This document shows, in pieces, positions 1 through 64,000 of a stretch of 64,000 nt of DNA. Below the pieces are notes generated by a model, which worked only from the letters and a program-made list of their open reading frames with translations, did not search any database and was not told where the DNA came from. The translations under genes were made by a program, and so were the position numbers. Positions within the stretch are counted from its first letter, which is position 1, and every line of letters begins with the position of its first letter. This DNA comes from Actinomycetota bacterium (GTDB lineage: Bacteria > Actinomycetota > Thermoleophilia > Solirubrobacterales > Solirubrobacteraceae). Location of the stretch: the NCBI GenBank assembly GCA_005798685.1, contig SYIT01000074.1, positions 27,639 through 91,638 on the forward strand, given 5' to 3'.

Positions 1-1473
1 GCGCATAACGGCCACCTTGTCGTGGCGCCGCTGCTGCTCTACAAGCTGCTGCTCCAGATTGCTGGCCTAACCGATTATTGGCTCTTTCGGGCCGTGCTCG
101 TCGCGCTTCATCTGCTCGTCGGCCTCGGCGTCTTTGTCCTTGCCCGCCGCCGCGTAGGTGACGTCGGCGCGCTCGTTGCCGCCGCGCTGGTGCTCTTCTG
201 TTTTGCTGCCGCTGATGACCTTCTCTGGGCCTTCCAGATCTCGTTCCTGCTGGCGATGGTCTTCGGCGTTTGGATGTTGGTTGGCCTCGAGAGCGGCAGC
301 TTCCGTGGAGACCTGCTGGCTTGCGTCTGTCTAGCCGGCACGCTCGCGTCGGCTGCGATCGGATTGCCATTTGCGCTTGCCGCAGTCGTGATCATTGGAT
401 CCGACAAGCGCCGCCTGCAGCGCGCCTGGGTTGTCGCCATTCCGCTGCTGCTGTTCGCACTCTGGTACCTCATCTATGGCGTCAGCGAAGTTAAGCTGGG
501 CAACGCGCCGATTGTTCCGCGCTATGCCGCCGAGATGGCGTCGAACGCCGCTGGCGGGCTGGTTGGATTGGGGATTGAGTATGGAAGGCCGCTGGCGCTC
601 GCGCTGGCCGCGGCAGTCGTATTCCGCCTCGCCACTCCCCGACGGGCTACTCCTTGGTTAATTGCGGTCGTTTTGACGGCCGTTGCCGTCTGGGCTCTAA
701 CTGCTTTGGCGCGGGGCGACATCGGCGAGCCGCTCGCCCCCCGCTACATCTATCCCGGCGCGGTTCTAATTGTGCTGATCGTCGTTGAGCTTCTGCGCGG
801 GCGCCGTCTTGCCACTTCCGCGGCTCCGATCGCCATGCTTCTTGTTTGCCTTGCCGGGCTCGCAAATTACGCAACGCTTGGCGCCTTCGCTGCCGGGTTG
901 CGCGGCAACGCTGACGCCTTGGAGGCGCGCCTTGGGGCTCTCGCGCTGGTTGGCACGGCAGTGCCGGATGGCTTTCAAGCCGTTCCGCGGGAGGCCCCCC
1001 AGATTACGCCACGCGGGGCACTGGAGTCGCAGCGAGATTTTGGTGCCATTGGGCTCTCGGCCGGCGCGTTGGCCTCTGCGAGCGCCAACCAGCGGGCCGC
1101 CGCCGACTCTGTACTGATCTCAGCCGGTGAGGTAACCGTGGGTCGCGCTTCGACGGTCAGCGGCAGCGCACCGAAACTGCTGCTAGTCCTCAACGCGAGT
1201 GCAGTGCCAGAAGGGGGCTGCACTCGCATCGTGCCTCGCCGCGGCAGCAGCAGCGTCGATCTTGCGCTGCCAGCGGGCAGCGCCCTCGCTCTGCGCTCGT
1301 CGGCGTTGGTCCCCGTCTTTCTGCGCCGCTTCGGTGACGGCTTCACCGCCAAGCCAAGTCTCGTGATACCGGCAAACAAGGCGACGCTTCTGAAGGCGCG
1401 GGCCGATGCCGCTGAGGCAGCATGGACGGTGGCACTGAAACCGTCGGCGCCGCTTACGCTCTGCGCTCGCTGA
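1..1473 (+). CDS. polytopic integral membrane protein, possible GT-C-like glycosyltransferase/polymerase; may be 5'-truncated by the window edge
   Basis: Track ORF 22..1473 (GTG). The same frame has no stop back to nt 1. The N-terminal two thirds are successive hydrophobic helices and the C-terminal third is a soluble Ala/Ser/Leu-rich domain. No diagnostic motif recognised; function is by context only. Confidence 0.55.
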   Translation, partial: AHNGHLVVAPLLLYKLLLQIAGLTDYWLFRAVLVALHLLVGLGVFVLARRRVGDVGALVAAALVLFCFAAADDLLWAFQISFLLAMVFGVWMLVGLESGSFRGDLLACVCLAGTLASAAIGLPFALAAVVIIGSDKRRLQRAWVVAIPLLLFALWYLIYGVSEVKLGNAPIVPRYAAEMASNAAGGLVGLGIEYGRPLALALAAAVVFRLATPRRATPWLIAVVLTAVAVWALTALARGDIGEPLAPRYIYPGAVLIVLIVVELLRGRRLATSAAPIAMLLVCLAGLANYATLGAFAAGLRGNADALEARLGALALVGTAVPDGFQAVPREAPQITPRGALESQRDFGAIGLSAGALASASANQRAAADSVLISAGEVTVGRASTVSGSAPKLLLVLNASAVPEGGCTRIVPRRGSSSVDLALPAGSALALRSSALVPVFLRRFGDGFTAKPSLVIPANKATLLKARADAAEAAWTVALKPSAPLTLCAR

Positions 1474-1494
1474 GCGGCTGCAGCCAGCAGGACC

Positions 1495-2583
1495 CTAGCT
1501 GTCTATCAGCGTCGCGCGGATCATCGCTTTGTTCGCTTTGATCCAGTCATTGATGTCGCTGAGAATGTTCCGCGCGTCGCGCTGCGGGCGCCAGTCGGTA
1601 ATTGAGCTGAGTTTCGTGCAGTCGGAGATGTAGACGGCAACGTCGCCTGGCCGATCCTCATTGGCACGCGTGATCTCGAGCTCTTTGCCGGTCAGCTCAC
1701 GGCAGAGCTCAGTCGTTTCGATCAGAGAGAGGCTCACGTCAACGCCGCCGCCGACATTTGCGATTACGCCGTTCCAGTGATCGGGGCGCTCCAACTGGTC
1801 ATTGACCAGTTCGATCAAATCATCGATGTGGAGCAGGTCGCGCACCTGCCGGCCGCTGCCGTCGAAGCCGATGTAGCTGAGCGGCATGTCGAAGTGATGG
1901 GCCATAAGCCAGTAGGTGAAGACGCCTTGGTCAACCTTGCCCATCTGCCACGGGCCGGCGATCACGCCGCAGCGGTTGATCACGCTCTGCAGCCCGAACA
2001 TCTCGGCGTACTCGGTGATCAAGAGCTCGGCTGCCAGCTTCGTCGTGCCGTAGAGCGTTCGAGCCCCTTCAAGCGGAAAGTCTTCACTGATACCGGTTGG
2101 AGAGGCGCCGGCGAGCTGCTGGCCCGCGGCGATCATGAAACGGGTTGGTGTTTGATCCAACTCCAGCGCTGCCAGAGCGGCAACGGGGTAGACGCGGCTT
2201 GTGGAAAGGAAGAGCATCTGCGCCGAGTCGCGCCGCGCCAGTTCCAAGCAGTGGTAGGCGCCGACGAGGTTTGATTGAAACGCGTAGCTCGTCTGGCCAT
2301 CAACGCCGGTCAGCGCCGACGGTTCGGCCGAGCACTCGACAAGAGCGTCGATCGGCGGAAGGTTCTGAAGATCATCCAGCTCGCGAACATCGCCCTTGAC
2401 GAAGCGAACCCCGGCCGCTTCGAGGCGCGGCAGGTTCAGCTCCGATCCGCGGCGATAAAGGTTGTCGAAGGCAGTGACCTTCCAGTCCGGGTGTCGCTCG
2501 ATCAGCGCGACGGCAAGGTTCGCGCCGACGAAGCCGGCGCCGCCTGTGATCAGTACGTGACGCTCCGCCGCGTCGGTGGCCAT
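1495..2583 (-). CDS. NAD-dependent sugar-nucleotide epimerase/dehydratase (extended SDR, CDP-paratose/tyvelose 2-epimerase-like)
   Basis: 'HVLITGGAGFVGANLAVAL' Rossmann motif, 'FDNLYRRGSELNL', and the catalytic YxxxK in 'YGTTKLAAE'. 362 aa. 1-nt stop/start overlap with the upstream methyltransferase gene. Confidence 0.85.
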   Translation of the reverse strand: MATDAAERHVLITGGAGFVGANLAVALIERHPDWKVTAFDNLYRRGSELNLPRLEAAGVRFVKGDVRELDDLQNLPPIDALVECSAEPSALTGVDGQTSYAFQSNLVGAYHCLELARRDSAQMLFLSTSRVYPVAALAALELDQTPTRFMIAAGQQLAGASPTGISEDFPLEGARTLYGTTKLAAELLITEYAEMFGLQSVINRCGVIAGPWQMGKVDQGVFTYWLMAHHFDMPLSYIGFDGSGRQVRDLLHIDDLIELVNDQLERPDHWNGVIANVGGGVDVSLSLIETTELCRELTGKELEITRANEDRPGDVAVYISDCTKLSSITDWRPQRDARNILSDINDWIKANKAMIRATLIDS

Positions 2584-3374
2584 CAGGCGGGAACCGCCAG
2601 CAGCTGCACGCCTCCAATAGCAAGCGCGCTGAGCGGCGTACCAGCTGTACTAGCCGGGATGATGCAATCGTTAGTGATCAGCTTCAGTCGGCTGACGCGC
2701 AGTCCCGCCCGTTCGATCGCCCCTCCAAGGTCATCGAGTGTGATGCGGTTGAGCGCGCGGTATTCGCTCAGCATCATCGCTCCCCAGCCAGGGTCAGTCG
2801 CCTCATCAGTTTCAATCCGCGAAGCGATCTCGTCATCGCTGTGGTCGAACTGCGCGAAGCCGTCTGGAAACCACTGCCAAAGGTGCGAACCATGCTCGGA
2901 GTTGTAGAACGGCCAGAGCTGAAGGAAGAGGACTCCGCCCGGTTTCAGAATGCGGCGAATGTCGCGCAGCAACGCCTCAGGATCAGCAACGTGTTCGAAC
3001 GCCGACCACGTCACGACAACATCAAAGCTGTCGTCATTGGCCGGGATCCGTTCCGGTTGCGACTTCACGAAGCTCAGCTCCGCCGGTAGCTCTCTGATGC
3101 CCTCTTCTGCCTTCGCCTCAGCGAGCAGATGTGACGTGTCGACCTCATTGAGGTCGTAACCGACCAACTCGGCAGGCTTGGCCTTGACTACAAGCCCGAG
3201 GTCGATGATCCCGTCACCGCAGCCGATGTCGGCAATTCGCTTACCGGCCAGGTCCATCCCTGACGACTGGCAGAGGTCAACTACCTCCTGCGCAGCATCG
3301 AAGTGGCCGCGGAACCACTCGGAGCGTTCGCTGCCGAGCCCAGTCGATGGGAGTTTTCCTTCCGATTTAGCCAC
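2583..3374 (-). CDS. class I SAM-dependent methyltransferase (paralog of 4382..5506)
   Basis: Motif I 'IADIGCGDGIIDLGL', 'FDVVVTWSAFEHV', 'LKPGGVLFLQLWPFYNSEHGSHLW'. These blocks are nearly identical to those in ORF 4382..5506. Confidence 0.85.
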   Translation of the reverse strand: MAKSEGKLPSTGLGSERSEWFRGHFDAAQEVVDLCQSSGMDLAGKRIADIGCGDGIIDLGLVVKAKPAELVGYDLNEVDTSHLLAEAKAEEGIRELPAELSFVKSQPERIPANDDSFDVVVTWSAFEHVADPEALLRDIRRILKPGGVLFLQLWPFYNSEHGSHLWQWFPDGFAQFDHSDDEIASRIETDEATDPGWGAMMLSEYRALNRITLDDLGGAIERAGLRVSRLKLITNDCIIPASTAGTPLSALAIGGVQLLAVPA

Positions 3375-3383
3375 GTCTAGTGC

Positions 3384-4385
3384 TCACCAATTTCGGAGCT
3401 CGTCACGCAGGCCGTCGAGCTCCGACCGCAGCTCAGACTCAATTCGGTTGATGCGGTCGGCCTGCAAATTGAGCACGTTCCTTACCAGCGGCGGCATCCG
3501 CAGCGCTGCTTCGATCCTGTCTAGGCGGCCGGCCTCTGAATCGTCACCGACGCTGGCCGGGGCCGCTCTGCTGCCACCGGCGTTTGGTCGGATTGGGTTC
3601 TCCGGGACGGGCTTGGTCGACTCAAGTGGGCGTTCGAGAATCACGTAATCTTGAATGTCGAGCGCGCGTCTTGGCAAGTAGCCACGGACACTGAAACCGG
3701 ACCTTCCCCAATGCTCAAACACATACCAAGGGGCGTGGATTGTCGTGTGGTAGAAGTCAGGGAACCAGCTTCCCACGTACGAGTCATCGGCGATGAAGAC
3801 GATTCCCCTCGACTCGAGCTGCTCGCGCCAGCCGTAGGTGCTCTCGCCTGTCACCGCCGCGCCGTTCTCGATCTGCTCGAGCACGATCTCGCCATGAACC
3901 GTTGCGAGCACCAGCCCTCCTGGCTTTGTTACGCGGTAGAGCTCAGCCAGCCAGAGGTCCTGCATCCGTTCGTCGATGTGAGTGAAGACGCTGTGGTTGA
4001 AAACCAGATCGAACGATTGATCGTCGTACGGGAGCGGCGGCTCGGCCGTGTTGGCACTAAAGCTTGCGAAACCGAGGTTCTCGTTTGACCAATCCATCGC
4101 CTCTTCGTCGATGTCACAGCCGTAGAGCTTCGACTGCTCGCCAACCGGCTGAAGCCAGCGCATGATTCGCCCGCAGCCACTGCCAAACTCGAGGATCGAT
4201 TGGTAGTCGAGCAGGCTAGTGCCGACCGTGGCTAGGACGGCCTCAATGTCGCGGACTGAACGCTTACCGGTTGCGAGAAAACTCTTGAGCACCGCACTCC
4301 TTGCCTCATCGGCCTGAAACGACGTGACCCGATCGATCAGGTGGTCGGGCGGCGTGGGAGCTGTGTCATCAAAGACGATTGTCAT
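3384..4385 (-). CDS. class I SAM-dependent methyltransferase with C-terminal coiled-coil tail
   Basis: Motif I 'ILEFGSGCGRIMRWL', 'FDLVFNHSVFTHI', 'TKPGGLVLATVHG'. The C-terminus 'LQADRINRIESELRSELDGLRDELRNW' is heptad-like. ATGA overlap with the upstream gene at 4382-4385. Confidence 0.85.
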   Translation of the reverse strand: MTIVFDDTAPTPPDHLIDRVTSFQADEARSAVLKSFLATGKRSVRDIEAVLATVGTSLLDYQSILEFGSGCGRIMRWLQPVGEQSKLYGCDIDEEAMDWSNENLGFASFSANTAEPPLPYDDQSFDLVFNHSVFTHIDERMQDLWLAELYRVTKPGGLVLATVHGEIVLEQIENGAAVTGESTYGWREQLESRGIVFIADDSYVGSWFPDFYHTTIHAPWYVFEHWGRSGFSVRGYLPRRALDIQDYVILERPLESTKPVPENPIRPNAGGSRAAPASVGDDSEAGRLDRIEAALRMPPLVRNVLNLQADRINRIESELRSELDGLRDELRNW

Positions 4386-5506
4386 ACCGGTGAAGGTACC
4401 GCGAGCAGCTTCACGCCGCTGGTTAGGAGGTCGCTCAGCGGGAGATCAGCCGAAATGTCATTAGGAAGGTTCACGGTCTCGCTGATCAGCTCAGCTCTGC
4501 GCACGCCAAGCCCCGCTTCGCGCATCAGCTCGTGGAGCTCGTTGAGAGTTAGCCGATTGAGGCTGAGATACTCGTCGTCAGCGGGCCGCCGTGCGTCTGT
4601 TCCGGTCTTGCCCTCGAGGCTCGCGATGATCTCGTCGTTGGGGCTGAGCAGGTGAGGAAATCCGCCGCCGTGGGTTAGCCACAGATGTCCGCCGTGATCG
4701 GAGTAATAGAACGGCCATAGCTGCAGGAAGAGGAACCCATCGGGGCGCAGGATTCGCCTGATCTCCTTCAACATCGCCAGCGGCTCGCTCACGTGCTCGA
4801 AGACCGACCACGTGACGACGACGTCGAAGCTTTCGTCTGCGGCCGGAATCGAGTCGATCCCTGACTCCGCAAAGCTGAGGTTGTCGGGCACGCCGTCTAC
4901 CCCGGCGGCTTGAGCGGCAAGTTGAAGCTCACCAACGTCGGTAGGGGAGACATCGAAGCCGACTAATCGCGAGGGCGCGCCGCGCGTTGCCAGTGCGAGG
5001 TCGATGATTCCATCGCCTGACCCAACGTCGGCGACCTCTCGGCCTCCGATTCCCAAGCCACTCGCGGCGATGAAACCGAGAAGCTGATCGGCTGCGTCAA
5101 CGTAGTGGGCGGCAAACCACTCTTCATCTGACTTTCGCTCGTGCTCGCTCGTCGCGAGCGAGATGCCATCTCCCGCCGTCGAGATCTCGAGGGCGCGCCG
5201 CGCGAACGCAGCCGCCTCACGCGTATCGGCCGCCGTCTTCTCGAGCTCGCCTACGTGGCGTAGCGTCTGTGTGACTGCGTCCTGCGTCTGTGTGACTGCG
5301 TCCTGCGTCTGTGTGACTGCGTCCTGCGTCTGTGCTGAAGAATCCCGAAGTTCGCCGATCTCGCTGGAGATCGCCGCCATGCGTTCCTCGAGCATGCCGA
5401 CGTGACCCGCCGTCGCGAAGCGCTTGCGTTTGATCCACTCTCCAATACCAGCCATCGGCGAAAGAGTAACCGCGGAGCGGGCTAGCGAGTGGGAGCCATT
5501 GCCCAA
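4382..5506 (-). CDS. class I SAM-dependent methyltransferase with N-terminal coiled-coil/heptad-repeat extension
   Basis: 'VADVGSGDGIIDLAL', 'FDVVVTWSVFEHV', 'LRPDGFLFLQLWPFYYSDHGGHLW'. The N-terminal ~120 aa are helical and contain QDAVTQT x3. An alternative start ATG lies at 5455. Confidence 0.85.
   Translation of the reverse strand: MGNGSHSLARSAVTLSPMAGIGEWIKRKRFATAGHVGMLEERMAAISSEIGELRDSSAQTQDAVTQTQDAVTQTQDAVTQTLRHVGELEKTAADTREAAAFARRALEISTAGDGISLATSEHERKSDEEWFAAHYVDAADQLLGFIAASGLGIGGREVADVGSGDGIIDLALATRGAPSRLVGFDVSPTDVGELQLAAQAAGVDGVPDNLSFAESGIDSIPAADESFDVVVTWSVFEHVSEPLAMLKEIRRILRPDGFLFLQLWPFYYSDHGGHLWLTHGGGFPHLLSPNDEIIASLEGKTGTDARRPADDEYLSLNRLTLNELHELMREAGLGVRRAELISETVNLPNDISADLPLSDLLTSGVKLLAVPSPV
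5263..5334. repeat. perfect 21-bp direct tandem repeat, 3 full copies plus a 9-bp partial copy, in-frame inside CDS 4382..5506
   Basis: The unit gcgtctgtgtgactgcgtcct occurs at 5263-5283, 5284-5304 and 5305-5325, followed by gcgtctgtg at 5326-5334. On the minus strand it encodes QDAVTQT repeats. Confidence 0.95.
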
Positions 5507-5571
5507 GCGCTTTAAGGGTCTTCGTCTAAGCTACGCGCGATGCTGCGTCTGCGCCCTGAAGTGGGCAGCCA

Positions 5572-6351
5572 ATGAAGGCCGTGATTCTCGCTGGAGGCCG
5601 CGGTTCCCGCCTCAGCGAGGAAACTTCAGTCAAGCCAAAGCCGATGGTCGACATCGGTCCAAAGCCGATTCTCTGGCACATCATGAAGCAGCTCTCGACG
5701 CACGGGGTTGATGATTTCGTGATCTGCCTGGGCTACATGGGTTACGTGATTAAGGAGTACTTCGCCAACTATGCGCTGCACTCGTCTGACGTTACCTACG
5801 ACATGCGCGCGGGGACTATGGAGGTTCACGCTTCAACAACCGAGCCTTGGCGCGTGACGCTCGTTGACACCGGCGAGGACACAATGACCGGAGGGCGACT
5901 CAAGCGCGTGCTGTCGTACGTAGCGGACGAGAAGGACTTCATCTTCACCTATGGAGACGGTCTCAGCGACGTCAACGTAACTGAGCTAGTTGAGTTTCAC
6001 CGCGCCGCCAGCGTTCTCGCAACCGTAACCGCCGTTCAGCCGGCTGGGCGCTTCGGCGCGCTCGAGATGGACGATTCAAGCGCGCTGGTGGAGAGCTTCC
6101 AAGAGAAGCCGCGCGGCGATGGGGCCTGGATTAATGGCGGCTATTTCGTCCTCAGCCCTGAGGTAGGCGAGTTGATCGAGAACGATCAGACGGCTTGGGA
6201 GGAGCAGCCGGTTGACGCGCTCGCAAAGCAGCGCCAGCTCGCCGCTTACCGCCACAGCGGCTTTTGGCAGCCAATGGACACGCTGCGCGACCGCATCAAC
6301 CTTGAGCAGATGTGGGAGAGCGGCAATGCTCCTTGGAAGAGCTGGGAGTAG
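5572..6351 (+). CDS. rfbF: glucose-1-phosphate cytidylyltransferase
   Basis: 'MKAVILAGGRGSRLSEETSVKPKPMVDIGPKPILWHIM...VICLGYMGYVIKEYFANY' is the typical RfbF/DdhA N-terminus. 259 aa. Confidence 0.92.
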   Translation: MKAVILAGGRGSRLSEETSVKPKPMVDIGPKPILWHIMKQLSTHGVDDFVICLGYMGYVIKEYFANYALHSSDVTYDMRAGTMEVHASTTEPWRVTLVDTGEDTMTGGRLKRVLSYVADEKDFIFTYGDGLSDVNVTELVEFHRAASVLATVTAVQPAGRFGALEMDDSSALVESFQEKPRGDGAWINGGYFVLSPEVGELIENDQTAWEEQPVDALAKQRQLAAYRHSGFWQPMDTLRDRINLEQMWESGNAPWKSWE

Positions 6352-6383
6352 GCGGGTTGCCGGGTGTTCCGCAGCAGGTTGCC

Positions 6384-7445
6384 GTGCCGGGTTCGGCGCA
6401 GTGGCGCGGTCGCCGCGTGCTCGTTACCGGTCATACCGGCTTCAAGGGTTCATGGCTAAGCCTCTGGCTGGATTCTCTGGGCGCGGAGGTCTCCGGGCTT
6501 TCAGATCAAGTGCAGCCAGCGCCAGCTCTCTTTGCTCAGGCCGATCTCGAGCAGATTGTTGATCACAACATCGCCGACGTTCGTGACGCCGAGGCCGTTC
6601 ACGCAATCGTCGAGCGGGTCCAGCCCGACGTCGTCTTTCACCTCGCCGCCCAACCCTTCGTTCGCCGGTCCTTCCGCGAGCCGCTCGAGACGTACGAGAC
6701 GAACGTGATGGGCACGGCCAACGTCCTCGACGCAGTACGCCGCGTTGGTGGAGTGCAGGCGGTCGTCGTTGTCACCTCAGACAAGTGCTACGACAACGAT
6801 GAGCAGCAGCGCCCGTTCGTCGAGACGGATCCGATGGGTGGCCACGATCCATATTCGAACTCCAAAGGCGCAGCGGAACTGGTAACCGATGCCTTCCGCC
6901 GCTCGTACTTCTCAGAGCCCGGCACCGCAAACATCGCCTCTGCCCGCGCCGGCAACGTGATCGGCGGCGGCGACTGGGGTGAGGACCGCCTCATTCCCGA
7001 CATCATGCGCGCAGTGATGGCCGGCGAGCCGGTGCAGATCCGCAGGCCTGACGCCGTCCGTCCATGGCAGCACGTCCTCGACCCACTCAGTGGCTACCTG
7101 GTGCTTGCGCAGGCACTGATCGAATCTGGCGAGCAGGCCCAAGCATGGAACTTCGGCCCCTCGATCGACGATGCCAAGCCCGTTTCGTTCCTTGTCGAGC
7201 GGCTTGCCGAGCTCTGGCCCACACCGATTGAGTGGGAGATCGACAACGGCGACCACCCGCACGAAGCTCACTTCCTCAGCCTCGACTCGGGCAAAGCGCG
7301 CGAGCTGCTCGGTTGGCGGCCGGGGTGGGATCTCGACGAAAGTCTAGATGCAACGGTGGCTTGGTTCGAAGCGCTGCAATCCGGTGAGGCAATGGGACCA
7401 TTCAGCCTAAGGCAGGTCGAGGACTACACGGGTTCGCCCGCGTGA
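6384..7445 (+). CDS. rfbG: CDP-glucose 4,6-dehydratase
   Basis: 'WRGRRVLVTGHTGFKGSWLSLWL' and 'SDKCYDN'. The track ORF starts at 6312 inside rfbF; the GTG at 6384 gives the canonical N-terminus. Start is uncertain, end is firm. Confidence 0.9.
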   Translation: MPGSAQWRGRRVLVTGHTGFKGSWLSLWLDSLGAEVSGLSDQVQPAPALFAQADLEQIVDHNIADVRDAEAVHAIVERVQPDVVFHLAAQPFVRRSFREPLETYETNVMGTANVLDAVRRVGGVQAVVVVTSDKCYDNDEQQRPFVETDPMGGHDPYSNSKGAAELVTDAFRRSYFSEPGTANIASARAGNVIGGGDWGEDRLIPDIMRAVMAGEPVQIRRPDAVRPWQHVLDPLSGYLVLAQALIESGEQAQAWNFGPSIDDAKPVSFLVERLAELWPTPIEWEIDNGDHPHEAHFLSLDSGKARELLGWRPGWDLDESLDATVAWFEALQSGEAMGPFSLRQVEDYTGSPA

Positions 7446-7517
7446 ACTGCTACTGCTCCGCTAGCCTTGCTCTGGCCAGCGCCGCGAACTGAAGCTTGAT
7501 CGCACAGAGAGTAATTT

Positions 7518-8618
7518 GTGGAACAGAATCTAATCCAATCCGAGCCGTTTGAGGATCTCTTTGTTCTGGAGATGGCTAACAACCACTGGGGGGACCTTGA
7601 TCGCGGGATGCGAATCATCAAGGACTTCGGTCAAGTTGTGCGCTTCAACAATGTTCGTGCCGCGATCAAACTCCAGTTTCGCGACCCGGATAACTTCATT
7701 CACAAGGACTTCCGTGATCGCGACGACATTCGCTACGTAAAGAAAACGCTTGCGACGACGCTTCAGCGTGACGACTTCGCGCAGCTAGTTGAAGCGGTGC
7801 GTCGAGCCGGGTGCATTCCGATGGCAACGCCGTTTGACGAGTCCTCGGTGGACCTCTGCCGGGAGCTGAAACTCCCACTCGTGAAACTGGCGAGCTCCGA
7901 TCTCAACGACTGGGTGCTTATCGAGAAGATTGCGACCCTTCGGGTTCCCGTTATTGCATCGAGCGGCGGCTCTTCACTAAAAGACATCGATGATTTGGTG
8001 ACTTTCTTCCGCAACCGAGAGATTCCACTTGCGCTCAATCACTGCGTCTCGCTATATCCGAGCGAGGACACCGAGCTTGAGCTGAATCAGATCGACTTCC
8101 TGCATCGTCGCTATCCGGGGTTGACGGTTGGGTTCTCGACCCACGAATACCACGACTGGACAAGTTCGATGCTCGTTGCCTACGCCAAGGGCGCGCGAAC
8201 TTTCGAGCGTCACATCGACATCGATGATGGCGAGTACGAGGTGTCCCCATACTGTTCTCTCCCCGATCAGATCGACGAATGGTTCAAAGCCTTCTGGAAG
8301 GTCAAGGAGATGTGCGGCGCTCCCGGCGTTGCGAAGCGAATTCCACCGCAGCGCGAAGTTGACTATCTCGATGGACTTGTGCGCGGCGTCTATGCCCGTC
8401 GCCCGCTCGCAGTTGGTGAAGTTCTGAGCGACGACGACATCTACCTTGCCGTCCCGCTGCTCAAAGGCCAGATCTCCTGCCGTGAGCTGATTGCCGGTGA
8501 GGAATTGGTGGCGCCGATCGCCGTCGACGCTCCGGTCATGGTCCAGGCCATCGGCGGCCCATATGGCCGCAACCCGAGCCTGCGCGCCCAGATTGAAGCC
8601 CGCGGCCTCGAAGTCTGA
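7518..8618 (+). CDS. NeuB-family (N-acetylneuraminate-synthase-like) PEP-condensing enzyme with C-terminal SAF-like domain
   Basis: 'FVLEMANNHWGDLDRG', 'KLQFRD', 'ATPFDESSVD', 'KLASSDLNDWVL', 'LNHCVSLYPSEDTELELNQIDFL', 'VGFSTHE', 'FERHIDID'. GTG start. Confidence 0.8.
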   Translation: MEQNLIQSEPFEDLFVLEMANNHWGDLDRGMRIIKDFGQVVRFNNVRAAIKLQFRDPDNFIHKDFRDRDDIRYVKKTLATTLQRDDFAQLVEAVRRAGCIPMATPFDESSVDLCRELKLPLVKLASSDLNDWVLIEKIATLRVPVIASSGGSSLKDIDDLVTFFRNREIPLALNHCVSLYPSEDTELELNQIDFLHRRYPGLTVGFSTHEYHDWTSSMLVAYAKGARTFERHIDIDDGEYEVSPYCSLPDQIDEWFKAFWKVKEMCGAPGVAKRIPPQREVDYLDGLVRGVYARRPLAVGEVLSDDDIYLAVPLLKGQISCRELIAGEELVAPIAVDAPVMVQAIGGPYGRNPSLRAQIEARGLEV

Positions 8619-8622
8619 CCGG

Positions 8623-10410
8623 ATGACCGATCGATCGCCGGTCAAGTACGCGGACCTAGTCGCCGACTGGCTCGTCGAGCTGGGCTGCACGCATTGCTTC
8701 TTCGTTGCGGGCGGCAACATCATGCACCTGCTGTCGTCGGTGCGCTCGCGTTTCGTCTGCGTCCCGGTCGTGCATGAAACGGCCGCTGGCATCGCAACTG
8801 AGTACTTCAACGAGGCTGCTGACGGCGCGAAGGCCTTCGCGCTGGTGACCGCCGGGCCTGGCGTGACGAATATTCTGACGGCGATGGCCGGGGCGTTCCT
8901 CGAGAGCCGTGAGCAGCTAGTGATCGCCGGGCAGGTCAAGTCTTCGGATCTGGCAGCCCCCGAGCTGCGCCAGCGTGGAATTCAAGAGATCGACGGCGTG
9001 GCGATGACGTCGCCGGTCGCAGTTGCCTCGCTCCGTGTTGATCAGCCGCTCTCGCGAGAAGAGTTCTTCGGTGCGGTAGAGGTGGAAGGGCGTCAAGGCC
9101 CCGTGTTCCTTGAGTTCTGCCTTGATGCTCAGGCTGCCCCGGTCGATCCTGCTGAGGCGCGCTTCATCGCGCCGCTAGACGACCGCTCGAGCAACACGGA
9201 CGATGGCGCAATTGAAGCTGCCGCCGAGCAGATCGCCGCTCTGATGGCTGGCGCCGAACGGCCTGTTTGGTTGGTTGGAGGAGGCGTTAGCAGGTCGGCT
9301 GCTTCTGCTCTCCGCCCGCGCCTTGAGGCCCTTGGGGTTCCATTGCTGACAACTTGGAATGGTGCCGACCGGATCAGCGCCGACAACCCGTACTATTTCG
9401 GCCGTCCGAATACTTGGGGTCAACGCTCGGCAAACATGATCCTCCAGCAGGCCGACTTGGTCGTTGCGCTCGGTACAAGGCTCGGCCTTCAGCAGACGGG
9501 GTTCAACTGGCAGCAGTTTGCCCCCGTAGCTCACACCGTTCAAGTTGACATTGATCGCACGGAGCTTGAGAAAGGGCACCCGCAGATTGACCTCGCTCTC
9601 GAATTGGACGCAAACCGTCTGCTCGAACTGCTCTGTGGTCGTGAATATGCCAGCTACGAAAGCTGGGTCAACTACTGCCGCGAGGTTCGCGCAGCGCTCC
9701 CACTGATCGAAGCGAACACCTGCGGCGCCGGCTACGTTTCTCCTTACAAATTCTACGAACAGCTCTGTGAGCTGTCGCGGGAAGACGACGTGTTCACCGT
9801 CTGCAGCAGCGGCGGTGCGAACTCGGTGGGGATGCAGATGATTGAGCCAATCGGCTCACAACTTCTGATTGCCGACAAGGGTCTCGCTAGCATGGGATAC
9901 GGCCTCGCGGGCGCGATTGGGGCGGCCTTCACAGCGCCTCAACGGCGCGTGTTATTGGTCGAGGGTGACGGTGGGTTCGCGCAGAATTCGCAGGAGCTTG
10001 CAACGGTCGCTGTCAACAACCTCAACGTCAAGATCGCAATCTTTGATAACGCCGGCTATGCGTCGATCAAGATGACGCAGCTCAACTACTTTGACGGCGA
10101 ATACCTCGGCTGCGACATCTCCTCCGGCCTTGGCTTCCCCAACTGGGAGGCGCTCTTCGCTGCCTATGGAATTCCATGCGTGACGATCGACGACGCGGCC
10201 TTCGCGGGTGGTGCTCTGGCTGATTCGCTAGATCAGCCTGGGCCGATCGGAATCATTGTTCGCGTCGACCCTGAACAGACCTACTTTCCGAAGATCAGCA
10301 GCCGCGTGACCGAGAGCGGCTCAATGGAATCGAACCCACTCCATATGATGACGCCCGAGCTGCCTGACGAGATTCTCGCTCAGGTAGCCCGCTACCTTCC
10401 GGGCTCGTGA
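8623..10410 (+). CDS. thiamine-diphosphate-dependent enzyme (acetolactate-synthase fold; YerE-like candidate for sugar C-branching)
   Basis: 'ADWLVELGCTHCFFVAGGNIMHLL', catalytic Glu in 'VVHETAAGIATEY', 'TAGPGVTNILT', and ThDP-Mg motif 'VEGDGGFAQNSQEL...FDNAGY'. The track ORF 8491 start lies inside the NeuB-like gene; the ATG at 8623 follows its stop. Confidence 0.85.
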   Translation: MTDRSPVKYADLVADWLVELGCTHCFFVAGGNIMHLLSSVRSRFVCVPVVHETAAGIATEYFNEAADGAKAFALVTAGPGVTNILTAMAGAFLESREQLVIAGQVKSSDLAAPELRQRGIQEIDGVAMTSPVAVASLRVDQPLSREEFFGAVEVEGRQGPVFLEFCLDAQAAPVDPAEARFIAPLDDRSSNTDDGAIEAAAEQIAALMAGAERPVWLVGGGVSRSAASALRPRLEALGVPLLTTWNGADRISADNPYYFGRPNTWGQRSANMILQQADLVVALGTRLGLQQTGFNWQQFAPVAHTVQVDIDRTELEKGHPQIDLALELDANRLLELLCGREYASYESWVNYCREVRAALPLIEANTCGAGYVSPYKFYEQLCELSREDDVFTVCSSGGANSVGMQMIEPIGSQLLIADKGLASMGYGLAGAIGAAFTAPQRRVLLVEGDGGFAQNSQELATVAVNNLNVKIAIFDNAGYASIKMTQLNYFDGEYLGCDISSGLGFPNWEALFAAYGIPCVTIDDAAFAGGALADSLDQPGPIGIIVRVDPEQTYFPKISSRVTESGSMESNPLHMMTPELPDEILAQVARYLPGS

Positions 10411-11345
10411 TTAGCTCGACAATCGAGCGGCTCAGAGCAGTCGATCGCATCGTCGTCCTAGGTGCAAACGGATGGTTTGGGCGGACGATGGTTGATCTGC
10501 TCGAGGAGGCGTATGGCGCCGATCTGGCCGAGCGGACGGAGCTGTATGCACGTGGCGCCCACCGACTCACTTCATCTGAGGGGCGCGACCTCCGCGTGTC
10601 ACCGCTGAGTGAGCTTGGCGGCCTTTCAGCTAAGCCAGCGACGCTGCTGGTTGATTGCGCCTACCCAACCCAAGAGCAGGTCACAGCGCTTGGCCCCGGA
10701 GCATATGTCGAGGTCGTCGGTGAGCTGCGCGAACAGCGGCGCACGGCGCTTGAGCAGCTTCGGCCGGAGGCTTTCGTTTCGCTCTCCTCCGGTGCGGCGA
10801 AGCTCTTCGCCGATGGCCTTCCAATCGCCGAGCGCACAAAGGTGTATGGGGAGATGAAGTGGCTCGATGAGAGGCAGATGCTTGAGGATTGCCCTGAGCT
10901 GGGAGTGAGGCTTTGCATCGCGCGTATCTACGCCGCTTCGGGCCCTCACATGACGAAGGCGTCGAGCTACGCACTCGGTGACCTAATTGAGCAGGCTCGC
11001 GCTGGCGGCGCTATTGAGATACGCGCACCGCACCGGGTCATGCGTTCCTACACGCTGGCTGCGGACACGTTGGAGCTTGCCGTGCTCGCCTCGTTAGGTA
11101 CCGATGCCGACCGACCGGAGCTGTTCGAGACAGGCGGCGAGCAGGTAGATCTTGCGGAGCTGGCACGCCGGGTTTCTCTCGTCGTCCGTGGTGAGGAGCC
11201 GGAGTTGCTGCTCGCCGAGCCCGATGGAAGCGCTGACGACGTTTACCTAGGCGATCCTTCGCGGATCGCGGAATTGGCTGATCTACACGGGCTTCATCTC
11301 GCGGGCCTCGACGAGCAGATCCTCAGGACGGCTGAGAATGGTTGA
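10407..11345 (+). CDS. NAD(P)-dependent SDR-type oxidoreductase (candidate sugar ketoreductase)
   Basis: 'IVVLGANGWFG' glycine-rich loop and YxxxK in 'YGEMKWLDE'. GTGA overlap with the upstream ThDP gene. Confidence 0.7.
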   Translation: MISSTIERLRAVDRIVVLGANGWFGRTMVDLLEEAYGADLAERTELYARGAHRLTSSEGRDLRVSPLSELGGLSAKPATLLVDCAYPTQEQVTALGPGAYVEVVGELREQRRTALEQLRPEAFVSLSSGAAKLFADGLPIAERTKVYGEMKWLDERQMLEDCPELGVRLCIARIYAASGPHMTKASSYALGDLIEQARAGGAIEIRAPHRVMRSYTLAADTLELAVLASLGTDADRPELFETGGEQVDLAELARRVSLVVRGEEPELLLAEPDGSADDVYLGDPSRIAELADLHGLHLAGLDEQILRTAENG

Positions 11346-12018
11346 AGACTTGCGATGGGATGTAGTCCTCTTTGACCTCGATGGAACGATCATTGATCCC
11401 TTCGACGGAATCGCCGACGGTGTCCGCAAGGCATTCGCTGAGGTTGGCGAGCCCGCGCCCGCGGATGAGAGAATCCGCGGCTGGATCGGCCCACCAATCG
11501 GAGAGGCGTTCGCGGCAGAATTCGGCCACCTTGGCCCTGACGCCGTAGCGACTGCGCTCGCCACGTTCCGTCAGTCGTACGACAACGGTGGCGCCCAGAG
11601 CGCAACTCTCCACAGCGGGATGCGTGAGGTGATCCTCTCCCTCCACGACGCTGGGGCCTACGTCGCTGTGACAACGATGAAGCCACGGCTCATAACTGAG
11701 GTCATCCTTGAGCAGCATGACCTGCGCGCCTCGTTGGATGGTGTGTTTGCTCCGGCTGCGGACCAGGCTTCGTCAAACAAGTCTGCGCTAGTGGCAGAAG
11801 CGTTGATCGACGCGCGCGCTGCGGGGGCCGGAGAGAAAAGCGGGGTCGTCGTCGGTGACAGAGCGGACGACATGCGGGCCGCTCGATTAAATGACCTAGC
11901 TGGCGTTGGGGTAGCTTGGGGTTTCGGCGAATCGGCTGAACTTCTGCAGGAGCGTCCGCTTGAAGTTGCGACTTCACCGCTGCAATTGGTCACCATTTTG
12001 GGGGTAGGTAAGGTCTAA
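11338..12018 (+). CDS. HAD-superfamily phosphatase (phosphoglycolate-phosphatase-like)
   Basis: Motif I 'VLFDLDGTIIDP' and motif IV 'VVVGDRADDMRAA'. 226 aa. Overlaps the upstream gene by 8 nt. Confidence 0.85.
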   Translation: MVEDLRWDVVLFDLDGTIIDPFDGIADGVRKAFAEVGEPAPADERIRGWIGPPIGEAFAAEFGHLGPDAVATALATFRQSYDNGGAQSATLHSGMREVILSLHDAGAYVAVTTMKPRLITEVILEQHDLRASLDGVFAPAADQASSNKSALVAEALIDARAAGAGEKSGVVVGDRADDMRAARLNDLAGVGVAWGFGESAELLQERPLEVATSPLQLVTILGVGKV

Positions 12019-12022
12019 CGCT

Positions 12023-12976
12023 ATGGACACCGCGCAACGCAAACTTATCTCGGTAGTGATCCCCGCTTTCAATGAAGAAGCGAACATCCAGCAGCTCTCG
12101 CAGCGCCTCGCGGCGGTGTTCGACGAGGAGTCGAAATACGATTTCGAGGCGATCATTGTTGAGAATGGCTCGATTGATAAGACGTTCGAGCAGTCCGTCG
12201 CTGCTCGCGATCGGGACCCGCGCTTCAAGGTTCTCCAGCTCTCGCGGAACTTCCGGATGGACGGCGGTCTGACGGCCGGCCTAGCTAGCGCCAGCGGCGA
12301 CGCAGCCGTCCTAATGGCTGCAGATCTGCAGGACCCGCCCGAACTGATTCACAAGTTTCTGCGCAAGTGGGAGGAGGGCTACGAGATCGTCTATCAGATC
12401 GTCACCGACCGGAAGGGCACCGGCCCGATCAGGCGGATGAACTCCCAGCTCTTCTACTGGATCGCCGGCATGATGACCGATGGCCGAATTCCCCGCAACG
12501 TCAGCGACTTTCGGTTAGTCGACCGCAAGGTCTACCAGGCCGTCAATGTGATGGAGGAGCGCAACCGCTTCGTCCGCGGGCTATTCGCCTGGGTCGGTTT
12601 CTCATCGATTGGGATCGAAGCTGAGCGTGCCCCTCGCACCGGTGGAGTCTCCGGGGCGCACACATTCGGCGTGATCGACCTGGCCTTCAAGGGCATCTTT
12701 GCCCACTCCTATAAGCCGCTCCGACTGATCTCGCTCTTTGGCTTGACGCTCAGCGCGCTCTCGTTCCTGGCGATCATCGTATTCGCGGTTCGGTTCCTCG
12801 TTGAGGGTGTCCCATTCGCTGGATTCGGGACGATCGTCTGCCTCTTCCTGCTGATGTTCGGCTTCCTCTTCACGATGCTCGGCATCGTCAGCGAGTACGT
12901 CGGGCTTATCTACGAAGAAGTGAAGCAGCGGCCCAACTTTGTGGTTCGCACCAAGGTTGGGCTTGACGACGACTAG
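12023..12976 (+). CDS. family-2 glycosyltransferase of the polyprenyl-phosphate sugar synthase type (ArnC/GtrB/DPM1-like)
   Basis: 'ISVVIPAFNEEANI', 'AIIVENGSIDKT', 'MAADLQDPPE', followed by two C-terminal hydrophobic helices ('LISLFGLTLSALSFLAIIVFAV', 'TIVCLFLLMFGFLFTMLGIV'). Confidence 0.85.
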   Translation: MDTAQRKLISVVIPAFNEEANIQQLSQRLAAVFDEESKYDFEAIIVENGSIDKTFEQSVAARDRDPRFKVLQLSRNFRMDGGLTAGLASASGDAAVLMAADLQDPPELIHKFLRKWEEGYEIVYQIVTDRKGTGPIRRMNSQLFYWIAGMMTDGRIPRNVSDFRLVDRKVYQAVNVMEERNRFVRGLFAWVGFSSIGIEAERAPRTGGVSGAHTFGVIDLAFKGIFAHSYKPLRLISLFGLTLSALSFLAIIVFAVRFLVEGVPFAGFGTIVCLFLLMFGFLFTMLGIVSEYVGLIYEEVKQRPNFVVRTKVGLDDD

Positions 12977-13719
12977 GCCCCTGACGGCGGCTCCGTTACC
13001 TTCAGGCCGAGCGCCAGTGACGTCGCTCCGATAGGGCTGTAACGACCTGACGGCAGAACCATCTCGTTGAGCACTCTGCGCTCGTCGGCGTCGATCGCCT
13101 CGTCGAAGTAAAGAAGATCTCCGCGTTTTAGCATTGGCGAAAGAACGCGCCACGCTTCCGCGGTTGGCTCATAAATGTCGAGGTCGAAGAGAACGAGCCA
13201 CTGAGCGTCAACTTCCGCGGTGAGGTCAACGTCACCAAGCGTGTCTTCGACATCGCCCACATGCCACGTTACGCGCGCGTCATCAATCTCGGGCGTCCGC
13301 CCGCCTGCGTCGAATTCACCCTCGGGAAGACCGCGCCAGCCGCGGGGTAGGCCGGTGAAGCGATCGAATCCGTGCCACTCGACGTCTGCGCGCTTGAGCA
13401 TCGTGAGCCAGTGCTCGGTGGCGTAACCCCACGCGACGCCAAATTCAAGTACGAACAGTGGCCGGGTCGGATCAAGATGCGACGACATCTGCTGCCAAAG
13501 TTCCTCCCGCTTCCAGAAGAGCTTCACCGTTTCATCAAACGATGCTGACTGCCATCGCACAAAGCTCGCAACATCGCCGGCGTTGACGAATTTGTCGGCC
13601 AGGGCGGGAATGCGACGGACTACTCGTGCAGCGATCCCGTGCAGAACGATTGCCGACTGAGGCATCTCTAAGGCGCTGCGCATCCCGTGTTCATTTTTAG
13701 GCATAAGCGATCTCTCCAC
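12973..13719 (-). CDS. TylF/MycF-like class I SAM-dependent (O-)methyltransferase
   Basis: 'FVLEFGVAWGYATEHWL', 'WHGFDRFTGLPRGW' and 'LVLFDLDIYEPT' resemble the macrocin-O-methyltransferase family blocks (E.GV..G, FDSF.GLP, DgDlYeST). Converges on the GT2 gene with a 4-nt overlap. Confidence 0.6.
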   Translation of the reverse strand: MERSLMPKNEHGMRSALEMPQSAIVLHGIAARVVRRIPALADKFVNAGDVASFVRWQSASFDETVKLFWKREELWQQMSSHLDPTRPLFVLEFGVAWGYATEHWLTMLKRADVEWHGFDRFTGLPRGWRGLPEGEFDAGGRTPEIDDARVTWHVGDVEDTLGDVDLTAEVDAQWLVLFDLDIYEPTAEAWRVLSPMLKRGDLLYFDEAIDADERRVLNEMVLPSGRYSPIGATSLALGLKVTEPPSGA

Positions 13720-13736
13720 TAGAAGTGTCTCGGACC

Positions 13737-15089
13737 CTACTTACAAGCGTCGTGCAGAACCTCGAGCATGAAGTCAATCTGTTGATCGCCGAGGCCGGGG
13801 TAGACGCCGATCCAGAAGACGTTCTCCATTACGAAGTCGGAGTTCGTTAGTTCGCCAATGACGCGATGTTCGATCTTGCTGTAGGCCGGCTGCCTGAGCA
13901 GGTTGCCGCCGAACAAGAGCCTCGTTGCAATCCCGCGGTCTTCTAACGCCCGAACAACTTCGTTGCGCGTCACAGGGCCGCCGGGGCGGATCGCGATCGG
14001 GAAGCCGAACCAGCTCGGCGCGCTGTTCTGCGTTGCTTCAGGGAGGATCATCAGCTCTTCAAGGTCGGCCAGCCCCGCTCGCAGCCGCTCGTAGTTGTGC
14101 TGGCGAGCGGCGATAAAGCTCTCCACTTTGTCCAGCTGCGCCACGCCGACAGCTGCCTGCATGTCGGTGATCTTCAGGTTGTAGCCAATCTCCGAGTAGG
14201 TGTACTTGTGGTCGTAGCCTTCTGGTAGCTCGCCGAACTGCTGGTCGAAGCGCTTGCCACAGGTGTCCTGCTTGCCTGGCTCGCACCAGCAGTCGCGGCC
14301 CCAGTCACGGAACGATTCGGCAAGCACCTTGTACTTGCCCTTATCGCAGATCACGGCGCCGCCCTCACCCATCGTGATGTGGTGCGCGGGGTAGAAGCTG
14401 ACGGTTGCGAAATCACCGAACGAGCCGACCGGCTTGCCCTTGTAAGTACTGCCCAGTGCATCGCAGCAGTCTTCGACCAGCCAGAGATCGTGTTCCTCGC
14501 AGAAGGCGGTGATTGTGGCGAGGTCGAACGGATTGCCGAGCGTGTGGGCGATCATTACGGCCCGCGTCTTCTCGCTCAGCGCTTCTTCGAGATGGGTGAC
14601 GTCAATGTTGTAGGTCGGAATGTCGACGTCGAGGAAGACCGGGACGGCGCCGTTCTGAATGATCGGGTTGATCGTCGTCGGGAAGCCAGTTGCGAGGGTG
14701 ATCACTTCGTCGCCATGTTTGACGTGGCGCTTGCCCATCTTCGTTGAGGTCAGGCACGAGAAGGCAACGAGGTTCGCTGACGAGCCGCTGTTGACGAGCG
14801 TGGTGTGGCGGCGACCGAAGAGTTCCTTGGCGAAGCGCCGCTCGAATTCGGCTGCGTAGCGGCCCGTCGTCAGCCAGAAGTCGAGTGAGGAATCGATCAA
14901 GGCGACCACTTCGTTCTCGTCGAAGACACGGCCGGCGACTGGAACGGCGCTCTCGTCAGCGATGAACTCAGCTTCCGGGAAGGCGGCGGCGTGGTATTCC
15001 GCGGTCAGCGCGAGGATCTGGCTTCGCAGGGCTGCTGCGTCGTTGCTGCCTATTGTGGTCACTGGATTCGCTTCATCATCTGCGGACAC
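13737..15089 (-). CDS. rfbH: CDP-6-deoxy-L-threo-D-glycero-4-hexulose-3-dehydrase (E1; PMP- and [2Fe-2S]-dependent, DegT/RfbH family)
   Basis: '[13 protein letters not shown]'. '[14 protein letters not shown]' has His where aminotransferases carry the PLP Lys. The Cys pattern C-X57-C-X1-C-X7-C runs from 'EDCC' to '[11 protein letters not shown]', counted directly. Confidence 0.9.
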
Positions 15090-15107
15090 CCTACCGATAC
15101 CTTGACG

Positions 15108-15372
15108 ACAGTCAGCCTCTCGGTTCTATGTCCAACGCGGGATTCAGGCGAACGCGTCGTCGCGCTTCTTGACCAACTCCGCTGCGTTGCTGATGAGATC
15201 GTGGTGCTCGCTAACATCGAGGCCGATCCTGACGATGTTGCTTGCTACGCAACGGTCGCCGATCGTCTGCTGCGTTACGAGTTTGCCATGCCGGGGGAGC
15301 GGAGGCCTGACCGACTGGGCCCCGGAAATCAGTCTGGATGAGGGCCTGGTAGAGCTGCTGGAAGCGGCTCGA
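15108..15372 (+). pseudogene. decayed gene fragments: GT2-like N-terminus followed, in another frame, by an epimerase-like C-terminus
   Basis: In the frame of ORF 14991, '[33 protein letters not shown]' resembles a GT2 N-terminus. In the frame of ORF 15169, 'GLTDWAPEISLDEGLVELLEAAR' resembles an SDR-epimerase C-terminal tail. No full-length ORF. Lies in a 527-bp otherwise non-coding gap. Confidence 0.3.
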
Positions 15373-15616
15373 TGTGCCTGAGCGCCGCGCGCCGCGCTAG
15401 AGAATCTGCTGCACAGCAATCACAGCAACCGCGAAGCCTGAGCCGCAGGCGGCGATTAAAGCCAGTCGCGGGCCGAGCAGCTCGCCGCGGCGACGCGCTC
15501 GGCGGCGACGAAGATCTCGCCGCGAGACCGAGCTTGCGTAGATCACCTGTCGGTCGATCGCCACGAACCGCAGAATGCCCGCCGCGGCGGACGGAACTCC
15601 TTCAAATCGAGGCTTT

Positions 15617-16663
15617 CTAAGCGCGGCCGCGGAGAATTTCGTCTGCCACGCCGCTGAGCAGATCAACCGAGCGCGGCGCTTTGCCGTCCTCAACGATCAC
15701 CGCGCCGCCAGGGCGGTAGCCGTTCTGCCCCGCGCCTGGAGGGCGAATCAGGGCGCTGTCGTAAACCCACGAGCCGCTGTTGAGCAGCGTCGGCCCGTCG
15801 GCGCCGGCCGGCGTCCACATTCCATCCGGGTCGTCGCTGAGCGGGCCGCGGCGGTGGATGTGGCCGAAGATCACCGTCTCGGCAGGAATGTCGAGCCGCT
15901 CGCTGACCTCGGCTATTGCCGGCAGGAAGGCGCGGCGGTGGATTCCCTGCTCAACCACGAGCGCCGCAGCGGCGGCGACGTTGGCGGCGCCGGGCAGCTT
16001 TGCGGCCGCCGGCAGCCCGCGCAGCATCGCCTGGCGCAGCAGCCCTGCGCCGAGCTCCAGCCCCTCGGCAACTTGGTCGGGCATTGCGCTGGCGACCGCC
16101 TCCGTAAGCGCGCCGCTGTCGGAGCCGGGCGCGCGTTCGTAGTCGCCCACGCTTAGCTGCTCAGGCGGCCCCTCGCCGCCCCACCAGGCGAGCGCGCCGA
16201 GCACGTGGCGGTCGCCGTAGTGGCCGTGCATCGCGAAGATTCCCTCGCCGAGCCAGACGCCCGGGTAGCGAACCTCAACCTGCGCCGGCGCAAGCCAGCC
16301 GCAGAGCTCTTCGAGCAGCTCGCTGGCGCCGCGCGGAACTTGCGCCGAGAGCCGCAGCGGCTGCCCGCCCTTCAGGCGCTGCGATAGCCAACTGCGGATC
16401 AAGGCGTGGTCATGGTTGCCGGGAACGACGATCACTTGGCCGCTGGAGCCGAGCGCGCCGCCGAGCGTCTTCAGTACAGGCCGCGCCGCCTCCCTCGCCG
16501 CCTGCGGCCTTCCCTCAAGCAGTTCAAGCGTGTCGCCAAGCAGCACAAGCCGATCCATCTGCGCCACGCGCGACTCAAGAATTGCCAGTGCCTGCGGGCG
16601 TCTGAGCACATCCCGATCAAGCAGCGAGCCAAGGTGCAAATCGGAAATAACAAGAGTCCGCAT
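15617..16663 (-). CDS. metallophosphoesterase (calcineurin-like)
   Basis: 'MRTLVISDLHLG', 'LVLLGDTLEL', 'VVPGNHDH', 'FGHIHRRG'. The track ORF extends to 16807, but the ATG at 16663 places the DxH motif at the usual N-terminal position. Confidence 0.85.
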   Translation of the reverse strand: MRTLVISDLHLGSLLDRDVLRRPQALAILESRVAQMDRLVLLGDTLELLEGRPQAAREAARPVLKTLGGALGSSGQVIVVPGNHDHALIRSWLSQRLKGGQPLRLSAQVPRGASELLEELCGWLAPAQVEVRYPGVWLGEGIFAMHGHYGDRHVLGALAWWGGEGPPEQLSVGDYERAPGSDSGALTEAVASAMPDQVAEGLELGAGLLRQAMLRGLPAAAKLPGAANVAAAAALVVEQGIHRRAFLPAIAEVSERLDIPAETVIFGHIHRRGPLSDDPDGMWTPAGADGPTLLNSGSWVYDSALIRPPGAGQNGYRPGGAVIVEDGKAPRSVDLLSGVADEILRGRA

Positions 16664-16685
16664 CTGTATAAGGCAAGATACGGGT

Positions 16686-17234
16686 GTGGACTCGCTCCGT
16701 GGCCAATTGCTAATCGCATCGCCGGCAGTGCACGACCCAAACTTCCGTCGCACGGTCGTGCTGATCGCCGAGCACAACGAGGCCGGCGCGATGGGTGTGA
16801 TCCTCAACCGCCCGGCCGAAGTGACCGTCGCCGGCGCCGTACCCGAACTTGAAGAGCTGGCCGAGCACGACGAGGCAGTTCACCTCGGAGGCCCTGTCGG
16901 CGAGTCGTCGGTAACGGTGCTCGCCGAGTTCGCCGACCTTGACGCCGCCGCGATGCTGATCGACGACGACCTTGGCTTTCTTGGCTCGCAGGCCGACGCG
17001 CACGAGCACCTAGCCGACGTCGTCAACCGCGCCCGCGTCTTCGCCGGCCACGCCGGCTGGGAGCCAGGTCAGCTCGAAGCGGAGATGGAAGAGGAATCGT
17101 GGATCGTTGAGCCCGCATTGCGCGAGGACGTTTTCACCGAAGACCCCGATGGGCTTTGGTCGTCGCTGCTGCGGCGCAAGGGCGGCGAGTACGTCGTAAT
17201 TGCGACGATGCCCGACGACCCGACGCTTAACTAG
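16686..17234 (+). CDS. YqgE/AlgH-family (UPF0301) protein
   Basis: 'LRGQLLIASPAVHDPNFRRTVVLIAEHNEAGAMGVILNRP'. The GTG at 16686 gives ~182 aa, the usual family length. The track start at 16416 lies inside the opposite-strand gene. Confidence 0.85.
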   Translation: MDSLRGQLLIASPAVHDPNFRRTVVLIAEHNEAGAMGVILNRPAEVTVAGAVPELEELAEHDEAVHLGGPVGESSVTVLAEFADLDAAAMLIDDDLGFLGSQADAHEHLADVVNRARVFAGHAGWEPGQLEAEMEEESWIVEPALREDVFTEDPDGLWSSLLRRKGGEYVVIATMPDDPTLN

Positions 17235-17252
17235 CGCGACCCGCGCGACTGG

Positions 17253-19004
17253 CTAGCTGCGCGAAGCTGGACAGCGGTCGTTCCAGACGTACAGGTGAAC
17301 TGGCCGACCGTCGGGAATAGTGATCTTCCGGCTGTCGTAGCACCGGGTCAGCAGTGGCGTCAGGTCAGGGAGCCGCGCTTTGAGACTTTCAGTCTTCGTC
17401 GTCCATCCTGGCGTCGTGAACTTCGGCCCTAACGCCTCGACGATGCACATTGGGGGTTGCTGCTCAAGCTCACTAGCAAGCCGGTCGCGGTATGTCCCTT
17501 GAAGTTTGGTGTTTTGGAGAATCCAACCGGGCCCGAGGTATCGCGAAGCTGGTATCCAGTCATAGTTGGCGTAAAACTCAAACGCGGCGCCCCACACGAG
17601 CACGGAGGAGCCGGTCGGACAAGCCTCGGCAAGCTGATCCACGGAGGTGGCCGGGGCGGCCGGCAGTGGGTTCACGAGCGAATCGATATTGCGATAGATC
17701 GGCCCGCCTGCCGCGCTGGCGACCGCCAACGCGCTGATCACTCCCACCAGCGCCAGTGGTAGCCAAGTTGCGTTCCTGCCCGACCGGTCAGGGTCGGCCC
17801 CGATCGCAAGCCGCGAACCGAGAACCGCCGCGATCGCGCCGCCGCCGTATAGGACATTGGCGTAGTGGGGGAAAAGCGGGAAGGTGAAGAAGACCGTTGC
17901 TGCGCCGGCCAGGATTGGGATGATCCAAACGGCGGCAGCTGCAGCCGTTGCGGTTCGGCCGCGGCTGGCTCTGACTGCGACCACGCCGGCAAGGCCCGCC
18001 AGCGACCAGAACAGAGCAAGCGGGTAAGAGAGGATGAAGATTCCGAGCGGCTCAAACCGCTCAAGCAGAGTGATCTGTGGCGCGCCGGTGAGCGTTTCGC
18101 GCGCGGTGAGGTAACTCCAGTTAAAGCGTGCCGGCTCGGAGATGAAGTCGTCGAGCGTCTGCCCAATCGCAATCCAGAGAACGATCAGAATGCTCGGCAG
18201 TGCAAAGCCTGCGCAAGCCACCGCTACGTCCTTGAACAGCCCCCGTGCGCCGGGTGCGTTCCATCCGCGACCGAGCAGAGCGGCGCGCATCAGCGGCGCG
18301 GCAGCGACGAGCGTCAGTGCCAGAAGTGCGCTCTGGGGTTTGGCCCAGATTGCGAGGCCCGCGACCGCAGTGGCCAGAAACACCCGCCCTAAGCTCGGGA
18401 CGCCGGCTCCCGTGATCAGAATTAGGCACGCTCCCATCAGCAGCGAGAGCGGCAGCAGCTCAGTGCCCAGTGACAGAAAATCGTAGACGCCGCCGGTGAG
18501 GTTGGGGGCGGGGATCGCCGCAAAAAGGTAGATCGTGGTCGGCAGCGTCAATAGCGCACCGCGGATCCATCCGATGTAGCGGGAAACGCCGAACCAAGCG
18601 ACGAAGCTAATCCACACGTAAGCGGCGGCAGCAAGAACGTGCGCGAAGCTGAGCGTAAGGCCGAAACCGACAGCTGAGAAGAGGCTGAGAACGAGGGGCC
18701 AGAGGAACAGGAAGGTTGGCGTGGTGTAGTCGCCGTACGGCTGCAGTCCGAGCGTCGCGCGCCTGCCCGCAGCAAGCAGCTCGGCTTCATCGGGGTTGAA
18801 TAGCGGCGAGTTATTGAACATCGCGCCGCGGCAGGCATAGACCAATACCACGAGCACCGCAAGTGCAATAAACGGAGCCAAGCGAGCTAGCCAAAGTGCC
18901 GCCCCCTGCTTATCGGCAGTTGACGTATTGCCTGGTTCGTCCACCGGCGTAGCGTAGCTAGCGCACGGGGCAGCGGCGGTCGGTCTCGCCCGCCATGCGA
19001 TCAA
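17253..19004 (-). CDS. GT-C-fold membrane glycosyltransferase (ArnT/PMT-like)
   Basis: Many TM helices. The first extracytoplasmic loop carries 'LFNPDEAELLAAGRR' (DE motif position as in PMT/ArnT). A soluble C-terminal domain follows. The exact start is uncertain. Confidence 0.65.
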   Translation of the reverse strand: MIAWRARPTAAAPCASYATPVDEPGNTSTADKQGAALWLARLAPFIALAVLVVLVYACRGAMFNNSPLFNPDEAELLAAGRRATLGLQPYGDYTTPTFLFLWPLVLSLFSAVGFGLTLSFAHVLAAAAYVWISFVAWFGVSRYIGWIRGALLTLPTTIYLFAAIPAPNLTGGVYDFLSLGTELLPLSLLMGACLILITGAGVPSLGRVFLATAVAGLAIWAKPQSALLALTLVAAAPLMRAALLGRGWNAPGARGLFKDVAVACAGFALPSILIVLWIAIGQTLDDFISEPARFNWSYLTARETLTGAPQITLLERFEPLGIFILSYPLALFWSLAGLAGVVAVRASRGRTATAAAAAVWIIPILAGAATVFFTFPLFPHYANVLYGGGAIAAVLGSRLAIGADPDRSGRNATWLPLALVGVISALAVASAAGGPIYRNIDSLVNPLPAAPATSVDQLAEACPTGSSVLVWGAAFEFYANYDWIPASRYLGPGWILQNTKLQGTYRDRLASELEQQPPMCIVEALGPKFTTPGWTTKTESLKARLPDLTPLLTRCYDSRKITIPDGRPVHLYVWNDRCPASRS

Positions 19005-19010
19005 ATGCGG

Positions 19011-19433
19011 CTAGTGAGGAAGCCGCTCCTGTTCGGGCGCGTCTGCCTGGTCGGCGCTCTCAGCCTCAACCGTCATCTCCGGCAGCGAGTCGCCGCAGGC
19101 CGGGCACGAGGCGGGGAAGAAGCCGTTGTCGCGAACCTTGAGCCAGAAGTCGGTAGATGAATCCTCCCAGTGGGCGCCGCAGGTGCGGCAGTTGACCTTC
19201 GCGACGCCAACGATCGCCGGCTCGGCTTCGATCTCGACGACCCGGTCGGGCAGCCAGATCCGCTCATAGCCGACGGTGCGCGCCCACTCGATCAGGATCT
19301 CGGTGTGCTCTTCGCGCAGGCTGCTGCCCGATACCGCTTCAACGATCAGCTCTTCAGATTCGGTGATGTAGAAATCAAGCAGCGACGCGCGGACGCGGCC
19401 GAGCTGCATTGCGGCAGGGCCGCCGGAGATCAT
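19011..19433 (-). CDS. hypothetical protein with C-terminal CxxC...CxxC zinc-ribbon
   Basis: 'CRTCGAHW...CPACGDS'. The ATG at 19433 is preceded by GGAGG with a 6-nt spacer on the minus strand. The track ORF runs to 19625, which would overlap the divergent sigma gene. Confidence 0.6.
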   Translation of the reverse strand: MISGGPAAMQLGRVRASLLDFYITESEELIVEAVSGSSLREEHTEILIEWARTVGYERIWLPDRVVEIEAEPAIVGVAKVNCRTCGAHWEDSSTDFWLKVRDNGFFPASCPACGDSLPEMTVEAESADQADAPEQERLPH

Positions 19434-19599
19434 TGAGGGCCTCCAGCAGTTGAGTGTGATCCTCCCCTGACGAATGCAGGCTCGGACGAATGGGCGTTGT
19501 TTGGACATGCTGATTAGGTCGTTTGGCGCCACCGCTTTCTGACGGCGAAGAAGTTTTGTCAGAAAAGCCTGCTGCTCTGCGACCCTTCTGTTGTAACCG

Positions 19600-20256
19600 A
19601 TGACTAAGCCATTTCTCCCACTCACCGACGAAGCGTTCTGCGATCTCTACGAACGTGACCCGCAGAAGGCGATCGCCTACATCCACGGCGCGCTTCAGGC
19701 CGGGGAGAGCGAGGCTGGCCGCAAGGCGACGCAACTGCTCGTTTATCTACAGAGCGGTTTGATCTTCTCCGTCGTCTCAGCGAAGACGCCAAAGGACCAG
19801 GTTGATGAGGTTGCCGACGGCGCGATGGTTGAGGCTGTCGCCGCCGTGCTGAAGAACCCGCCTGAGCTCGTGAACTTGAAGCAGTTCCGTGGCTGGCTGG
19901 CGAAGATTGCCGCCAATCACTCTGCCGGCATCACCCGCACCGGCGCTGAGCAGGCGCGGCGCAGCTCGCAGCCACTCGACTACGACCCCGCCGAAGGCCG
20001 CAAGTCGAACGAGCCCAGCGCCGAGGACGACCGCTATGACGCGGTCGGCGACCGTGAGATCTTTGATGCGCAGCTCGAGCTACTAAGCGAGGAGCATCAA
20101 GCGATCATCCTGCTCCGCCTGCTCGGCGATAATTCTTCCAAGCAGGTCGTTGAGATTCTCTCCAGCCAATACGGCTGGGATTACAGCGCAAACAATGTTG
20201 ACCAGATCACCCGTCGCTTCCGCGGCGAGTGCAAAAAGGCAGCCGAGGAGCAATGA
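19600..20256 (+). CDS. sigma-70 family (ECF-like) RNA polymerase sigma factor
   Basis: Region 2-like 'FRGWLAKIAANH'. Region 4 'EEHQAIILLRLLGDNSSKQVVEIL...NNVDQITRRFR'. Confidence 0.7.
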   Translation: MTKPFLPLTDEAFCDLYERDPQKAIAYIHGALQAGESEAGRKATQLLVYLQSGLIFSVVSAKTPKDQVDEVADGAMVEAVAAVLKNPPELVNLKQFRGWLAKIAANHSAGITRTGAEQARRSSQPLDYDPAEGRKSNEPSAEDDRYDAVGDREIFDAQLELLSEEHQAIILLRLLGDNSSKQVVEILSSQYGWDYSANNVDQITRRFRGECKKAAEEQ

Positions 20257-20263
20257 GAGTGAC

Positions 20264-20881
20264 ATGACCACCGCGGACAAAATGTTCAGCGACTTTCGCG
20301 CCGCTTATGAGCGCGGCGAGCGCGCCAACATGGCCGATTATCTGGCCGGGGTTGGCGCCGACGAGCGCGACGAGCTTGAAGCGCGGATCAACCGCTACCT
20401 GATCGAGGAGGCGCCACTGCGAAGCTATGACGCAGCCGAGTTTGCTCGCGAGCAGCAGACGCCGGTGATGCAGCGGGCCGCCGAGCTCTTCGACGAGGCC
20501 GCGGAGGCGAACCTGGTGGCCGCGCGCGAGCGCGCCGGAATGACGCTTGACGAGCTGGCCGCGGCCGTGCTTGAAAAGACCGGGCTAGGCGGCGGCCAAG
20601 CCGAGCAGCAGAAGGCCGCAGGTTATCTCGGCCAGCTAGAGCAGGGAACGCTGCCGCGGCTCACGGAGCGCGTCCGCGACGCCGTCCGCTCAGTGCTCGG
20701 CACCGACCCTGCCTCCAGCTTCGCTGGCCCCGAATATGGCTTCGCCTTCCGCCTCAGCGCGCGCGATGAGGCCGCCCCGGACGAGAGCATTGAGCGCGCC
20801 GAGCTGCTGCTCGACGCGATGGCAGCGCCCAGTCCGCGCGGCTGGGACGAGGTGGACGAGCTTTTCCTGTCAGAGGACTGA
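20264..20881 (+). CDS. hypothetical protein with XRE-like helix-turn-helix
   Basis: 'ARERAGMTLDELAAAVLEKTGL...AAGYLGQLEQGTLP'. The ATG at 20264 lies 8 nt after the sigma stop. The track start at 20150 is inside the sigma gene. Confidence 0.55.
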   Translation: MTTADKMFSDFRAAYERGERANMADYLAGVGADERDELEARINRYLIEEAPLRSYDAAEFAREQQTPVMQRAAELFDEAAEANLVAARERAGMTLDELAAAVLEKTGLGGGQAEQQKAAGYLGQLEQGTLPRLTERVRDAVRSVLGTDPASSFAGPEYGFAFRLSARDEAAPDESIERAELLLDAMAAPSPRGWDEVDELFLSED

Positions 20882-21649
20882 GCGGCCGAGCGCGTCCTCA
20901 ACCTGCTCGCTGCTGCTGCCGATCGCTGCGGCTAGCTCAGCAGCGTCAATCGTTCCGGCGAGGTAATCGGCGAGCGCTGAGCCGCGCGCCTCGGCCGGCA
21001 GCCGCGGCATCTGGCCTAAAGGCATTCGGCATAGGTCATCGCGGTCCTCAAGCCCAAGCCGCTCAAAGCAGCCCTTCGCTTGGTGGTCATCGATCTGCGC
21101 GTCAAGCCTCACCAGCAGGCCTTGGTCGGTAACTATCTCGGTGGTCTCAAGCCGGATCCGCGCCGCCTTCGGGCTGATCGCGAAATGGTTTGCCAGCCTG
21201 CAGACCATCTCTAGCGTCGGCGAATCGTCCTCGAGCTCGCTGATGAAGCGCTCAACCGCCGGCCGAGGAGCGATGAACTCTGCGGCAAAGCGGTTCGCCG
21301 ACGATTCGTCGGGGTCAACCTCATCATTCAGCGACGAATTTGTGTCAAAGCCAGCGCCGTGGCCCAAAAAGTGGTGGCCGAGCTCATGGGCGAGCGTGAA
21401 GCGGCGCCGCACCGCCGCGTCCTTGCCGGCGATCAAAGCGACGTTCCAGCGCGGCAGCTTGACGTAGGCACCGGCCAGCCCCTCGCCAAGCTGCGCGATT
21501 ACAACAATTAGGTCAAAGCTCTCTTCAACCGTTGTCACGATGCACTCCAGCGGCGTGTCGAGCGGCACGTTGGTCTGCGCCCGCGCCTTCAGCGCCGCGG
21601 CCGTAGCCCGCTCCCTCCTCAGCTCCTTTTCAGCCTCACTCTCACTCAC
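20870..21649 (-). CDS. ImmA/IrrE-family zinc metallopeptidase (DUF955)
   Basis: HExxH in 'FTLAHELGHHFLGH' followed by 'ANRFAAEFIAPRP'. GTG start. The 3' end overlaps the converging HTH gene by 12 nt. Confidence 0.8.
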   Translation of the reverse strand: MSESEAEKELRRERATAAALKARAQTNVPLDTPLECIVTTVEESFDLIVVIAQLGEGLAGAYVKLPRWNVALIAGKDAAVRRRFTLAHELGHHFLGHGAGFDTNSSLNDEVDPDESSANRFAAEFIAPRPAVERFISELEDDSPTLEMVCRLANHFAISPKAARIRLETTEIVTDQGLLVRLDAQIDDHQAKGCFERLGLEDRDDLCRMPLGQMPRLPAEARGSALADYLAGTIDAAELAAAIGSSSEQVEDALGRSVL

Positions 21650-21733
21650 CGTGCGCGAGCGTACATCGCGGCGGGAACGGTTACGCAGAGCTGGGCGGTC
21701 TGCGGCCTCGCCGCCTCCGTATCATTTGCAGCG

Positions 21734-22870
21734 ATGAAGAATCCAAGCCAATCAGCCCTCGGTGCCTGGTCCGGAGGCCGTTTCATACATTATGGCGAGC
21801 AGATCGGCGAGCAGCGGCTGGTAGATCTGCTCCGCCCGGGCAACGGGATTGACACGCTGATCACCGCTGACGCTTACGGCGCGGGCGCCGCCGACCTGAT
21901 CGTCGGCCAAGCCTTGGAAGGGCTCGCGCGTGAGGACTACTGTCTCACCGGAGCCGTTGGCCACGACTTCTACGAGGGCCAGCGCCGAGGAGCGAAGGGC
22001 TTCCAGCGCTTCACCGATTCAGAGCTGCGCGGCTCCGAGCAGTACGCCAGCTACCTGCGGATGGCGACCGAGAAGAGCCTTGAACGCTGCGGTGTTGACC
22101 ACTTCGACCTGCTGCTGCTGCACAACCCTGACCGCGTCGGTTACACCAGTGAGGTCGTTTGGGAAGCAATGGCGCAGCTTCGCGAAGAGGGGCTGACCGG
22201 CCGGATCGGCGTGGCGCCGGGGCCGGCTAACGGCTTCACGCTCGACATCATCGACTGCTTTGAGCGCTTCGGCGAGATGATCGACTGGGCGATGGTGATC
22301 CTCAACCCGTTCGAGCCATGGCCGAGCCGCCTCGTGCTGCCAGCGGCGCAGCGACACGACGTTTCGCTACTCGCGCGCGTCGTCGACTACGGCGGCATCT
22401 TCCACGGCGACGTCGCGCCCGGGCATCACTTCAGCGAGACCGACCACCGCCGCTATCGCCCCGGCGACTGGGTTCAGAGCGGCTCGGCGAAGCTTGACGA
22501 GCTGCGACCGATCGCTGAGCGCCACGGGCTGACGACGCTCCAACTTGCCTGCCAGTGGACGCTGGCGCAGCCGATGGTTCGCTGCGTTGCCCCGACGCTG
22601 ATCCAGGAGGAGGGCGAGGGCGCGCGCGCAATCGAAGAGAAGCGCGCCGAGCTGGCCGCGCTGCCTGCCGGGATTGTCCTCACGGGCAAGGAGATCGCCC
22701 AGATCGACGCTGTCGGCGACAACGCTGGCTGCATGGCACTGAAGGGCGCGGCACCCGATTACGAGGGTGATCCTGTAGCCGACCAGTGGCCGCTCGACGA
22801 GCAGCTCGCCGCGTTGGCCGCGCGCTGGGAGATTGACCCCGACTCGCAGCTTCGCCTGCTCCACGCCTGA
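21734..22870 (+). CDS. aldo/keto reductase
   Basis: 'LITADAYGAGAADLIVGQAL', 'DLLLLHNPD'. 378 aa. Confidence 0.85.
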   Translation: MKNPSQSALGAWSGGRFIHYGEQIGEQRLVDLLRPGNGIDTLITADAYGAGAADLIVGQALEGLAREDYCLTGAVGHDFYEGQRRGAKGFQRFTDSELRGSEQYASYLRMATEKSLERCGVDHFDLLLLHNPDRVGYTSEVVWEAMAQLREEGLTGRIGVAPGPANGFTLDIIDCFERFGEMIDWAMVILNPFEPWPSRLVLPAAQRHDVSLLARVVDYGGIFHGDVAPGHHFSETDHRRYRPGDWVQSGSAKLDELRPIAERHGLTTLQLACQWTLAQPMVRCVAPTLIQEEGEGARAIEEKRAELAALPAGIVLTGKEIAQIDAVGDNAGCMALKGAAPDYEGDPVADQWPLDEQLAALAARWEIDPDSQLRLLHA

Positions 22871-23484
22871 TGGCCGAGCTCGCGCGCCCAACCGAAGCCG
22901 CACTTCCCGAGGACCCGCTGGAGCTCTTCGCTGCCTGGCTCGGCGACGCCGAGGCAAGCGGGATGACCGACCCAAACGCGATGACGCTCGCGACCGCCGG
23001 CGATGGCGGCCGGCCCAGCGCGCGAACGGTGCTGCTCCGCGGCTTCAGCGACGAGGGCTTCCGCTTCTTCACCAACCGCACCAGTCTCAAGGGCCGCCAG
23101 CTGGGAGAGAACCCGCGCGCCCAGCTGCTCTTCTTCTGGCGCGAGATCGGCCGCCAAATCCTGATCCACGGCAATGTCGATCAGCTAAGCGATGAGGAGA
23201 GCGACGCCTACTTCGAAAGCCGCGCGCGCGAATCAAGGATCGGCGCATGGGCATCGGAGCAGGGCTCGGTAATAGAAAGCCGCGAAGAGCTGATTGGCCG
23301 CGTCGAGGAGGCCGAGCGGAGATTCGAAGGCGAAGACGTTCCGCGCCCGCCGCATTGGGGCGGCTACCTCGTAAGCCCGCAAGCAATCGAGTTCTGGCAG
23401 GCCGGCGAGTTCAGGCTGCATGACCGTTTCGTTTATCGTCGTAGTGACGGTGGCCAGTGGGTTACCGAGCGACTCTCCCCTTAA
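22870..23484 (+). CDS. pdxH: pyridoxamine 5'-phosphate oxidase
   Basis: 'RTVLLRGFSDEGFRFFTNRTSLKGRQL', 'SRIGAWASEQ', 'PPHWGGYLVSPQAIEFWQAGEFRLHDRFVY'. 1-nt overlap with the AKR stop. Confidence 0.92.
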   Translation: MAELARPTEAALPEDPLELFAAWLGDAEASGMTDPNAMTLATAGDGGRPSARTVLLRGFSDEGFRFFTNRTSLKGRQLGENPRAQLLFFWREIGRQILIHGNVDQLSDEESDAYFESRARESRIGAWASEQGSVIESREELIGRVEEAERRFEGEDVPRPPHWGGYLVSPQAIEFWQAGEFRLHDRFVYRRSDGGQWVTERLSP

Positions 23485-23501
23485 AACCCGAAAGGCCACA
23501 C

Positions 23502-24515
23502 ATGTCCGAAGGTAATCGCCGCTTCCTGCTCGCCGAACGCCCTTCAGGGCCAGTCGATGACAAGACTTTCAACCTCGTAACCGAGGACGTTCCGGCAATC
23601 GCCGACGGCGAGGCGCTGGTGCGCGTGAAGTGGATTTCGATCGACCCGACGAACCGGATGTGGATCGGCGCTGAGCCGACCTACCTGCCTCCTGTTGGCA
23701 TCGGCGAGGAGATGCGCGCGCTGGGGCTGGGCGAAGTCGTTGAATCAAAGAGCGACGACTATCCGGTTGGCGCGGTCGTCACCGGCCTGACCGGCTGGCA
23801 GGACTACATGGTCACAAGCGCCGCGATGCCTTTGATGACAGTTCCGGCCGGCATCCCCGTGGAGCCGCAGACGCTGCTCGGGACGCTCGGCATGACCGGC
23901 TGCACGGCCTACTTCGGAATGCTTGAGATCGGTGACCCGCAGGAAGGCGAAACGGTTGTCATCTCGGCCGCCGCAGGAGCGGTTGGCTCTGTTGCCGGGC
24001 AGCTCGCAAAGCAGCGCGGCGCGCGCGTCGTCGGCATCGCCGGCGGCCCTGAGAAGTGCGCGTGGCTAAAAGATGAGCTCGGCTTCGACGAGGCAGTTGA
24101 TTACAAAGCCGAGGATTGGCGCGCGCAGCTAAAGGCCGCGACGCCGAACGGGATCGACGTTGATTTTGAGAACGTCGGTGGCGAAATCATGGAGGCCGTT
24201 TTCTCGCGCCTGAACATGAACGCCCGCGTCGCTCTCTGCGGCCTGATCTCCGGCTACAACGACACAGAGCCCGCTCCAGGCCCGCGCACATTCGGCAACC
24301 TGCTGGTGCAGCGCGTGACTCTGAAGGGCTTCATCATCCTCGACTACTACGCCCGCTTTCCCGAAGCGCTTGAGGCGCTCGGCGCGATGGTCGCCGCCGG
24401 AACGCTGCGCTCCGAGGAGACCGTCGTCGAAGGCTTCGACCAGCTCCCGGCCGCGCTGAACATGCTCTTTGCCGGCGAGAACACAGGGAAGCTCGTAGTT
24501 CACATCGAAGAGTGA
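23502..24515 (+). CDS. NADP-dependent MDR-family oxidoreductase (YncB/alkenal reductase-like)
   Basis: 'MSEGNRRFLLAERPSGP', 'ISAAAGAVGSVAGQLAK'. The ATG at 23502 was chosen because track start 23457 overlaps pdxH. Confidence 0.85.
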   Translation: MSEGNRRFLLAERPSGPVDDKTFNLVTEDVPAIADGEALVRVKWISIDPTNRMWIGAEPTYLPPVGIGEEMRALGLGEVVESKSDDYPVGAVVTGLTGWQDYMVTSAAMPLMTVPAGIPVEPQTLLGTLGMTGCTAYFGMLEIGDPQEGETVVISAAAGAVGSVAGQLAKQRGARVVGIAGGPEKCAWLKDELGFDEAVDYKAEDWRAQLKAATPNGIDVDFENVGGEIMEAVFSRLNMNARVALCGLISGYNDTEPAPGPRTFGNLLVQRVTLKGFIILDYYARFPEALEALGAMVAAGTLRSEETVVEGFDQLPAALNMLFAGENTGKLVVHIEE

Positions 24516-24602
24516 GCAGGCTCTGCGCGGTTCTCAGGCTTCTTTAAGACTCGGACCCCATGATGGTGGCACCCCCCAACCATCAAGGAGTTAATTGAAA
24601 CC

Positions 24603-25205
24603 ATGAAACGCTCACTACTCACCGCCTTCGTGGCGGCCATGGCAATGACAGCGGTGCTCGCCACCGTTGGATTCGGCGCAACCAAGAAGTCGAACAAGAC
24701 TTCCAAGGGCAAGACCAACAGCGCTCAGACGCAGACCCAGACGGGCCCCCCTCCGACAATGTCGGAAATGCTCGCCAAGCGCACAGCTCAGAAGACGGCT
24801 CACCAAGCCGCCCTCGCAGCCGAGCTCGGCGTAGGCACCAAGCAGCTCTCGGACGCAATGGCCGCAGTCAAGAGCGACAAGCTCGACGCTGCTGTTGCAG
24901 CCAACAAGCTGACGGCCGCGCAGCGCACAGCGATCATCGCCTGCGAAGGCGCTGAGCTGACCTGCGACCGCTCAAACCTCCCTGCCGGTGGACCCGGTGG
25001 ACCAGGCGAGCGTGGACATCGCGGCGGCCCTGAAGGCGGCCGGGCAGCAATGGCATCGGCTCTCGCAGCGAAGCTCAACCTGCCTGAGGCAACTGTTACT
25101 GCTGCGCTGAAGAAGACAAAGCCAGCACACCCAGCCGGCCGGCAGCACGGCCCACGCGGTCAAGGTGGCCCAGCCGGCGCAGCAGGTCCGATGGGAATGA
25201 ACTAA
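24603..25205 (+). CDS. secreted low-complexity protein (signal peptide; Gly/Pro/Arg-rich segments)
   Basis: N-terminus 'MKRSLLTAFVAAMAMTAVLATVGFGA' preceded by AAGGAG. Contains 'QTQTQTGPPP' and 'GGPGGPGERGHRGGPEGGR'. No family recognised. Confidence 0.65.
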   Translation: MKRSLLTAFVAAMAMTAVLATVGFGATKKSNKTSKGKTNSAQTQTQTGPPPTMSEMLAKRTAQKTAHQAALAAELGVGTKQLSDAMAAVKSDKLDAAVAANKLTAAQRTAIIACEGAELTCDRSNLPAGGPGGPGERGHRGGPEGGRAAMASALAAKLNLPEATVTAALKKTKPAHPAGRQHGPRGQGGPAGAAGPMGMN

Positions 25206-25245
25206 GCCCGCGACGCGAGCCAGTTCAAGTGATAATGGCGGAACT

Positions 25246-25974
25246 GTGACCGAATCAAACCCGCCGATCCTTGTTGTTGATGACGAGGCTCCGATTCGCC
25301 AAGCCCTCGAGCGCGCCCTGCGCCTCGAGGGCTTCGGCGTGGAGTGCGCCTCCGGCGGGCGCGAAGCGCTTGAGGCCGTAGCGCGCCGCGCGCCGGCGGC
25401 GATCATCCTCGACGTGACGATGCCGGACCTCAACGGCCGCGTTGTTTGCGCCAGGCTGAGGGCCGACGGAGTGAAAACCCCGATCCTGATCCTCTCCGCT
25501 CGCGACGAAGTTGAAGATCGGATCGCTGGGCTGCAGGCCGGCGCCGACGATTACCTCGTCAAGCCGTTCGCCGTCGAGGAGCTTGTCGCCCGCCTCCAAG
25601 CGTTGCTGCGCCGCGCCGGCGCCGGGCAAGGGCAAGAGGCAGGCGAAGAGTTTCAGGCCGCGCTGACGGTAGGCGATCTGATCGTTGACCCATCGGCGCG
25701 AAGCGTCACCCGCGGCGGCCGCGAACTCGAATGCACGCGGCGCGAGTTTGAGCTGATCGAAGTCTTTGCCCGCAACCCCGGCATCGTGCTGGAGCGCCAG
25801 CGCCTGCTGGAACTGGTCTGGGGCTACGACTGGGTCGCCGACACAAACGTCGTCGACGTCTTCGTCAGCTACCTGCGGCGCAAGCTGGAAGAGAACGACG
25901 AACCACGGATGATCGAAACCGTTCGCGGCATCGGCTTCGTTCTGCGCGACCCTGCAGCAAGCGACGCAAAATGA
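25246..25974 (+). CDS. OmpR-family response regulator
   Basis: 'ILVVDDEAPIR', 'IILDVTMPDLNG', 'DDYLVKPF', and winged-helix 'IETVRGIGFVL'. Confidence 0.93.
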   Translation: MTESNPPILVVDDEAPIRQALERALRLEGFGVECASGGREALEAVARRAPAAIILDVTMPDLNGRVVCARLRADGVKTPILILSARDEVEDRIAGLQAGADDYLVKPFAVEELVARLQALLRRAGAGQGQEAGEEFQAALTVGDLIVDPSARSVTRGGRELECTRREFELIEVFARNPGIVLERQRLLELVWGYDWVADTNVVDVFVSYLRRKLEENDEPRMIETVRGIGFVLRDPAASDAK

Positions 25975-27398
25975 GTCCGAAGAGCCTGACCGGGCGAGTC
26001 ACCCTGGCCGCAGTGGCCGCGGTCGGCGGCGCGCTGCTCGTAGCCGGGCTCGCCGTGATCATCTTCACTGCCCGCTCCGACCAAGCCCAGCTTGACCGCG
26101 ACCTGACGCGCCTCTCGCGCCAAGTTGACCGCCGCGCCGGCCCCGTCTTCTCGCCGCCAGACCAGCGCGGCGGACGGCCAGGCGGGCCGCCCGGCGAGGG
26201 AAGGGGAATGCGGTCGGGGCGTCAGCCGCGCGATAACGGGCCGCTCGAACCGAGCGGCGACCGCTTCACCCGCGTCGTGCTCGCCACTGGCCAGAGCTAC
26301 AGCGGCGGCGCCACCGTGCCGGCGAACTTCCCGCTAACAACTGCTGGCGAGATTGTGACCGTCAGTGCCGGCGGCGAAGACTGGCGCACTCTCGTGACCG
26401 ACTTGCGCGACGGTGACCGCCTGCAGGTAGCGGCGCGGCTGAGCGGGATTCAGGACAGCGCAAAGCGGCTGCGGATCGTCGTGCTGGCCGCGCTGCTCGG
26501 CGCGCTGCTCGCAACGGCGCTGGTCACGCGCTCGCTCGCGCGGCTCGCGCTTGGGCCTCTGCGGCGCCTGGCAACGACCGCCGACCAAGTAGCCGCAACG
26601 GTCGATCTTGCCGTGCGCGTTCCCGTCGGCGAAGGACCGGAAGAGATAGATGAACTTGCCGCCGACATCAACGCGATGCTCAGCCGCCTGCAGCGCAGCG
26701 CCGGAGAGCGCGAAGCGGCGCTGGCGAGCGCGCGCCGCTTCGCCGCCGACGCCGGCCACGAGCTGCGCAATCCGCTCACCAGCCTGCGCGCCAACCTTTC
26801 GCTGATTGAGCGCAGCGGGAACCTTGGCGACGACGACGTGCGCGCCGCCGTTAGTGCCTGCGCCGGTGACACCGCGCGGCTCGTCGCGCTCGTAGATCAG
26901 CTCCAGCAGCTTGCGCGCGGAGAGTCCGGCCCGCCGGCTACCTCAGAGCAGGTTGACCTAAGCGAGCTGGCCGACACCGCCGTCGTTGCGCTCGCAGACC
27001 GCTTCCCTGGCGTGACTGCCCGGCTGCGCGCGCCCGAAAGCGGGCCGCTGGTGAAGGCCGAGGCCGAGAGCCTGCGTATGCTGCTCGATAATCTGCTCGA
27101 CAACGCCGCCCTCCACGGCCGTCCAGACGGCAATATTGAGGTGGCTATCGACTTAACCATAAACGGCGACGCGGTAATTGAAGTCAATGATGACGGGCCG
27201 GGCATCGCCGAGGATCAACGCGCCCGCGTACTCGAGCGCTTCGTCCGTGGAGAAGGGGCGCGCGGGGCAGGAACCGGCCTTGGCCTAGCAATAGCTGCCG
27301 CGCAGGCAGCCCGCTACAGCGGCAGTCTCACTCTTGGCGCGTCACCGCTTGGTGGGCTCCAGGTCCGCGTCGTAATCCCAGTAAGCGCCTCGCAGTAA
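25971..27398 (+). CDS. sensor histidine kinase (TM-loop-TM, HAMP, HisKA, HATPase_c)
   Basis: H-box 'FAADAGHELRNPLTSL', N-box 'LLDNAALHG', 'DDGPGI', 'GTGLGLAI'. ATGA overlap with the response regulator gene. Confidence 0.92.
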   Translation: MSPKSLTGRVTLAAVAAVGGALLVAGLAVIIFTARSDQAQLDRDLTRLSRQVDRRAGPVFSPPDQRGGRPGGPPGEGRGMRSGRQPRDNGPLEPSGDRFTRVVLATGQSYSGGATVPANFPLTTAGEIVTVSAGGEDWRTLVTDLRDGDRLQVAARLSGIQDSAKRLRIVVLAALLGALLATALVTRSLARLALGPLRRLATTADQVAATVDLAVRVPVGEGPEEIDELAADINAMLSRLQRSAGEREAALASARRFAADAGHELRNPLTSLRANLSLIERSGNLGDDDVRAAVSACAGDTARLVALVDQLQQLARGESGPPATSEQVDLSELADTAVVALADRFPGVTARLRAPESGPLVKAEAESLRMLLDNLLDNAALHGRPDGNIEVAIDLTINGDAVIEVNDDGPGIAEDQRARVLERFVRGEGARGAGTGLGLAIAAAQAARYSGSLTLGASPLGGLQVRVVIPVSASQ

Positions 27399-27407
27399 GA
27401 GCAGAAA

Positions 27408-27424
27408 GTGGCGAGCCCCGCCAC
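27408..27424 (+). terminator. weak hairpin 10 nt after the kinase stop
   Basis: gtggcg-agccc-cgccac (6-bp stem). A T-rich stretch 'aaatttgttttgtc' begins about 11 nt downstream. Not a canonical hairpin plus U-tract. Confidence 0.3.
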
Positions 27425-27546
27425 GAATTAAGACAAATTTGTTTTGTCAGAAAACTGCACGGCGCCGCGACTTGGTAGATACTGGAAGTGGCGAAAGCGG
27501 TCGTCGGCGAAAGGGCGGCCGACGCTGCCAAAACAGCCAAAACTCT

Positions 27547-27555
27547 GGGGGGGGG
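27547..27555. repeat. G9 homopolymer directly followed by the AT-rich box TATAAATAAATG
   Basis: ctct-ggggggggg-tataaataaatgaag, read directly. Lies 30 nt upstream of the LuxR-type GTG at 27585. Confidence 0.9.
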
Positions 27556-27584
27556 TATAAATAAATGAAGAACTGGTTGACGTA

Positions 27585-28176
27585 GTGAGCGGAATTGTCT
27601 CCGCTGTCGGTTCGACCGACGCTGTCCACCGCGCCGCGCTAGCCGCCGACAGCGTGATCCCTTGCCTTGCCGTCGTCTACGGCGCTGTTGAGCTGGAGAG
27701 CGGCGCTGTCAACTTCATCTCCAACGCGCCAGATGTAATCTCCGACGAACTCGCGGGCCGCCTTGCCGCGCGCGCCACGGATCACCCACTGATCGAGTAC
27801 TCACTCGCCGGCAACGGCAATTCGGCGGATGTGATTGCGATCTCCGACCTGATGGATCCCGACGACTTTGTCGCCTCCGAGTTCTACGCCGACTGCTACG
27901 ACGGAACCGGCATTCGCGACGAGCTCCGCGTGCCGATCCCGACCCTGGTGGGCATCACGTCTGCGCGAGCGTGGGCTCACGGTGCGCGAGGCTGAGATCT
28001 TCGCGCTGCTCGCCCAAGGGCTGCGCAGCCAGCGCGTCGCCCACCAACTTGGAATAAGCGTGCGCACGGTCGAGAAGCACACCCAGAGTGTCTATCGCCA
28101 GCTCGGCGTCACAAGCCGCGCCGAGGCGGTGGCGCTGCTGATCAACGAATCGGTTGAGCTGCCTTCAACGAGCTAG
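27585..28176 (+). pseudogene. LuxR/GerE-family regulator split by a frameshift (N-terminal sensor-like part 27585..27995; HTH part in +1 frame to 28176)
   Basis: ORF 27585..27995 ends 'LRVPIPTLVGITSARAWAHGARG*'. The +1 frame reads 'LRERGLTVREAEIFALLAQGLRSQRVAHQLGISVRTVEKHTQSVYRQLGV', a GerE HTH. The frame switch is needed near 27955-27965. Confidence 0.6.
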
Positions 28177-28231
28177 GCGGGGCGGGGCTGCCTGCCCGCG
28201 CACCCGACTGCCTCTGGCAGCGGAGTGTCGG

Positions 28232-29248
28232 CTACTGACTGCGAACGAGACGCTGGTGGACAACGCCCCACTCATTGCCACCACGGAAGCCAAACAGCTC
28301 TTCGACGGCAATGAAGAAGAGGCGCCACTCGTGCAGTGCGGCCTCGGCATTCGGGCCGGCCGTCTTTGCGAGGGCTTGGAGTGCGGCGTTGCGATTGGCG
28401 TCAAGCTTTTCGAGCCAGTCGCGTGAAGTTCGCGAGTAGTGAGTCCCGTTGACCCACCACTGCTCGTCGACTCGCAGGTCATCGTCAAGCTGACCCATCA
28501 GCCCTGCCGCTGGCATCGTGCCACCCGTGAAGAAGCGGTTTGCCATCCAGCCGTCCTCATATTCGTATGCATAACGGCGGTGCGCGAAGGTGTGGACAAA
28601 GGCCGAGCCGCCCGGCTCAAGATGTTCGGCAACTAGCGCCAGCAGCGCTTTCCAGTTGCGAGCGTGTTCGAACATCTCAACCGAGATAACGCGATCGAAG
28701 CGCTGCTGCAAACGAAGCTCGTTGACGTCTACCGTGAGAACGTTGATTATGTCGGTGAGGCCGCGCTCGGCCGCGCGACGCTCAATCAGGTCCCGCTGAG
28801 CTGCACTATTGGAGACAGAGGTTATTTCGACGTCTGGGAAGTTCTCAGCGATCCACAATGTGACCGAGCCCCAGCCGCAGCCAAGATCAAGGATCGACAT
28901 TCCGTCTTCGACTGTTGCGCGAGCGATCGTGAGTTCAAGCATCGCCTCCTCGGCCTGTGCCAGCGTCGTTGCCGCTGACTCGTAGAGGCAGCATGAGTAC
29001 TTAAGTCGCGGCCCGAGTACGGTCTCGAAGAACTCCGGTGCGACAGAGTAGTGCTGGTCGTTGGCTTCGTCTGTTGCAAGCGCGATTGGGCCTTCACTGC
29101 GCCGCAAAGCGGCGCTTACAAGTGCGTCGTCTCCGCGGCCGCGAAATCGCTCTGTAAGCAGTCGCTGCGTGATCGCCGCGCGCGTCGCCAGACGTAGCGC
29201 AGGGTCGGGGATTCGCCCGGAGGCGATTAGTCGCTCACTGGTTGTCAT
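28232..29248 (-). CDS. cyclopropane-fatty-acyl-phospholipid-synthase-family SAM methyltransferase
   Basis: 'HYSVAPEFFETVLGPRLKYSCCLY', 'ILDLGCGWGSVTLWIAE', 'VISVEMFEH'. Confidence 0.85.
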   Translation of the reverse strand: MTTSERLIASGRIPDPALRLATRAAITQRLLTERFRGRGDDALVSAALRRSEGPIALATDEANDQHYSVAPEFFETVLGPRLKYSCCLYESAATTLAQAEEAMLELTIARATVEDGMSILDLGCGWGSVTLWIAENFPDVEITSVSNSAAQRDLIERRAAERGLTDIINVLTVDVNELRLQQRFDRVISVEMFEHARNWKALLALVAEHLEPGGSAFVHTFAHRRYAYEYEDGWMANRFFTGGTMPAAGLMGQLDDDLRVDEQWWVNGTHYSRTSRDWLEKLDANRNAALQALAKTAGPNAEAALHEWRLFFIAVEELFGFRGGNEWGVVHQRLVRSQ

Positions 29249-30159
29249 TGCGTCGGCGTAGCTTCGATCTTGTCGAGAAAATCAAGCAGCGCCTCGTTTA
29301 CCTCGTCTGGTCGTTCTTGCTGAACCCAGTGGCCTGCTCCGTCAATCACGATCACGTCGCGCAGGTCGGTGACCGAGCCGATCATCGCCTCGTGCGGCAT
29401 GAAAGCGCGAACGGGGTCGCGGCTACCGGTTATGAAGAGCGCCGGCTGATCGATCGTGCGGCCCTCAAACTGTTCGAGATAGGCCCAGCTGCGGTCCAAG
29501 TTGCGGTACCAGTTAAGGCCGCCGGTGAAGCCGGTGCGCGTGAACTCGTCACCGTAGAGCTGTAGATCCTCCTCGCTCATCCACGGCGGCGTTGGCGGCT
29601 CGTCATGGCGTGCCGCCCAGTCGGCGTTCCAGACCTCACGCGTTGCGAGCGTGCGGCGCACGTCGGCGCTTAGCGCCGCGTCAGCCACGCCGGGCTCTTG
29701 AATCCAGACGATGTAGAAGTCCTCGCCGATGTACTCCTCCATCAGCGAGGTCGGTTCGGCGGGCGCGCGCGGCACGTAAGGAACGCTGATCCCAACAACG
29801 GCGCTCACGAGCTGCGGTTGAAGAAGCGCGAACTTCCACGCCAAGTCGCTGCCCCAGTCGTGACCGACGACGACGGCCTGCTCAATCTCAAGCGCGCCGA
29901 GCAGCGCCGCCAGGTCGCCGGTTAGCGCTTCGATGTCGTAGGCCTCGACCGCCTCCGGCGCGCTGCTGCCACCGAAGCCGCGCAGGTCGGGGGCAATCGC
30001 GCGCCGCCCCGAATCGGCGATCGCTTGCATCTGATGGCGCCACGAATACCAAAGCTCAGGGAAGCCGTGGAGCAGCAGCACCGGCTCGCCCTCGCCGCAC
30101 CGAGCCACGTGCAGTTCGATCTCGCCAAGCTGAACCTGCTGGTGCGTGATTGCGGCCAC
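29245..30159 (-). CDS. alpha/beta hydrolase, epoxide-hydrolase-like
   Basis: 'LLLHGFPELWYSWRHQ' and nucleophile elbow 'VVGHDWGS'. 4-nt overlap with the downstream gene. Confidence 0.85.
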   Translation of the reverse strand: MAAITHQQVQLGEIELHVARCGEGEPVLLLHGFPELWYSWRHQMQAIADSGRRAIAPDLRGFGGSSAPEAVEAYDIEALTGDLAALLGALEIEQAVVVGHDWGSDLAWKFALLQPQLVSAVVGISVPYVPRAPAEPTSLMEEYIGEDFYIVWIQEPGVADAALSADVRRTLATREVWNADWAARHDEPPTPPWMSEEDLQLYGDEFTRTGFTGGLNWYRNLDRSWAYLEQFEGRTIDQPALFITGSRDPVRAFMPHEAMIGSVTDLRDVIVIDGAGHWVQQERPDEVNEALLDFLDKIEATPTQ

Positions 30160-30192
30160 GCGGTCAGCCTACCCAGCTTCGACTTCGTTGAT

Positions 30193-32544
30193 TCAGCCGA
30201 TACCGTCGGCGGCGCGGATCATTTCCCAGACCACCGGCGGGCTGAAAGGCAAATGGTTCTGCGCTTCAACTGGTCCTAACGCGTTGGCAAGGGCGTTGGC
30301 GATTGCTGGCGCTGGAGCGAGGATGCCCGACTCACCAACGCCCTTAACCCCTCCCGGGATGTGAGGGGCAGGCGTGCAGAGGTGTTCGATTTCTATTCGG
30401 GGAATCTCGCAGGCAGTTGGAAGCAGATAATCCATTAGCGACGCCGTTTGAATCTGACCGTTGGAGTCATAGGCAATCTCCTCCAGTAGAGCACCGCCGA
30501 TCCCTTGAGCGATAGCACCGATCAGCTGACCGTTGACGATTGCCGGGTTCAGAAGTATTCCGCTGTCGTTCACGGCTATATAACGGACGATCTCGATTGC
30601 CCCGCTGCCCGGCTCAATTTCGATCTCGGCCACATGCGTTCCGTAGGGAAATGTGCCGTTCGGAGGGTCGTAAGTGGCGCTCTGCTCAAGCCCGGGTTCG
30701 ACGCCATCCGGTAGTTCAAAGCCGGTCAGCGCGGCCTTTGCAAGCTGGGCGATCGGGACTGATTTTCCACCCGCCACGGCCTGCGAGTCGGCGAGAACGA
30801 CTGCAGTAGGGGCGACGTCCATAAACCCTGCGGCAATAAGCTGCAGCTTCGCGCGCAGCTCCTCCGCAGCAAGGCGGGCGGCGGCACCCGCGATGATCGC
30901 GACTCGGCTGTTGATTGCTCCAGCCGACGAGTAGGGGGTCATCTGGCTGTCGCCGAGGAGAACGCTTATTTCGCGCTCGGGGTCCAGGCCGAGAACGTCG
31001 GCGCATACTTGGGCAAGGATTGTCTCGTGCCCCTGCCCCTGGCTGGATACGCCGCTCAGAACGGTCGCTGCGCCATCGGCAGTCATACGGATCGTGACCG
31101 TTTCAGAGTTCCCGTGGTCGGTTCCTGCGCCGGCCATGATCCGCGAGTTGGTCAGGCCTGAGGGCTTGACGAAACTAGCCATTCCGATTCCCCGCAGCAA
31201 GCCCAATTTTTGCGCCTCTTCGCGCCGCCGCTCGAATCCCGCGAAGTCGCTGCGAGCGAGAGCTAGGTCTAGTGCCTCCTCGTAGTTGCCGCTGTCGTAG
31301 ACCATCCCTGATGCCGAGCTGTAAGGAAACTGATCGGGTTGGACGAAGTTGCGGCGTCGAACCTCGTGTGGGGGAAGATTGAGGCGCAAAGCCAACAGGT
31401 CGATGAGGCGCTCGATTGCGAAGGCCGCCTCCGGGCCGCCATAACCACGGTAGGCGCCAGCCGGGGTCTTGTTTGTCACTACGCCGCGGGCCTTGACCTC
31501 AACCGATTCAATCCGGTACGGGCCTCCGAGCATCTCGGCCGCGACACGAGCGAAACCAATTCCCACTCCGGTCGGCTCGCCGCCCATGTCGTAGAGGAGG
31601 TCGCCGCGGAGCGCCAGAATACGACCGTCTTGGTCCGCTGCCAGCTCAATGTCCCACTCGCACTGGCGGCAGTGGGCCGAGCCGATCAGGTTCTCCCGGC
31701 GATCCTCGATCCACTTCACCGGGCGACCGAAATGGCCGGCCAGTAGGCAGGTGATTACGTCCTCAGCGAAGACCGCTTCCTTTAAGCCAAAGCCTCCGCC
31801 GACGTCGGGCGTTATAACGCGCAGACGGCTAGTCGGCCAGCCACAAGCTTCAGCGATCACCTCGCTCGCGTGGTGTGCCGCTTGGGTGGAGATCCAGGCT
31901 GTGACACGGTCGCTGCCCGGTTGGGCGACCGCTAGGGCTGCGCGTCCTTCTAGCGGGCTCGCTGCGAGCCGCTGAATGCTGAACTGCTCATGCAGCGTGA
32001 TCGCCGCTTCCGCAAAGAGTCCGGGGTTTGCGACATCCCCTGCGGTGTACTCGGCGAGCACGTTGTCGGGCCAGTCGGGGTAAAGCTTCGTCGCGTCAGG
32101 ATCAATTGCAGCGCTTGCCGATGTGATCGCCGGTAGCGGCTCAAGCTCGAGCTCGACAAGTTCGCCTGCATCCTCAGCGATGTAGAGGCTGTCGGCCAGC
32201 ACGACGGCGATTGCCTGCCCTACCCAGCGGACGCGGTCGCTTGCGAGCAACTCGGTCTCGGTGATCTGCTGGTCAGGGTGGTTCCAGCCGACTTTTAGCG
32301 GGATCGCACCAATCTGAGCGAGGTCGGAGACCGTTAGGACGGCGTGCACGCCGGGGAGGGCGATGGCGCGCTCACAGTTGACGTTGACCAGATTGCCGTG
32401 CGCGATGGGGCCACGGACGAAGTGGGCGTGGAGGGTCCCTGTTGGATTCTGGTCGGCAACGAAGTTGCCCTCGCCGCGCAGTAGGCGCGGGTCCTCGAGG
32501 CGTGCGATTGATCGCCCCACTGCCCGGTCGCGGTGGGCGCTCAT
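30193..32544 (-). CDS. molybdopterin-binding large subunit of a xanthine-dehydrogenase-family hydroxylase (CoxL-like, not true CODH)
   Basis: 783 aa. 'RLEDPRLLRGEGNFVAD' and 'AGAYRGYGGPEAAFAIERL'. No 'VAYRCSFR' CODH active-site loop. Confidence 0.9.
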   Translation of the reverse strand: MSAHRDRAVGRSIARLEDPRLLRGEGNFVADQNPTGTLHAHFVRGPIAHGNLVNVNCERAIALPGVHAVLTVSDLAQIGAIPLKVGWNHPDQQITETELLASDRVRWVGQAIAVVLADSLYIAEDAGELVELELEPLPAITSASAAIDPDATKLYPDWPDNVLAEYTAGDVANPGLFAEAAITLHEQFSIQRLAASPLEGRAALAVAQPGSDRVTAWISTQAAHHASEVIAEACGWPTSRLRVITPDVGGGFGLKEAVFAEDVITCLLAGHFGRPVKWIEDRRENLIGSAHCRQCEWDIELAADQDGRILALRGDLLYDMGGEPTGVGIGFARVAAEMLGGPYRIESVEVKARGVVTNKTPAGAYRGYGGPEAAFAIERLIDLLALRLNLPPHEVRRRNFVQPDQFPYSSASGMVYDSGNYEEALDLALARSDFAGFERRREEAQKLGLLRGIGMASFVKPSGLTNSRIMAGAGTDHGNSETVTIRMTADGAATVLSGVSSQGQGHETILAQVCADVLGLDPEREISVLLGDSQMTPYSSAGAINSRVAIIAGAAARLAAEELRAKLQLIAAGFMDVAPTAVVLADSQAVAGGKSVPIAQLAKAALTGFELPDGVEPGLEQSATYDPPNGTFPYGTHVAEIEIEPGSGAIEIVRYIAVNDSGILLNPAIVNGQLIGAIAQGIGGALLEEIAYDSNGQIQTASLMDYLLPTACEIPRIEIEHLCTPAPHIPGGVKGVGESGILAPAPAIANALANALGPVEAQNHLPFSPPVVWEMIRAADGIG

Positions 32545-33434
32545 TTGCCGACCCTCGTCACGTCTGGAGGCGTCGCCATGGCGGCGGCCTCGGTCAACGC
32601 TTGAAAGCAGAGAGTCTGGGCCAGGGCTTTCCGGTATGAACTGCCACCGTGTATGTCGCTGGTCGGGCTGATCTCCGAGGCCGCCGCTTTTGCCGCCGCT
32701 GCGAGCTGCTGAGCACCTGGCAACTCACCCTCAAGCAGTTTCTCCGCAGTCCGGGCTCGCCATGGCACGGGGGCAGCAGTCATCAGCGTGATTCGAACGC
32801 CAGCGCAGCGACCTTGGGCGTCGAGCGGAATCACGACTGCTGCTCCACCCAAGGCAAAGTCGCCATGGCGGCGCGAGTACTCAACGAACGATTGACCGGC
32901 TCCATCGGGCGCTGCGGGGATCGCAATCTCAAGCAGCATTTCGTCCGCTTCAATCGCGCTCGTAAGGTGAGTGACGAAGAAATCGTCGGCACTTATTTCG
33001 CGCTTTCCGGATCGGCTGGCGACCGTCATCCGCGCTTCTAGTACGGAACAGGCGACCGGAAGTTCAGCGGCCGGGTCGGCGTGGGCGACAGAGCCACCGA
33101 CCGTCCCGACGCTGCGAATTTGTGGATGAGCAAGCCAGCCGATCGCCCGCGCCAGCAGCGGCCATCCGGCGCTGGCGAGCTTGGAACGCTCCAGCTGTGC
33201 CTGGCGAGTGGTGGCGCCGATTCGCAGCGTTCCGTCTTGACGGTTGATGTATGAGAGCTCACCGAGTCGCCCGATGTCAATCAGCACCGCCGGGCGCGCA
33301 AGACGGAAGTTGAGCATCGGAATCAGGCTCTGCCCGCCGGCCAATAACTTTGATTCGTCACCGGCTGTCGCCAGTAGCTCAAGCGCTTGATCCGGGTGGG
33401 TTGCCCTGACGTAATCAAACGGCGCCGGTTTCAT
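32541..33434 (-). CDS. FAD-binding medium subunit (CoxM-like)
   Basis: 'MKPAPFDYVRATHPDQALELL', 'LLAGGQSLIPMLNFRLA'. The ATG at 33434 was chosen; the track start at 33563 overlaps the CoxG-like gene. Confidence 0.88.
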   Translation of the reverse strand: MKPAPFDYVRATHPDQALELLATAGDESKLLAGGQSLIPMLNFRLARPAVLIDIGRLGELSYINRQDGTLRIGATTRQAQLERSKLASAGWPLLARAIGWLAHPQIRSVGTVGGSVAHADPAAELPVACSVLEARMTVASRSGKREISADDFFVTHLTSAIEADEMLLEIAIPAAPDGAGQSFVEYSRRHGDFALGGAAVVIPLDAQGRCAGVRITLMTAAPVPWRARTAEKLLEGELPGAQQLAAAAKAAASEISPTSDIHGGSSYRKALAQTLCFQALTEAAAMATPPDVTRVGK

Positions 33435-33439
33435 CAGCG

Positions 33440-34129
33440 TTAGAGATTGAAGTGGATCGTGACTCCGCGCTTGCTCCGGCCACGCACAACCAGCCCGATC
33501 AGCAAACCAACCACTGCCAAGGCGGCAATCCCTGGCGCAACTCGGCGCGCAATTGCCGGCCATGCTGCCGCGCCGATGTCAAGAAGGTCATCTTCCTCGT
33601 CGACCGATCGACGGCTTTCACTTAACCCTGACGCCGACAGATCGCCGCTCTTACGGCCGTGAGCGGTGTCACCGGCAACGGGTTCGCTGACGATCTCCTG
33701 CTCAAGGCGAAGAGCGAATTTATCGAGCATCGCACCTGCCACGTCGGCCATCAAACCTCGTCCAAACTGCGCCTGGGCACCACTCACATTGAGGTCGGTT
33801 TCGACTGTTACGCAGGTTCCCTGCCCGTCTTCGGTCAGCTGGTTGGTGATCGTCGCTGCCGCCGTGCCATGGCCGCGTAGCTCGCGGCCCTCGACGTCAA
33901 AGGAGATCGTTCGCGAGTCCTCGTCGATTTCAAGGACGCGCGCGATCCCGCTGTATTCGGTGACTACGGCGCCGAGCTTGACGCGCATCCGGCCGGCGAA
34001 GACGCCGGCTTCGTCGGTCGCCTCGACGCTGGCGCCAGGCAGGCAGTTCGCTGTTCGCTGAACATCAGCTATGGCTTCCCACGTCTCCTGCAGCGGCGTC
34101 GCGACGGTAAAGCTGTTCGTGATCTTCAT
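33440..34129 (-). CDS. CoxG-like SRPBCC protein with acidic linker and C-terminal transmembrane anchor
   Basis: 'MKITNSFTVATPLQETWEAIADVQRTANCLPG...GRMRVKLG'. C-terminus 'VAPGIAALAVVGLLIGLVVRGRSKR'. ATGA overlap with the CoxS-like gene. Confidence 0.8.
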   Translation of the reverse strand: MKITNSFTVATPLQETWEAIADVQRTANCLPGASVEATDEAGVFAGRMRVKLGAVVTEYSGIARVLEIDEDSRTISFDVEGRELRGHGTAAATITNQLTEDGQGTCVTVETDLNVSGAQAQFGRGLMADVAGAMLDKFALRLEQEIVSEPVAGDTAHGRKSGDLSASGLSESRRSVDEEDDLLDIGAAAWPAIARRVAPGIAALAVVGLLIGLVVRGRSKRGVTIHFNL

Positions 34130-34617
34130 CGTTCCGCGTCTTCCTGAGGCCGCATCTCGTTGGCCGCTATCTGGACCGCATCGACAATCGACTGGTAGCC
34201 CGTGCAACGGCAGATATTCCCCGCGATCGCTTCGCGAATACCCTGCTCGGAAATCTCATCGGCGTCGCGCATGTATGGCTCAAGCGACATCAGAAATCCC
34301 GGTGTGCAGTACCCGCACTGCAGTCCGTGGGCATCGAGAAAAGCCTTCTGAAGCGGGTGAAACTCGGGTGAGTCAGAGAGGCCTTCGACGGTGCGAACGC
34401 TTCGGCCCTCAGCCTGAATGGCGAGCATCAAGCAAGATCGGACTGGGGCTCCGTCGAGCTGAACAGTGCAGGCTCCGCAGACACCGTGCTCGCAGCCAAC
34501 GTGGGTCCCGGTAAGCCCCGCATCCTCACGGATGAAGTCGCTCAGCAAACGGCGCGGCTCGACCTCGGCGCGATAGGCCTGATCATTAATGTCGATTGTG
34601 ATCGTGGACAGGGTCAT
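34126..34617 (-). CDS. [2Fe-2S]-binding small subunit (CoxS-like)
   Basis: 'GCEHGVCGACTV' and 'GNICRCTGY'. 163 aa. Confidence 0.92.
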   Translation of the reverse strand: MTLSTITIDINDQAYRAEVEPRRLLSDFIREDAGLTGTHVGCEHGVCGACTVQLDGAPVRSCLMLAIQAEGRSVRTVEGLSDSPEFHPLQKAFLDAHGLQCGYCTPGFLMSLEPYMRDADEISEQGIREAIAGNICRCTGYQSIVDAVQIAANEMRPQEDAER

Positions 34618-34636
34618 CGCTCGTCGGCGGGGCAGA

Positions 34637-35722
34637 CTAGCCGCTTGTAGTCGTGTTGGAGTGGATCTGGCCTACGCCTTCGGTCAAACGCCCACCGCCG
34701 CGCCGGTTGAGAACGGCAACGATCTCGGCGGCAATTGAGAGGGCCGTCTCCTCAGCAGACGTGGCACCAATGTCGAGCCCGATCGGCGCTGAAAGTCGCT
34801 GCAGCTGTTGGTCGCTTACGCCGCGCTCAGCTAGCCGAAGCCCTCTCTCGTGTTGAGTGCGGCGGCTCCCCATGGCTCCCACATAGGCGGCGTCCGAACT
34901 GAGCGCCAACTCCAGCGCAAGGTCGTCGATCTTCGCATCATGGGTAAGCACCGCTACAGCGGTCGAAGCGCCAATCGCTCCCGACGAGAAGACCGCTGCC
35001 CTCGGCCAGGCGACGATTACCTCTGCCCCCGGGAATCGTTCACTGGTGGCAAAGCGGGCCCGTGGATCACAGACGCTCACTTGCCAGCCAAGTCCGAGCG
35101 CGGTAGCACAGAGGGCTCGAGCGAGGTCGGTGGCGCCGAAGATCAGCAGCCTCGTTGACGGCATGCTCAGGTCAACAAAGAGTCTGTCCGATTCTGTCTC
35201 GATAAGAACGCTCCGATCACTCCAGAGGTGCTGCTCGCCGGCGGCGATAGCGCGTTCGCGTGCACTCGGGCTCATTCCGTCGTTGGCGCATGGCTCGCGA
35301 TCGGGTGAAACCAGAACCCTTCCCGAGACGCTGCCAAGCTCGTCGAGCACACTGACCAGAGCAGCGCGTTCGCCGCGCCCTGCGAGAGTGGCGAATTGAA
35401 GTTGCAACTGGTCGCAGAAGCGTTCCACTTGGACTTCCAACTCGCCGCCGCAGGGGAGCTCAGACTCAATCGGATCGGCGTCGCGAGAATCGAAGGTCAG
35501 CAGCTGTGCGGGCGCTCCACCGATCACGCGCTCGGCTGCGCTGATGACCTCCGCCTCAACGCATCCGCCTGAAACGGCACCGACGGTTGCTCCATCAGCT
35601 GCGACTGTGAGCTTTGTGCCAGGAGGGTGCGGCGCAGATCCCCTGACGGCGACCACCGTGGCGATCGCCAAGTCGATCGATAATTCGCGGCAACGCTCTA
35701 TCTCTTTTAGGATCTCTTTCAA
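34637..35722 (-). CDS. XdhC/CoxI-family molybdenum-cofactor insertion chaperone
   Basis: 'AIATVVAVRGSAPHPPGTKL', 'AVSGGCVEAEV', 'RLLIFGATDLARAL'. Start uncertain: TTG at 35722 is proposed, because the track start at 35950 would overlap the divergent mocA-like gene. Confidence 0.8.
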   Translation of the reverse strand: MKEILKEIERCRELSIDLAIATVVAVRGSAPHPPGTKLTVAADGATVGAVSGGCVEAEVISAAERVIGGAPAQLLTFDSRDADPIESELPCGGELEVQVERFCDQLQLQFATLAGRGERAALVSVLDELGSVSGRVLVSPDREPCANDGMSPSARERAIAAGEQHLWSDRSVLIETESDRLFVDLSMPSTRLLIFGATDLARALCATALGLGWQVSVCDPRARFATSERFPGAEVIVAWPRAAVFSSGAIGASTAVAVLTHDAKIDDLALELALSSDAAYVGAMGSRRTQHERGLRLAERGVSDQQLQRLSAPIGLDIGATSAEETALSIAAEIVAVLNRRGGGRLTEGVGQIHSNTTTSG

Positions 35723-35808
35723 GTGAACGCTCTCAAACAGTTGTGCGGGGATGCGGCCGGCTGTCACTGCGGGGCGATCGTAACGCACGATGCAAGGCCC
35801 GGTCCCAG

Positions 35809-36396
35809 ATGACGTCGGCCGCTCCGCTGACGGCGACAATCGTTCTAGCTGCCGGAGGTAGTAGCCGCTTTGGGGCCCCCAAGCAGGCTGCCCCAGTCGA
35901 TGGCAGGCCGATGTTGACGGGGCTGCTCGAACGCCTGACGGGCAGCGCACCGCAGCCGCGCGTCGTTGTGCTCGGGGCGCAAGCGGAGCTTATTGGCGAT
36001 CTGGTCCCACGTGGTGAGTGGAGCGTTGTGATCAACAAAGATTGGGCCACTGGGATCGGCAGCTCACTCCAGGCTGGGCTCGCCGCAGCGCCGATCGCCG
36101 AGCAGGTATTGGTGGTGCTCGGTGATCTCGCTTGGCTGCAGGCTGAAGCGATCGAGAGAGTAGTTCAGCGTGCGCAGGTTTCGAACGCGGATGTTGTCCG
36201 CGCCTTCGACGGAGATCTGCCGGGGCACCCATTGCTGCTGCGCGGGGCGGCGCTGATCGCGGCGCGTAGCCAGAGTGGGGCCAGTGGAATGCGACCCCTT
36301 CTGGGGCAACTGTCGGTTGATCGCGTCGAATGCGACGGGCTCGGCGTGGCCCGCGACGTTGATCAACCCGGAGACCTGCTTCAACCACAGGGCTGA
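35809..36396 (+). CDS. mocA: molybdenum cofactor cytidylyltransferase-like NTP transferase
   Basis: 'ATIVLAAGGSSRFGAPKQAAPVDGRPML', 'VVLGDLAWL'. ATG at 35809. Divergent from the XdhC gene. Confidence 0.75.
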   Translation: MTSAAPLTATIVLAAGGSSRFGAPKQAAPVDGRPMLTGLLERLTGSAPQPRVVVLGAQAELIGDLVPRGEWSVVINKDWATGIGSSLQAGLAAAPIAEQVLVVLGDLAWLQAEAIERVVQRAQVSNADVVRAFDGDLPGHPLLLRGAALIAARSQSGASGMRPLLGQLSVDRVECDGLGVARDVDQPGDLLQPQG

Positions 36397-36418
36397 TCGC
36401 GCAGCTGAAAGTTCTTCC

Positions 36419-36447
36419 TTGACAAGGTGAGCCCGCCGACGTAGGTT
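36419..36447 (+). promoter_or_regulatory. sigma-70-type promoter TTGACA-N17-TAGGTT upstream of the IclR gene
   Basis: ttgaca at 36419-36424, 17-nt spacer, taggtt at 36442-36447. The same architecture occurs at 50451-50479. Confidence 0.6.
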
Positions 36448-36485
36448 CGTTCAGCAGGGGGAAATTGCGTTCAACCTGCTGAACG
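36448..36485 (+). promoter_or_regulatory. perfect 11-bp inverted repeat (candidate IclR operator / 5'-UTR hairpin)
   Basis: cgttcagcagg (36448-36458), 16 nt, then cctgctgaacg (36475-36485). A third gttca half-site is at 36468-36472. It abuts the -10 box. Confidence 0.6.
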
Positions 36486-36494
36486 GCTACCACC

Positions 36495-37334
36495 TTGACC
36501 GACGACCAGTATTACGTCCCAGCAGTACTCGCCGCCTCCCGGATTCTGGCGGCTCTCGCCCAGCCGGATGCTGACGGTCTGCGACAGAGCGAGCTCGCAC
36601 GGACGGCCGACCTCTCGAGGAGCACGGCACACAACATGCTCCACACGCTTGAGCACCTCGGGTACGTCCAGCGCGATCACACGACTAGGCTCTATCGACT
36701 CGGTGCGGCCCTCGTCCCTCTAGGGCAAGCTGCAGCGCAGACGACGAGGGTCGCCGAAGTGGCAGGAGAGCGAATTCCAACGCTTGCGGCCGAAGTGGGA
36801 CTCTCGTTCGCCTTGGCACAGGTGACCAGCTTCGATGAAGCTGTGATTATCGATCGGGCGTACGCCCCCTCGGGGCTTCATGTGGGCATCACCCTGGGCG
36901 ATCGCTACGGCCCGTTCGATGGCGCGATCGGCAAATGCATGCTCGCTGCGCTCGGAGCAGAGGACGCCGACCAACAGATCAAGCAAGCAGACCTTGCTCA
37001 GCGGACGGAGGCGACGATCACACGCCCGAAAGAACTGGCGCGAGAAGTCCGTCTAGTTCGCGGCCGTGGCTGGGCATCAAGTGTCAAAGAGTTCAACGAA
37101 AACCACGCCGTCGCGGCTGGGATTTGGGGGCAGGGGGGCCGGATGGAGTTAATCCTTCTGGCGCTTGGGTTCCCCGCTCAGCTCGGACCGAAGCAGATCT
37201 CCAGCGTGGGTTCATTACTGAGAGAAACCGCCGATGCCATCACTGAGGCATGTGGCGGAGAGCCAATCGATCGGGTGCGTCACGCACCTGTAACTACAGG
37301 CCCTTCAGGGGTCAAAGGGAGCAAGACCGCATGA
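36495..37334 (+). CDS. IclR-family transcriptional regulator
   Basis: wHTH 'LRQSELARTADLSRSTAHNMLHTLEHLGYV' followed by an effector-binding domain. TTG start; no ATG/GTG lies between it and the HTH. Confidence 0.88.
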   Translation: MTDDQYYVPAVLAASRILAALAQPDADGLRQSELARTADLSRSTAHNMLHTLEHLGYVQRDHTTRLYRLGAALVPLGQAAAQTTRVAEVAGERIPTLAAEVGLSFALAQVTSFDEAVIIDRAYAPSGLHVGITLGDRYGPFDGAIGKCMLAALGAEDADQQIKQADLAQRTEATITRPKELAREVRLVRGRGWASSVKEFNENHAVAAGIWGQGGRMELILLALGFPAQLGPKQISSVGSLLRETADAITEACGGEPIDRVRHAPVTTGPSGVKGSKTA

Positions 37335-38836
37335 GCGACCAAAGAGAAGTTGACCGTGTAATCACTGGTGGAACCGTCGTCACGCCTTCTGGCTCACGAC
37401 GCGCCGGAATTGCGATTGATGGGGAGCGAATCGTCGCGATTTGTGACGATTCGCTGCTGCCGCCATCCCGCGCTACGCATGACGCCAGCGGCCTCCACAT
37501 CATCCCGGGCCTCGTCGATACCGAGGCTCACCCGGGTTGTTACGTGCCGCTAAGGGAAGACCTCGCAAGCGAGAGCCGCGCGGCGGTTACCTCGGGCGTC
37601 ACGACCTGGGGTATTCACGCTCCGTCAACACGAATGGGCCACCCAGAGTGGGCCGAATTCGTCAACAAGGAGGACGTGATCTCGTTCCATGAGGTGATCG
37701 ACTACTTCACCGGGATCGTCGAGGACGTATCAGCCGTTGACACCTTCGTGACTTACATGTTGGAGACAGATCAGCAAGCGAAGGAGATCCCTGAGTACGC
37801 CCGCGACCACGGGGTCACGAGTTTTAAGCTTTATCTGCAGGCGATGAGCCCTGATGCTGAGCCAAACTGGCCCGGTCGTCGCGCCGGGCTTGGCGCTGGC
37901 TTCGATGACGGTGTCGTCTACCAGACGATGGAGAACACCGCGGCCCTCGGGTACCCCGGAATAGTGCTGATGCACTGCGAGAACTGGGAGATCGCTCGCG
38001 TCTTTGACGAGCGGCTGCGTGCCGAGGGTCGCACCGACTGGGCAACCTGGTCGGACCGCTCCCCTCACTTCCTAGAGGCTCAGCATGTCCGCCAGTACGG
38101 CCACTTCGCGGAGCATCTTGGCTGCCCGATTTACATCCAGCACGCGACCACGCCGGAGACATATCGGGAGATCCTTGATCTGCGCGGCCGTGGCGTAACC
38201 GTCCACGCCCAGACCGGTCCGCACTGGCTTGAGTTCGGCAAGGAGGAGCACAACGCGTGGCGGATTAACGTGCCGCTGCGATCGCGCGAGAACAACCCGA
38301 ACATCTGGAAGGCGCTCGCCGACGACGTCATCAACGCCGTCGGCTCCGACCACGTGACGCCGTTCGGTGACTCGGATTACGACTCCTGTTACAACGACAA
38401 CATCTGGGAGCTGAAGACCGGCTTTACGAGCCGCGTCGAGATGCTGTTGCCTGTGCTTTTGGAGGGCGTATATCAGGGGAAGATCTCGCTCACCAGAATG
38501 ATCGAGGTGGCCTGCGAAACGCCGGCCAAGATCTTCGGTCTCCACCCAAAGAAGGGGGCGATTGAAGTCGGCTCAGACGCCGACCTCGTCCTGGTCGACC
38601 TCGATAAGACTGTGCGCGTCGACAATTCGCAGCTGCTGACCCGCACAGGTTGGACGGCGCTGGAAGGTCACACGATGCACGGCTGGAACGTCGCCACATT
38701 CCTGCGTGGCAAGCAGATGTCGCGCTGGGAGGAAGGCGCCCCGGCCCCTGAGTTCATCGGTGATGCTGACGGCGAGTACTTGCGCCGCGTGCCGGGCCGC
38801 CAGCTTGTTGACGTCAATCTTCCCGAGGGGTCCTGA
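37331..38836 (+). CDS. cyclic amidohydrolase (dihydropyrimidinase/hydantoinase-like) with atypical first metal motif
   Basis: 'VITGGTVVTPSG', 'IIPGLVDTEAHPG' (ExH where HxH is expected), 'SFKLYL', 'LMHCEN', 'YIQHATT', 'VGSDHV'. ATGA overlap with the IclR stop. Confidence 0.8.
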   Translation: MSDQREVDRVITGGTVVTPSGSRRAGIAIDGERIVAICDDSLLPPSRATHDASGLHIIPGLVDTEAHPGCYVPLREDLASESRAAVTSGVTTWGIHAPSTRMGHPEWAEFVNKEDVISFHEVIDYFTGIVEDVSAVDTFVTYMLETDQQAKEIPEYARDHGVTSFKLYLQAMSPDAEPNWPGRRAGLGAGFDDGVVYQTMENTAALGYPGIVLMHCENWEIARVFDERLRAEGRTDWATWSDRSPHFLEAQHVRQYGHFAEHLGCPIYIQHATTPETYREILDLRGRGVTVHAQTGPHWLEFGKEEHNAWRINVPLRSRENNPNIWKALADDVINAVGSDHVTPFGDSDYDSCYNDNIWELKTGFTSRVEMLLPVLLEGVYQGKISLTRMIEVACETPAKIFGLHPKKGAIEVGSDADLVLVDLDKTVRVDNSQLLTRTGWTALEGHTMHGWNVATFLRGKQMSRWEEGAPAPEFIGDADGEYLRRVPGRQLVDVNLPEGS

Positions 38837-38837
38837 G

Positions 38838-39593
38838 ATGGCAGTTTGGGATGACGTACTTCCAGACATTGACCGCCAAGTCTTCGAGGCCGCGGGTTGG
38901 GGCAAAGACGCCGGCTACGGCGAGCGGCCGGTGCTGCTCGTCGTCGACGTCATCTACAACTTTGTGGGCGACAAGCCAGAGCCAATCCTGGAATCAATCA
39001 AGCGCTGGCGTTACTCCTGTGGCGAGCGCGGCTGGGAGGGCGTCAAGCACCTCGCCCGCCTGATCGAGGCAGCCCATGAGCAAGAGGTTCCGGTCTTCTA
39101 CACGGGCATGGATCGTCGCCCTGACGGCTTTGACCAAGGCGCCTGGAACTGGAAGAGCTACCGCTCAGGCGACGCATCGGATGTGAAGGGGTCTCTCGGT
39201 AACGAGGTCGTAGCTGAGATCGCGCCACAGCCGCAGGACGTGTACTTCGTCAAAGACAAGCCGAGTTCGTTTCTTGGCACGCCGCTGCTGAGTTATCTCA
39301 ACTATCTCAACGCTGACACGGTGATCACAACCGGCACCACGACAAGTGGCTGCGTACGGGCGACCGCTGTAGACGCCGCTCAGTACAACTTTCACTCAAT
39401 TGTTCCGGAGGAGTGCACTTGGGATCGCGGTGAGTTGACGCACAAGGTCAACCTCTTTGACATTCAGATGAAGTACGGCGATGTTAAGACGACCGACGAG
39501 GTAATCGAATATTTGCGCTCGTTGCCGAAGAGGCCGTGCGGAGAGAACACGCCGACCGGAAAAGCCAACTACACGGAAGAGAGCGACGGATGA
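38838..39593 (+). CDS. isochorismatase-family cysteine hydrolase (N-carbamoylsarcosine amidase / RutB-like)
   Basis: 'PVLLVVDVIYNF' (Asp), 'FVKDKPSSF' (Lys), 'TTGTTTSGCVRATAVDA' (Cys). The ATG follows the upstream stop after a 1-nt gap. Confidence 0.85.
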   Translation: MAVWDDVLPDIDRQVFEAAGWGKDAGYGERPVLLVVDVIYNFVGDKPEPILESIKRWRYSCGERGWEGVKHLARLIEAAHEQEVPVFYTGMDRRPDGFDQGAWNWKSYRSGDASDVKGSLGNEVVAEIAPQPQDVYFVKDKPSSFLGTPLLSYLNYLNADTVITTGTTTSGCVRATAVDAAQYNFHSIVPEECTWDRGELTHKVNLFDIQMKYGDVKTTDEVIEYLRSLPKRPCGENTPTGKANYTEESDG

Positions 39594-40159
39594 GCCTTAC
39601 GATTCGGAAGGTCGTTACCTATTGCGAAGAGATTCGCGTTGACGGAGCGCGAGCCGGTGAAGAGCCACTGCGTAAGGCTGCGGCCGCTGCGGTGGTAACA
39701 AACCCCTACGCCGGGAAGCCATTCTCGGACGATCTTTCAGAGATCGTCGATAACAGTGCAGAGCTCGGCAAGCTGCTTGGCGAGGCAGCGGCCGCCACAA
39801 TCGGTGTTCCCGTTGAGAGCTACGGCAAGGCATCGCTTGTAGGTACGGCAGGCGAGCAGGAGCACGCCGTAGCGATTAAGACGAGCGTCTTTGGTGATGC
39901 ATTTCGTGAAGCGATCGGAGGGGCGACGGCCTGGCTGCCGTCGGTATCTAAGCGTTGTGCGCCTGGCGCGAGCGTCGACGTGCCGCTTTGTTTCAAGGAC
40001 GAGGTTTGGGTTCGTTCGCACTATGACGCGGTCACGGTGACGATTGCTGATTCGCCCGCGCCGGACGAGATCGTGCTCGTCGTCGCGATCGCCTCCGGTG
40101 GCCGGCTTCACGAGCGACTTGGCGGAAAGACCGTCGAGGAGGCCCGTGCCGCCGAGTAG
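39590..40159 (+). CDS. 'amino acid synthesis' family protein (DUF1185)
   Basis: 'IRKVVTYCEEIRVDG...PLRKAAAAAVVTNPYAG', 'SYGKASLVGTAGEQEHAVA', 'VDVPLCFKDEVWVRSHYDAVTV', 'PDEIVLVVA'. 189 aa. ATGA overlap. Confidence 0.75.
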   Translation: MSLTIRKVVTYCEEIRVDGARAGEEPLRKAAAAAVVTNPYAGKPFSDDLSEIVDNSAELGKLLGEAAAATIGVPVESYGKASLVGTAGEQEHAVAIKTSVFGDAFREAIGGATAWLPSVSKRCAPGASVDVPLCFKDEVWVRSHYDAVTVTIADSPAPDEIVLVVAIASGGRLHERLGGKTVEEARAAE

Positions 40160-41654
40160 CCTAGATCACGGTGTGCTCAGCATCGGAGGCTGCGATGTCC
40201 TGCTGCCCGACGGCTCTGTTTCAGAGGGCGCTGGCCTGTGGATTGAGGACGGGCTTATCGCCGTTGCTCCTGCTGCCCCTGATCGGCAGGCCGAGCAGAT
40301 CGACGGCGATGGGATGTTGGCAATTCCAGGGTTGATCAACGCTCACAGCCACTCGCCCGAAGCCTGTCTGCGGGGTATTGGTGAAGGGCTAACGCTCGAG
40401 CCGTGGTTGATCATGATGTTTGCGTCTAGCGGCCTGTACAGCGAGCAGGACCACTATGACTGCGCACTGGCATCGGCGGCCGAGATGCTGCGGGCGGGGG
40501 TTACGACAGTCGTTGATCACCTCTGGATGACGCCGCCGAGTGGAGCCGCGATCGATGGCGCAATGCGGGCCTACCGTGACGCTGGCATCCGAGCGACGGT
40601 CGCCCCGCTGATGGGCGACCGCGATTACACGGAGGAGCTTGCCACCTCGGTCGGCATCGATCTAGGCGACGCCTCAATCGCCGCCCAGATCAAGCTGCTC
40701 ACCGCCGACGAGCTGATCGAGCTACTCAGCGGTGCGTTTGATCGCTGGCACGGCGCTGAGGGCGGTCGGCTGAGGATCTTGGCTGGCCCGAGCGGAATTC
40801 AGTGGGCATCGGACGAGTTGCTGGAGGGGCTCGCCGCGACGGCGCGGGCGAACGGTAGTGGGATCCACGTCCACCTGCTTGAAACTTTTGTGCAGGACGC
40901 GAGCTGTCGACTGCGCTTCGGTGGCAGCACCGTCGCAGCGCTCGACGACCTTGGCATCCTTGGCCCCGATTGCTCTTTCCCGCACAGCATTTGGCTTGAC
41001 GACGATGAGGTCGCGCTGATCGCAGAGCGCGGTGCGGTCGTCGTCCACAACCCTGCCGCCAATCAACGGCTTGGTTCGGGCCGGGCGCCGATCGCAGCCC
41101 TGCTCGACGCCGGTGCGACTGTTGCGCTGGGCACCGATGGCGCAGCCTCGTCGGACAACCACGACCTTTGGGACTGCGCCAAGCTCGCAGCGCTTATTCA
41201 CACCGACGGCGACAGCTGGGTAGACAGTGACCAGGCATTCGCGATGGCGACCATCGGCGGCGCTGCCGTCGCCGGTGGCCCTGCGCTACTCGGACGACTT
41301 GAGGTTGGCGCTCCGGCCGACGTCGTCTTGATTGAGCGCGACAGCCTTTGGCTGTCCGGAGCTCAGCAGATCGTCGCAAGCCTCGTCCTCTCCAACGGAG
41401 GTAAGGGCATTCGCCACGTACTTGTCGGCGGTCGGCCCGTCCTGCGTGACGGCGAACTGACCCTCGTAGACGAGAAGCAGACGATCAACAAACTTCGTGA
41501 ACAGACTGAGGCGCGGCGCGAAAGCGTTGCAAATCCGTCTGATCGCACGCGAGATGCGATGCGTCACATGGAGCAGGTCCGGGCTGTCGTAGCCGGGTTG
41601 GGGGCCACGGATGGCAAGGCTATGCAGTTTGTGGGTTTGGGAAAAAAAGGTTAG
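40146..41654 (+). CDS. amidohydrolase-superfamily deaminase/chlorohydrolase-like enzyme
   Basis: 'IPGLINAHSHSPEA' (HxH), 'HVHLLET', 'FPHSIWL', 'LGTDGAASSDNHD'. The GTG at 40146 overlaps the upstream gene by 14 nt. Confidence 0.82.
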   Translation: MPPSSLDHGVLSIGGCDVLLPDGSVSEGAGLWIEDGLIAVAPAAPDRQAEQIDGDGMLAIPGLINAHSHSPEACLRGIGEGLTLEPWLIMMFASSGLYSEQDHYDCALASAAEMLRAGVTTVVDHLWMTPPSGAAIDGAMRAYRDAGIRATVAPLMGDRDYTEELATSVGIDLGDASIAAQIKLLTADELIELLSGAFDRWHGAEGGRLRILAGPSGIQWASDELLEGLAATARANGSGIHVHLLETFVQDASCRLRFGGSTVAALDDLGILGPDCSFPHSIWLDDDEVALIAERGAVVVHNPAANQRLGSGRAPIAALLDAGATVALGTDGAASSDNHDLWDCAKLAALIHTDGDSWVDSDQAFAMATIGGAAVAGGPALLGRLEVGAPADVVLIERDSLWLSGAQQIVASLVLSNGGKGIRHVLVGGRPVLRDGELTLVDEKQTINKLREQTEARRESVANPSDRTRDAMRHMEQVRAVVAGLGATDGKAMQFVGLGKKG

Positions 41655-41655
41655 G

Positions 41656-41707
41656 GGAATGGCGGCGCTTCTGCCGCCATTCCAAGGTGGGGAGGCCCAA
41701 GGGGCCT
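41656..41707 (+). terminator. two consecutive GC-rich hairpins without U-tract (possible I-shaped terminator/attenuator)
   Basis: ggaatggcggc-gcttct-gccgccattcc (41656-41683, perfect 11-bp stem), then aggccc-aag-gggcct (41693-41707). Located between the amidohydrolase stop and the BMP gene. Confidence 0.45.
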
Positions 41708-41743
41708 TGAAGTTGGAACTAAAAACCGAATGAGGAGGAAGAG

Positions 41744-42775
41744 ATGAGAGGACTAAAGGGCTTGACCGCCTTAGGACTGACAGCAGTTGCGGCAGTGGGC
41801 GTGACGGCATGCGGGTCCAGCGATTCGAGTACCACGGAATCGACTGCGGCGAAATCGATCAAGGTCGCGATGGAACTGCCGGGACCGATCAATGACAAGG
41901 GGTTCAACGCTTCCGGTTATGCCGGGCTGATGAACTGCAAAGAGCAGGGTGCGACAACCACCTTTGCTGAGAAGGTTGCGGTTCCTGAGCAGGAGCGGAC
42001 GATGGAGGAGCTAGCCCAAAACAACGACGTTGTGATTGGTCACGGCTTCGAGTTCGGTGAGCCGGCTACGAAGCTGGCGCCGAAGTATCCGGATGTCAAG
42101 TTCGTGGTGACATCGAACCCGATCCCGCCGGAGGCGACGAATCAGGTAAACGTGATGCCGAACTCGACGCAGGGCGCGTATCTAGCTGGTGTAGCTGCCG
42201 GAAAGGCAACCAAGTCAAACAAGATCGGCGGAATCGGCGGTTTTGATTTCCCTGTGCTGAAGTCGCAGATGGAAGCACTTGAGGCTGGTGCGAAGTCGGT
42301 CAACCCGAACGCGACGACGAAAATCGTCTACCTCGGGACGTTCGATGACGTTTCTAAGGGCAAGGAAGCAGCGCAAAGCATGGCCGCATCGGGCATTGAC
42401 GTGATTTATCACATCGCCGACGCAGCCGGGATCGGCATCATCAATGGCGCACAGGCCGCCGGGATCAAGGCAATCGGTTGGGGCATCGACCAGAACTCGA
42501 TCGCGCCTGACACTGTGATCGCAAGTCAGATCGTCAAGACGGACGTGATGATCGGCGCTCAGTGCAAGGCAGCTATTGACGGCAAGTTTGTTGGCGGCAA
42601 AGTGGTTGTCAATGGCCTCAAGAGTGGGGTTATTGATCTGACCAAGGTCTACAACGAACCGGCCGATGTTCAGGCCGCAGTCGACAAGGCCAGGACAGCG
42701 ATTGAAGACGGCACCGAAAAGGGCGTGCCGGAGATTGCTCCAGGCATCCCATCAACCGGCCCTGAGAGCAACTAG
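41744..42775 (+). CDS. BMP-family (PnrA/Med-like) ABC transporter substrate-binding lipoprotein
   Basis: Lipobox 'GVTACGSS', 'PINDKGFNASGY', 'GGIGGFDFPVL'. GAGGAGG RBS upstream. Confidence 0.88.
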   Translation: MRGLKGLTALGLTAVAAVGVTACGSSDSSTTESTAAKSIKVAMELPGPINDKGFNASGYAGLMNCKEQGATTTFAEKVAVPEQERTMEELAQNNDVVIGHGFEFGEPATKLAPKYPDVKFVVTSNPIPPEATNQVNVMPNSTQGAYLAGVAAGKATKSNKIGGIGGFDFPVLKSQMEALEAGAKSVNPNATTKIVYLGTFDDVSKGKEAAQSMAASGIDVIYHIADAAGIGIINGAQAAGIKAIGWGIDQNSIAPDTVIASQIVKTDVMIGAQCKAAIDGKFVGGKVVVNGLKSGVIDLTKVYNEPADVQAAVDKARTAIEDGTEKGVPEIAPGIPSTGPESN

Positions 42776-42805
42776 AGCCCGGAACCAAGGAACACGAAGC
42801 GCGTC

Positions 42806-44320
42806 ATGACAGCACTGGTGAAAATGAGCGGGATCGTTAAGTCATTCGGCGAGACGATCGCCAACGATGACGTTTCGCTCGAGATCGCCGCCGGTGAGGT
42901 GCACGCACTGCTCGGCGAGAACGGGGCTGGCAAGACGACGCTGATGAACATCCTCTACGGGCTAACGATCCCGGACGAGGGAACGATCGAGGTTGGCGGG
43001 GTTGCCGTGGCACCACGGAACCCCGCCGACGCGATTGATGCAGGAGTTGGGATGGTCCACCAACACCCGCTCGTGGTTGGAGCGCTTACGGTGGCGGAGA
43101 ACTTCTCGCTCGGCGGGCTGGGTGACGGCTCTCCCGCTTCGATGCTTGAAGCGGTTGCCGATGTCGTGCAGACAATCCCACTTGAGGTTGATCCTAGGGC
43201 ACGAATCGACTCACTCCCGATGTCGCTCAGGCAGCGCGTGGAGATTGTTCGCTGCCTTGCGCACGGGGTCAGGGTTCTCGTGCTCGACGAACCGACCGCG
43301 GTACTGACCCCCAATGAGGTGCAGCAGCTCTTCGGCGAGATGGAGCGCGTCGTCGAACAGGGCCGAAGCGTCATCTTTATCACGCATAAGCTTGCCGAGG
43401 TCCAGACGATTGCACAGCGCGTGACGGTTCTGCGCCATGGACGCAATGTCGGCAGTTTCGCCGTCGGCGACATCACTTCAGCCGAGCTGGCAGAGCAGAT
43501 GGTGGGCCGAGAGTTGTCCGACCGTTCGGCGAAGGGCGCCCCGCGGGCAGCCGGCGCAGCCCGTCTGGAGCTCCGCGGCGTATGCGCGGTCGGCGATGAT
43601 GGCGAATGCCTGCTCGACAATCTTGACCTCGAGGTTTGTGCCGGCGAAATTGTTGCGATCGCCGGGGTGGAGGGAAATGGGCAACGGCCGCTTGCGGACA
43701 TCTGTTTCGGTTTGCGTGTTCCGGACTCAGGCGAGGTGCTCCATGATGACGAGCGGCTTCCTCAGCTAAGAGATTGGGGTCACTCTAAGGTTGCGATTGC
43801 GAGGATTCCGGAAGATCGCCGCCACGAGGGGCTTCTGATTGATTCGCCGCTCTGGGAAAATCTTCGCTACGGGCCGAACCTGTCAGCCAAGCGCGGGCTG
43901 ATCAACCGTCGGCACGAAGTTGCCCGCGCCCGTTCGCTACTCGAAGAATTCGGTGTCGTACCACCCGATCCAATGGTCGCTCCGTCGGCGCTCTCTGGTG
44001 GAAACCAGCAGAAGGTTGTGCTCGCGCGCGAGTTATCAAGTGATCCCGATCTGGTTGTTGCCGTGAACCCGACGAGAGGGCTTGACATCGGCGCCCAGCG
44101 CGACGTTCGCGACCGGCTGGCCGCGCTGCGCGACGCAGGCAGAGCGGTCCTCGTGATCTCGACCGACCTGGACGAAGTGATCGAGATCGGCGACCGGGTC
44201 GGTGTTCTCTATCGCGGTCGCCTCGAAACGCCAATCGCCCAAAACGCCGTTGATCGAGCCCGCATCGGTAAGGCGATGGCTGGGCTGCTGGATGATCAAC
44301 AGGACCGCGCAGAAGCATGA
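42806..44320 (+). CDS. ABC transporter ATP-binding protein, duplicated ATPase
   Basis: Walker A 'GENGAGKTTLMN', 'VLDEPTAVL', and second-half signature 'LSGGNQQK'. 504 aa. Confidence 0.92.
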   Translation: MTALVKMSGIVKSFGETIANDDVSLEIAAGEVHALLGENGAGKTTLMNILYGLTIPDEGTIEVGGVAVAPRNPADAIDAGVGMVHQHPLVVGALTVAENFSLGGLGDGSPASMLEAVADVVQTIPLEVDPRARIDSLPMSLRQRVEIVRCLAHGVRVLVLDEPTAVLTPNEVQQLFGEMERVVEQGRSVIFITHKLAEVQTIAQRVTVLRHGRNVGSFAVGDITSAELAEQMVGRELSDRSAKGAPRAAGAARLELRGVCAVGDDGECLLDNLDLEVCAGEIVAIAGVEGNGQRPLADICFGLRVPDSGEVLHDDERLPQLRDWGHSKVAIARIPEDRRHEGLLIDSPLWENLRYGPNLSAKRGLINRRHEVARARSLLEEFGVVPPDPMVAPSALSGGNQQKVVLARELSSDPDLVVAVNPTRGLDIGAQRDVRDRLAALRDAGRAVLVISTDLDEVIEIGDRVGVLYRGRLETPIAQNAVDRARIGKAMAGLLDDQQDRAEA

Positions 44321-45378
44321 CCATCGAAAGGTTTATTCCCGCGCTTACCCGGGGCGCCGTGGCGTTGATCGGCACCTTGGCCGTCGGCCTCGTCGCCGTT
44401 CTCGCGGCCGGGCTGGATCCGGTCACGACTCTTCAGGCAATCATCGACGGGGCGCTCGGAAGCCCATACGCAATCCGTCAGTCGCTGACCGAGGCCGTGC
44501 CCGTAACTCTTACGGCGCTGGGGGTGGCGGTTGCGTTCCGCGCTGGCCTGTTCAACCTCGGCGGCGACGGGCAGATCTACATCGGCGCGCTTGGCGCCGT
44601 GGGGATCTCGCTGCTCTTCCCAGATCTGACGCCGGCTCTCTTGATCCCGTTCGCGCTAGGTGTTGGAATGCTCGGGGGGCTTATTTGGGGAGGCATCGCC
44701 GGCGTGTTGCGTGCGAAGTTGAGGCTCTCCGAAATCATCACGACGATCATGCTCAACTTCATTGCCTTTTGGATCGTCAGCTACCTGGTGCATGGTCCAC
44801 TGAAAGATCCGGGGGGGAGCGGCTACCCGCTTACGCGCGAGATCCCCGAGGCGGCCCAGCTGCCGGTCTTTGGTGATCTGATCCCCTCTGGAGCGGTCCT
44901 GATGCTGGTGGCAGCATTCTGCGTCTGGCTCCTGCTGGAGAGGACGCCAACGGGCATCAAGATCAAGGGTACGGGTTCGAGCGCCTCGGCAAGCCATTTC
45001 GCGGGCGTGTCGATGAGCCGGGTAACGATTCTCGTTATGGCGATCGCGGGCGCTTTGGCTGGTCTTGGAGGCGCTGTCAGCCTTCAGGGAGATCAGTACA
45101 AGCTTGGTGATTTCTTCAGCCCCGGGTGGGGTTTCGACGCCGTAGCCGTAGCCTTGATTGGACGCGGAACAGCTGCCGGGACCCTAATTACAGGCATCGC
45201 AGTCGGGGCGCTTCGCAGTGGGATTCAGAGCGCCCAAGGGACGGCTGAGGTCCCATCGTCGATCGCCCAAATACTGCTTGCAGCGGCGGTCCTCTTTGTG
45301 ATCGTCGGTAATGCCGAGGGCGCGGGCCAACTTGTCCGCCGAAGCTGGGCCCGGACGAGAGAATTGGCCAGTGAGTGA
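44317..45378 (+). CDS. ABC transporter permease
   Basis: Polytopic. 'GLFNLGGDGQIYIGA' is typical of BMP/ribose-type permeases. ATGA overlap. Confidence 0.88.
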   Translation: MTIERFIPALTRGAVALIGTLAVGLVAVLAAGLDPVTTLQAIIDGALGSPYAIRQSLTEAVPVTLTALGVAVAFRAGLFNLGGDGQIYIGALGAVGISLLFPDLTPALLIPFALGVGMLGGLIWGGIAGVLRAKLRLSEIITTIMLNFIAFWIVSYLVHGPLKDPGGSGYPLTREIPEAAQLPVFGDLIPSGAVLMLVAAFCVWLLLERTPTGIKIKGTGSSASASHFAGVSMSRVTILVMAIAGALAGLGGAVSLQGDQYKLGDFFSPGWGFDAVAVALIGRGTAAGTLITGIAVGALRSGIQSAQGTAEVPSSIAQILLAAAVLFVIVGNAEGAGQLVRRSWARTRELASE

Positions 45379-46303
45379 TCTCTTTGACATCGTAACCTCG
45401 GCAACGCTCTACGCGGCGGCGATCAGGCTCGCTTTGCCGATCTTCCTCGCGGCGCTTGGCGAAACATTTGCTGAGCGCGCCGGGCTCGTAAATGTAGGTC
45501 TTGAAGGGATGATGCTGATGGGTGCCTTTGGCGCCGTGCTTGGCTCGGACGTCACCGGCAGTGCGTTGGCGGGCGTGGCGATAGGGCTGCTCTTCGCGGT
45601 TCTCGTTGCGGCGATTCAGGGTTTCGTTTCGATCAATTTTGGTGGGGATCAGATCGTCTGCGGTATCGCGCTCAACATCGGCGCGCTGGGCGTCACGGCC
45701 TTCCTGGTTAGAGCTATATGGGAAGGTGGTAACGCTCCCCAGGTCGCAGGTTTCTCGGCTTTTGACCTGCCCCTGCTAGCGAACGCTCCATTCGTCGGGG
45801 TAGCGGTCTTCCAGCAGGGTATTTTCGTCTATGTCGCGCTCGTGTTGGCGTTGATCAGTTGGTGGGCACTGATGAAAACTGGCTGGGGGCTGCGGATGCG
45901 TGGATGCGGCGAGGACCCATTGGCCTGCGAAAGTCTTGGTATCCCAGTCAAGCGCTTGCGTTGGCAAGCAATGCTGATCTGCGGTGCATGCGCCGGGCTA
46001 GGTGGCGTCTTCCTAGCTCTGGGTCAATTACTGACTTTCAGCGACGGGATGAGCGGCGGCCGTGGCTTCATCGCGCTCGCGGTCGTAATCATCGCGCGTT
46101 GGTCGCCAATGCTGGCGGTTCCGTCTGCGCTGTTGTTCGGTGCAGTAGAGGCGTTCGCGCTTCGCGTCCAGAGTTCTGATCTCAATGTTCCACCGGAACT
46201 GATGCTCGCGTTGCCGTATCTCGCAACGATCATCGTCTACGCGATCGTCGTCGGCCGCAGCAACCCGCCGGCGGCGCTCGGGCGAACCTATGTACGTCAA
46301 TGA
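45371..46303 (+). CDS. ABC transporter permease
   Basis: 'AERAGLVNVGLEGMMLMGA'. The GTG at 45371 overlaps the upstream permease by 8 nt. The track start is 45311. Confidence 0.88.
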   Translation: MSDLFDIVTSATLYAAAIRLALPIFLAALGETFAERAGLVNVGLEGMMLMGAFGAVLGSDVTGSALAGVAIGLLFAVLVAAIQGFVSINFGGDQIVCGIALNIGALGVTAFLVRAIWEGGNAPQVAGFSAFDLPLLANAPFVGVAVFQQGIFVYVALVLALISWWALMKTGWGLRMRGCGEDPLACESLGIPVKRLRWQAMLICGACAGLGGVFLALGQLLTFSDGMSGGRGFIALAVVIIARWSPMLAVPSALLFGAVEAFALRVQSSDLNVPPELMLALPYLATIIVYAIVVGRSNPPAALGRTYVRQ

Positions 46304-46323
46304 ACCGCTAAGGAGAAGACTCC

Positions 46324-47235
46324 ATGTCAGTTACGCAACCTTATTCGCTTCGAGTGGCCGCATACCAGCCAGCCGTTATTGCTTCCGAGCCTGAAGCCTC
46401 GCGCGTTGATGAGGCAGCCGAGGCAATTCGCCTCGCTTCGACCGATGGCGCTCAGCTGATCGTCTTCCCAGAGGGTTACCCGGGGCCGCTCCGAGCATCG
46501 GCAGACTACGACGCGGCGCCGGCGATCTCACAGGCGGCAGCCAGCGCCAACTGCGCGGTCTGCTGGAGCCGTATAGAACGATGCGATGACGGTCGCTACC
46601 GCAAGGTTGCCTACCTAATCAACGAGAAGGGTGAGCAGGTTCTCCGCTACGAGCGCGCCCACCCGGCGACCGGCGATATTCACCCGGCGCTCTCGGGGGT
46701 CTCACTTGCGCCCGGGCCAGAGCTCGGGATCGCAGAGCTCTTCGGCATCACGGTTGGCGTGCTTATCTGCTCCGAGCTGTGGCTTCCCGAAGTGTCTCGC
46801 TCACTTGTAGTGAGTGGCGCCGAGTTGCTCCTCGCTCCCGCCGGGGGTGGCTTTGGAAAGGTCGCTCCAAACTGGCAGCTGATAGCCCGCGCACGAGCGA
46901 TCGAGAACGAGGCCTATGTCGTCCTTACTCAGCACCTCTTTGGAGGAGAGGAAGGCGCAGCACTGATCGCTGGCCCGGAGGACTTGGTGAGCGAGTCGAA
47001 GAAGGCCGGCGTGCTGCTTGGCGATCTTGACCTTGCGAGGCTCCGCTGGCTGCGTGAGACTGACGATTCAATGGCGAATCCGAAGCCTTTCACTTCGCTC
47101 CCCGGCTTGTTGCGTGCTAGGCGACCGCAGCTTTACGGCGTGCTCAGCGCGCCTGCTGATGGCCTCTACGACTACGAAGGCAAGGCCACTCCGGCTGACT
47201 TTGTCGCGCCGAGCGCGCCTCCCGGGGTGTCATGA
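46324..47235 (+). CDS. carbon-nitrogen hydrolase (nitrilase superfamily)
   Basis: E-K-C triad context: 'LIVFPEGY', 'YRKVAYL', 'VLICSELWLPE'. Confidence 0.85.
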   Translation: MSVTQPYSLRVAAYQPAVIASEPEASRVDEAAEAIRLASTDGAQLIVFPEGYPGPLRASADYDAAPAISQAAASANCAVCWSRIERCDDGRYRKVAYLINEKGEQVLRYERAHPATGDIHPALSGVSLAPGPELGIAELFGITVGVLICSELWLPEVSRSLVVSGAELLLAPAGGGFGKVAPNWQLIARARAIENEAYVVLTQHLFGGEEGAALIAGPEDLVSESKKAGVLLGDLDLARLRWLRETDDSMANPKPFTSLPGLLRARRPQLYGVLSAPADGLYDYEGKATPADFVAPSAPPGVS

Positions 47236-48344
47236 GCACCGGTTGGGTTTGGGACGAGCGCTACATGTGGCATGACACCGGCCACGCAGCGGCGTTCCTG
47301 ACTGCGGGCGGCGTGCTTGAGCCCGATGAGCATGTTGAACGGCCCGCGACCAAGCGACGACTGCGCAATCTGCTCGAAGTGAGTGGGATGCTTGAGCAGC
47401 TAACGCCGATTAAGGCTCGCGAAGCAACGCCTGAAGAGTTGACGCGAGTGCACAGCTCAGCGCACGTAGAGCACGTTCAGCAGGTCAGCGCCAACGGAGG
47501 CGGCATGGCTGGTGATCAAACGCCGATCGGCCCGGGTGGCTACGAGATCGTGGCTCTCGCTGCTGGAGGCGCGATCGCTGCTGTCGATGCTGTCATCGGC
47601 GGTGAAGTCGACAATGCTTACGCACTGATCCGGCCTCCGGGCCATCACAGCGGCATCGATCAGAGCCTTGGCTTCTGCGTCTTCAACAACGTCGCTGTCG
47701 CGGCTGAGCATGCGCGCGCTGTCCACAGATTGGATCGGGTAGCAATCATCGATTGGGACGCCCACCACGGCAACGGAACGCAAGAGATCTTCTGGGATCA
47801 GCCAAGGGTTTTGACGATCTCCGTCCATCAGGACGGCGGCTATCCGCCCCGGTCAGGTCTCGTTGACGAACGTGGTTCGGATAAAGCGCTCGCAACAAAC
47901 ATCAACATCCCGCTACCTCCCGGATCAGGAGTAGGCGCATACGAGGCTGCGATCGGTCAGATTGTCGTTCCCGCCCTTCACGCCTTCCGGCCAGATCTGA
48001 TCATCGTCGCCTGCGGCTTTGACGCCAGCCCGATGGATCCGCTCGCGCGGATGATGGTTCACAGCGCCGGCTTCGCTGAGATGACTGCCTCCGTGATGGC
48101 CGCCGCCGATCAACTCTGCGGTGGGCGGCTTGTCTGCTGCCATGAGGGCGGCTACGCAGCGCCGTACGTTCCTTTCTGTGGGCTCGCCGTGATCGAGACG
48201 CTGAGCGGCCACAGCAGCGGCGTCGAGGACCCATTTCTCGGTGGCTATTCGTCACTTCCGTTCCAGGAGCTTCAGCCACACCAAGCCGCGGCGATTGAGT
48301 CCGCTTTCCCCGATCTAGCGAAGCTCAAGGAGGCCGCATCGTGA
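47232..48344 (+). CDS. histone-deacetylase-family amidohydrolase (acetylpolyamine/acetoin-utilisation type)
   Basis: 'IRPPGHHSG', 'IIDWDAHHGNGTQ', 'CCHEGGY'. ATGA overlap. Confidence 0.88.
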   Translation: MSTGWVWDERYMWHDTGHAAAFLTAGGVLEPDEHVERPATKRRLRNLLEVSGMLEQLTPIKAREATPEELTRVHSSAHVEHVQQVSANGGGMAGDQTPIGPGGYEIVALAAGGAIAAVDAVIGGEVDNAYALIRPPGHHSGIDQSLGFCVFNNVAVAAEHARAVHRLDRVAIIDWDAHHGNGTQEIFWDQPRVLTISVHQDGGYPPRSGLVDERGSDKALATNINIPLPPGSGVGAYEAAIGQIVVPALHAFRPDLIIVACGFDASPMDPLARMMVHSAGFAEMTASVMAAADQLCGGRLVCCHEGGYAAPYVPFCGLAVIETLSGHSSGVEDPFLGGYSSLPFQELQPHQAAAIESAFPDLAKLKEAAS

Positions 48345-49282
48345 GCGTCAAGCTGAACCGCGCGCAGCTCGTCAAGTCATCGAGCTCGACCCCGAACCCG
48401 CCCTACGGGGTAGACCCCAAGCTGACCTTCTACTGCCCTCAGGAGAACCTCGAGGCGCTCGATATTCCGGTAGTCAAGCACTTCTTGCGCTGGGCCGAGG
48501 ACGATTACAAACCGGCGTCGACGAAGAAGCCCAAGGTCCTCTTGCTGTTGCCGTGCCAGAAGGTCAAGCCTTACGCGATCTCGCCGGAACACCTCGCGAT
48601 CAACAGCTATCTGCTCGCTGCCGGCTATGCGCCGATGGAACGCGGCGATTGGCCGGAAGAGATCGGCGAACTTGCTGCCGGCCCGCTGCTTAGCAACGGC
48701 CCGCTTGAAGGCCACGGTTTGCAGATTGATCGCGCCGTCATCTCCGAGCCGTTTGGCTTCGTTCCCTACTCAGCGATGTACTACTGGAACGGCAAGCTCT
48801 CGCCCTGTGGCCAGTACGACGATCCAGGCCTGTTCGCGCACCGCGGGTTGGCGTGCACGTGGCGCAGCGACAATACCGCTGTGCCGCAAGATGGGAAGTG
48901 GCGCTGGGGAGACAACGAACGCGCCGCCTACGTCGAGGTTCACAACCGTCTTGCGGAGTCGATGGCAACGGCGCTCAGCCGTATTGCCTCTAACTACGAG
49001 GCAATCTACGCCTACGTCGCACCGGCGTTGACGCACCGGTCGTTCATTGTCGATCGCGCCCAGAGTACGGCCGCCGGAATGTCCAACGCTCGCCGGGTCG
49101 GCTCGCAGATACGCCCGCTGGTTGGTGTAAATGACCTCGTGCCGGGGCTCGTAAATCTCGTCCCCGACGCAACGCAGTTGGGGCGCCTGCGCAAGCAGAT
49201 GGGCGGCAGACTGCCGGCAAAACTGCTGTCTACCGACCCCGCGCTCAGACTGTTGACGACTGCAATCGGAGCCAATCGATGA
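48341..49282 (+). CDS. hypothetical protein carrying the ArcS C1-domain (DUF5591-type) PC-X3-KPY-X2-S-X2-H motif
   Basis: nt 48551-48592 encode P-C-QKV-K-P-Y-AI-S-PE-H within 'KVLLLLPCQKVKPYAISPEHLAI'. No TGT or PUA domain visible. Start/stop overlaps on both sides (GTGA upstream, ATGA downstream). Confidence 0.6.
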   Translation: MSVKLNRAQLVKSSSSTPNPPYGVDPKLTFYCPQENLEALDIPVVKHFLRWAEDDYKPASTKKPKVLLLLPCQKVKPYAISPEHLAINSYLLAAGYAPMERGDWPEEIGELAAGPLLSNGPLEGHGLQIDRAVISEPFGFVPYSAMYYWNGKLSPCGQYDDPGLFAHRGLACTWRSDNTAVPQDGKWRWGDNERAAYVEVHNRLAESMATALSRIASNYEAIYAYVAPALTHRSFIVDRAQSTAAGMSNARRVGSQIRPLVGVNDLVPGLVNLVPDATQLGRLRKQMGGRLPAKLLSTDPALRLLTTAIGANR

Positions 49283-50454
49283 CTATCGGATCACTGGAAA
49301 TTCGCAACCTCGGCGGCCTCGTCAGCGGTCGACTCGATGATTCGCTTCAGAGCGTGAACGAGATCCGCTGCGAGGATGGCCGGATCGTCGCGCTGGAGTC
49401 GGGCGGCGACGCCGATCTGGTGATCGACGCCTGCGGCGCAATCGCGGCTCCGGGGCTGATCGATTCTCACGCCCACGTCGTCTTTGGTGACTGGACGCCG
49501 CGCCAGTCAACTCTTGGCTGGATCGAGAGCTACATGCACGGTGGGGTGACGATGATGATGTCAGCCTCTGAGGTTCACCTTCCAGGACGACCGGCCGACC
49601 GAGAGGGAGTAAAGGCGCTGGCGATTACGGCCCAGCGTGCCTTTGCAGATTTCCGGCCCGGCGGGGTAAAGGTGCTTGCCGGGTCGGTGATCATCGAACC
49701 GACGCTCGAACCCTCAGACTTCGATCAAATGGCGGCGGCTGGAGTGAAGCTGGCGAAGGTCGGCTTCGGTGATTTCGACAAGCCCGCCGATGCTGCACCG
49801 CTGGTGCGAGCTGCTCAGGCCGCAGGAATGATCGTGATGAACCACACCGGTGGCGCATCTATTCCAGGCTCACGGCCGGTCACGGCGGAGGACTGCATCA
49901 CGCTCGGCTGCGACTTCATTGGCCACGCAAACGGTGGCCCAACGTCGCTGCCCGACGAAGATCTTCCGCTGCTGCTTGATGCCGCGGGCGCGATCCAACT
50001 GGTTCAGGCCGGAAACCTTCGCTCCAGTCTGCTGCTGCTTGAGTTGGCCCGCGAGCGAGGCGCGATGGAGCGGATCGTGATCGCGACCGACACCCCTACT
50101 GGAACCGGGGTCATGCCACTCGGGATGATCAAGACCGTGACCGAGCTCTCGTCGCTGGGCGGTATTTCCGCTAGCGATTCGCTAGCGATGGCGACAGGAA
50201 ACAACGCCCGCGTGCTGCGCCGCGAGGAGGGGATCCTCGAAGTCGGCCGACCGGCTGATTTCGCGCTGCTCGAGCCGCCTCTCGGGGGCGCCGCGGACAA
50301 CGCGCTGGCCGCGATCGAGAGGGGCGATCTGCCCGGCATCTCGGCCGTGGTGATTGACGGCGCGCTGCGAGCCCTGCGCTCACGAAACGCGCCAGCATCT
50401 ACGAACCCCGCCGCAGTTATCTCCGGGAACCTTCCAGCAGCGTTCAGGAATTGA
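49279..50454 (+). CDS. amidohydrolase-superfamily enzyme, enamidase-like
   Basis: 'APGLIDSHAHVVFGDWTPRQSTLGWIESYMHGGVTMMMSA', 'HLPGRP', 'MNHTGGASIPGS', 'IGHANGGPT'. The enamidase-like call is from my memory of that family's blocks. Confidence 0.7.
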   Translation: MTIGSLEIRNLGGLVSGRLDDSLQSVNEIRCEDGRIVALESGGDADLVIDACGAIAAPGLIDSHAHVVFGDWTPRQSTLGWIESYMHGGVTMMMSASEVHLPGRPADREGVKALAITAQRAFADFRPGGVKVLAGSVIIEPTLEPSDFDQMAAAGVKLAKVGFGDFDKPADAAPLVRAAQAAGMIVMNHTGGASIPGSRPVTAEDCITLGCDFIGHANGGPTSLPDEDLPLLLDAAGAIQLVQAGNLRSSLLLLELARERGAMERIVIATDTPTGTGVMPLGMIKTVTELSSLGGISASDSLAMATGNNARVLRREEGILEVGRPADFALLEPPLGGAADNALAAIERGDLPGISAVVIDGALRALRSRNAPASTNPAAVISGNLPAAFRN

Positions 50455-50479
50455 CAGTGAGTCGCCCCCGGCATAGGCT
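50451..50479 (+). promoter_or_regulatory. sigma-70-type promoter TTGACA-N17-TAGGCT upstream of the ALDH gene, flanked by GTTCAG-type half-sites
   Basis: ttgaca at 50451-50456 (overlaps the upstream stop), 17-nt spacer, taggct at 50474-50479. cgttcag at 50441-50447, gctga-gtt-tcagc at 50477-50489, gttcagc at 50502-50508. Confidence 0.55.
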
Positions 50480-50508
50480 GAGTTTCAGCCAATAAAACTA
50501 GGTTCAGC

Positions 50509-51933
50509 ATGTCGAATTCCTCAACTTCACTCGAAATCACCGGCCCCGGCGGCGGAGCTCCGCTCGGCGAGGTTGAGCTGACCCCGGTCGGTCAGGTCAG
50601 CGCGATAGTCGGAGCTGCGTGCAAGGCGCAGCCGGAATGGTCAAGGCGGACCGTCGCCGATCGCGCGGCGCTGCTTGAAGTCGCCGCCGACCTGCTCGAC
50701 CCGCAGAGCGAAGAGCTGTCGCTGTTGCTCGCCTCGGAGGCAGGGAAGCCGATAGACCAAGCGAAGTTTGAGATACGCGCATCGATCGGTCTGCTGCGCA
50801 GCAACGCACGCGAGGCGTGCCGCACCGCCGGGGGGCACGTGCTGCCAACAGAGGGCCTCAAAGGTGTTGACCGCGATTTCGTATACACGCGCCGCGAGCC
50901 ACTCGGCGTAGTGGCGGCAATCCTTCCGTTCAACTTCCCGGTCGAGCTCTACGTTGAGAAGTGCGCCGCGGCGCTGGTCGGCGGCAACGCCGTTGTCGTC
51001 AAGCCGCCGCTGGAAGACCCGCTCGCCGTGATGCGCTTCCACAAGGCTCTCCATGACGCTGGCGTGCCGACCGACGTTCTCGCAAGTGTGCTCGGCGATC
51101 GTGACGTTGGGGCGGAGCTCTCTCAAGCGGATGGCATCGCCGCCGTCTCGTTGACTGGCTCGACCGTGGCCGGGCTGGCAGTTGCCAAGGCCGCCGCTCC
51201 GACGCTTCGGCGGCTCCACCTGGAGCTCGGCGGCAACAACGCATCGCTCATCTTGAACGATGCTGACATTGAGTTGGCGGCATCAGAGCTCGTGCGTGGC
51301 CGCTTGCTGATGAACGGGCAGGCCTGCTCCGCAAGCAAGCGGATTGTCGTCGATCGCTCGCTGCACGACGAGCTCGCCGAGCGAATCGCCGCCGCCGTCG
51401 CTCTGCAGCGCGTGGGGTCGGCGACCGATCCTGAAACGACGATCGGCCCGCTGATTACAGCTGCCGCAGCAGAGCGGGTTGTAGCTCAAGCGGAGCGTGC
51501 GATCAGTGAAGGCGCATCGATCATCGGGGATGCCCCTGCCGCCGACGGCGCGTACGTAGCGCCGATGGTTCTCACGGAAGTCCCGGCTGCGGCTGCTGTG
51601 GCGAGCGACGACGAGATCTTCGGACCGGTCTTCAACCTGATTCCCGTCGACTCCGTCAGCGAGGCAATCGAGGTCGCCAACTCGTCGAGCTTCGGGCTGA
51701 TGTCGAGCGTCTTCAGCGCTGACGTCAAACGCGCCGTCGCAGTCGCCGAGAGGCTCCACTCGGGTGGCGTCGTGGTCAATGGAACCGACAACTATCGCCC
51801 ACCCGTAATTCCTTTCGGCGGCGTCGGACTCTCCGGAACTGGCCGCGAGGGGATCGGCTACACGATTGACGAGCTGACCCGTGAGAAGACAATTGTCCTA
51901 CGCAACTTTCGTGAACCAGAAGAGGAGCTGTAA
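50509..51933 (+). CDS. NAD(P)-dependent aldehyde dehydrogenase
   Basis: 'LELGGNNA' and catalytic Cys in 'NGQACSASKR'. 474 aa. Confidence 0.9.
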   Translation: MSNSSTSLEITGPGGGAPLGEVELTPVGQVSAIVGAACKAQPEWSRRTVADRAALLEVAADLLDPQSEELSLLLASEAGKPIDQAKFEIRASIGLLRSNAREACRTAGGHVLPTEGLKGVDRDFVYTRREPLGVVAAILPFNFPVELYVEKCAAALVGGNAVVVKPPLEDPLAVMRFHKALHDAGVPTDVLASVLGDRDVGAELSQADGIAAVSLTGSTVAGLAVAKAAAPTLRRLHLELGGNNASLILNDADIELAASELVRGRLLMNGQACSASKRIVVDRSLHDELAERIAAAVALQRVGSATDPETTIGPLITAAAAERVVAQAERAISEGASIIGDAPAADGAYVAPMVLTEVPAAAAVASDDEIFGPVFNLIPVDSVSEAIEVANSSSFGLMSSVFSADVKRAVAVAERLHSGGVVVNGTDNYRPPVIPFGGVGLSGTGREGIGYTIDELTREKTIVLRNFREPEEEL

Positions 51934-52571
51934 TGAGCAACCCCCGCCCAGTAGCCGGTGAAGCGACGCTCGTCGAGTCGGTTGAGGTCCCTGCAGGCGA
52001 ATCACGTTTCATCAACGTCAGGAAGGGCCAGATCCTTCAGCTTGTAGATCTCTACGGCGACCAGGTTGGTGACTTTGTCGCCTACAGAACAGACAAGCCT
52101 GACGAGTACCTCTCGCCAGCCCATACCTGTTCCTGCCTTACCAAGCTTACGCCCGAGATCGACGACGCGCTCTACTCAAACCACCGTCTGCCGCTACTGC
52201 GGATTGAGGCCGATGACGTAGGGCACCACGACTTCGTTGTGCCTTGCTGTGACCCTGAGCGCTATTCGGTTGATTACGACCTACCGGACCACCCGTCTTG
52301 CCTCGCCGGATTGCAGAAGGGGCTCGACGCGTTTGGCTCCGACTGGCCACTGCACGGTGAACTTGCCGCCAATATCTTCATGAACAACGTCGTAACGCCC
52401 GAAGGCCGGATCGAGACATTTGCACCGACCCACGGCGCCGAATCGGCTATCGATCTCGAAGTACTCGAGGATCTCGTTGTCGGACTGGTCGCCTGCCCGC
52501 AAGATCTCTCGCCTTGCAACAACTTTGATCCGACGGATATGGCGATCCGTGTTTGGGAGCGCCAAGGGTGA
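51933..52571 (+). CDS. DUF1989 / urea-carboxylase-associated family protein
   Basis: 'VPAGESRFINVRKGQILQLVDLYGDQVGDFVAY', 'GHHDFVVPCC', 'LVACPQD'. 1-nt overlap with the ALDH stop. Confidence 0.75.
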   Translation: MSNPRPVAGEATLVESVEVPAGESRFINVRKGQILQLVDLYGDQVGDFVAYRTDKPDEYLSPAHTCSCLTKLTPEIDDALYSNHRLPLLRIEADDVGHHDFVVPCCDPERYSVDYDLPDHPSCLAGLQKGLDAFGSDWPLHGELAANIFMNNVVTPEGRIETFAPTHGAESAIDLEVLEDLVVGLVACPQDLSPCNNFDPTDMAIRVWERQG

Positions 52572-53224
52572 GGGAGGACGTCGCAGATGCCGCGCGAATT
52601 TGCGCGCGGATGGGACTGGTCGAAGCTTTCGGTCACGTCTCTGCGCGGCTGCCCGAGGGTGGGTTCATGATCACGGCGACCCGGCCGTTGCCTGGCGCCC
52701 GCGCTGCAGAGGTGCTTCAGCTCAGCGATGAGGGCGAGATCATCAGCGGCGACGCCGAGTTACTGCCGTTGGAGACGCCGCTGCATGTCGCGATCTACGC
52801 GGCACGCCCCGATGTTGGAGCCCTTTGCCGTACGCACTCGCCGCACGCAGTTGCTTGGGGCGCTCGCAGCGCGGTGCCGCCGCTCGTTATCGGCCTCGAT
52901 GGCTTGAGTGGAGAAATAGCACTGCACGATGACACCGATCTCGTCGTCGAGATCGCCGCCGGCGCGGCCGCCGCCTCCAGCATGGGTGATGCAGATTGCC
53001 TGCTGATTCGGGCCAACGGCAACATCTGCAGCGGCGGCTCCCTCGGTGGGGCTGTGGTGCGCGCCTGGTTCCTCGAACAACGCGCGGCGAACGCAGCGCG
53101 CATCGGCGACGCAGCGCCGCTCGAGGGCGAGCAACTCGCACGCCGCTCGCGGCACTACGACGTTGAGCTCGTTCGCGCCTGGCGCTGGTGTCGTGCGCAG
53201 TTTGGTGATGGAGATCAGCTTTGA
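52568..53224 (+). CDS. class II aldolase/adducin-family protein
   Basis: 'AARICARMGLVEAFGHVSARL', 'CRTHSPHAVAW'. The GTG at 52568 gives a GTGA overlap. The track start is TTG at 52553. Confidence 0.8.
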   Translation: MREDVADAARICARMGLVEAFGHVSARLPEGGFMITATRPLPGARAAEVLQLSDEGEIISGDAELLPLETPLHVAIYAARPDVGALCRTHSPHAVAWGARSAVPPLVIGLDGLSGEIALHDDTDLVVEIAAGAAAASSMGDADCLLIRANGNICSGGSLGGAVVRAWFLEQRAANAARIGDAAPLEGEQLARRSRHYDVELVRAWRWCRAQFGDGDQL

Positions 53225-53253
53225 GCAAATCAGTCAATAACCCGGGAGGGAAA

Positions 53254-54300
53254 ATGAGAGAGAATAAATCAGCAGTAATGCGTCGTTCGTTTGGAGCAGC
53301 AGCTGTAGTTGCTGCACTCACGCTCGCCGCCTGTGGTGGCAGCGACTCAACAAACTCCGGTGGTACCGCCACCGAAGGCTCGGCGAAGCTGAAGAACATG
53401 ACTAAGGCGACGTTGATCCTCGACTTCCTGCCAAACGCAGTTCACGCAGGGATCTACCGAGCGGCCGCGGCGGGGTACTACGCCGACAACAACATCGACC
53501 TGAAGATCATTCAGCCGACGTCGACCGCAGACACGTTGAAGCTGATCGAGGCCGGCAAGGCCGACTTCGGAATTGCTGACGGTATTGACGTGGCAACGCA
53601 GATTGATCAAGGCCGCGGCGCGAAGGCGATCATGGCGGTCGTTCAGCGCCCGCTCGGTGGTCTGATCTCGCTTAAGTCAGAAGGCCTTACCGACGCTGCT
53701 GCGTTCAATGGCAAAACGGTCGGTTTGACCGGTGTGCCGTCAGACACGGCGATTCTCGACACGATCCTCGAGAACGGGGGCGAAAGTACCGACAGCGTCA
53801 AGAAGGTGACAATCGGATTCAACGGCGTTCAGAATCTTGAAAGCAAGAAGATCAACGGGTTCGTTGGCTTCTATCCGGCAGACGGAGTTCAAGTTGAAGA
53901 GGACGGGTTCCCGATCAACGTCCTCGAGTTTGATGAGAACGGCGGCCCGAAGTACCCAGGGCTGGTTGTCTTCTCTACCGAGAAGCGAATCAAGGAGGAT
54001 CCGGCGCTGATGAACGCGTTCGTCGATGCCACGGTTCAGGGCTACGACGACACGATCAAGGATCCGGCTCAATCACTCAACGACCTGCTCGCCGCCAATA
54101 AGGCGATGAAGCGGGACATCACGAAGGCCCAGCTCGACGCTTATCTGCCGCTCTTCTCGGCAGGCGCGAAGAACTACGGCGTGATCGACGAGGCGAACAT
54201 CGAGGCACTCTCGACCTTCCTCGTTGACAAGAAGCTGATCAAGGCACCGATCGCGCCTAGCCGGTTTGACACCAACGAGTTCGTACCTACAGGCAACTAG
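53254..54300 (+). CDS. NMT1/THI5-like ABC substrate-binding lipoprotein (NitT/TauT family)
   Basis: Lipobox 'LTLAACGGS', 'LILDFLPNAVHAGIYRAAAAGYY'. ATG at 53254 (track start 53221). Confidence 0.85.
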   Translation: MRENKSAVMRRSFGAAAVVAALTLAACGGSDSTNSGGTATEGSAKLKNMTKATLILDFLPNAVHAGIYRAAAAGYYADNNIDLKIIQPTSTADTLKLIEAGKADFGIADGIDVATQIDQGRGAKAIMAVVQRPLGGLISLKSEGLTDAAAFNGKTVGLTGVPSDTAILDTILENGGESTDSVKKVTIGFNGVQNLESKKINGFVGFYPADGVQVEEDGFPINVLEFDENGGPKYPGLVVFSTEKRIKEDPALMNAFVDATVQGYDDTIKDPAQSLNDLLAANKAMKRDITKAQLDAYLPLFSAGAKNYGVIDEANIEALSTFLVDKKLIKAPIAPSRFDTNEFVPTGN

Positions 54301-55100
54301 TGACTGAGACTGCTCCCCGGCTCCGGATTAAAAATCTGGGCAAGTCGTTCCCGGCTAGATCCGGGCACGACGCAATGACCGCGCTTGAGGGCGTGGACAT
54401 TGACATCCGGGCTGGGGAGTTCGTCTCGATCATCGGCCCTAGCGGTTGCGGGAAATCAACGCTGTTCAACATGCTGGCGGGGCTGATCAAGCCCTCGGCA
54501 GGGAAGATCTATCTAGACGGCGGCGAACCTGATTCGCTGCTCGGGAAGATCGGCTACATGCCGCAGAAGGATCTCCTGATGCCGTGGCGGACCGTGCTCG
54601 ACAACGTCACGCTGGGCCTTGAAATGGATGGAACGCGCCGTCGTAAGGCGCGAGCGCAGGCGATGGAGGAGCTTCCACGCTTCGGCTTGAAAGGCTTTGA
54701 GCAGCGCTGGCCGCGCAGCCTCTCTGGTGGAATGCGCCAACGGGCTGCGCTACTGCGCACGTTTCTAGCTGGCCGCGAAGTGATGCTGCTAGATGAGCCA
54801 TTCGGTGCGCTAGACGCGCTAACCCGCCAGGCAATGCAGGAGTGGCTGCTTGAGCTTTGGGCAACCGACCGCAAGACCGTTGTTTTCATCACGCATGATG
54901 TTGAAGAAGCCGTTTACCTCTCTGACCGCGTGCACGTGATGTCAGGGCGCCCAGGCCGCGTTGAGCTCTCGCTCGACATCACACTTCCACGCCCGCGCTC
55001 ATATGAGATGACTGTCAGTCCGGAATTTAACGCCCTTAAGCAACAGCTACTTGAGCCCCTTCACGAGGCGTCGCGCAAGCAGATGGAGGAGGTGCGCTGA
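54300..55100 (+). CDS. ABC transporter ATP-binding protein (NitT/TauT family)
   Basis: 'GPSGCGKSTL', 'LSGGMRQR', 'LLDEPFGALD'. Confidence 0.92.
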   Translation: MTETAPRLRIKNLGKSFPARSGHDAMTALEGVDIDIRAGEFVSIIGPSGCGKSTLFNMLAGLIKPSAGKIYLDGGEPDSLLGKIGYMPQKDLLMPWRTVLDNVTLGLEMDGTRRRKARAQAMEELPRFGLKGFEQRWPRSLSGGMRQRAALLRTFLAGREVMLLDEPFGALDALTRQAMQEWLLELWATDRKTVVFITHDVEEAVYLSDRVHVMSGRPGRVELSLDITLPRPRSYEMTVSPEFNALKQQLLEPLHEASRKQMEEVR

Positions 55101-55966
55101 TGGAGGCTGCTCCACAGCGCGTCGCGTTACCAACGCGCGAAACGCCGCCCCCTGGGACCCCAATATCGGTTCGCCTGCGCGCGCGGCTCCGCCGCTTCGC
55201 GCCGCCGCTGACATTCGCACTGCTGGTGCTCGGTATTTGGCAGCTCTATTGCACGGTCTCTTCCATTCCGGAGTCGAGCCTGCCAGCGCCAACTGAGATC
55301 TTCTCCGCTCTGATCACAGAACGCGCGCTGCTGGCGGAGAATGCCTGGGTGACGATCCAAGAGATAGCGATCGGCTACCTAGCCGCGATCATCCTCGGAG
55401 TCGGGCTGGCAGTGCTGATCTGCTCATCGAAGATGATCGAGCGCGCGGTCTACCCTTGGCTGGTCGTTTCTCAAATGGTCCCGATCGTCGCGATCGCGCC
55501 GATCATCGTGATTTGGACGGGCTTCGACCTGCGTCCGAAAATCATCGTGATCGCGCTCGTCAGCTTCTTCCCGATCGCCGTCAACACGATCGATGGCCTG
55601 AAAGCAACAGACCCGGAGATGACGAACTTGCTGAAGACATTTGGCGCCAAGCGCTGGGCGCGCTTCAAGACGGCGCAGTTCCCAGCCGCGCTGCCGTTCA
55701 TCTTCTCCGGCCTGCGGATCGGCGCTGCACTCTCCGTCATCGGCGCGGTATTCGCCGAATGGGTCGGTTCATCCGAGGGGCTCGGCTACCTAATCCTGAC
55801 CTTCAACAACCAGACCTCGACAACCGAGATGTTCGCTGCCGTGATTGTCCTTGCCTTCATTGGGCTAGCGCTATTCGCGCTCGTCGGCCTGCTTCAGCGC
55901 CTTACGATCCCTTGGTACGAAGACGCGCGGTTCGATGATGCTGATGGTCATGAGGGCGGCTCGTGA
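55100..55966 (+). CDS. ABC transporter permease (NitT/TauT family)
   Basis: Polytopic with an EAA-like loop 'TFGAKRWARFKTAQFPAALPFIFSGLRIG'. TGATG overlap with the ATPase gene. Confidence 0.88.
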   Translation: MEAAPQRVALPTRETPPPGTPISVRLRARLRRFAPPLTFALLVLGIWQLYCTVSSIPESSLPAPTEIFSALITERALLAENAWVTIQEIAIGYLAAIILGVGLAVLICSSKMIERAVYPWLVVSQMVPIVAIAPIIVIWTGFDLRPKIIVIALVSFFPIAVNTIDGLKATDPEMTNLLKTFGAKRWARFKTAQFPAALPFIFSGLRIGAALSVIGAVFAEWVGSSEGLGYLILTFNNQTSTTEMFAAVIVLAFIGLALFALVGLLQRLTIPWYEDARFDDADGHEGGS

Positions 55967-57345
55967 GCACGCTCGTCCGCGGAGCTTGGGTACTAGCGAT
56001 GGCTCCCGGGGCGAAGCTGATCCGCGATGGAGCTGTCGCCTTTTCCGACGACGGTGCGATCGAGGACGTTGCGCCGTTCGCGCAGCTTGCGGAGCAGTAT
56101 TCAGATGCTGAGATTGTTGGCGACGGTAACGGCATCGTGATGCCCGGCTTGATCAATGCCCACACTCATCTGACCGAAGGGTTGACCTCCGGGATGGGTG
56201 AGACGGCGACGCTCTGGGAATGGTTTGAGCGCGTAGTTGACCCTGCCGGCCGAGTGATCACGCGCGAAGAGGTACGGATTGGGGCCGAACTGAAAGCCGC
56301 CGAGATGCTCCGTTCCGGGATCACGACCGTCAACGACATGTCGTGCCACCGCAACCTCGGATCGTTCGCTTCGCTCGGCGCCGCCGATGGTCTCGCCGCT
56401 GCCGGGATGCGCGGCGTGATCTCGTTTGGAGCCGAGGACATCTACGAGGGTGCTCCTAGCGCTGACGTCTTCATGCTCGAACACGAAGCGCTCGCCGACC
56501 GCGTGGCCGACGAAGCGCTACTCGGCTTCCGCGCTGGGGTTGGCACCGTGCTGGGGATCAGCGAGCCGCTGTTCAAACAGACCGTTGCAGCGTGCAACGA
56601 GCACGACTGGGCGGTACACACACACCTGGCGGAGGTCCGCGAAGAGGTGACCGCCAGCAGGCTTAAGAACGGTTGCACGACAATCGAGCACGCAGGCCGG
56701 ATGGGTTTGCTGGATCGGCCAGTGATCGCAGGCCACTGCATCTGGTGCAGTGCGCATGACGTCGGCCTACTCGTGGATCGCCAAGTCGCCGTCGCCCATA
56801 ACCCGGTCGCGAACATGATTTTGGCTTCCGGGATCTGTGAAGTGCCGCGCCTAAGGAGGGAAGGAGTCCTCGTTGGCCTTGGAACCGACGGCGCTGCCTC
56901 GAATGACAACCAAGACATGTTTGGCGTTCTGAAGATGACCGGGCTACTGCACAAGGTTGCGGCACTCCAGGCCGACGCGATCACTGCAATCGACGTGATG
57001 CGGATGGCAACGCTCGAAGGCGCCCGCGCGCTCGAGCTCGACGCGCAGGTCGGCTCATTGGAGGTTGGCAAGCGGGCCGACGTCGTCCTGCTCGACGGCA
57101 ACACGCCGGAGCTGGCGACGATCCACGACCCTTGGCAGCAGATCGTTTACTGCGCAGTATCAAGCTGCGTTAGCGACGTTTGGGTAGACGGGAAACCACG
57201 GCTTAAAGCCGGCGAACTTGTCGATGCAGATCTGTCGGCGCTTGTCGATCAGGCACGCGTCGCAGCGATCGATCTCGTAACGCGCGCTGGTATGCGCGAC
57301 GAGTCGGTCTATGCAGGACCCGGCAGAGCCGGGCCATTCACTTAG
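55963..57345 (+). CDS. amidohydrolase-superfamily deaminase (MTA/SAH-deaminase/chlorohydrolase-like)
   Basis: 'MPGLINAHTHLTEG', 'HTHLAE', 'IAGHCIW', 'LGTDGAASNDNQD'. Confidence 0.85.
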   Translation: MSTLVRGAWVLAMAPGAKLIRDGAVAFSDDGAIEDVAPFAQLAEQYSDAEIVGDGNGIVMPGLINAHTHLTEGLTSGMGETATLWEWFERVVDPAGRVITREEVRIGAELKAAEMLRSGITTVNDMSCHRNLGSFASLGAADGLAAAGMRGVISFGAEDIYEGAPSADVFMLEHEALADRVADEALLGFRAGVGTVLGISEPLFKQTVAACNEHDWAVHTHLAEVREEVTASRLKNGCTTIEHAGRMGLLDRPVIAGHCIWCSAHDVGLLVDRQVAVAHNPVANMILASGICEVPRLRREGVLVGLGTDGAASNDNQDMFGVLKMTGLLHKVAALQADAITAIDVMRMATLEGARALELDAQVGSLEVGKRADVVLLDGNTPELATIHDPWQQIVYCAVSSCVSDVWVDGKPRLKAGELVDADLSALVDQARVAAIDLVTRAGMRDESVYAGPGRAGPFT

Positions 57346-57372
57346 ATCAACTAGCTAGGGAGCAAGAACAAG

Positions 57373-59013
57373 ATGAGCAACAACATCGACGTAATCGTCA
57401 TCGGCGGGGGCCACAACGGACTGACTTGCGCCTCCTATCTGGCTCGCGCCGGCCTTGGCGTGGTCGTGCTCGAAAGCTCGGACACTTCGGGAGGCTGCAT
57501 CAACACGATCGACCTGCCCGACGGCCGCGGCAAGATGGAACTCGGCGCTTACGAACACGGCGGGATCGTCGGCAGCGGCGTTGCCGCTGATCTCGAGCTC
57601 GAGAGTCGCTTCGGACTCAGCTTCCACATGCGCGACGAGGTGACGCTGGCGCCGTGTGACGACGGCTCGGCTCTGGCTTTCTACGCCTCGCTTGAGCAGA
57701 CTCTCGAGGAGCTCGAGCCGATCGTCGGCAAAGCCGACACCGATGCTTACCAGAACTTCGCCGCTTGGTCAGCGGCTGCGCTCGGGCTGCTGCGGCAGAC
57801 AGAGGCAGGGCCACCGCCAAGTCTGCGTGAGCTCGCTGCAGCCGCTGAGCTCACGCTCGGCGCGGAGGCAGGGCGGCTGCTGCAGACGCTCTTTGCTTCC
57901 GCCTCAACGATCCTTCGCGGCCAGTTCAGAGATGAGCGCCTACAAGGCCCGATGGCCCACTGGGCAGCGCACTCTGAACAGTCGCCGTCCGATCCCGGAA
58001 CCGCGGCAGGGGCCTTGATGCTCGCTGGAGGGCACGGTCACAAGTCGGCGCGGCCCGTTGGCGGCTCGCGCTCAACGGTTGAGGCGCTGGTTCGTTGTCT
58101 TGAGTCTTACGGCGGTCAGTTACACTGCTCATCGGCAGTCGAGAAGGTTGAGTTCAGTGGCGGGCGCGCAGTCGCCGTCCAGGCCGCCGGGCAACGCTGG
58201 ACTGCAAATCGAGCTGTCGTCAGTGCCGTTGACGCGAGGCGCCTCTTCTTGACGATGATGGCGCCAGAGGATGTGCCGCCGTCGATCCGCGACGAGGTGC
58301 GAAGGATCCATGTTGGCCAAAGCAACGTCTCGGAGCTGAAGGTTGATGCGATCCTCTCCAGCAAGCCGAAGGTCTCAGGCCCTGAGGGCTTCGACCGTTC
58401 GTTCATGCTCTCGGCCAACACGACCACCGATCTGGAACGCGCCTTCGCCAGCATCAGACTTGGGGACTTGCCTGAGCGAACACCGGTGATGATCGCCTTT
58501 CCGTCGAGTCTCGAACCCGGCTGGGCGCCCGCGGGTGGCGCCAACATCTGGCTGTCAACATTCGTCCCTTGGAAACCGCGCAGTGGCGCTTGGAATGAAG
58601 CGGAAATGGAGCGCGCGGCCGACAACATGTGGCAGACAGCCGAGCGCGCACTTGGCTGCTCTCTCGACGCGACCGAACGGCGCTTGACTGGGCCGGCCGA
58701 CTGGGTCGCCCGCCACGGCAATCCGCACGCAAACCCCAACCATGTCGAGATGAGCCTTGATCAGCTGCTCGCGTTCCGGCCATCGCCGAAGCTGTGCGGT
58801 TACTGCACGCCGATCGAGAATCTCTTCCTGACGGGCGCCGGAACGCACCCTGGCGGAGGCATCACTGGCGTGCCGGGTCGGAACGCCGCTGCTGTAGCGC
58901 TGGAGCAGCTTGGACTGGCGCCACGCAAACCATTATCTGAGCGGGTTCGGTCGCAGGCCGCTCTGCTACGCGACGCCCGAAAAGCCGCGCTCACTCTACG
59001 GAGGTCATCGTGA
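57373..59013 (+). CDS. phytoene-desaturase-family NAD(P)/FAD-dependent oxidoreductase
   Basis: 'DVIVIGGGHNGLTCASYLARAGLGVVVLE' and C-terminal 'LFLTGAGTHPGGGITG'. Confidence 0.85.
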   Translation: MSNNIDVIVIGGGHNGLTCASYLARAGLGVVVLESSDTSGGCINTIDLPDGRGKMELGAYEHGGIVGSGVAADLELESRFGLSFHMRDEVTLAPCDDGSALAFYASLEQTLEELEPIVGKADTDAYQNFAAWSAAALGLLRQTEAGPPPSLRELAAAAELTLGAEAGRLLQTLFASASTILRGQFRDERLQGPMAHWAAHSEQSPSDPGTAAGALMLAGGHGHKSARPVGGSRSTVEALVRCLESYGGQLHCSSAVEKVEFSGGRAVAVQAAGQRWTANRAVVSAVDARRLFLTMMAPEDVPPSIRDEVRRIHVGQSNVSELKVDAILSSKPKVSGPEGFDRSFMLSANTTTDLERAFASIRLGDLPERTPVMIAFPSSLEPGWAPAGGANIWLSTFVPWKPRSGAWNEAEMERAADNMWQTAERALGCSLDATERRLTGPADWVARHGNPHANPNHVEMSLDQLLAFRPSPKLCGYCTPIENLFLTGAGTHPGGGITGVPGRNAAAVALEQLGLAPRKPLSERVRSQAALLRDARKAALTLRRSS

Positions 59014-60008
59014 GCCCAGGAGTCGCCGATGGTCAGCCAGATGCGCTCGACCTGCTCACCGCCTACCAGCACAGCGCCGTCGTTGCGGCCGCGACACTGA
59101 CCGGCGTTGCCGACGCGATGGCTGCCGGAGAAAGCGACTCTGCTGCACTTGCGAGCACGCTCAGCCTTGATCCGCGCGCGGTCCGCGCGCTGCTCGGCTC
59201 AATGGTCGCGCTCGGCCTCGCAGAGGCGAAGGATACAGGGCACGTGCTGAGCGAGACCGGCGCCCCGCTGGCAACCGATCATCCGCGCTCAATCTCGGCA
59301 ATCGTCGGAAAAGAGTGGTTCTTCTACAAGGTTTGGGGCGAGCTGCCAGAAGCAATGAGCGATGGTCACGCGCGAGTCGATCCATGGCAGGTGCGCCTCG
59401 GCGACGATCCGCAGCAGGCGCTCGGCTTCCTGCGCGCGCTGGACGATCTCGCTGGTCTCTTTGGAGATGAACTCCCTGGCCTCAGTGGGATCACTGAAGG
59501 CGGGACGCTGCTCGACGTTGGTGGGGCATCTGGCTCACACTCGGCCTATTTGATTTCCGCGGTTGGTGGCATCGAAGCGACGGTTCTCGATCTGCCTGAG
59601 GTCGGCGTATTGGTTGAAGAGCGCCATCCTGAAGTTGCCTTCGTCGCGGGCGATCTCGACCAACCCCGCTTTGGACTCGCGGAGGGTCAGCAGTGGGACA
59701 TCGTTCTTCTGGCAAACATCCTTCACGATCATCCGCCGGCGAAGTGCCGCGAGCTCCTGGCCAGCGCCTTCGAGCTTGTGCGGCCAGGTGGCCGGATCGT
59801 GCTCTACGAATGGGTGCTCGACGACAACCGCGACGAGCCACCGGCAGTGGCGCTGTTCGCGCTGATGATGATGGTCGAGAACGAGGGGGGCAACTCGTAC
59901 ACCGAGAGCGAGCTGCGCGGCTGGCTCGAAGAGACGGGTTTCGCAGGCGTAGAGCTGCGCCGTGGCTTTGGCCCGATCGCCGGCGTCAGCGCAGTAAGGC
60001 GGGAGTAG
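59010..60008 (+). CDS. family-2 (COMT-like) SAM-dependent O-methyltransferase with N-terminal dimerisation/wHTH domain
   Basis: 'LLDVGGASGSHS', 'VLLANILHDH', 'GGRIVLYEW'. GTGA overlap with the upstream oxidoreductase. Confidence 0.82.
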   Translation: MSPGVADGQPDALDLLTAYQHSAVVAAATLTGVADAMAAGESDSAALASTLSLDPRAVRALLGSMVALGLAEAKDTGHVLSETGAPLATDHPRSISAIVGKEWFFYKVWGELPEAMSDGHARVDPWQVRLGDDPQQALGFLRALDDLAGLFGDELPGLSGITEGGTLLDVGGASGSHSAYLISAVGGIEATVLDLPEVGVLVEERHPEVAFVAGDLDQPRFGLAEGQQWDIVLLANILHDHPPAKCRELLASAFELVRPGGRIVLYEWVLDDNRDEPPAVALFALMMMVENEGGNSYTESELRGWLEETGFAGVELRRGFGPIAGVSAVRRE

Positions 60009-60071
60009 GGCGGGGCGCGACGGCATGGGAACTTTGCAGTGGATCAAACGATCAGGGGGAGCGTTTAAGCG

Positions 60072-61826
60072 ATGAAACTGACCGGTGGCGAAATAATTGC
60101 TGAGTATCTGATTGCTCAGGACGTTCCGTACGTGACCGGGATACCCGGGCACGGTGACATGGCGATGTTCGACGCGTTCAAGGGGCGCGAGGACAAGATC
60201 ACAATGATCACACCGCGCCACGAGCAGTCCGCGGCTCACATCGCCGACGCTCACTTCCGCGCCAGTGGAGTGCCAATGGCGACGATGACTTCGATCGGGC
60301 CGGGCTCGCTCAACGTCGCGACCGGTCTAGCTACGGCCTACGTTGATTCGATCCCGATGATCTCGTTCACGGGAGGCCCCCAGACGTACTTCGCTGGCCG
60401 AGGCGTGCTGCAGGAGCTTGAGCGTGGCCGCGAGAACGCCTTCCCCGACATAATCGCTCCTATGGTGAAGCGGGGGTGGAACGTTCAGCACCCCGAGCTT
60501 CTTCCCGACGTGTTGCCCCGCGCTTTCACTTGGGCACTTTCAGGAAGACCGGGCCCCGTTCATCTCGAGATCCCGATGGACGTTCAGGCACGTGCGATCG
60601 AGACCGAGATGCCGCGACCATCAGAGCATCCACAGGTGACGACGGTTCGCGCGGACCCCGATGCTCTTGACCGCGCCGCCGAGCTGTTGCTTGCCGCCAA
60701 GCGGCCAGTGATCCTCGCGGGTGGCGGCTGTATTCAGGCTGAGGCCTCGGAGCAGTTGCGGGCAGTGGTGAATCGACTGCAAGCGGCGGTCGTGGCAACA
60801 ATGATGGGCAAGGGTGTGTTCCCAGAAGACCACCCGCTATCGGCGGAGCACACAGGATCGAATGGAACGATGGTCGGCAACCACATGACGCGTGAAGCCG
60901 ACGTGATCCTTGCTGTCGGGACGCGCTTTGCCGAGCAGACCTGCTCGTCTTATGAGCCCGGGCAATCATTCTCGATTCCACCGACGAAGATCATCCACCT
61001 CGACATCGACCCAACTGAGATCGGAAAGAATTACCCAACCGAAGTTGGTGCGGTCTGCGACGCCCGATCAGGACTAGCTGATCTGCTTGATGCGATCAAC
61101 GATCGTGGAGGCCCGGAAGACTTCGAGCGTTCAGAGTACGTCGCTGAGATCGCCGAGTGGCGTGAGCGTTGGCGCGCTGCCCAGCAGGATCGTTGGACAG
61201 AAAACCTCTCGATGAGCCGCGTCCTGCACGAGATCCGCAGGCTCACTCCGCGCGAGACAATTGCGATCGCCTCGGCCGGCCACCCTCAGATTCAGGCCTT
61301 CCAAGAGTTCCTTGCCTATGAGCCGCGAACATGGCTATCTCCTGGCGGCTACTCGACGATGGGCTACACGATGCCTGCGGCGATCGGTGCCAAGCTCGCC
61401 AAGCCCGATGTGCCCGTGATCGGCTTCGCTGGCGATGGCGACCTCCAGCAGACGATTCAGGAGTTGGCCCTCGCTGCTGAGCTTGGCAGCGACATCGTAA
61501 TCGTCTGCCTCAACAACACAGGTTGGCTTTCGATCCGTGATTTCCAGCGTGGAATGTTCGGCGAGGATCGCGCCTTCTCGGTCGAGTTCCGTGCCCGCGA
61601 GGACGATCGCCTAATGCCGGTCGATTTTGTGTCGATTGCAAAAGCATTCAATTGCGAGGCCGAGAAGGTCAGCGACGTGACTCAGATCGACGGCGCCATG
61701 GAACGGGCGCTCGGTTCGGGCGGCCCGTACCTAGTCGAGTTTGACCTCTCGCGTGAGCCCCGTGACACTGAGGGCATCAATTCTGGCCACTGGGATCTAC
61801 CTAAGCCTGAGTACCTGCCGAGCTAG
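60072..61826 (+). CDS. thiamine-diphosphate-dependent enzyme (acetolactate synthase / sulfoacetaldehyde acetyltransferase-like fold)
   Basis: Catalytic Glu in 'PRHEQSAAHIADAHF', 'SIGPGSLNVATG', and ThDP motif 'GFAGDGDLQQTIQEL...LNNTGW'. Confidence 0.85.
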   Translation: MKLTGGEIIAEYLIAQDVPYVTGIPGHGDMAMFDAFKGREDKITMITPRHEQSAAHIADAHFRASGVPMATMTSIGPGSLNVATGLATAYVDSIPMISFTGGPQTYFAGRGVLQELERGRENAFPDIIAPMVKRGWNVQHPELLPDVLPRAFTWALSGRPGPVHLEIPMDVQARAIETEMPRPSEHPQVTTVRADPDALDRAAELLLAAKRPVILAGGGCIQAEASEQLRAVVNRLQAAVVATMMGKGVFPEDHPLSAEHTGSNGTMVGNHMTREADVILAVGTRFAEQTCSSYEPGQSFSIPPTKIIHLDIDPTEIGKNYPTEVGAVCDARSGLADLLDAINDRGGPEDFERSEYVAEIAEWRERWRAAQQDRWTENLSMSRVLHEIRRLTPRETIAIASAGHPQIQAFQEFLAYEPRTWLSPGGYSTMGYTMPAAIGAKLAKPDVPVIGFAGDGDLQQTIQELALAAELGSDIVIVCLNNTGWLSIRDFQRGMFGEDRAFSVEFRAREDDRLMPVDFVSIAKAFNCEAEKVSDVTQIDGAMERALGSGGPYLVEFDLSREPRDTEGINSGHWDLPKPEYLPS

Positions 61827-61859
61827 CCGATTCCGTCCCCAGGCGAGGAGATCAAGAGA

Positions 61860-63200
61860 ATGTCCGATCCACAGCGATCACATAGCGCGGCAGGGCAGGA
61901 GCTTCGCGACGAGTCAGATCAGTTCGTGCTCAAGTGCATGGGCGACGTTGATCTTGGCTTCAATGGCGGAGAGGGGCTTCATGTAACCGACAGTGATGGC
62001 AAGGAGTACCTCGATGCGATCTCGGCCGAGTGGGTGCTCAACCTTGGCTTCCGTAACCCTGAAGTGCGCCAGGCGATTATCGACCAGTTAGATCAGATCG
62101 ACTACGTATCTCCGGTCTTCGACAGCGACATCCGCACCAAGCTGGCGAAGAGGATTGCCGAATTGGCGCCGGGGCGAATCGAGAAGGTTCTCTACGCGCT
62201 TTCCGGCGCGGCGGCGGTTGAGGGCGCGATGCATCTCGCGATGCGGACAACTGGGGGTAGCGACTTTGTCTGCCTCGACGCGGCCTTCCACGGCCGCACA
62301 TTCGCAACGATCGGATTGACGTACGTGCATCCGGGAATGGTCGAGGGCTCCAATGCCGGTCTCGACCGCTACATCCCGCGCCAGATGCGTATACCGAACT
62401 ACTACTGCTACCGCTGCCCGCTCGGGCTGGAGCGAGAGAGTTGCGATCTGGCCTGCGCCGACTTCGTTGACTTTGCCCTCGAGCGTGGCCACATCAACGG
62501 ACCGGCCGGGGTCATCGTCGAGCCGTTGCAGGCCAATGGCGGCATGATCCCGGCGCCGGATGGTTGGCTGAAGAAGGTTCATGGAATCTGCCAGGACCAT
62601 GACGTCCCGCTGATCGTCGACGAGGTGCAGGGCGCTCTCTGCCGCTGCGGCCCGATGTTCGCCTCGGAGCGCCACGGGATTGAGCCGGAGATGATCATCT
62701 TGGGCAAGGCACTTGGCGGCGGCCTCCCGCTCTCAGCGACAATCGCGGTCCCGGAGTATTCGGAGCTGCTGCCTTGGGAGTACGGATTCACACAGGCCGG
62801 TAATCCGGTCGCCTGCGCGGCATCTCTGGCGATGTTGGAGCTGATGGTCCGCGACGATCTCCCCGCCAACAGCGAACGGATCGGGCAGCTGATGATGGAG
62901 TTGCTTGCCGAACTGGAGCCGGACTCGGAGCTGATCGGCGACATTCGCGGGGAAGGGTTGATGATCGGTGTCGAGCTGGTCCGAGACCGCGTGACGAAGG
63001 AGCCAGCCAACGAGGAGGCCGACATGGTCATGGGCGCCTGTCTTGAGCACGGACTTATCGTCGGCCGGACCGGCCCCGTTTTCGGAGCCAATGGAAATGT
63101 CATCAAATTCAAGCCCGCCGTCAACATCACGGAGGATGAAGCTGTGATGATCGTCGAGCTCTTCGGCCGCGCGTTGCGGCAGGTTGAAGCCAGCCTGTGA
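61860..63200 (+). CDS. class-III (omega-type) PLP aminotransferase
   Basis: 'LSGAAAVEGAM', 'LIVDEVQGALCRCG', and PLP Lys in 'ILGKALGGG'. Confidence 0.88.
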   Translation: MSDPQRSHSAAGQELRDESDQFVLKCMGDVDLGFNGGEGLHVTDSDGKEYLDAISAEWVLNLGFRNPEVRQAIIDQLDQIDYVSPVFDSDIRTKLAKRIAELAPGRIEKVLYALSGAAAVEGAMHLAMRTTGGSDFVCLDAAFHGRTFATIGLTYVHPGMVEGSNAGLDRYIPRQMRIPNYYCYRCPLGLERESCDLACADFVDFALERGHINGPAGVIVEPLQANGGMIPAPDGWLKKVHGICQDHDVPLIVDEVQGALCRCGPMFASERHGIEPEMIILGKALGGGLPLSATIAVPEYSELLPWEYGFTQAGNPVACAASLAMLELMVRDDLPANSERIGQLMMELLAELEPDSELIGDIRGEGLMIGVELVRDRVTKEPANEEADMVMGACLEHGLIVGRTGPVFGANGNVIKFKPAVNITEDEAVMIVELFGRALRQVEASL

Positions 63201-63997
63201 GCCACGGGTTCTCGCCACGGCCGCTGAGTTTCATCGCTGGACTTGGCTTCGAGGAGATGCCGGCAGCCGAGGTATCCGAGCAGCTTCTTGGCTGCGGCTA
63301 TGACGAGATTGAATGGACGATGGCGCACATCGATGAGCTCCTCCAGCCGGCGTCGGCGCTTGCGTGCCAGCAAGATCTCGTCTGCGGCGGCGATGAGGCG
63401 CTGCAGCTGACGCTCACCTCAATCGAGCGTGCTCACGAAGCGCAGATCGGGATCGTCAACGTCCTGACCGGGCCGAACCTTTGGGAGCGCGGTGCGACTG
63501 CAGGCGCCAATGAGGATCGTTGGGCCATCGCGCTTGGCGCGCTCGAGCAGATCTGCGCCCGTGGTGACGAGTTGGGTGTCAAGATCGGTTTGGAGCCCTG
63601 TTGGGGGACGCTGGCCTGTGACGCTGACTCGGCGCGCAGGGCACTCGATGCGGTGCCGGTCTCCGTCACTTTCGACCCGAGTCACTTCGTGATGACCGGC
63701 AACGACATCGCCGCGCTGGTGCGTGAATGGGGCGAGCGGATCGTCCATGTCCACCTCAAGGACGCATTCGGGAGTCCCGGCATTGAAGGTGAGGACTTTC
63801 AGTTCTGCATGCTCGGCGAGGGCAAGGTCGGCTGGCCCGAATTCTTCGCGGCGCTCGATGCGGTCGGCTATTCGGGCGCGCTCTCGATCGAGTTTGAGGC
63901 CTACTCCTACTACAAGCAGGTCCTTGGCTCGGACCCGAGTGCCGCCGCAGTCTTAGCCGCAGAGCAGGCACGCGCATTGGTTGGCGGTGGGCCCTGA
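63197..63997 (+). CDS. xylose-isomerase-like TIM-barrel sugar phosphate isomerase/epimerase
   Basis: 'KIGLEPC', 'VHVHLKD', 'LSIEFE'. GTGA overlap with the aminotransferase gene. Confidence 0.8.
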   Translation: MSHGFSPRPLSFIAGLGFEEMPAAEVSEQLLGCGYDEIEWTMAHIDELLQPASALACQQDLVCGGDEALQLTLTSIERAHEAQIGIVNVLTGPNLWERGATAGANEDRWAIALGALEQICARGDELGVKIGLEPCWGTLACDADSARRALDAVPVSVTFDPSHFVMTGNDIAALVREWGERIVHVHLKDAFGSPGIEGEDFQFCMLGEGKVGWPEFFAALDAVGYSGALSIEFEAYSYYKQVLGSDPSAAAVLAAEQARALVGGGP

Positions 63998-64000
63998 TGA

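Follow-up and report, generated by a model that had tools for sequence, protein, structure and literature searches.

Gene content of the locus

The gene cluster occupies positions 1-15089 of the window, the 64-kb stretch of DNA analysed here, and runs on to its left edge. The CDP-3,6-dideoxyhexose front end comprises three genes. Glucose-1-phosphate cytidylyltransferase RfbF/DdhA (5572-6351, plus strand) scored 421 bits against the TIGR02623 cut-off of 300, and CDP-glucose 4,6-dehydratase RfbG/DdhB (6312-7445, plus strand) scored 471 bits against the TIGR02622 cut-off of 278; the latter alignment begins at residue 31, and the real start of RfbG probably lies at ~6348-6384. The E1 enzyme, CDP-6-deoxy-L-threo-D-glycero-4-hexulose 3-dehydrase (RfbH/DdhC/AscC; 13737-15089, minus strand), scored 711 bits against 423 for NF011936 and bears the hallmark His at the PLP-lysine position (SFYPAHH) and the E1 Cys motif C209-X57-C267-X-C269-X7-C277. 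At the level of sequence, these matches establish the three identities. An E3 reductase of the DdhD/AscD type was found neither in the window locus nor in six loci tabulated by Pfam domain.

Downstream on the plus strand lie genes for a NeuB-family PEP-dependent synthase (7518-8618), a ThDP-dependent carboligase (8623-10410), a 312-residue short-chain dehydrogenase/reductase (SDR; 10407-11345), a HAD phosphatase (11338-12018) and a GT2 glycosyltransferase (12023-12976), with successive gaps or overlaps of at most 8 bp. Owing to this tight packing, RfbF through GT2 on the plus strand are read as one operon. The methyltransferase gene at 4382-5506 is the first of a divergent minus-strand operon, separated from rfbF by 65 bp. 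The first-pass annotation had named rfbF, rfbG, the E1 enzyme, the ThDP and NeuB-family enzymes, two SDRs, the HAD phosphatase and four methyltransferases; each was recovered at the coordinates given here with scores far beyond chance.

The two SDRs differ in character. The 362-residue protein (1495-2583, minus strand) matches Pfam Epimerase with 112 bits and has GxxGxxG and YxxxK motifs; its best solved relatives are the CDP-tyvelose 2-epimerases 9rl0 (135 bits) and 1orr (122 bits), and we propose from this similarity that it is the C2 epimerase of a CDP-linked 3,6-dideoxy sugar. The 312-residue protein is a divergent extended SDR with a weak Epimerase match (30.5 bits) and the motifs GANGWFG and YGEMK; no solved sequence relative of it was found. 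Its gene directly follows the ThDP gene, in the YerF position, with a start that overlaps the ThDP stop codon, and the protein is homologous (33% identity over 296 residues) to the SDR downstream of the aldolase in another locus (L002). We propose it as the reductase of a side-chain C1' ketone.

The HAD protein, C1-capped and of 226 residues, matches HAD_2 with 61 bits and contains the motif I sequence DLDGT. It resembles phosphoglycolate phosphatases, scoring under their cut-offs, and among solved proteins comes closest to uncharacterised COG0546 phosphatases; it is proposed to dephosphorylate a ulosonate phosphate or the aldose-phosphate precursor. The class I SAM methyltransferases are encoded on the minus strand at 2583-3374 (263 residues; Methyltransf_23/11/25), 3384-4385 (333 residues; Methyltransf_11/25) and 4382-5506 (374 residues; Methyltransf_11/25/23 over residues 155-333, after an N-terminal extension of ~150 residues). 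A fourth methyltransferase, of the Methyltransf_24 (TylF-like) type (12973-13719, minus strand; 248 residues), matches PF13578 with 26.4 bits, right at the cut-off, and has a weak local match (E 0.002) to the TDP-rhamnose 3'-O-methyltransferase CalS11; its counterpart in locus L003 carries both TylF and Methyltransf_24. The methyltransferases of the locus received no specific family assignment, and the one at 2583-3374 met no specific NCBIfam family.

The ThDP enzyme and a distinct NeuB-like subfamily

The ThDP open reading frame spans 8491-10410, with a probable start at 8623; counted from M45, the protein has 595 residues, and its homologues have 595-615. It contains three TPP domains and the GDG-X-N motif. 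Its best solved relative is JanthE (8rph; 303 bits), a YerE-like sugar-ketone carboligase to which it is only 34% identical and whose physiological role is not known; PpYerE (178 bits) is no nearer than E. coli AHAS (177 bits). Identification as an amino-acid acetolactate synthase was rejected, the score being 240 bits against an equivalog cut-off of 738 with all such equivalogs missed, and no AHAS small subunit was found adjacent to the gene. We propose from these comparisons that the protein is a C4-branching enzyme. The YerE/YerF logic suggested by the first-pass annotation thus holds up, and the clustering with amino-acid-pathway enzymes that it had offered as a counter-test was not seen, JanthE being the nearest solved protein.

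The NeuB-like protein has NeuB and SAF domains and belongs to a tight subfamily with 65-98% identity across phyla. Assignment as a sialic, pseudaminic or legionaminic acid synthase was likewise discarded (NeuB model, 109 bits against a cut-off of 400; PseI, 105 against 340), so that the ordinary sialic/legionaminic synthase raised earlier as the competing identity was not what the locus holds. Among solved structures, the NeuB-like protein is closest to 3g8r (236 bits; NmNeuB, 74 bits), a protein with no assigned function. Catalytic, metal and PEP residues are retained: the equivalents of NmNeuB E25, K53, Q55, K129, S132, S154, Y186, S213, H215, E234 and H236 are all kept and are invariant in 24 homologues. 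The ManNAc-specific R314 is lost, and there are differences at N184 and D247. The protein therefore appears to be a competent PEP- and metal-dependent enzyme acting on a different aldose, and we propose that it makes a 3-deoxy-2-ulosonic acid that becomes the sugar branch.

Glycosyltransferases

Two candidate glycosyltransferases were absent from the first-pass annotation. The GT2 protein (317 residues; Glycos_transf_2, 84 bits) is a PgfS/ArnC/GtrB-like candidate polyprenyl-phosphate glycosyltransferase with two C-terminal transmembrane segments; its scores of 226 bits for the PgfS model and 125 bits for the ArnC model are both under the cut-offs. At 1-1473 (plus strand) lies a candidate GT-C-fold membrane glycosyltransferase whose frame is open from base 1. 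The window edge cuts off ~72 N-terminal residues; full-length homologues have ~555. No Pfam domain is assigned to the family, which counts 57 members; its first loop carries an invariant Asp (D47 in 'DEW'), and the 'HNGHL' of the window protein agrees with the family consensus. In Foldseek searches with the AF2 model of a 91% identical homologue (P0241; pLDDT 93), the top matches of the membrane domain were GT-C enzymes, namely EmbA/B, STT3, ArnT (TM 0.46), PMT, PglB and AftD, and the C-terminal beta-sandwich, CBM-like, matched CBM29. We only infer that this protein is tied to the branched sugar. In two loci (L008 and L167), the GT-C of the orf483 type comes with a GT2 and an epimerase of its own, which makes it less certain which GT-C would take the lipid-linked sugar.

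Conservation of the NeuB-ThDP gene pair

An unbiased scan of species genomes with the NeuB-like protein gave at least 592 matches, and 50 well-flanked loci among the matches listed were scored. Of these 50, 49 have a ThDP gene within 10 kb and 47 within 3 kb, at a median gap of 97 bp, and the adjacency spans at least eight phyla. Of the 50, 42 contain a YerF-like SDR; RfbF occurs in 32, RfbG in 28 and RfbH in 34, a HAD gene beside the NeuB-like gene in only 11, and an HpcH/HpaI aldolase near it in none. The minimal module, from Geothrix (L005), consists of six genes and nothing else: RfbF-RfbG-RfbH-SDR-ThDP-NeuB. Among 63 NeuB-like neighbourhoods, GT2 (39 of 63), PMT-type GT-C enzymes and methyltransferases are recurrent, and no CMP-ulosonate synthetase, NeuC-type epimerase, kinase or isomerase family is.

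In an independent metagenome scan with close homologues of the window ThDP enzyme, limited to loci flanked by 3 kb or more on each side, 14 loci were NeuB-linked, 17 aldolase-linked, 4 neither and 0 both, and in the ThDP tree the NeuB- and aldolase-linked types are intermingled, as non-orthologous replacement of one function would predict. The near-obligate adjacency and mutual exclusivity with the aldolase suggest that the NeuB-like enzyme feeds the ThDP enzyme, probably supplying its donor and hence the branch itself, and the separate keto-deoxy acid joined to the sugar, as first envisaged, is probably not made.

A proposed pathway for a branched surface sugar

Steitz et al. (2022; PMC9306805) described one unifying scheme for erwiniose and the mycobacterial sugars caryophyllose and gastriose, in which a YerE-like enzyme and a YerF-like reductase put a long functionalised branch on CDP-4-keto-3,6-dideoxyglucose. 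In that scheme, a pyruvate aldolase (HpcH/HpaI) provides the alpha-keto acid; ErwE uses the aldol product 4-hydroxy-2-oxopentanoate and refuses pyruvate, and MygE accepts C3-C8 keto acids. The window locus has instead a PEP-dependent NeuB-family synthase, and it is most likely an uncharacterised variant of this scheme. The first-pass interpretation is thus supported in part. Its gene identifications and YerE/YerF logic stand, and the gene set is, as far as could be checked, uncharacterised; the general logic is already published, the NeuB role probably differs, and dideoxyhexose chemistry in a GC-rich actinobacterium, set against the mostly Gram-negative descriptions there, has precedent in caryophyllose and gastriose.

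A cell-surface sugar is the most likely output of the locus: a dideoxy sugar that is C-branched, methylated and unusually long. The product is, with moderate confidence, a CDP-activated 3,6-dideoxyhexose that is C4-branched by a long polyhydroxyalkyl chain and later O-methylated and lipid-carried to the envelope; we infer substrate, step order and product as follows. RfbF, RfbG and RfbH would convert glucose-1-phosphate to CDP-4-keto-3,6-dideoxy-D-glucose, with electrons for E1, whose donor is not encoded in the locus, assumed to come from a general ferredoxin/flavodoxin reductase. In parallel, a 3-deoxy-2-ulosonic acid would arise from PEP and an aldose, free or phosphorylated, through condensation by the NeuB-like enzyme, with the HAD phosphatase stripping phosphate from this product or its precursor. 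The ThDP enzyme would decarboxylate the alpha-keto acid and add the acyl-anion equivalent to the C4 ketone, giving, by analogy with ErwE, MMAR_2332 and MygE, a tertiary alcohol with a 1'-oxo-2'-deoxy side chain. The 312-residue SDR, in the YerF role, would reduce the 1'-ketone and the tyvelose-epimerase-like SDR would invert C2, and up to four methyltransferases may O-methylate the sugar (compare gastriose, whose side chain is 1,3-dimethoxy). The GT2 could then move the sugar onto polyprenyl phosphate, from which the GT-C-fold enzyme would attach it to an envelope acceptor outside the membrane.

Alternative readings

The NeuB-like step might come before or after the ThDP step, and the close adjacency of the two genes is compatible with either order. 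In a reversed scheme, which we consider unlikely, the ThDP enzyme would first attach to the CDP-4-keto sugar a short branch such as a formyl group from glyoxylate, or the NeuB-like enzyme would add PEP directly to the nucleotide-sugar carbonyl; the keto-deoxy acid would be built on the sugar as a shewanellose-like carboxylated branch, and this sugar-borne alpha-keto acid may in turn be the substrate of the ThDP enzyme. The altered R314, N184 and D247 positions, which suggest that the acceptor is not a normal hexosamine, fit this order, as does the lack of any recurrent dedicated free-aldose supply gene in the 63 neighbourhoods. To our knowledge, however, the substrates of NeuB-family enzymes are free sugars in their open-chain aldehyde form, not the ketones of nucleotide sugars. 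A phosphorylated free-sugar route also accounts better for the recurring HAD phosphatase, the aldolase that the NeuB-like enzyme replaces acts on free metabolites, and the only tested homologous system, that of ErwE, makes the keto acid first (PMC9306805).

Two independent sugars, implicit in the first-pass annotation, seem less likely still: a yersiniose-like C2-branched sugar made from pyruvate by the ThDP enzyme and SDR, and a KDN/Kdo-like ulosonic acid made by the NeuB-like and HAD proteins for the same glycan, the genes being neighbours merely through a shared polysaccharide. Pathways are often mixed in glycan loci, and the Neu5Ac-9-P and KDN-9-P routes are known to pair a NeuB-type synthase with a HAD phosphatase acting after it. 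Yet domain and profile searches of the window locus revealed no CMP-ulosonate synthetase (CTP_transf_3), NeuC-type epimerase or extra nucleotidyltransferase, and none recurs in the neighbourhoods, so that a ulosonic acid could not be activated. The Geothrix module holds nothing for a second sugar, and the adjacency across phyla and strict aldolase exclusivity are unexpected of unrelated pathways. That the locus is ordinary and has been characterised before is very improbable, as is a chance presence of housekeeping acetolactate and sialic acid synthases. The source annotations, 'acetolactate synthase large subunit' and 'N-acetylneuraminate synthase', would favour the latter, but both proteins widely miss all curated equivalog cut-offs, the small subunit is not adjacent and the genomic context is conserved and specific; our literature search found no paper linking NeuB to ThDP branching. 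Profile scores, solved relatives and NeuB-ThDP neighbourhood counts thus already contradict this reading.

The probable NeuB-fed variant of acyl-branched-sugar synthesis recurs in hundreds of bacterial species of many phyla. RfbF, RfbG and RfbH are absent within 10 kb in about one-third of the loci, for example in Rhodocyclaceae, where the acceptor sugar may be different.

Organization of the glycan locus and its CDP-sugar front end

ORF mapping together with Pfam and NCBIfam profile scans showed that the glycan locus (window 1-15089) consists of three compact transcription units. On the plus strand, an operon (5572-12976) encodes RfbF, RfbG, a NeuB-family protein (7518-8618), a ThDP enzyme of the ALS fold (8623-10410), a 312-aa SDR (10407-11345), a HAD phosphatase (11338-12018) and a GT2 glycosyltransferase (12023-12976); from NeuB to GT2 the gaps or overlaps on the ORF map are at most 8 bp. 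A divergent minus-strand operon (5506-1495), 65 bp away, carries three class I SAM methyltransferases and a 362-aa SDR (1495-2583). The third unit, on the minus strand at 15089-12973 and convergent with GT2, pairs RfbH (13737-15089) with a Methyltransf_24 protein, MT248 (12973-13719). The first-pass annotation had described a CDP-3,6-dideoxyhexose front end joined to a ThDP enzyme, SDRs, a NeuB-family protein, a HAD phosphatase and four methyltransferases. All of these were found, and the ORF and profile scans, with the E1 features of RfbH, confirm that observation. Beyond its gene list, the locus contains GT2 and a membrane protein cut off by the left edge of the window.

The cytidylyltransferase, 4,6-dehydratase and E1 dehydrase of the CDP-3,6-dideoxyhexose pathway (DdhABCD/AscABCD) all score above equivalog cut-offs. 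RfbF is a glucose-1-phosphate cytidylyltransferase (TIGR02623, 421 bits; cut-off 300), RfbG a CDP-glucose 4,6-dehydratase (TIGR02622, 471 bits; cut-off 278) and RfbH an E1 dehydrase (NF011936, 711 bits; cut-off 423). In RfbH a His replaces the PLP lysine (SFYPAHH), and the cysteines are spaced C209-X57-C267-X-C269-X7-C277, which we take to be the unusual [2Fe-2S] motif reported for the Yersinia E1. Neither the ORFs scanned in window 22-21649 nor the Pfam tables for six related loci (L001-L006) contain a protein with a Fer2, FAD_binding_6 or NAD_binding_1 domain, as expected for a dedicated E3 reductase (DdhD/AscD). Some E1-type enzymes, for example SpnQ, function with general reductases. At 0.60-0.62, the G+C fraction of the locus is slightly below that of the adjoining sequence (0.63-0.67). 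A mobile-element or phage origin was considered and rejected, as no tRNAs were found and the flanking genes belong to ordinary metabolism.

A predicted carboligase next to a NeuB-like synthase

The ThDP enzyme contains the TPP_enzyme_N, M and C domains (Pfam) and a GDG-X(24-27)-N cofactor motif (GDGGFAQNSQELATVAVNNLNVKIAIFDN, at residue 492) with the canonical GDG. Because its homologues are 595-615 aa long, the true start within ORF 8491-10410 was placed at M45 (window 8623), 5 bp past the NeuB stop codon. In a sequence search against solved structures the enzyme is as near to an acetohydroxyacid synthase (E. coli AHAS I, 177 bits) as to the YerE enzyme PpYerE (5ahk, 178 bits). Identity as an amino-acid acetolactate synthase (IlvB/IlvG/IlvI) was rejected: the best score against the ALS models is 240 bits where the equivalog cut-off is 738, and no AHAS regulatory small subunit lies beside the gene, whose neighbours encode NeuB and the SDR. 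The gene sits instead with RfbF, RfbG and RfbH, its stop codon is overlapped by the 312-aa SDR gene, and the association is kept in relatives. Profile scores and gene context thus argue that the window enzyme is probably a carboligase of the sugar-branching type, not an acetolactate synthase.

The best match among solved structures is 8rph, with 303 bits; it was identified as JanthE, a YerE-like ThDP lyase from Janthinobacterium, by the published CDG motif in the alignment (PMC12247030). Both NeuB-partnered ThDP clades have JanthE as their best solved relative, with a score that is higher still, 429 bits, for the Acidicapsa ThDP enzyme. JanthE can use ketones as acceptors and also takes long donors (PMC12247030), and its physiological substrates and gene context are not established (PMC12188165). 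For the identity comparison, JanthE residues 7-606 were reconstructed from the PDB alignment. The window enzyme is 34% identical to JanthE and has the canonical GDG in place of CDG; at only 34-40% identity, JanthE was rejected as an ortholog of the NeuB-linked ThDP enzymes.

The NeuB-like protein combines a NeuB TIM barrel (PF03102, 125 bits) with a SAF domain (PF08666), as do the sialic, pseudaminic and KDN synthases (NeuB, PseI, NANS), with which it also shares metal ligands and PEP-binding residues. In a profile alignment, the equivalents of E25, K53, Q55, K129, S132, S154, Y186, S213, H215, E234 and H236 of the Neisseria meningitidis enzyme (NmNeuB) are kept, and they are invariant across 24 homologues; in NmNeuB these residues bind the metal and PEP or serve in catalysis. 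Three other positions differ from NmNeuB: N184 and D247 are both replaced by Ser, and R314, which in NmNeuB contacts the N-acetyl group, is replaced by Val312 (Ile in the consensus). From the residues kept and the changes at R314, N184 and D247, we conclude that the protein is probably a competent PEP-dependent synthase of the aldol type whose acceptor would not be ManNAc.

A true sialic acid synthase was rejected, given the loss of R314 and scores far below the equivalog cut-offs for NeuB (TIGR03569, 109 bits against 400) and PseI (TIGR03586, 105 bits against 340). Unlike the sialic, pseudaminic and KDN synthases, the protein is partnered by a ThDP enzyme, with no CMP-activating enzyme at the locus; genes of the NeuC/NeuA type for precursor supply or CMP activation are absent from the locus and do not recur as a family in the 63 gene neighbourhoods compared. 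Its nearest solved structure is 3g8r (236 bits; true NeuB, 74 bits; PseI, 56 bits), a structural-genomics 'SpsE' from Chromobacterium violaceum that carries no assigned function. The pairing of a synthase with a HAD phosphatase, as at this locus, recalls the Neu5Ac-9-P and KDN-9-P routes. A representative-library search reduced the subfamily to roughly a single full-length 50% cluster, surrounded by a broader 3g8r-like group that is 35-47% identical (P0305-P0447); many representatives of this group are ~500 aa long and extend roughly 150-180 aa past the matched region.

NeuB-like and aldolase genes are mutually exclusive beside one ThDP family

A unifying scheme has been described for erwiniose, caryophyllose and gastriose, in which the hydroxylated alpha-keto acid formed by a class II pyruvate aldolase is coupled to CDP-4-keto-3,6-dideoxyglucose by a YerE-like ThDP enzyme (ErwE, MMAR_2332 or MygE), and a YerF-like reductase completes the branch (PMC9306805, PMC12247030). 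ErwE rejects pyruvate and uses the aldol product (PMC9306805). A metagenome scan seeded with the window ThDP family returned homologues at 53-61% identity, and 35 of their loci had at least 3 kb of sequence on each side. A NeuB-like gene was present in 14 of these and an aldolase gene in 17; four loci had neither and none had both. The aldolase loci usually also carry a DHQ-synthase-like gene, as in L002, an aldolase-type locus. Pfam scans of window 1-15089 detected no class II pyruvate aldolase of the HpcH/HpaI or BphI type, and none was detected in 50 NeuB-type loci. In a rough NJ tree that carries no support values, the NeuB-linked and aldolase-linked types interleave within the actinobacterial ThDP clade. 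Mutual exclusion beside one ThDP family is the pattern that non-orthologous displacement would leave, which argues that the NeuB-like enzyme most likely supplies the alpha-keto acid donor of the ThDP enzyme.

In L002 and the aldolase-type loci among L099-L166, the 3-dehydroquinate-synthase-like gene (PF01761) almost always precedes the ThDP gene and is often accompanied by a short-chain dehydrogenase; the two may make the aldehyde partner of the aldolase. The same gene occurs in two NeuB-type loci, L146 and L164.

Distribution and conserved neighbourhood of the NeuB-like subfamily

With one genome scanned per species, the NeuB-like subfamily was found in at least 592 species-level genomes. Acidicapsa acidisoli (L004) and Geothrix sp. 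21YS21S-4 (L005) are carriers available in culture. Carriers include Actinomycetota, many Acidobacteriota, Rhodocyclales (Rhodocyclaceae, Sulfuritalea), Myxococcota (Myxococcales) and Planctomycetota, as well as NC10, Kiritimatiellia, Patescibacteria and Gammaproteobacteria. Among the matches listed, identity within the subfamily holds at 65-72% across phyla. The first-pass guess of a GC-rich, possibly monoderm host is supported by the closest genomes among these matches, which are freshwater Actinomycetota MAGs: one (L007) matches at 97% identity in the NeuB-like protein and at 91% across 7.5 kb of DNA, and another (L008) is collinear with window 4-16384 at 79-89% DNA identity. Three MAG records that carry the glycan locus (L008, L010 and L011) are titled 'Bifidobacterium breve' or 'uncultured Bifidobacterium sp.'; the window is ~62% G+C, and these labels look like misassigned freshwater Actinomycetota bins.

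Synteny was checked in 50 loci from the matches listed that have at least 8 kb on both sides of the NeuB-like gene, and the gene association noticed in the single sequence held up in related genomes. The ThDP enzyme is encoded within 10 kb of the NeuB-like gene in 49 loci and within 3 kb in 47, with a median gap of 97 bp. A YerF-like SDR is nearby in 42 of the 50, RfbH in 34, RfbF in 32 and RfbG in 28; the HAD is beside the NeuB-like gene in a minority of loci only (11/50), and an HpcH/HpaI aldolase in none (0/50). RfbF, RfbG and RfbH were not found within 10 kb in about one-third of the NeuB-type loci. A second count, in which every ORF up to 7 kb from the NeuB-like gene was clustered in 63 loci with no prior assumptions, again placed the ThDP family at the top (58/63), followed by SDRs (47/63), GT2 (39/63), RfbH (37/63), RfbF (31/63), methyltransferases (27/63), GT-C enzymes of the PMT/PMT_2 type (18/63) and HAD (13/63). 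Families of CMP-ulosonate synthetases, sugar kinases or isomerases did not recur among these ORFs. The Geothrix locus (L005) represents a minimal module, RfbF-RfbG-RfbH-SDR-ThDP-NeuB.

Predicted tailoring and lipid-carrier functions

The 312-aa SDR shares 33% identity, over 296 aa, with the SDR encoded after the aldolase in L002, and bears GxxGxxG and YxxxK motifs; a sequence search of the PDB gave no match. On this homology and these motifs it fits the role of YerF. The 362-aa SDR is closest to the CDP-tyvelose 2-epimerases 9rl0 (135 bits) and 1orr (122 bits), and this proximity suggests C2 epimerisation of a CDP-linked sugar. The Pfam and NCBIfam scans gave none of the four methyltransferases a specific assignment, and MT248 gave only a marginal local match to CalS11 against the PDB. 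The gastriose side chain is 1,3-di-O-methylated (PMC9306805), so the predicted O-methylation has precedent.

GT2 (317 aa) resembles PgfS and ArnC, scoring below both cut-offs, and has two C-terminal transmembrane segments, an architecture that makes it a candidate polyprenyl-phosphate glycosyltransferase. A GT-C enzyme adjoins this GT2 in related loci, of the GT87 family in L001 and L002 and of PMT_2 types in Acidobacteriota. The nearest GT-C candidate in the window is orf483 (1-1473, plus strand), the protein truncated by the window edge. Its family comprises 57 proteins of ~555 aa with no Pfam domain. The AF2 model of a 91%-identical family member has a pLDDT of 93; in Foldseek searches its membrane domain matches only GT-C enzymes, at modest TM scores of 0.37-0.46, and the C-terminal domain is CBM29-like. 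D47, in the first extracytoplasmic loop, is invariant across 48 sequences. Since a Pfam GT-C match is lacking, orf483 is assigned as a putative GT-C glycosyltransferase at the fold level only; BLASTP detected no similarity between it and the GT87 protein of L001. In L008 and L167 the orf483 family has its own 282-aa GT2 and an epimerase, and the link of orf483 to the branched sugar is therefore tentative.

A further membrane protein, orf583 (583 aa; 17253-19004, minus strand), has eight or more hydrophobic segments, ends in a soluble region and could be GT-C-like. Support for a second GT-C was not found: Pfam and NCBIfam scans gave no match, and hhalign against the orf483 family was negative. 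Its single-sequence AF2 model has a pLDDT of 43. Fusions of ~1100 aa that join GT4 glycosyltransferase and SAM methyltransferase domains occur at 2536-5859 of L001 and 1-2432 of L167, adjoining branched-sugar or orf483-type genes in these actinobacterial loci.

Relation to known branched-sugar systems and a proposed pathway

The closest described systems are the clusters for acyl-branched sugars: erwiniose (ErwE/F/I/J, Pectobacterium atrosepticum), caryophyllose (MMAR_2331-2333, Mycobacterium marinum) and gastriose (MygE/F/I, M. gastri) (PMC9306805), among which there is thus an actinobacterial precedent. They have in common with the window locus the genes for CDP-4-keto-3,6-dideoxyglucose and for a YerE-like ThDP carboligase with an adjoining NAD(P)H reductase, a dedicated enzyme that makes, or at the window locus would make, a functionalised alpha-keto acid donor and, where the sugar is methylated, methyltransferases. 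The metagenomic ThDP relatives at 53-61% identity likewise occur in the aldolase-type arrangement of the Steitz scheme (L002). The predicted donor enzyme differs: a NeuB-family synthase that depends on PEP, in many cases accompanied by a HAD phosphatase, takes the place of the class II pyruvate aldolase of the published clusters. The window locus further has an extra SDR like CDP-tyvelose 2-epimerase, four methyltransferases and a polyprenyl-phosphate-type GT2.

Yersiniose A of Yersinia pseudotuberculosis (DdhA-D with YerE/YerF) shares the front end (RfbF/G/H correspond to DdhA/B/C) and ThDP-dependent C4 branching followed by SDR reduction; however, YerE draws a C2 branch from pyruvate, and Yersinia has the E3 (DdhD) that the window locus lacks. 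Lipid-carrier systems (ArnC/ArnT, GtrB with a GT-C, Streptococcus mutans Pgf, and mycobacterial Ppm1 with PimE/GT87) likewise combine a GT2 bearing C-terminal transmembrane helices with GT-C proteins nearby, although enzymes of the ArnC/GtrB/PgfS type do not usually take a CDP-sugar donor, as GT2 at the window locus would.

Enzyme family identities, motifs, synteny and co-occurrence counts are the observations on which the following scheme is built. The locus very probably makes a YerE-type C4-branched CDP-3,6-dideoxyhexose. With less assurance, we think that the branch probably comes from a 3-deoxy-2-ulosonic acid made by the NeuB-like enzyme: the predicted substrates would be PEP and a C4-C6 aldose or aldose phosphate, and a C6-C8 side chain would remain after decarboxylation. 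By analogy with the YerE-like enzymes, we propose that the window ThDP enzyme carries out carboligation of the alpha-keto acid onto the sugar ketone. The order of steps is itself predicted, and alternative orders may apply. More broadly, we see about an even chance that the NeuB-like/ThDP pair of at least 592 species genomes constitutes an unrecognised route to ~C13-C15 C-branched sugars, in which the NeuB-family enzyme would make the chain, the ThDP enzyme would graft it onto a nucleotide sugar, and a polyprenyl-phosphate carrier and a GT-C enzyme would deliver the product to a putative acceptor as a surface decoration.

The overall branched-sugar chemistry is of an already known kind; the exchange of NeuB for aldolase, its breadth and the lipid-carrier genes would be the new part, which we did not find in the papers searched. 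A whole-word literature search returned no paper linking NeuB to ThDP branching; the in silico survey of Krug et al. 2024, cited in PMC12247030 for >200 YerE-like clusters, lies outside its scope. If the proposal is right, ulosonic acids would become candidate physiological donors for JanthE-like carboligases, and the yersiniose/erwiniose/caryophyllose/gastriose logic would extend to PEP-dependent donor supply. A large, highly conserved NeuB subfamily now annotated 'N-acetylneuraminate synthase' and its partner ThDP enzymes now annotated 'acetolactate synthase' would both gain a function, correcting a systematic misannotation that makes carrier genomes look sialic-acid-producing. Undiscovered methylated sugars of 13 to 15 carbons would be predicted on abundant soil and freshwater bacteria (Acidobacteriota, freshwater Actinomycetota), and new carboligases with polyhydroxylated donors would become available for the biocatalysis of chiral tertiary alcohols.

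Other features of the window

A second ThDP enzyme of the ALS fold is encoded at 60072-61826 (plus strand; 584 aa; TPP_enzyme_M, 145 bits), within 57373-63200, where its neighbours are a flavin amine oxidase (57373-59013), an O-methyltransferase (59010-60008) and a class III aminotransferase (61860-63200). This enzyme is unconnected with the glycan locus; it may be the housekeeping AHAS or may serve a further small pathway. Window 28232-50454, downstream of the glycan locus, resembles a block for the catabolism of N-heterocycles or nucleosides. It encodes a molybdoenzyme of the xanthine-dehydrogenase/CO-dehydrogenase type together with CoxG and XdhC, an isochorismatase, a CN hydrolase, a Bmp/PnrA-type ABC transporter and, besides several other amidohydrolases, one that is HDAC-like. 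At 28232-29248 lies the gene for a CMAS-like methyltransferase.

What the first reader, a model, noticed from the sequence alone, without database searches (positions are those of the whole stretch)
36495..50454. IclR-led, translationally coupled array of seven different C-N bond hydrolases with a nucleoside-class importer: candidate undescribed N-heterocycle/nucleoside catabolic pathway
The co-directional order is: IclR, cyclic amidohydrolase, isochorismatase-like amidase, DUF1185, chlorohydrolase-like deaminase, BMP-type ABC importer (4 genes), nitrilase-superfamily hydrolase, HDAC-like deacylase, ArcS-motif protein, enamidase-like amidohydrolase. Most junctions are ATGA/GTGA overlaps (37331, 39590, 40146, 44317, 45371, 47232, 48341, 49279). 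Pieces resemble known routes: reductive pyrimidine, Rut, creatinine/N-methylhydantoin and nicotinate fermentation. No known route uses this set. BMP-type binding proteins are best known for nucleosides, which points to a modified nucleoside or base as substrate.
Basis: partly seen in the sequence, partly recalled or inferred. Interest (0 to 1): 0.7.

Follow-up and report, generated by a model that had tools for sequence, protein, structure and literature searches.

The report
Conserved uncharacterised N-heterocycle breakdown gene cluster
This is a real gene cluster, shared by many bacterial phyla, that most likely imports nitrogen-rich ring compounds of the purine or aminopyrimidine type and takes them apart by hydrolysis to release ammonia; no described pathway uses this set of enzymes and the substrate is still unknown.

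Summary
Thirteen co-directional genes lie at the stated coordinates, and every family call was confirmed. Six junctions are true 4-nt stop/start overlaps; two others overlap by 14 and 8 nt.

The array is not a chance juxtaposition. I used the ArcS-motif protein (G12) as bait and recovered 80 genomic loci from Actinomycetota, Chloroflexota, Acidobacteriota, Alphaproteobacteria and others. Of the 51 loci with full flanks:
- 46 carry a TRZ/ATZ-type aminohydrolase.
- 26 carry all six genes of a ring-cleavage module (G2, G3, G4, G13, G15, G16).
- 21 carry the BMP importer.

The real unit is larger than the finding. It is a mosaic of about 25 genes running to the window end, and it adds DUF1989, a decarboxylase-like class II aldolase, a ThiY-like ABC importer, a second deaminase, an aminotransferase and an aldehyde dehydrogenase.

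No NCBIfam equivalog cut-off is reached by any enzyme of the window, and no paper in the library links these families to a pathway.

My best reading is a mainly hydrolytic pathway that scavenges nitrogen from amino-substituted bases containing a pyrimidine ring (purine, deazapurine or aminopyrimidine class). The nucleoside inference is weak. The substrate and the role of G12 remain unresolved.

The parts
36448..36485 (.). Inverted repeat (16-nt arms, 6-nt loop) ending 10 nt before the G1 start. Candidate IclR operator.
   Evidence: The exact 10-nt core palindrome is unique in the window; 0 of 100 shuffles gave a match. The function is inferred.
36495..37334 (+). G1, IclR-family regulator (TTG start).
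   Evidence: Pfam HTH_IclR and IclR_C. No NCBIfam equivalog cut-off is reached. It lies near G12 in only 7 related loci; a GntR-type regulator takes its place in 24 loci.
37331..38836 (+). G2, cyclic amidohydrolase of the hydantoinase/dihydropyrimidinase/allantoinase class, with E-x-H in place of the H-x-H metal motif.
   Evidence: NCBIfam dihydropyrimidinase scores 193 bits against a cut-off of 393. PDB L- and D-hydantoinases match at E 1e-45. E65-x-H67, K165, H214, H272 and D339 are conserved in 36 orthologues.
38838..39593 (+). G3, isochorismatase-fold cysteine amidase.
   Evidence: Pfam Isochorismatase. The best PDB hits are 4l07/4l08, N-carbamoylsarcosine amidohydrolase 1nba (E 8e-25) and NicF 3uao/3ot4. 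RutB and BiuH equivalogs are far below cut-off.
39590..40159 (+). G4, DUF1185/AA_synth protein (Bacillus chorismate-mutase-like fold). Function unknown.
   Evidence: Pfam scores 217 bits. The fold is taken from PMC2954203. It lies with G2 and G3 in 36 loci.
40146..41654 (+). G5, TRZ/ATZ (cog0402-type) aminohydrolase or deaminase of the BMP module.
   Evidence: NCBIfam 8-oxoguanine deaminase scores 224 bits against 532, and N-ethylammeline chlorohydrolase 216 against 609. The HxH and HxxE motifs are visible in the sequence.
41656..41683 (+). Perfect 11-bp stem with a 6-nt loop, directly after the G5 stop and in the 89-nt gap before the BMP gene.
   Evidence: No T-run follows it. Its role (processing, attenuation or mRNA stability) is inferred.
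41744..42775 (+). G6, BMP/PnrA-family lipoprotein substrate-binding protein.
   Evidence: Pfam Bmp scores 198 bits. Solved relatives are Lbp 7x0r, BmpD 6shu, 3s99, AtzT 6pi5, TmpC 2fqw and TpN38(b) 4iil.
42806..46303 (+). G7 to G9: a double-ATPase ABC protein (42806-44320) and two permeases (44317-45378, 45371-46303).
   Evidence: Pfam ABC_tran x2 and BPD_transp_2. They occur together with G6 in 21 of 51 full loci.
46324..47235 (+). G10, nitrilase-superfamily (CN_hydrolase) amidase.
   Evidence: Pfam scores 77 bits. No equivalog is reached. Present in 16 of 51 loci.
47232..48344 (+). G11, HDAC-like or acetylpolyamine-amidohydrolase-like deacylase.
   Evidence: Pfam Hist_deacetyl scores 289 bits. 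Present in 12 of 51 loci, usually beside the BMP transporter.
48341..49282 (+). G12, stand-alone ArcS C1-like protein with the complete motif P71-C72-x3-K76-P77-Y78-x2-S81-x2-H84.
   Evidence: Alignment A1 gives the invariant residues. The motif definition comes from PMC10516641. The AF2 model has pLDDT 94. Foldseek found no PDB match; the best BFVD match is the DUF5591 protein of Vibrio phage nt-1 (E 4.8e-4, prob 1.00). ArcS-sized proteins match only the motif region.
49279..50454 (+). G13, enamidase homologue (amidohydrolase superfamily).
   Evidence: PDB 2vun enamidase matches at E 1e-88 and 301 bits over residues 8-379. Present in 41 of 84 loci.
50509..51933 (+). G14, NAD(P)-dependent aldehyde dehydrogenase.
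   Evidence: Pfam Aldedh scores 433 bits. No equivalog is reached. It follows G12 directly in Conexibacter and 8 other loci.
51933..52571 (+). G15, DUF1989 protein. This is the family of the urea-amidolyase-associated proteins and of the N-terminal domain of TMAO demethylase.
   Evidence: Pfam scores 123 bits. NCBIfam hits are and PDB 3oru and 9q59. It is the commonest upstream neighbour of G12 (15 loci).
52553..53224 (+). G16, class II aldolase-fold protein, probably a decarboxylase. The start is uncertain: 52553, 52568 or 52610.
   Evidence: Pfam Aldolase_II. The best PDB hit is 2z7b Mlr6791, which is 3-hydroxy-2-methylpyridine-4,5-dicarboxylate decarboxylase. NCBIfam also hits 3,4-dihydroxyphthalate decarboxylase.
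53221..55966 (+). G17 to G19, NMT1/ThiY-type ABC importer: binding protein 53221-54300, ATPase 54300-55100, permease 55100-55966.
   Evidence: Pfam NMT1, ABC_tran and BPD_transp_1. G17 matches PDB 4nmy and ThiY 3ix1 (E 3e-26). The close relative L006 lacks window 53255-57186, which covers these genes.
55963..57345 (+). G20, second TRZ/ATZ-type aminohydrolase or deaminase.
   Evidence: NCBIfam TRZ/ATZ family hydrolase scores 319 bits against 540. PDB 4f0r MTA/SAH deaminase matches at E 2e-61. A TRZ/ATZ-type gene (G5- or G20-like) lies within 10 kb of G12 in 46 of 51 loci.
57373..60008 (+). G21, CrtO/CrtI-like FAD oxidoreductase (57373-59013), and G22, O-methyltransferase-like protein (59010-60008).
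   Evidence: Pfam Amino_oxidase and Methyltransf_2. CrtO scores 309 bits against a cut-off of 1000. The pair is present in 21 of 51 loci. Their role is unexplained.
60072..63200 (+). G23, TPP enzyme of the acetolactate-synthase / 5-guanidino-2-oxopentanoate-decarboxylase type (60072-61826), and G24, class III aminotransferase (61860-63200).
   Evidence: Pfam and NCBIfam. G24 is present in 30 of 51 loci; G23 is present in 1.
63197..63997 (+). G25, xylose-isomerase-like TIM-barrel protein that overlaps G24 by 4 nt. The cluster may continue past the window end.
   Evidence: Pfam AP_endonuc_2; junction.
30193..36396 (.). Adjacent molybdenum-hydroxylase set. It comprises a CoxL-like large subunit, an FAD subunit, CoxG, a 2Fe-2S subunit and XdhC on the - strand, and a MobA-like gene on the + strand. 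It is a possible accessory ring-hydroxylation step.
   Evidence: It is linked to G12 in only 4 of 51 loci, so it is not part of the core.

Best explanation
The finding is the first half of a co-directional catabolic supercluster of at least 27.5 kb and about 25 genes (36495 to at least 63997). The organism is a Solirubrobacteraceae bacterium. The cluster most likely scavenges nitrogen, and some carbon, from amino-substituted heterocyclic bases that contain a pyrimidine ring (purine, deazapurine or aminopyrimidine class). The route is essentially hydrolytic.

**Proposed flow.**
- Uptake: two ABC importers take up the bases. One is BMP-type (G6 to G9); the other is ThiY/NMT1-type (G17 to G19).
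- Deamination: each importer travels with a TRZ/ATZ aminohydrolase (G5 or G20) that replaces an exocyclic amino group with oxo.
- Side groups: N-acyl, carbamoyl and nitrile or amidine side groups are removed by the HDAC-like G11, the nitrilase-superfamily G10 and the ArcS-C1-like G12.
- Ring cleavage: a six-gene lower module then dismantles the ring.
  - G2, an E-x-H cyclic amidohydrolase, opens the ring amide.
  - G3, a cysteine amidase, removes the carbamoyl or amide nitrogen.
  - G16, similar to a hydroxypyridine-dicarboxylate decarboxylase, removes the carboxylate that is exposed.
  - G4 (DUF1185) deals with an enamine or imine.
  - G13, an enamidase homologue, opens the remaining cyclic enamide to give an aldehyde and NH3.
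  - G15 (DUF1989) deiminates an amidine- or guanidine-type remnant.
- Funnel: the aldehyde dehydrogenase G14 and the aminotransferase G24 pass the carbon skeleton to central metabolism.
- Regulation: the IclR protein G1 probably controls the string through the palindrome at 36448-36485.

**Shown:** gene content, family assignments, overlapping junctions, conservation and modularity.

**Inferred:** substrate class, the order of steps, and every individual reaction.
For: **Gene content.**

**Conservation and modular recurrence.** The cluster recurs in 80 genomes of several phyla. Of 51 loci with full flanks:
- TRZ/ATZ-type hydrolase in 46.
- All six lower-module genes in 26.
- BMP importer in 21.
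- G24 in 30.

**Modularity.**
- Conexibacter woesei has G2, G3, G5, G10, G12 and G14, with a different importer and an adenosine/adenine-deaminase-family gene.
- A Lachnospiraceae genome has only IclR, G12, the BMP importer and a guanine-deaminase-like hydrolase, which scores 287 bits against a cut-off of 375.
- The close relative L006 lacks the ThiY-type module.

**Link to purine-type heterocycles.**
- Mo-hydroxylase genes lie next to the cluster in the window.
- In Anaerolineae, an XDH-like gene, a PreA/UacX-like gene and a TRZ/ATZ-type amidohydrolase whose NCBIfam hits include SsnA lie directly upstream of G10-G5-G12-BMP. This matches the gene families of the reductive uric-acid pathway (PMC12507026).

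**Importers.** Both are related to binders of N-heterocyclic bases: AtzT and 3s99 for G6, and ThiY for G17.

**Nearest characterised relatives of the lower module.** All act on N-heterocycle ring fragments:
- Enamidase, E 1e-88.
- N-carbamoylsarcosine amidase and NicF.
- The hydroxypyridine-dicarboxylate decarboxylase HMPDdc.
- Hydantoinases.

**G12.** It carries the full ArcS C1 motif, and its model matches the phage nt-1 DUF5591 protein. That phage's ArcS was shown to convert dPreQ0 to dG+.
Against: - No substrate is identified, and no enzyme reaches an equivalog cut-off. Every reaction assignment is therefore by analogy.
- The window has no ring reductase (no PreA/PreT homologue) and no oxygenase. 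Purely hydrolytic opening of an aromatic ring is demanding.
- The nearest relatives of G13, G3 and G16 all come from pyridine pathways, not purine or pyrimidine pathways.
- G21 (FAD oxidoreductase) and G22 (methyltransferase-like) have no obvious place in a hydrolytic route.
- G12 sits in both 'upper' and 'lower' contexts, so its step cannot be placed.
- The loci were collected with G12 as bait, so linkage frequencies are conditional on G12.
Confidence: 0.45

Rival explanations
1. A variant of ordinary pyrimidine (uracil, thymine or cytosine) catabolism. In this reading G5 or G20 acts as cytosine-type deaminase and G2 as dihydropyrimidinase. G3 or G10 acts as N-carbamoyl-beta-alanine or ureidoacrylate amidohydrolase. 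G24 acts as beta-alanine aminotransferase and G14 as malonate-semialdehyde dehydrogenase.
For: - The best NCBIfam hit of G2 is dihydropyrimidinase.
- G3 hits RutB weakly.
- G10 belongs to the superfamily of beta-ureidopropionase.
- A class III aminotransferase plus an aldehyde dehydrogenase fits the end of the reductive route.
- A PreA equivalog (408 bits against 335) lies beside the G10-G5-G12-BMP block in L085 and four related Anaerolineae loci.
Against: - The window has no dihydropyrimidine dehydrogenase (tblastn with PreA and PreT found nothing), and no monooxygenase family was seen among its annotated genes.
- G2 scores 193 bits against a cut-off of 393 and has an altered metal motif.
- G3 scores 42 bits against 378 for RutB.
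- The route gives no role to enamidase G13, DUF1989 G15, decarboxylase-like G16, DUF1185 G4 or G12, which are the most conserved genes.
- PreA-like genes occur in only 5 of 80 loci, and in four of them next to an XDH-like gene (a purine-type context).
Confidence: 0.15
2. A dedicated route for 7-deazapurines (preQ0, archaeosine base, queuine, toyocamycin-type compounds). This is a specific subset of the best explanation. G12 transforms the C7 nitrile or amidine. G5 or G20 deaminates the ring, and the lower module opens the pyrimidine and pyrrole rings.
For: - G12 has the complete ArcS C1 motif, invariant across the family.
- Its model matches the phage nt-1 DUF5591 protein; that phage's ArcS acts on dPreQ0.
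- ArcS accepts free preQ0 nucleoside and nucleotide (PMC11298593).
- The minimal operon is IclR, G12, BMP importer and a guanine-deaminase-like enzyme.
- An enamidase-type enzyme would suit a pyrrolinone left after opening of the pyrimidine ring (inference).
Against: - Similarity to ArcS is confined to about 55 residues, and Foldseek found no PDB match.
- No queuosine or deazapurine genes (tgt, queC/D/E/F, yhhQ) recur in the 80 loci. The clustering of neighbours found no such family.
- Deazapurines are scarce nutrients for a cluster that is so widespread.
Confidence: 0.12
3. A pyridine-carboxylate pathway (nicotinate-like, vitamin B6-like or pyridine dicarboxylates). The steps would be Mo-dependent hydroxylation, decarboxylation by G16, enamide opening by G13, amide hydrolysis by G3 and aldehyde oxidation by G14.
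For: - G13 matches enamidase of nicotinate fermentation at E 1e-88.
- The solved relatives of G3 include the maleamate amidohydrolase NicF.
- The best solved relative of G16 is the vitamin B6-pathway decarboxylase HMPDdc.
- Mo-hydroxylase genes lie next to the cluster.
Against: - TRZ/ATZ deaminases accompany G12 in 46 of 51 loci, and a hydantoinase-type G2 is in the core. Pyridine routes need neither.
- A Mo-hydroxylase is linked in only 4 of 51 loci.
- No 6-hydroxynicotinate reductase or monooxygenase family was seen among the annotated genes of the window.
- The importers resemble binders of purine, triazine or aminopyrimidine compounds.
Confidence: 0.1
4. Not one pathway but a catabolic island. 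Several independent operons for different nitrogen compounds lie side by side. These are the BMP module, the ThiY-type module, the six-gene hydrolase module and the G21-G24 tail.
For: - The modules occur separately in many genomes.
- The close relative L006 lacks G17 to G20.
- A hairpin and an 89-nt gap separate G5 from G6.
- Regulators differ between lineages: IclR in some, GntR in others.
Against: - The same modules re-associate in different orders in distant phyla, namely Solirubrobacterales, Acidimicrobiia, Chloroflexota, Acidobacteriota and Alphaproteobacteria. That argues for a functional link.
- G12 bridges the modules.
- Stop/start overlaps run across module borders in the window: G12/G13, G16/G17 and G19/G20.
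Confidence: 0.15
5. A biosynthetic cluster for a small nitrogen-rich metabolite.
For: G21 (CrtI/CrtO-like oxidoreductase), G22 (O-methyltransferase-like), G23 (TPP enzyme) and G24 (aminotransferase) are enzyme types that are common in biosynthesis.
Against: - There are two binding-protein-dependent importers and nine or more hydrolases.
- IclR and GntR regulators are typical of catabolism.
- No scaffold-forming enzyme such as NRPS, PKS, ATP-grasp or radical SAM appears in any scan.
Confidence: 0.03

Closest known systems
Reductive uric-acid (2,8-dioxopurine) pathway of E. coli and Clostridia: XdhD, YgfK/UacX, SsnA, HyuA, YgeW/UacY, YgeY, YgeX (PMC12507026)
   Same: Both use a Mo-hydroxylase, a TRZ/ATZ-superfamily amidohydrolase and a hydantoinase-class amidohydrolase, followed by stepwise removal of ureido groups. 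In Anaerolineae the G10-G5-G12-BMP block lies directly beside an XDH-like gene, PreA/UacX-like genes and an amidohydrolase whose NCBIfam hits include SsnA.
   Different: The window has no YgfK/UacX-type reductase, and no YgeW, YgeY or YgeX family was seen. G5 and G20 are far below the SsnA cut-offs (131 and 181 bits against 444). The pathway has no counterpart of the enamidase homologue, DUF1185, DUF1989, the isochorismatase-fold amidase, the decarboxylase-like G16 or G12.
Hydrolytic xanthine fermentation of Clostridium cylindrosporum and C. acidurici. The steps run from xanthine to 4-ureido-5-imidazolecarboxylate, 4-amino-5-imidazolecarboxylate, 4-aminoimidazole, 4-imidazolone and formiminoglycine. 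The enzymology dates from the 1950s, and the genes were not identified (PMC3519856).
   Same: The chemical logic is the same as proposed here: ring amide hydrolysis, decarbamoylation, decarboxylation, deamination, lactam opening, and an amidine-type remnant. The order matches one possible assignment of G2, G3, G16, G4, G13 and G15/G12.
   Different: This is a resemblance of logic only. No sequences exist for comparison. The carriers here are mostly aerobic soil and marine lineages. An aminotransferase and an aldehyde dehydrogenase are not needed in that route.
Reductive pyrimidine catabolism (PydA/PreTA, PydB, PydC) and the Rut pathway
   Same: They share a cyclic amidohydrolase, an N-carbamoyl or ureidoacrylate amidase (CN_hydrolase or isochorismatase fold), a small protein with a related fold (G4 has the Bacillus chorismate-mutase fold; that RutC/RidA proteins share it is from my own knowledge), an aminotransferase and semialdehyde oxidation.
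   Different: The window has no dihydropyrimidine dehydrogenase, and RutA was not seen. G2 and G3 fail the dihydropyrimidinase and RutB equivalogs. Half of the core genes have no counterpart.
Nicotinate catabolism (enamidase of Eubacterium barkeri; NicF maleamate amidohydrolase) and vitamin B6 degradation (the decarboxylase HMPDdc, Mlr6791)
   Same: G13 is a clear enamidase homologue (E 1e-88). G3 and G16 have NicF and HMPDdc among their nearest solved relatives.
   Different: None of the other pathway-specific enzyme families of those routes was seen in the window. The deaminases, the hydantoinase-type enzyme and the importers point to rings with two or more nitrogens.
Archaeosine synthase ArcS and the stand-alone phage ArcS (Vibrio phage nt-1)
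   Same: G12 has the complete C1 motif PC-X3-KPY-X2-S-X2-H. Its model matches the phage nt-1 DUF5591 protein.
   Different: No TGT-like, C2 or PUA domain was detected. It scores 20 bits against 440 for the ArcS equivalog. About 230 residues lie outside the region that matches ArcS-sized proteins. It is encoded among importers and hydrolases, not tRNA- or DNA-modification genes.
s-Triazine and biuret catabolism (AtzT binding protein, AtzA/B/C/TrzN, BiuH)
   Same: Both have a BMP-family binding protein related to AtzT, TRZ/ATZ hydrolases and an isochorismatase-fold amidase.
   Different: No cyanuric-acid or allophanate hydrolase family was seen. The carbon-skeleton enzymes (enamidase, decarboxylase, aminotransferase, aldehyde dehydrogenase) make no sense for triazines.

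Membership tests
Reductive pyrimidine catabolism (Pyd/PreTA) | Dihydropyrimidine dehydrogenase (PydA or PreT/PreA) | tested here: not met
   tblastn of the L085 PreA equivalog and its PreT-like partner against the window gave no hit at E <= 1e-5. No DHO_dh domain appears in any Pfam scan of the region.
Reductive pyrimidine catabolism (Pyd/PreTA) | Dihydropyrimidinase equivalog | tested here: not met
   G2 scores 193 bits against TIGR02033, whose cut-off is 393. H-x-H is replaced by a conserved E-x-H.
Rut pathway | RutB ureidoacrylate amidohydrolase equivalog (and the RutA monooxygenase) | tested here: not met
   G3 scores 41.7 bits against TIGR03614, whose cut-off is 378. No luciferase-like monooxygenase family appears in any Pfam scan of the region.
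Creatinine / N-methylhydantoin route | N-carbamoylsarcosine amidase | tested here: inconclusive
   G3 matches N-carbamoylsarcosine amidohydrolases 26st (E 8e-32) and 1nba (E 8e-25), but it matches 4l07/4l08 equally well. No curated model was available.
Creatinine / N-methylhydantoin route | ATP-dependent N-methylhydantoinase and sarcosine oxidase | tested here: not met
   No hydantoinase A/B or sarcosine-oxidase domain was found in the scanned genes. G2 is of the ATP-independent cyclic-amidohydrolase type.
Nicotinate fermentation (E. barkeri) | Enamidase | tested here: met
   G13 matches 2vun at E 1e-88 and 301 bits, nearly full length. This shows homology; the substrate was not tested.
Nicotinate fermentation (E. 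barkeri) | 6-hydroxynicotinate reductase and the 2-(hydroxymethyl)glutarate branch enzymes | tested here: not met
   None of these enzyme types appears among the annotated genes from 28 to 64 kb. Only a generic Mo-hydroxylase lies upstream.
Reductive uric-acid (2,8-dioxopurine) pathway | SsnA equivalog | tested here: not met
   G5 scores 131 bits and G20 181 bits against NF005540, whose cut-off is 444.
Reductive uric-acid (2,8-dioxopurine) pathway | YgfK or UacX reductase, and YgeW, YgeY and YgeX | tested here: not met
   The window has no PreA/UacX or GltD-like homologue. No carbamoyltransferase, M20 peptidase or PLP-lyase family appears in the scans. PreA/UacX-like genes do occur beside the related block in 5 Anaerolineae loci.
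ArcS (archaeosine synthase) | C1 motif PC-X3-KPY-X2-S-X2-H | tested here: met
   G12 has P71 C72 QKV K76 P77 Y78 AI S81 PE H84. C72, K76, P77, Y78 and H84 are invariant in 25 family members, and P71 and S81 are conserved in at least 90%. The motif is as quoted in PMC10516641.
ArcS (archaeosine synthase) | Full-length similarity and domain set (TGT-like N, C1, C2, PUA); curated equivalog score | tested here: not met
   G12 scores 19.9 bits against NF040592 (cut-off 440) and matches only model positions 271-318. Pfam DUF5591 scores 21.7 against 26. ArcS-sized proteins match only profile positions of about 37-95.
ArcS (archaeosine synthase) | Fold shared with a functionally tested stand-alone C1 protein | tested here: met
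   The top Foldseek BFVD hit is R9TEI9, the DUF5591 protein of Vibrio phage nt-1 (E 4.8e-4, prob 1.00, TM 0.58 on the target). No PDB match was found.
ArcS (archaeosine synthase) | Acts on preQ0 in tRNA or DNA, or on the free nucleoside | not testable with these tools
   This needs an enzyme assay.
BMP/PnrA-type nucleoside ABC importers | Bmp-family binding protein with a double-ATPase and two BPD_transp_2 permeases | tested here: met
   Pfam Bmp scores 198 bits against a cut-off of 24; ABC_tran x2 and BPD_transp_2 x2 are present.
BMP/PnrA-type nucleoside ABC importers | Nucleoside (rather than free-base or other) specificity | tested here: inconclusive
   Solved relatives range from nucleoside binders (BmpD, TmpC) to AtzT and a riboflavin binder. 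No nucleoside-cleaving enzyme is conserved in the 80 loci.

The most novel reading that the evidence does not exclude
The G12 family is a bacterial, stand-alone relative of the archaeosine-synthase catalytic domain that works on free small molecules. In this reading it heads the first known catabolic route for 7-deazapurines (preQ0, archaeosine base, queuine or toyocamycin-type compounds). After removal of the nitrile or amidine and deamination, the fused rings are dismantled purely by hydrolysis. The enzymes doing this would be an E-x-H cyclic amidohydrolase, a cysteine amidase, a decarboxylase and an enamidase-type lactam hydrolase.
Probability: 0.12. Interest if true: 0.85.

Novelty: new variant of a known kind. 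Interest (0 to 1): 0.63.

Why it matters
- **A widespread unknown pathway.** If the reading is right, this is a nitrogen-scavenging pathway for heterocyclic bases that spans several phyla and is entirely uncharacterised. It occurs in soil Solirubrobacterales, sponge-associated Acidimicrobiia, Chloroflexota, Acidobacteriota and Alphaproteobacteria.
- **Testable roles for families of unknown function.** It offers roles for three such families (DUF1185, DUF1989 in this context, and the G12/DUF5591-like family). It also does so for a new metal-site variant of the cyclic amidohydrolases.
- **Chemistry in a new setting.** It would move ArcS-type nitrile or amidine chemistry out of nucleic-acid modification and into small-molecule catabolism.
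- **An old open question.** It might supply candidate genes for the hydrolytic purine ring-cleavage chemistry described in the 1950s, whose genes were never found.
- **Tractable experiments.** Cultured carriers exist, so the question can be tested directly.

Tried and rejected
- **Chance juxtaposition.** Rejected because of conservation in 80 genomes.
- **Membership of a known pathway.** Rejected because no enzyme scanned in the window reaches its NCBIfam equivalog cut-off. The marker enzymes of the Pyd/PreTA, Rut, creatinine, nicotinate-fermentation and reductive uric-acid routes are absent.
- **Riboswitch or other RNA control.** An Rfam gathering scan of the whole window gave 0 hits.
- **Promoter and terminator scans.** The counts were no higher than in shuffled sequence, so they say nothing about operon borders.
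- **Solved structural relative of G12.** Foldseek against the PDB gave nothing better than E 0.2 and TM 0.27. A profile search against PDB sequences matched only the motif region of AF0587.
- **Source names for the G12 family.** Among the listed hits, the only names given were 'hypothetical' or 'DUF5591 domain-containing'.
- **Literature.** Searches for DUF5591, DUF1185, DUF1989, PF06684, PF09347, PF17884, enamidase, xanthine amidohydrolase and preQ0 catabolism found no description of such a cluster. PDB entry 7x0r (Lbp), the best relative of G6, could not be traced.
- **Nucleoside-specific reading.** Not adopted, because no conserved nucleoside hydrolase or phosphorylase was found near G12.
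- **Thiamine-pyrimidine (HMP/FAMP) catabolism.** I considered this for the ThiY-type module. The route would be deformylation or transamination, oxidation to the 5-carboxylate, decarboxylation and deamination, leaving an acetamidine remnant. It is attractive but rests only on the similarity to ThiY and on my recollection of old thiamine-degradation work. I folded it into the general class instead of claiming it.

Full report
**1.

The + strand carries an unbroken string of ORFs at the stated coordinates. Pfam and NCBIfam confirm every family call:
- G1: IclR.
- G2: a cyclic amidohydrolase of the hydantoinase, dihydropyrimidinase and allantoinase class.
- G3: an isochorismatase-fold hydrolase.
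- G4: DUF1185/AA_synth.
- G5: a TRZ/ATZ-type amidohydrolase.
- G6 to G9: a BMP-type ABC importer.
- G10: a nitrilase-superfamily hydrolase.
- G11: an HDAC-like deacylase.
- G12: a protein with a weak DUF5591 hit.
- G13: an amidohydrolase.

G13 is a clear homologue of the solved enamidase 2vun (E 1e-88).

- Six are true 4-nt ATGA or GTGA overlaps: 37331, 39590, 44317, 47232, 48341 and 49279.
- 40146 overlaps by 14 nt and 45371 by 8 nt.
- Gaps of 89, 30 and 20 nt follow G5, G6 and G9.

**2. The cluster is bigger than the finding**

The same strand continues with tight or overlapping junctions to the end of the window:
- G14: aldehyde dehydrogenase.
- G15: DUF1989.
- G16: class II aldolase fold.
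- G17 to G19: an NMT1-type ABC importer.
- G20: a second TRZ/ATZ hydrolase.
- G21: a CrtO/CrtI-like FAD oxidoreductase.
- G22: an O-methyltransferase-like protein.
- G23: a TPP enzyme.
- G24: a class III aminotransferase.
- G25: a xylose-isomerase-like TIM barrel.

Upstream lies a molybdenum-hydroxylase set. Its large, FAD and 2Fe-2S subunits, CoxG and XdhC are on the opposite strand, followed by a MobA-like gene.

The first 15 kb of the window encode unrelated sugar-nucleotide and polysaccharide genes.

Two related contigs share 82-95% nucleotide identity with the window. They come from a Solirubrobacteraceae and an Actinomycetota metagenome-assembled genome, so the window is from a Solirubrobacteraceae-like actinobacterium.

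**3. The array is conserved**

I used G12 as bait because it is the most distinctive protein. It has at least 799 relatives at the 90% clustering level. Among the listed hits, the only source names are 'hypothetical' or 'DUF5591 domain-containing'.

A scan of one genome per species returned 189 matches, of which 80 loci were kept. They come from:
- Solirubrobacterales and Conexibacter;
- Acidimicrobiia, including sponge symbionts;
- Actinocorallia and Microbacterium;
- Chloroflexota/Anaerolineae and Acidobacteriota;
- Alphaproteobacteria (Falsiroseomonas, Roseomonas, Ciceribacter, Parvibaculum);
- one Lachnospiraceae.

I ran BLASTP of all window genes against the ORFs of these loci and assigned each ORF to its best-scoring window gene. 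Counts for the 51 loci that have 10 kb on both sides:

| Gene or module | Loci (of 51) |
|---|---|
| TRZ/ATZ-type hydrolase | 46 |
| All six of G2, G3, G4, G13, G15, G16 | 26 |
| G24 | 30 |
| BMP importer | 21 |
| G21 + G22 | 21 |
| G14 | 18 |
| G10 | 16 |
| NMT1-type ABC genes | 13 |
| G11 | 12 |
| Mo-hydroxylase | 4 |

The typical order in Acidimicrobiia is G2 G3 G4 G13 G15 G12 G16 G24 G20 G21 G22.

Conexibacter woesei, a cultured species, has a short IclR-type HTH ORF, an adenosine/adenine-deaminase-family gene, then G2, G3, G5, G10, G12 and G14.

**4. It is a mosaic of modules**
- A Lachnospiraceae genome has only IclR, G12, the BMP importer, a MatE pump and a guanine-deaminase-like hydrolase, which scores 287 bits against a cut-off of 375.
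- Some actinobacterial contigs have only G5, the BMP importer, G10 and G12.
- Alphaproteobacteria pair G12 and TRZ/ATZ hydrolases with an HpaB-like monooxygenase, an amidase-signature enzyme and a flavin monooxygenase.
- In the close relative L006, window 53255-57186 is missing. That stretch holds the NMT1-type importer and most of G20.

The window therefore combines four parts: two 'upper' modules, each an importer with a deaminase; a six-gene 'lower' module; and a tail.

Clustering of all neighbouring ORFs found no further family in more than 24 loci. The commonest was a GntR-type regulator. It found no conserved nucleoside hydrolase or phosphorylase.

**5. What the individual proteins resemble**
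- **G2.** It is closest to L- and D-hydantoinases (E 1e-45). In 36 orthologues the first His of the H-x-H metal motif is a conserved Glu, giving V-D-x-E-a-H. The carbamylated-lysine position, two His and the Asp are kept.
- **G3.** Its nearest solved relatives are 4l07/4l08, N-carbamoylsarcosine amidohydrolases and the maleamate amidohydrolase NicF.
- **G4.** The DUF1185 fold is that of Bacillus chorismate mutase (PMC2954203). From my own knowledge, RidA/YjgF imine deaminases share this fold.
- **G15.** It belongs to the family of the urea-amidolyase-associated proteins and of the N-terminal domain of TMAO demethylase.
- **G16.** Its best solved relative is Mlr6791, the Mn-dependent 3-hydroxy-2-methylpyridine-4,5-dicarboxylate decarboxylase. 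It also hits a dihydroxyphthalate decarboxylase model. A decarboxylase is therefore more likely than a sugar-phosphate aldolase.
- **G17.** It is related to ThiY, the binding protein for N-formyl-4-amino-5-aminomethyl-2-methylpyrimidine (E 3e-26).
- **G6.** Its relatives include nucleoside binders, but also AtzT and a riboflavin binder.
- **G5 and G20.** They are cog0402-type deaminases. They are equally distant from 8-oxoguanine, MTA/SAH and 5'-deoxyadenosine deaminases and from triazine hydrolases.

**6. G12**

The family alignment has 51 invariant positions. These include P-C72-x3-K76-P77-Y78-x2-S-x2-H84. This is exactly the motif given as specific for the catalytic C1 domain of archaeosine synthase ArcS (PMC10516641).

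The evidence on its structure and relatives is as follows.
- The AlphaFold model is confident (pLDDT 94).
- Foldseek finds no relative in the PDB.
- In the viral library the top hit is the DUF5591 protein of Vibrio phage nt-1 (E 4.8e-4, probability 1.00). That phage's ArcS was shown to turn dPreQ0 into dG+ in DNA.
- ArcS itself accepts free preQ0 nucleoside and nucleotide (PMC11298593).
- An exhaustive profile search shows that the G12 family proper is compact, with about 35 clusters at 50% identity and E <= 1e-30.
- In the same search, ArcS-sized proteins of 550-700 residues match only the motif region.

G12 is therefore a distinct, distant relative of the ArcS catalytic domain. It is encoded among importers and hydrolases rather than among nucleic-acid-modification genes. 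Chemistry on a nitrile or amidine is the natural guess, but it is only a guess.

**7. Links to purine-type heterocycles**

In Anaerolineae, the G10-G5-G12-BMP-aminotransferase block lies directly downstream of these genes:
- a TRZ/ATZ-type amidohydrolase whose NCBIfam hits include SsnA;
- a GltD/YgfK-like flavoprotein;
- a PreA equivalog (408 bits against 335);
- a selenium-XDH-like Mo enzyme (733 against 830);
- a second DHO_dh-family gene.

These are the gene families of the recently described reductive uric-acid pathway: XdhD, YgfK or UacX, SsnA and HyuA (PMC12507026).

Several other observations point the same way:
- the Mo-hydroxylase next to the window cluster;
- the guanine-deaminase-like gene in the minimal operon;
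- the adenosine/adenine-deaminase-family gene in Conexibacter;
- the two importers.

Together they favour substrates that are amino-substituted bases built on a pyrimidine ring. The window itself has no PreA/PreT-type reductase.

**8. Most likely mechanism (confidence about 0.45)**
- **Uptake.** The two ABC systems import the bases.
- **Removal of exocyclic nitrogen.** G5 and G20 deaminate. G11, G10 and G12 remove acyl, carbamoyl and nitrile or amidine groups.
- **Ring opening and remnant removal.** G2 opens the ring hydrolytically. G3 removes the carbamoyl or amide nitrogen. G16 decarboxylates. G4 resolves an enamine or imine. G13 opens the remaining cyclic enamide. G15 removes an amidine- or guanidine-type remnant.
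- **Funnelling.** G14 and G24 pass the carbon skeleton to central metabolism.

This logic parallels the hydrolytic xanthine fermentation worked out enzymatically in the 1950s, whose genes were never identified (PMC3519856). That parallel is an analogy, not a test.

The rivals are:
- a variant of ordinary pyrimidine catabolism;
- a dedicated 7-deazapurine route;
- a pyridine-carboxylate route, suggested by the pyridine-pathway relatives of G13, G3 and G16;
- an island of independent operons;
- a biosynthetic cluster (unlikely).

**9. Comparison with what is known, and novelty**

No enzyme scanned in the window reaches the curated cut-off of any NCBIfam equivalog. The marker enzymes of the Pyd/PreTA, Rut, creatinine, nicotinate-fermentation and reductive uric-acid routes are missing (membership table). 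Full-text searches found no paper that connects these families in a pathway.

The library covers only open-access papers and preprints, so a description in a subscription journal cannot be excluded.

I rate it a new variant of a known kind. It is a catabolic gene cluster, but it has an undescribed enzyme set, three families without known function in this context, and an ArcS-like enzyme in an unexpected setting.

**10. Limits**
- All linkage statistics are conditional on G12 as bait.
- Most carriers are metagenome-assembled genomes.
- Gene starts of G5 and G16 are uncertain.
- Rfam and the promoter and terminator scans gave nothing usable.
- The substrate, the order of the steps, and the roles of G12, G21 and G22 remain open.

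Noticed in passing
window 53255-57186: The ThiY/NMT1-type importer (G17 to G19) and most of G20 are absent from the close relative L006 (Solirubrobacteraceae MAG). The flanks are 82-95% identical. L006 keeps the last 160 nt or so of G20, so this looks like a 3.9-kb deletion in L006.
   Followed up: partly
window 30193-36396: A complete molybdenum-hydroxylase gene set lies directly upstream of the IclR gene. It comprises a CoxL-like subunit, an FAD subunit, CoxG, a 2Fe-2S subunit, XdhC and a MobA-like gene. Its substrate is unknown. It is linked to G12 in only 4 of 51 related loci.
   Followed up: partly
window 36448-36485: An inverted repeat with 16-nt arms ends 10 nt before the TTG start of the IclR gene. 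Its exact 10-nt core is unique in the window. It is a candidate operator.
   Followed up: partly
window 41656-41683: A perfect 11-bp stem with a 6-nt loop lies immediately after the G5 stop, in the only sizeable gap (89 nt) of the first half of the cluster. No T-run follows it.
   Followed up: no
window 37331-38836 (G2) and 36 orthologues in L001-L084: This clade of cyclic amidohydrolases has a conserved Glu in place of the first His of the H-x-H metal motif (V-D-x-E-a-H-p-G). The other metal ligands are kept.
   Followed up: partly
L085 1-9993 (also L020, L021, L023, L028): In Anaerolineae the G10-G5-G12-BMP block is preceded by five genes. These are a TRZ/ATZ-type amidohydrolase with SsnA among its hits, a GltD/YgfK-like flavoprotein, a PreA equivalog, a selenium-XDH-like Mo enzyme and a second DHO_dh-family gene. 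This resembles the Clostridium-type reductive uric-acid cluster.
   Followed up: partly
L079, L082, L083 (Falsiroseomonas, Roseomonas): In an alphaproteobacterial variant, G12 and two TRZ/ATZ hydrolases sit with an HpaB-like monooxygenase, an amidase-signature enzyme, a lysine/ornithine-oxygenase-like flavoprotein and a family-3 binding protein. The six-gene hydrolytic module is absent.
   Followed up: partly
window 57373-60008: A CrtO/CrtI-like FAD oxidoreductase and an O-methyltransferase-like gene overlap by 4 nt. They recur together in 21 of 51 related loci, and their role in an otherwise hydrolytic cluster is unexplained.
   Followed up: no
window 1-15100 and 25246-27398: Unrelated genes lie here. 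One group is a sugar-nucleotide/polysaccharide set: epimerases or dehydratases, methyltransferases, a DegT-type aminotransferase, a family-2 glycosyltransferase and a TPP enzyme. The other is a two-component system.
   Followed up: no
L032 5024-6430 and 8 further loci: A lipoprotein of about 470 residues with no Pfam match lies next to G18/G19-type ABC genes in 9 loci. It is probably an unrecognised substrate-binding protein that replaces G17.
   Followed up: no
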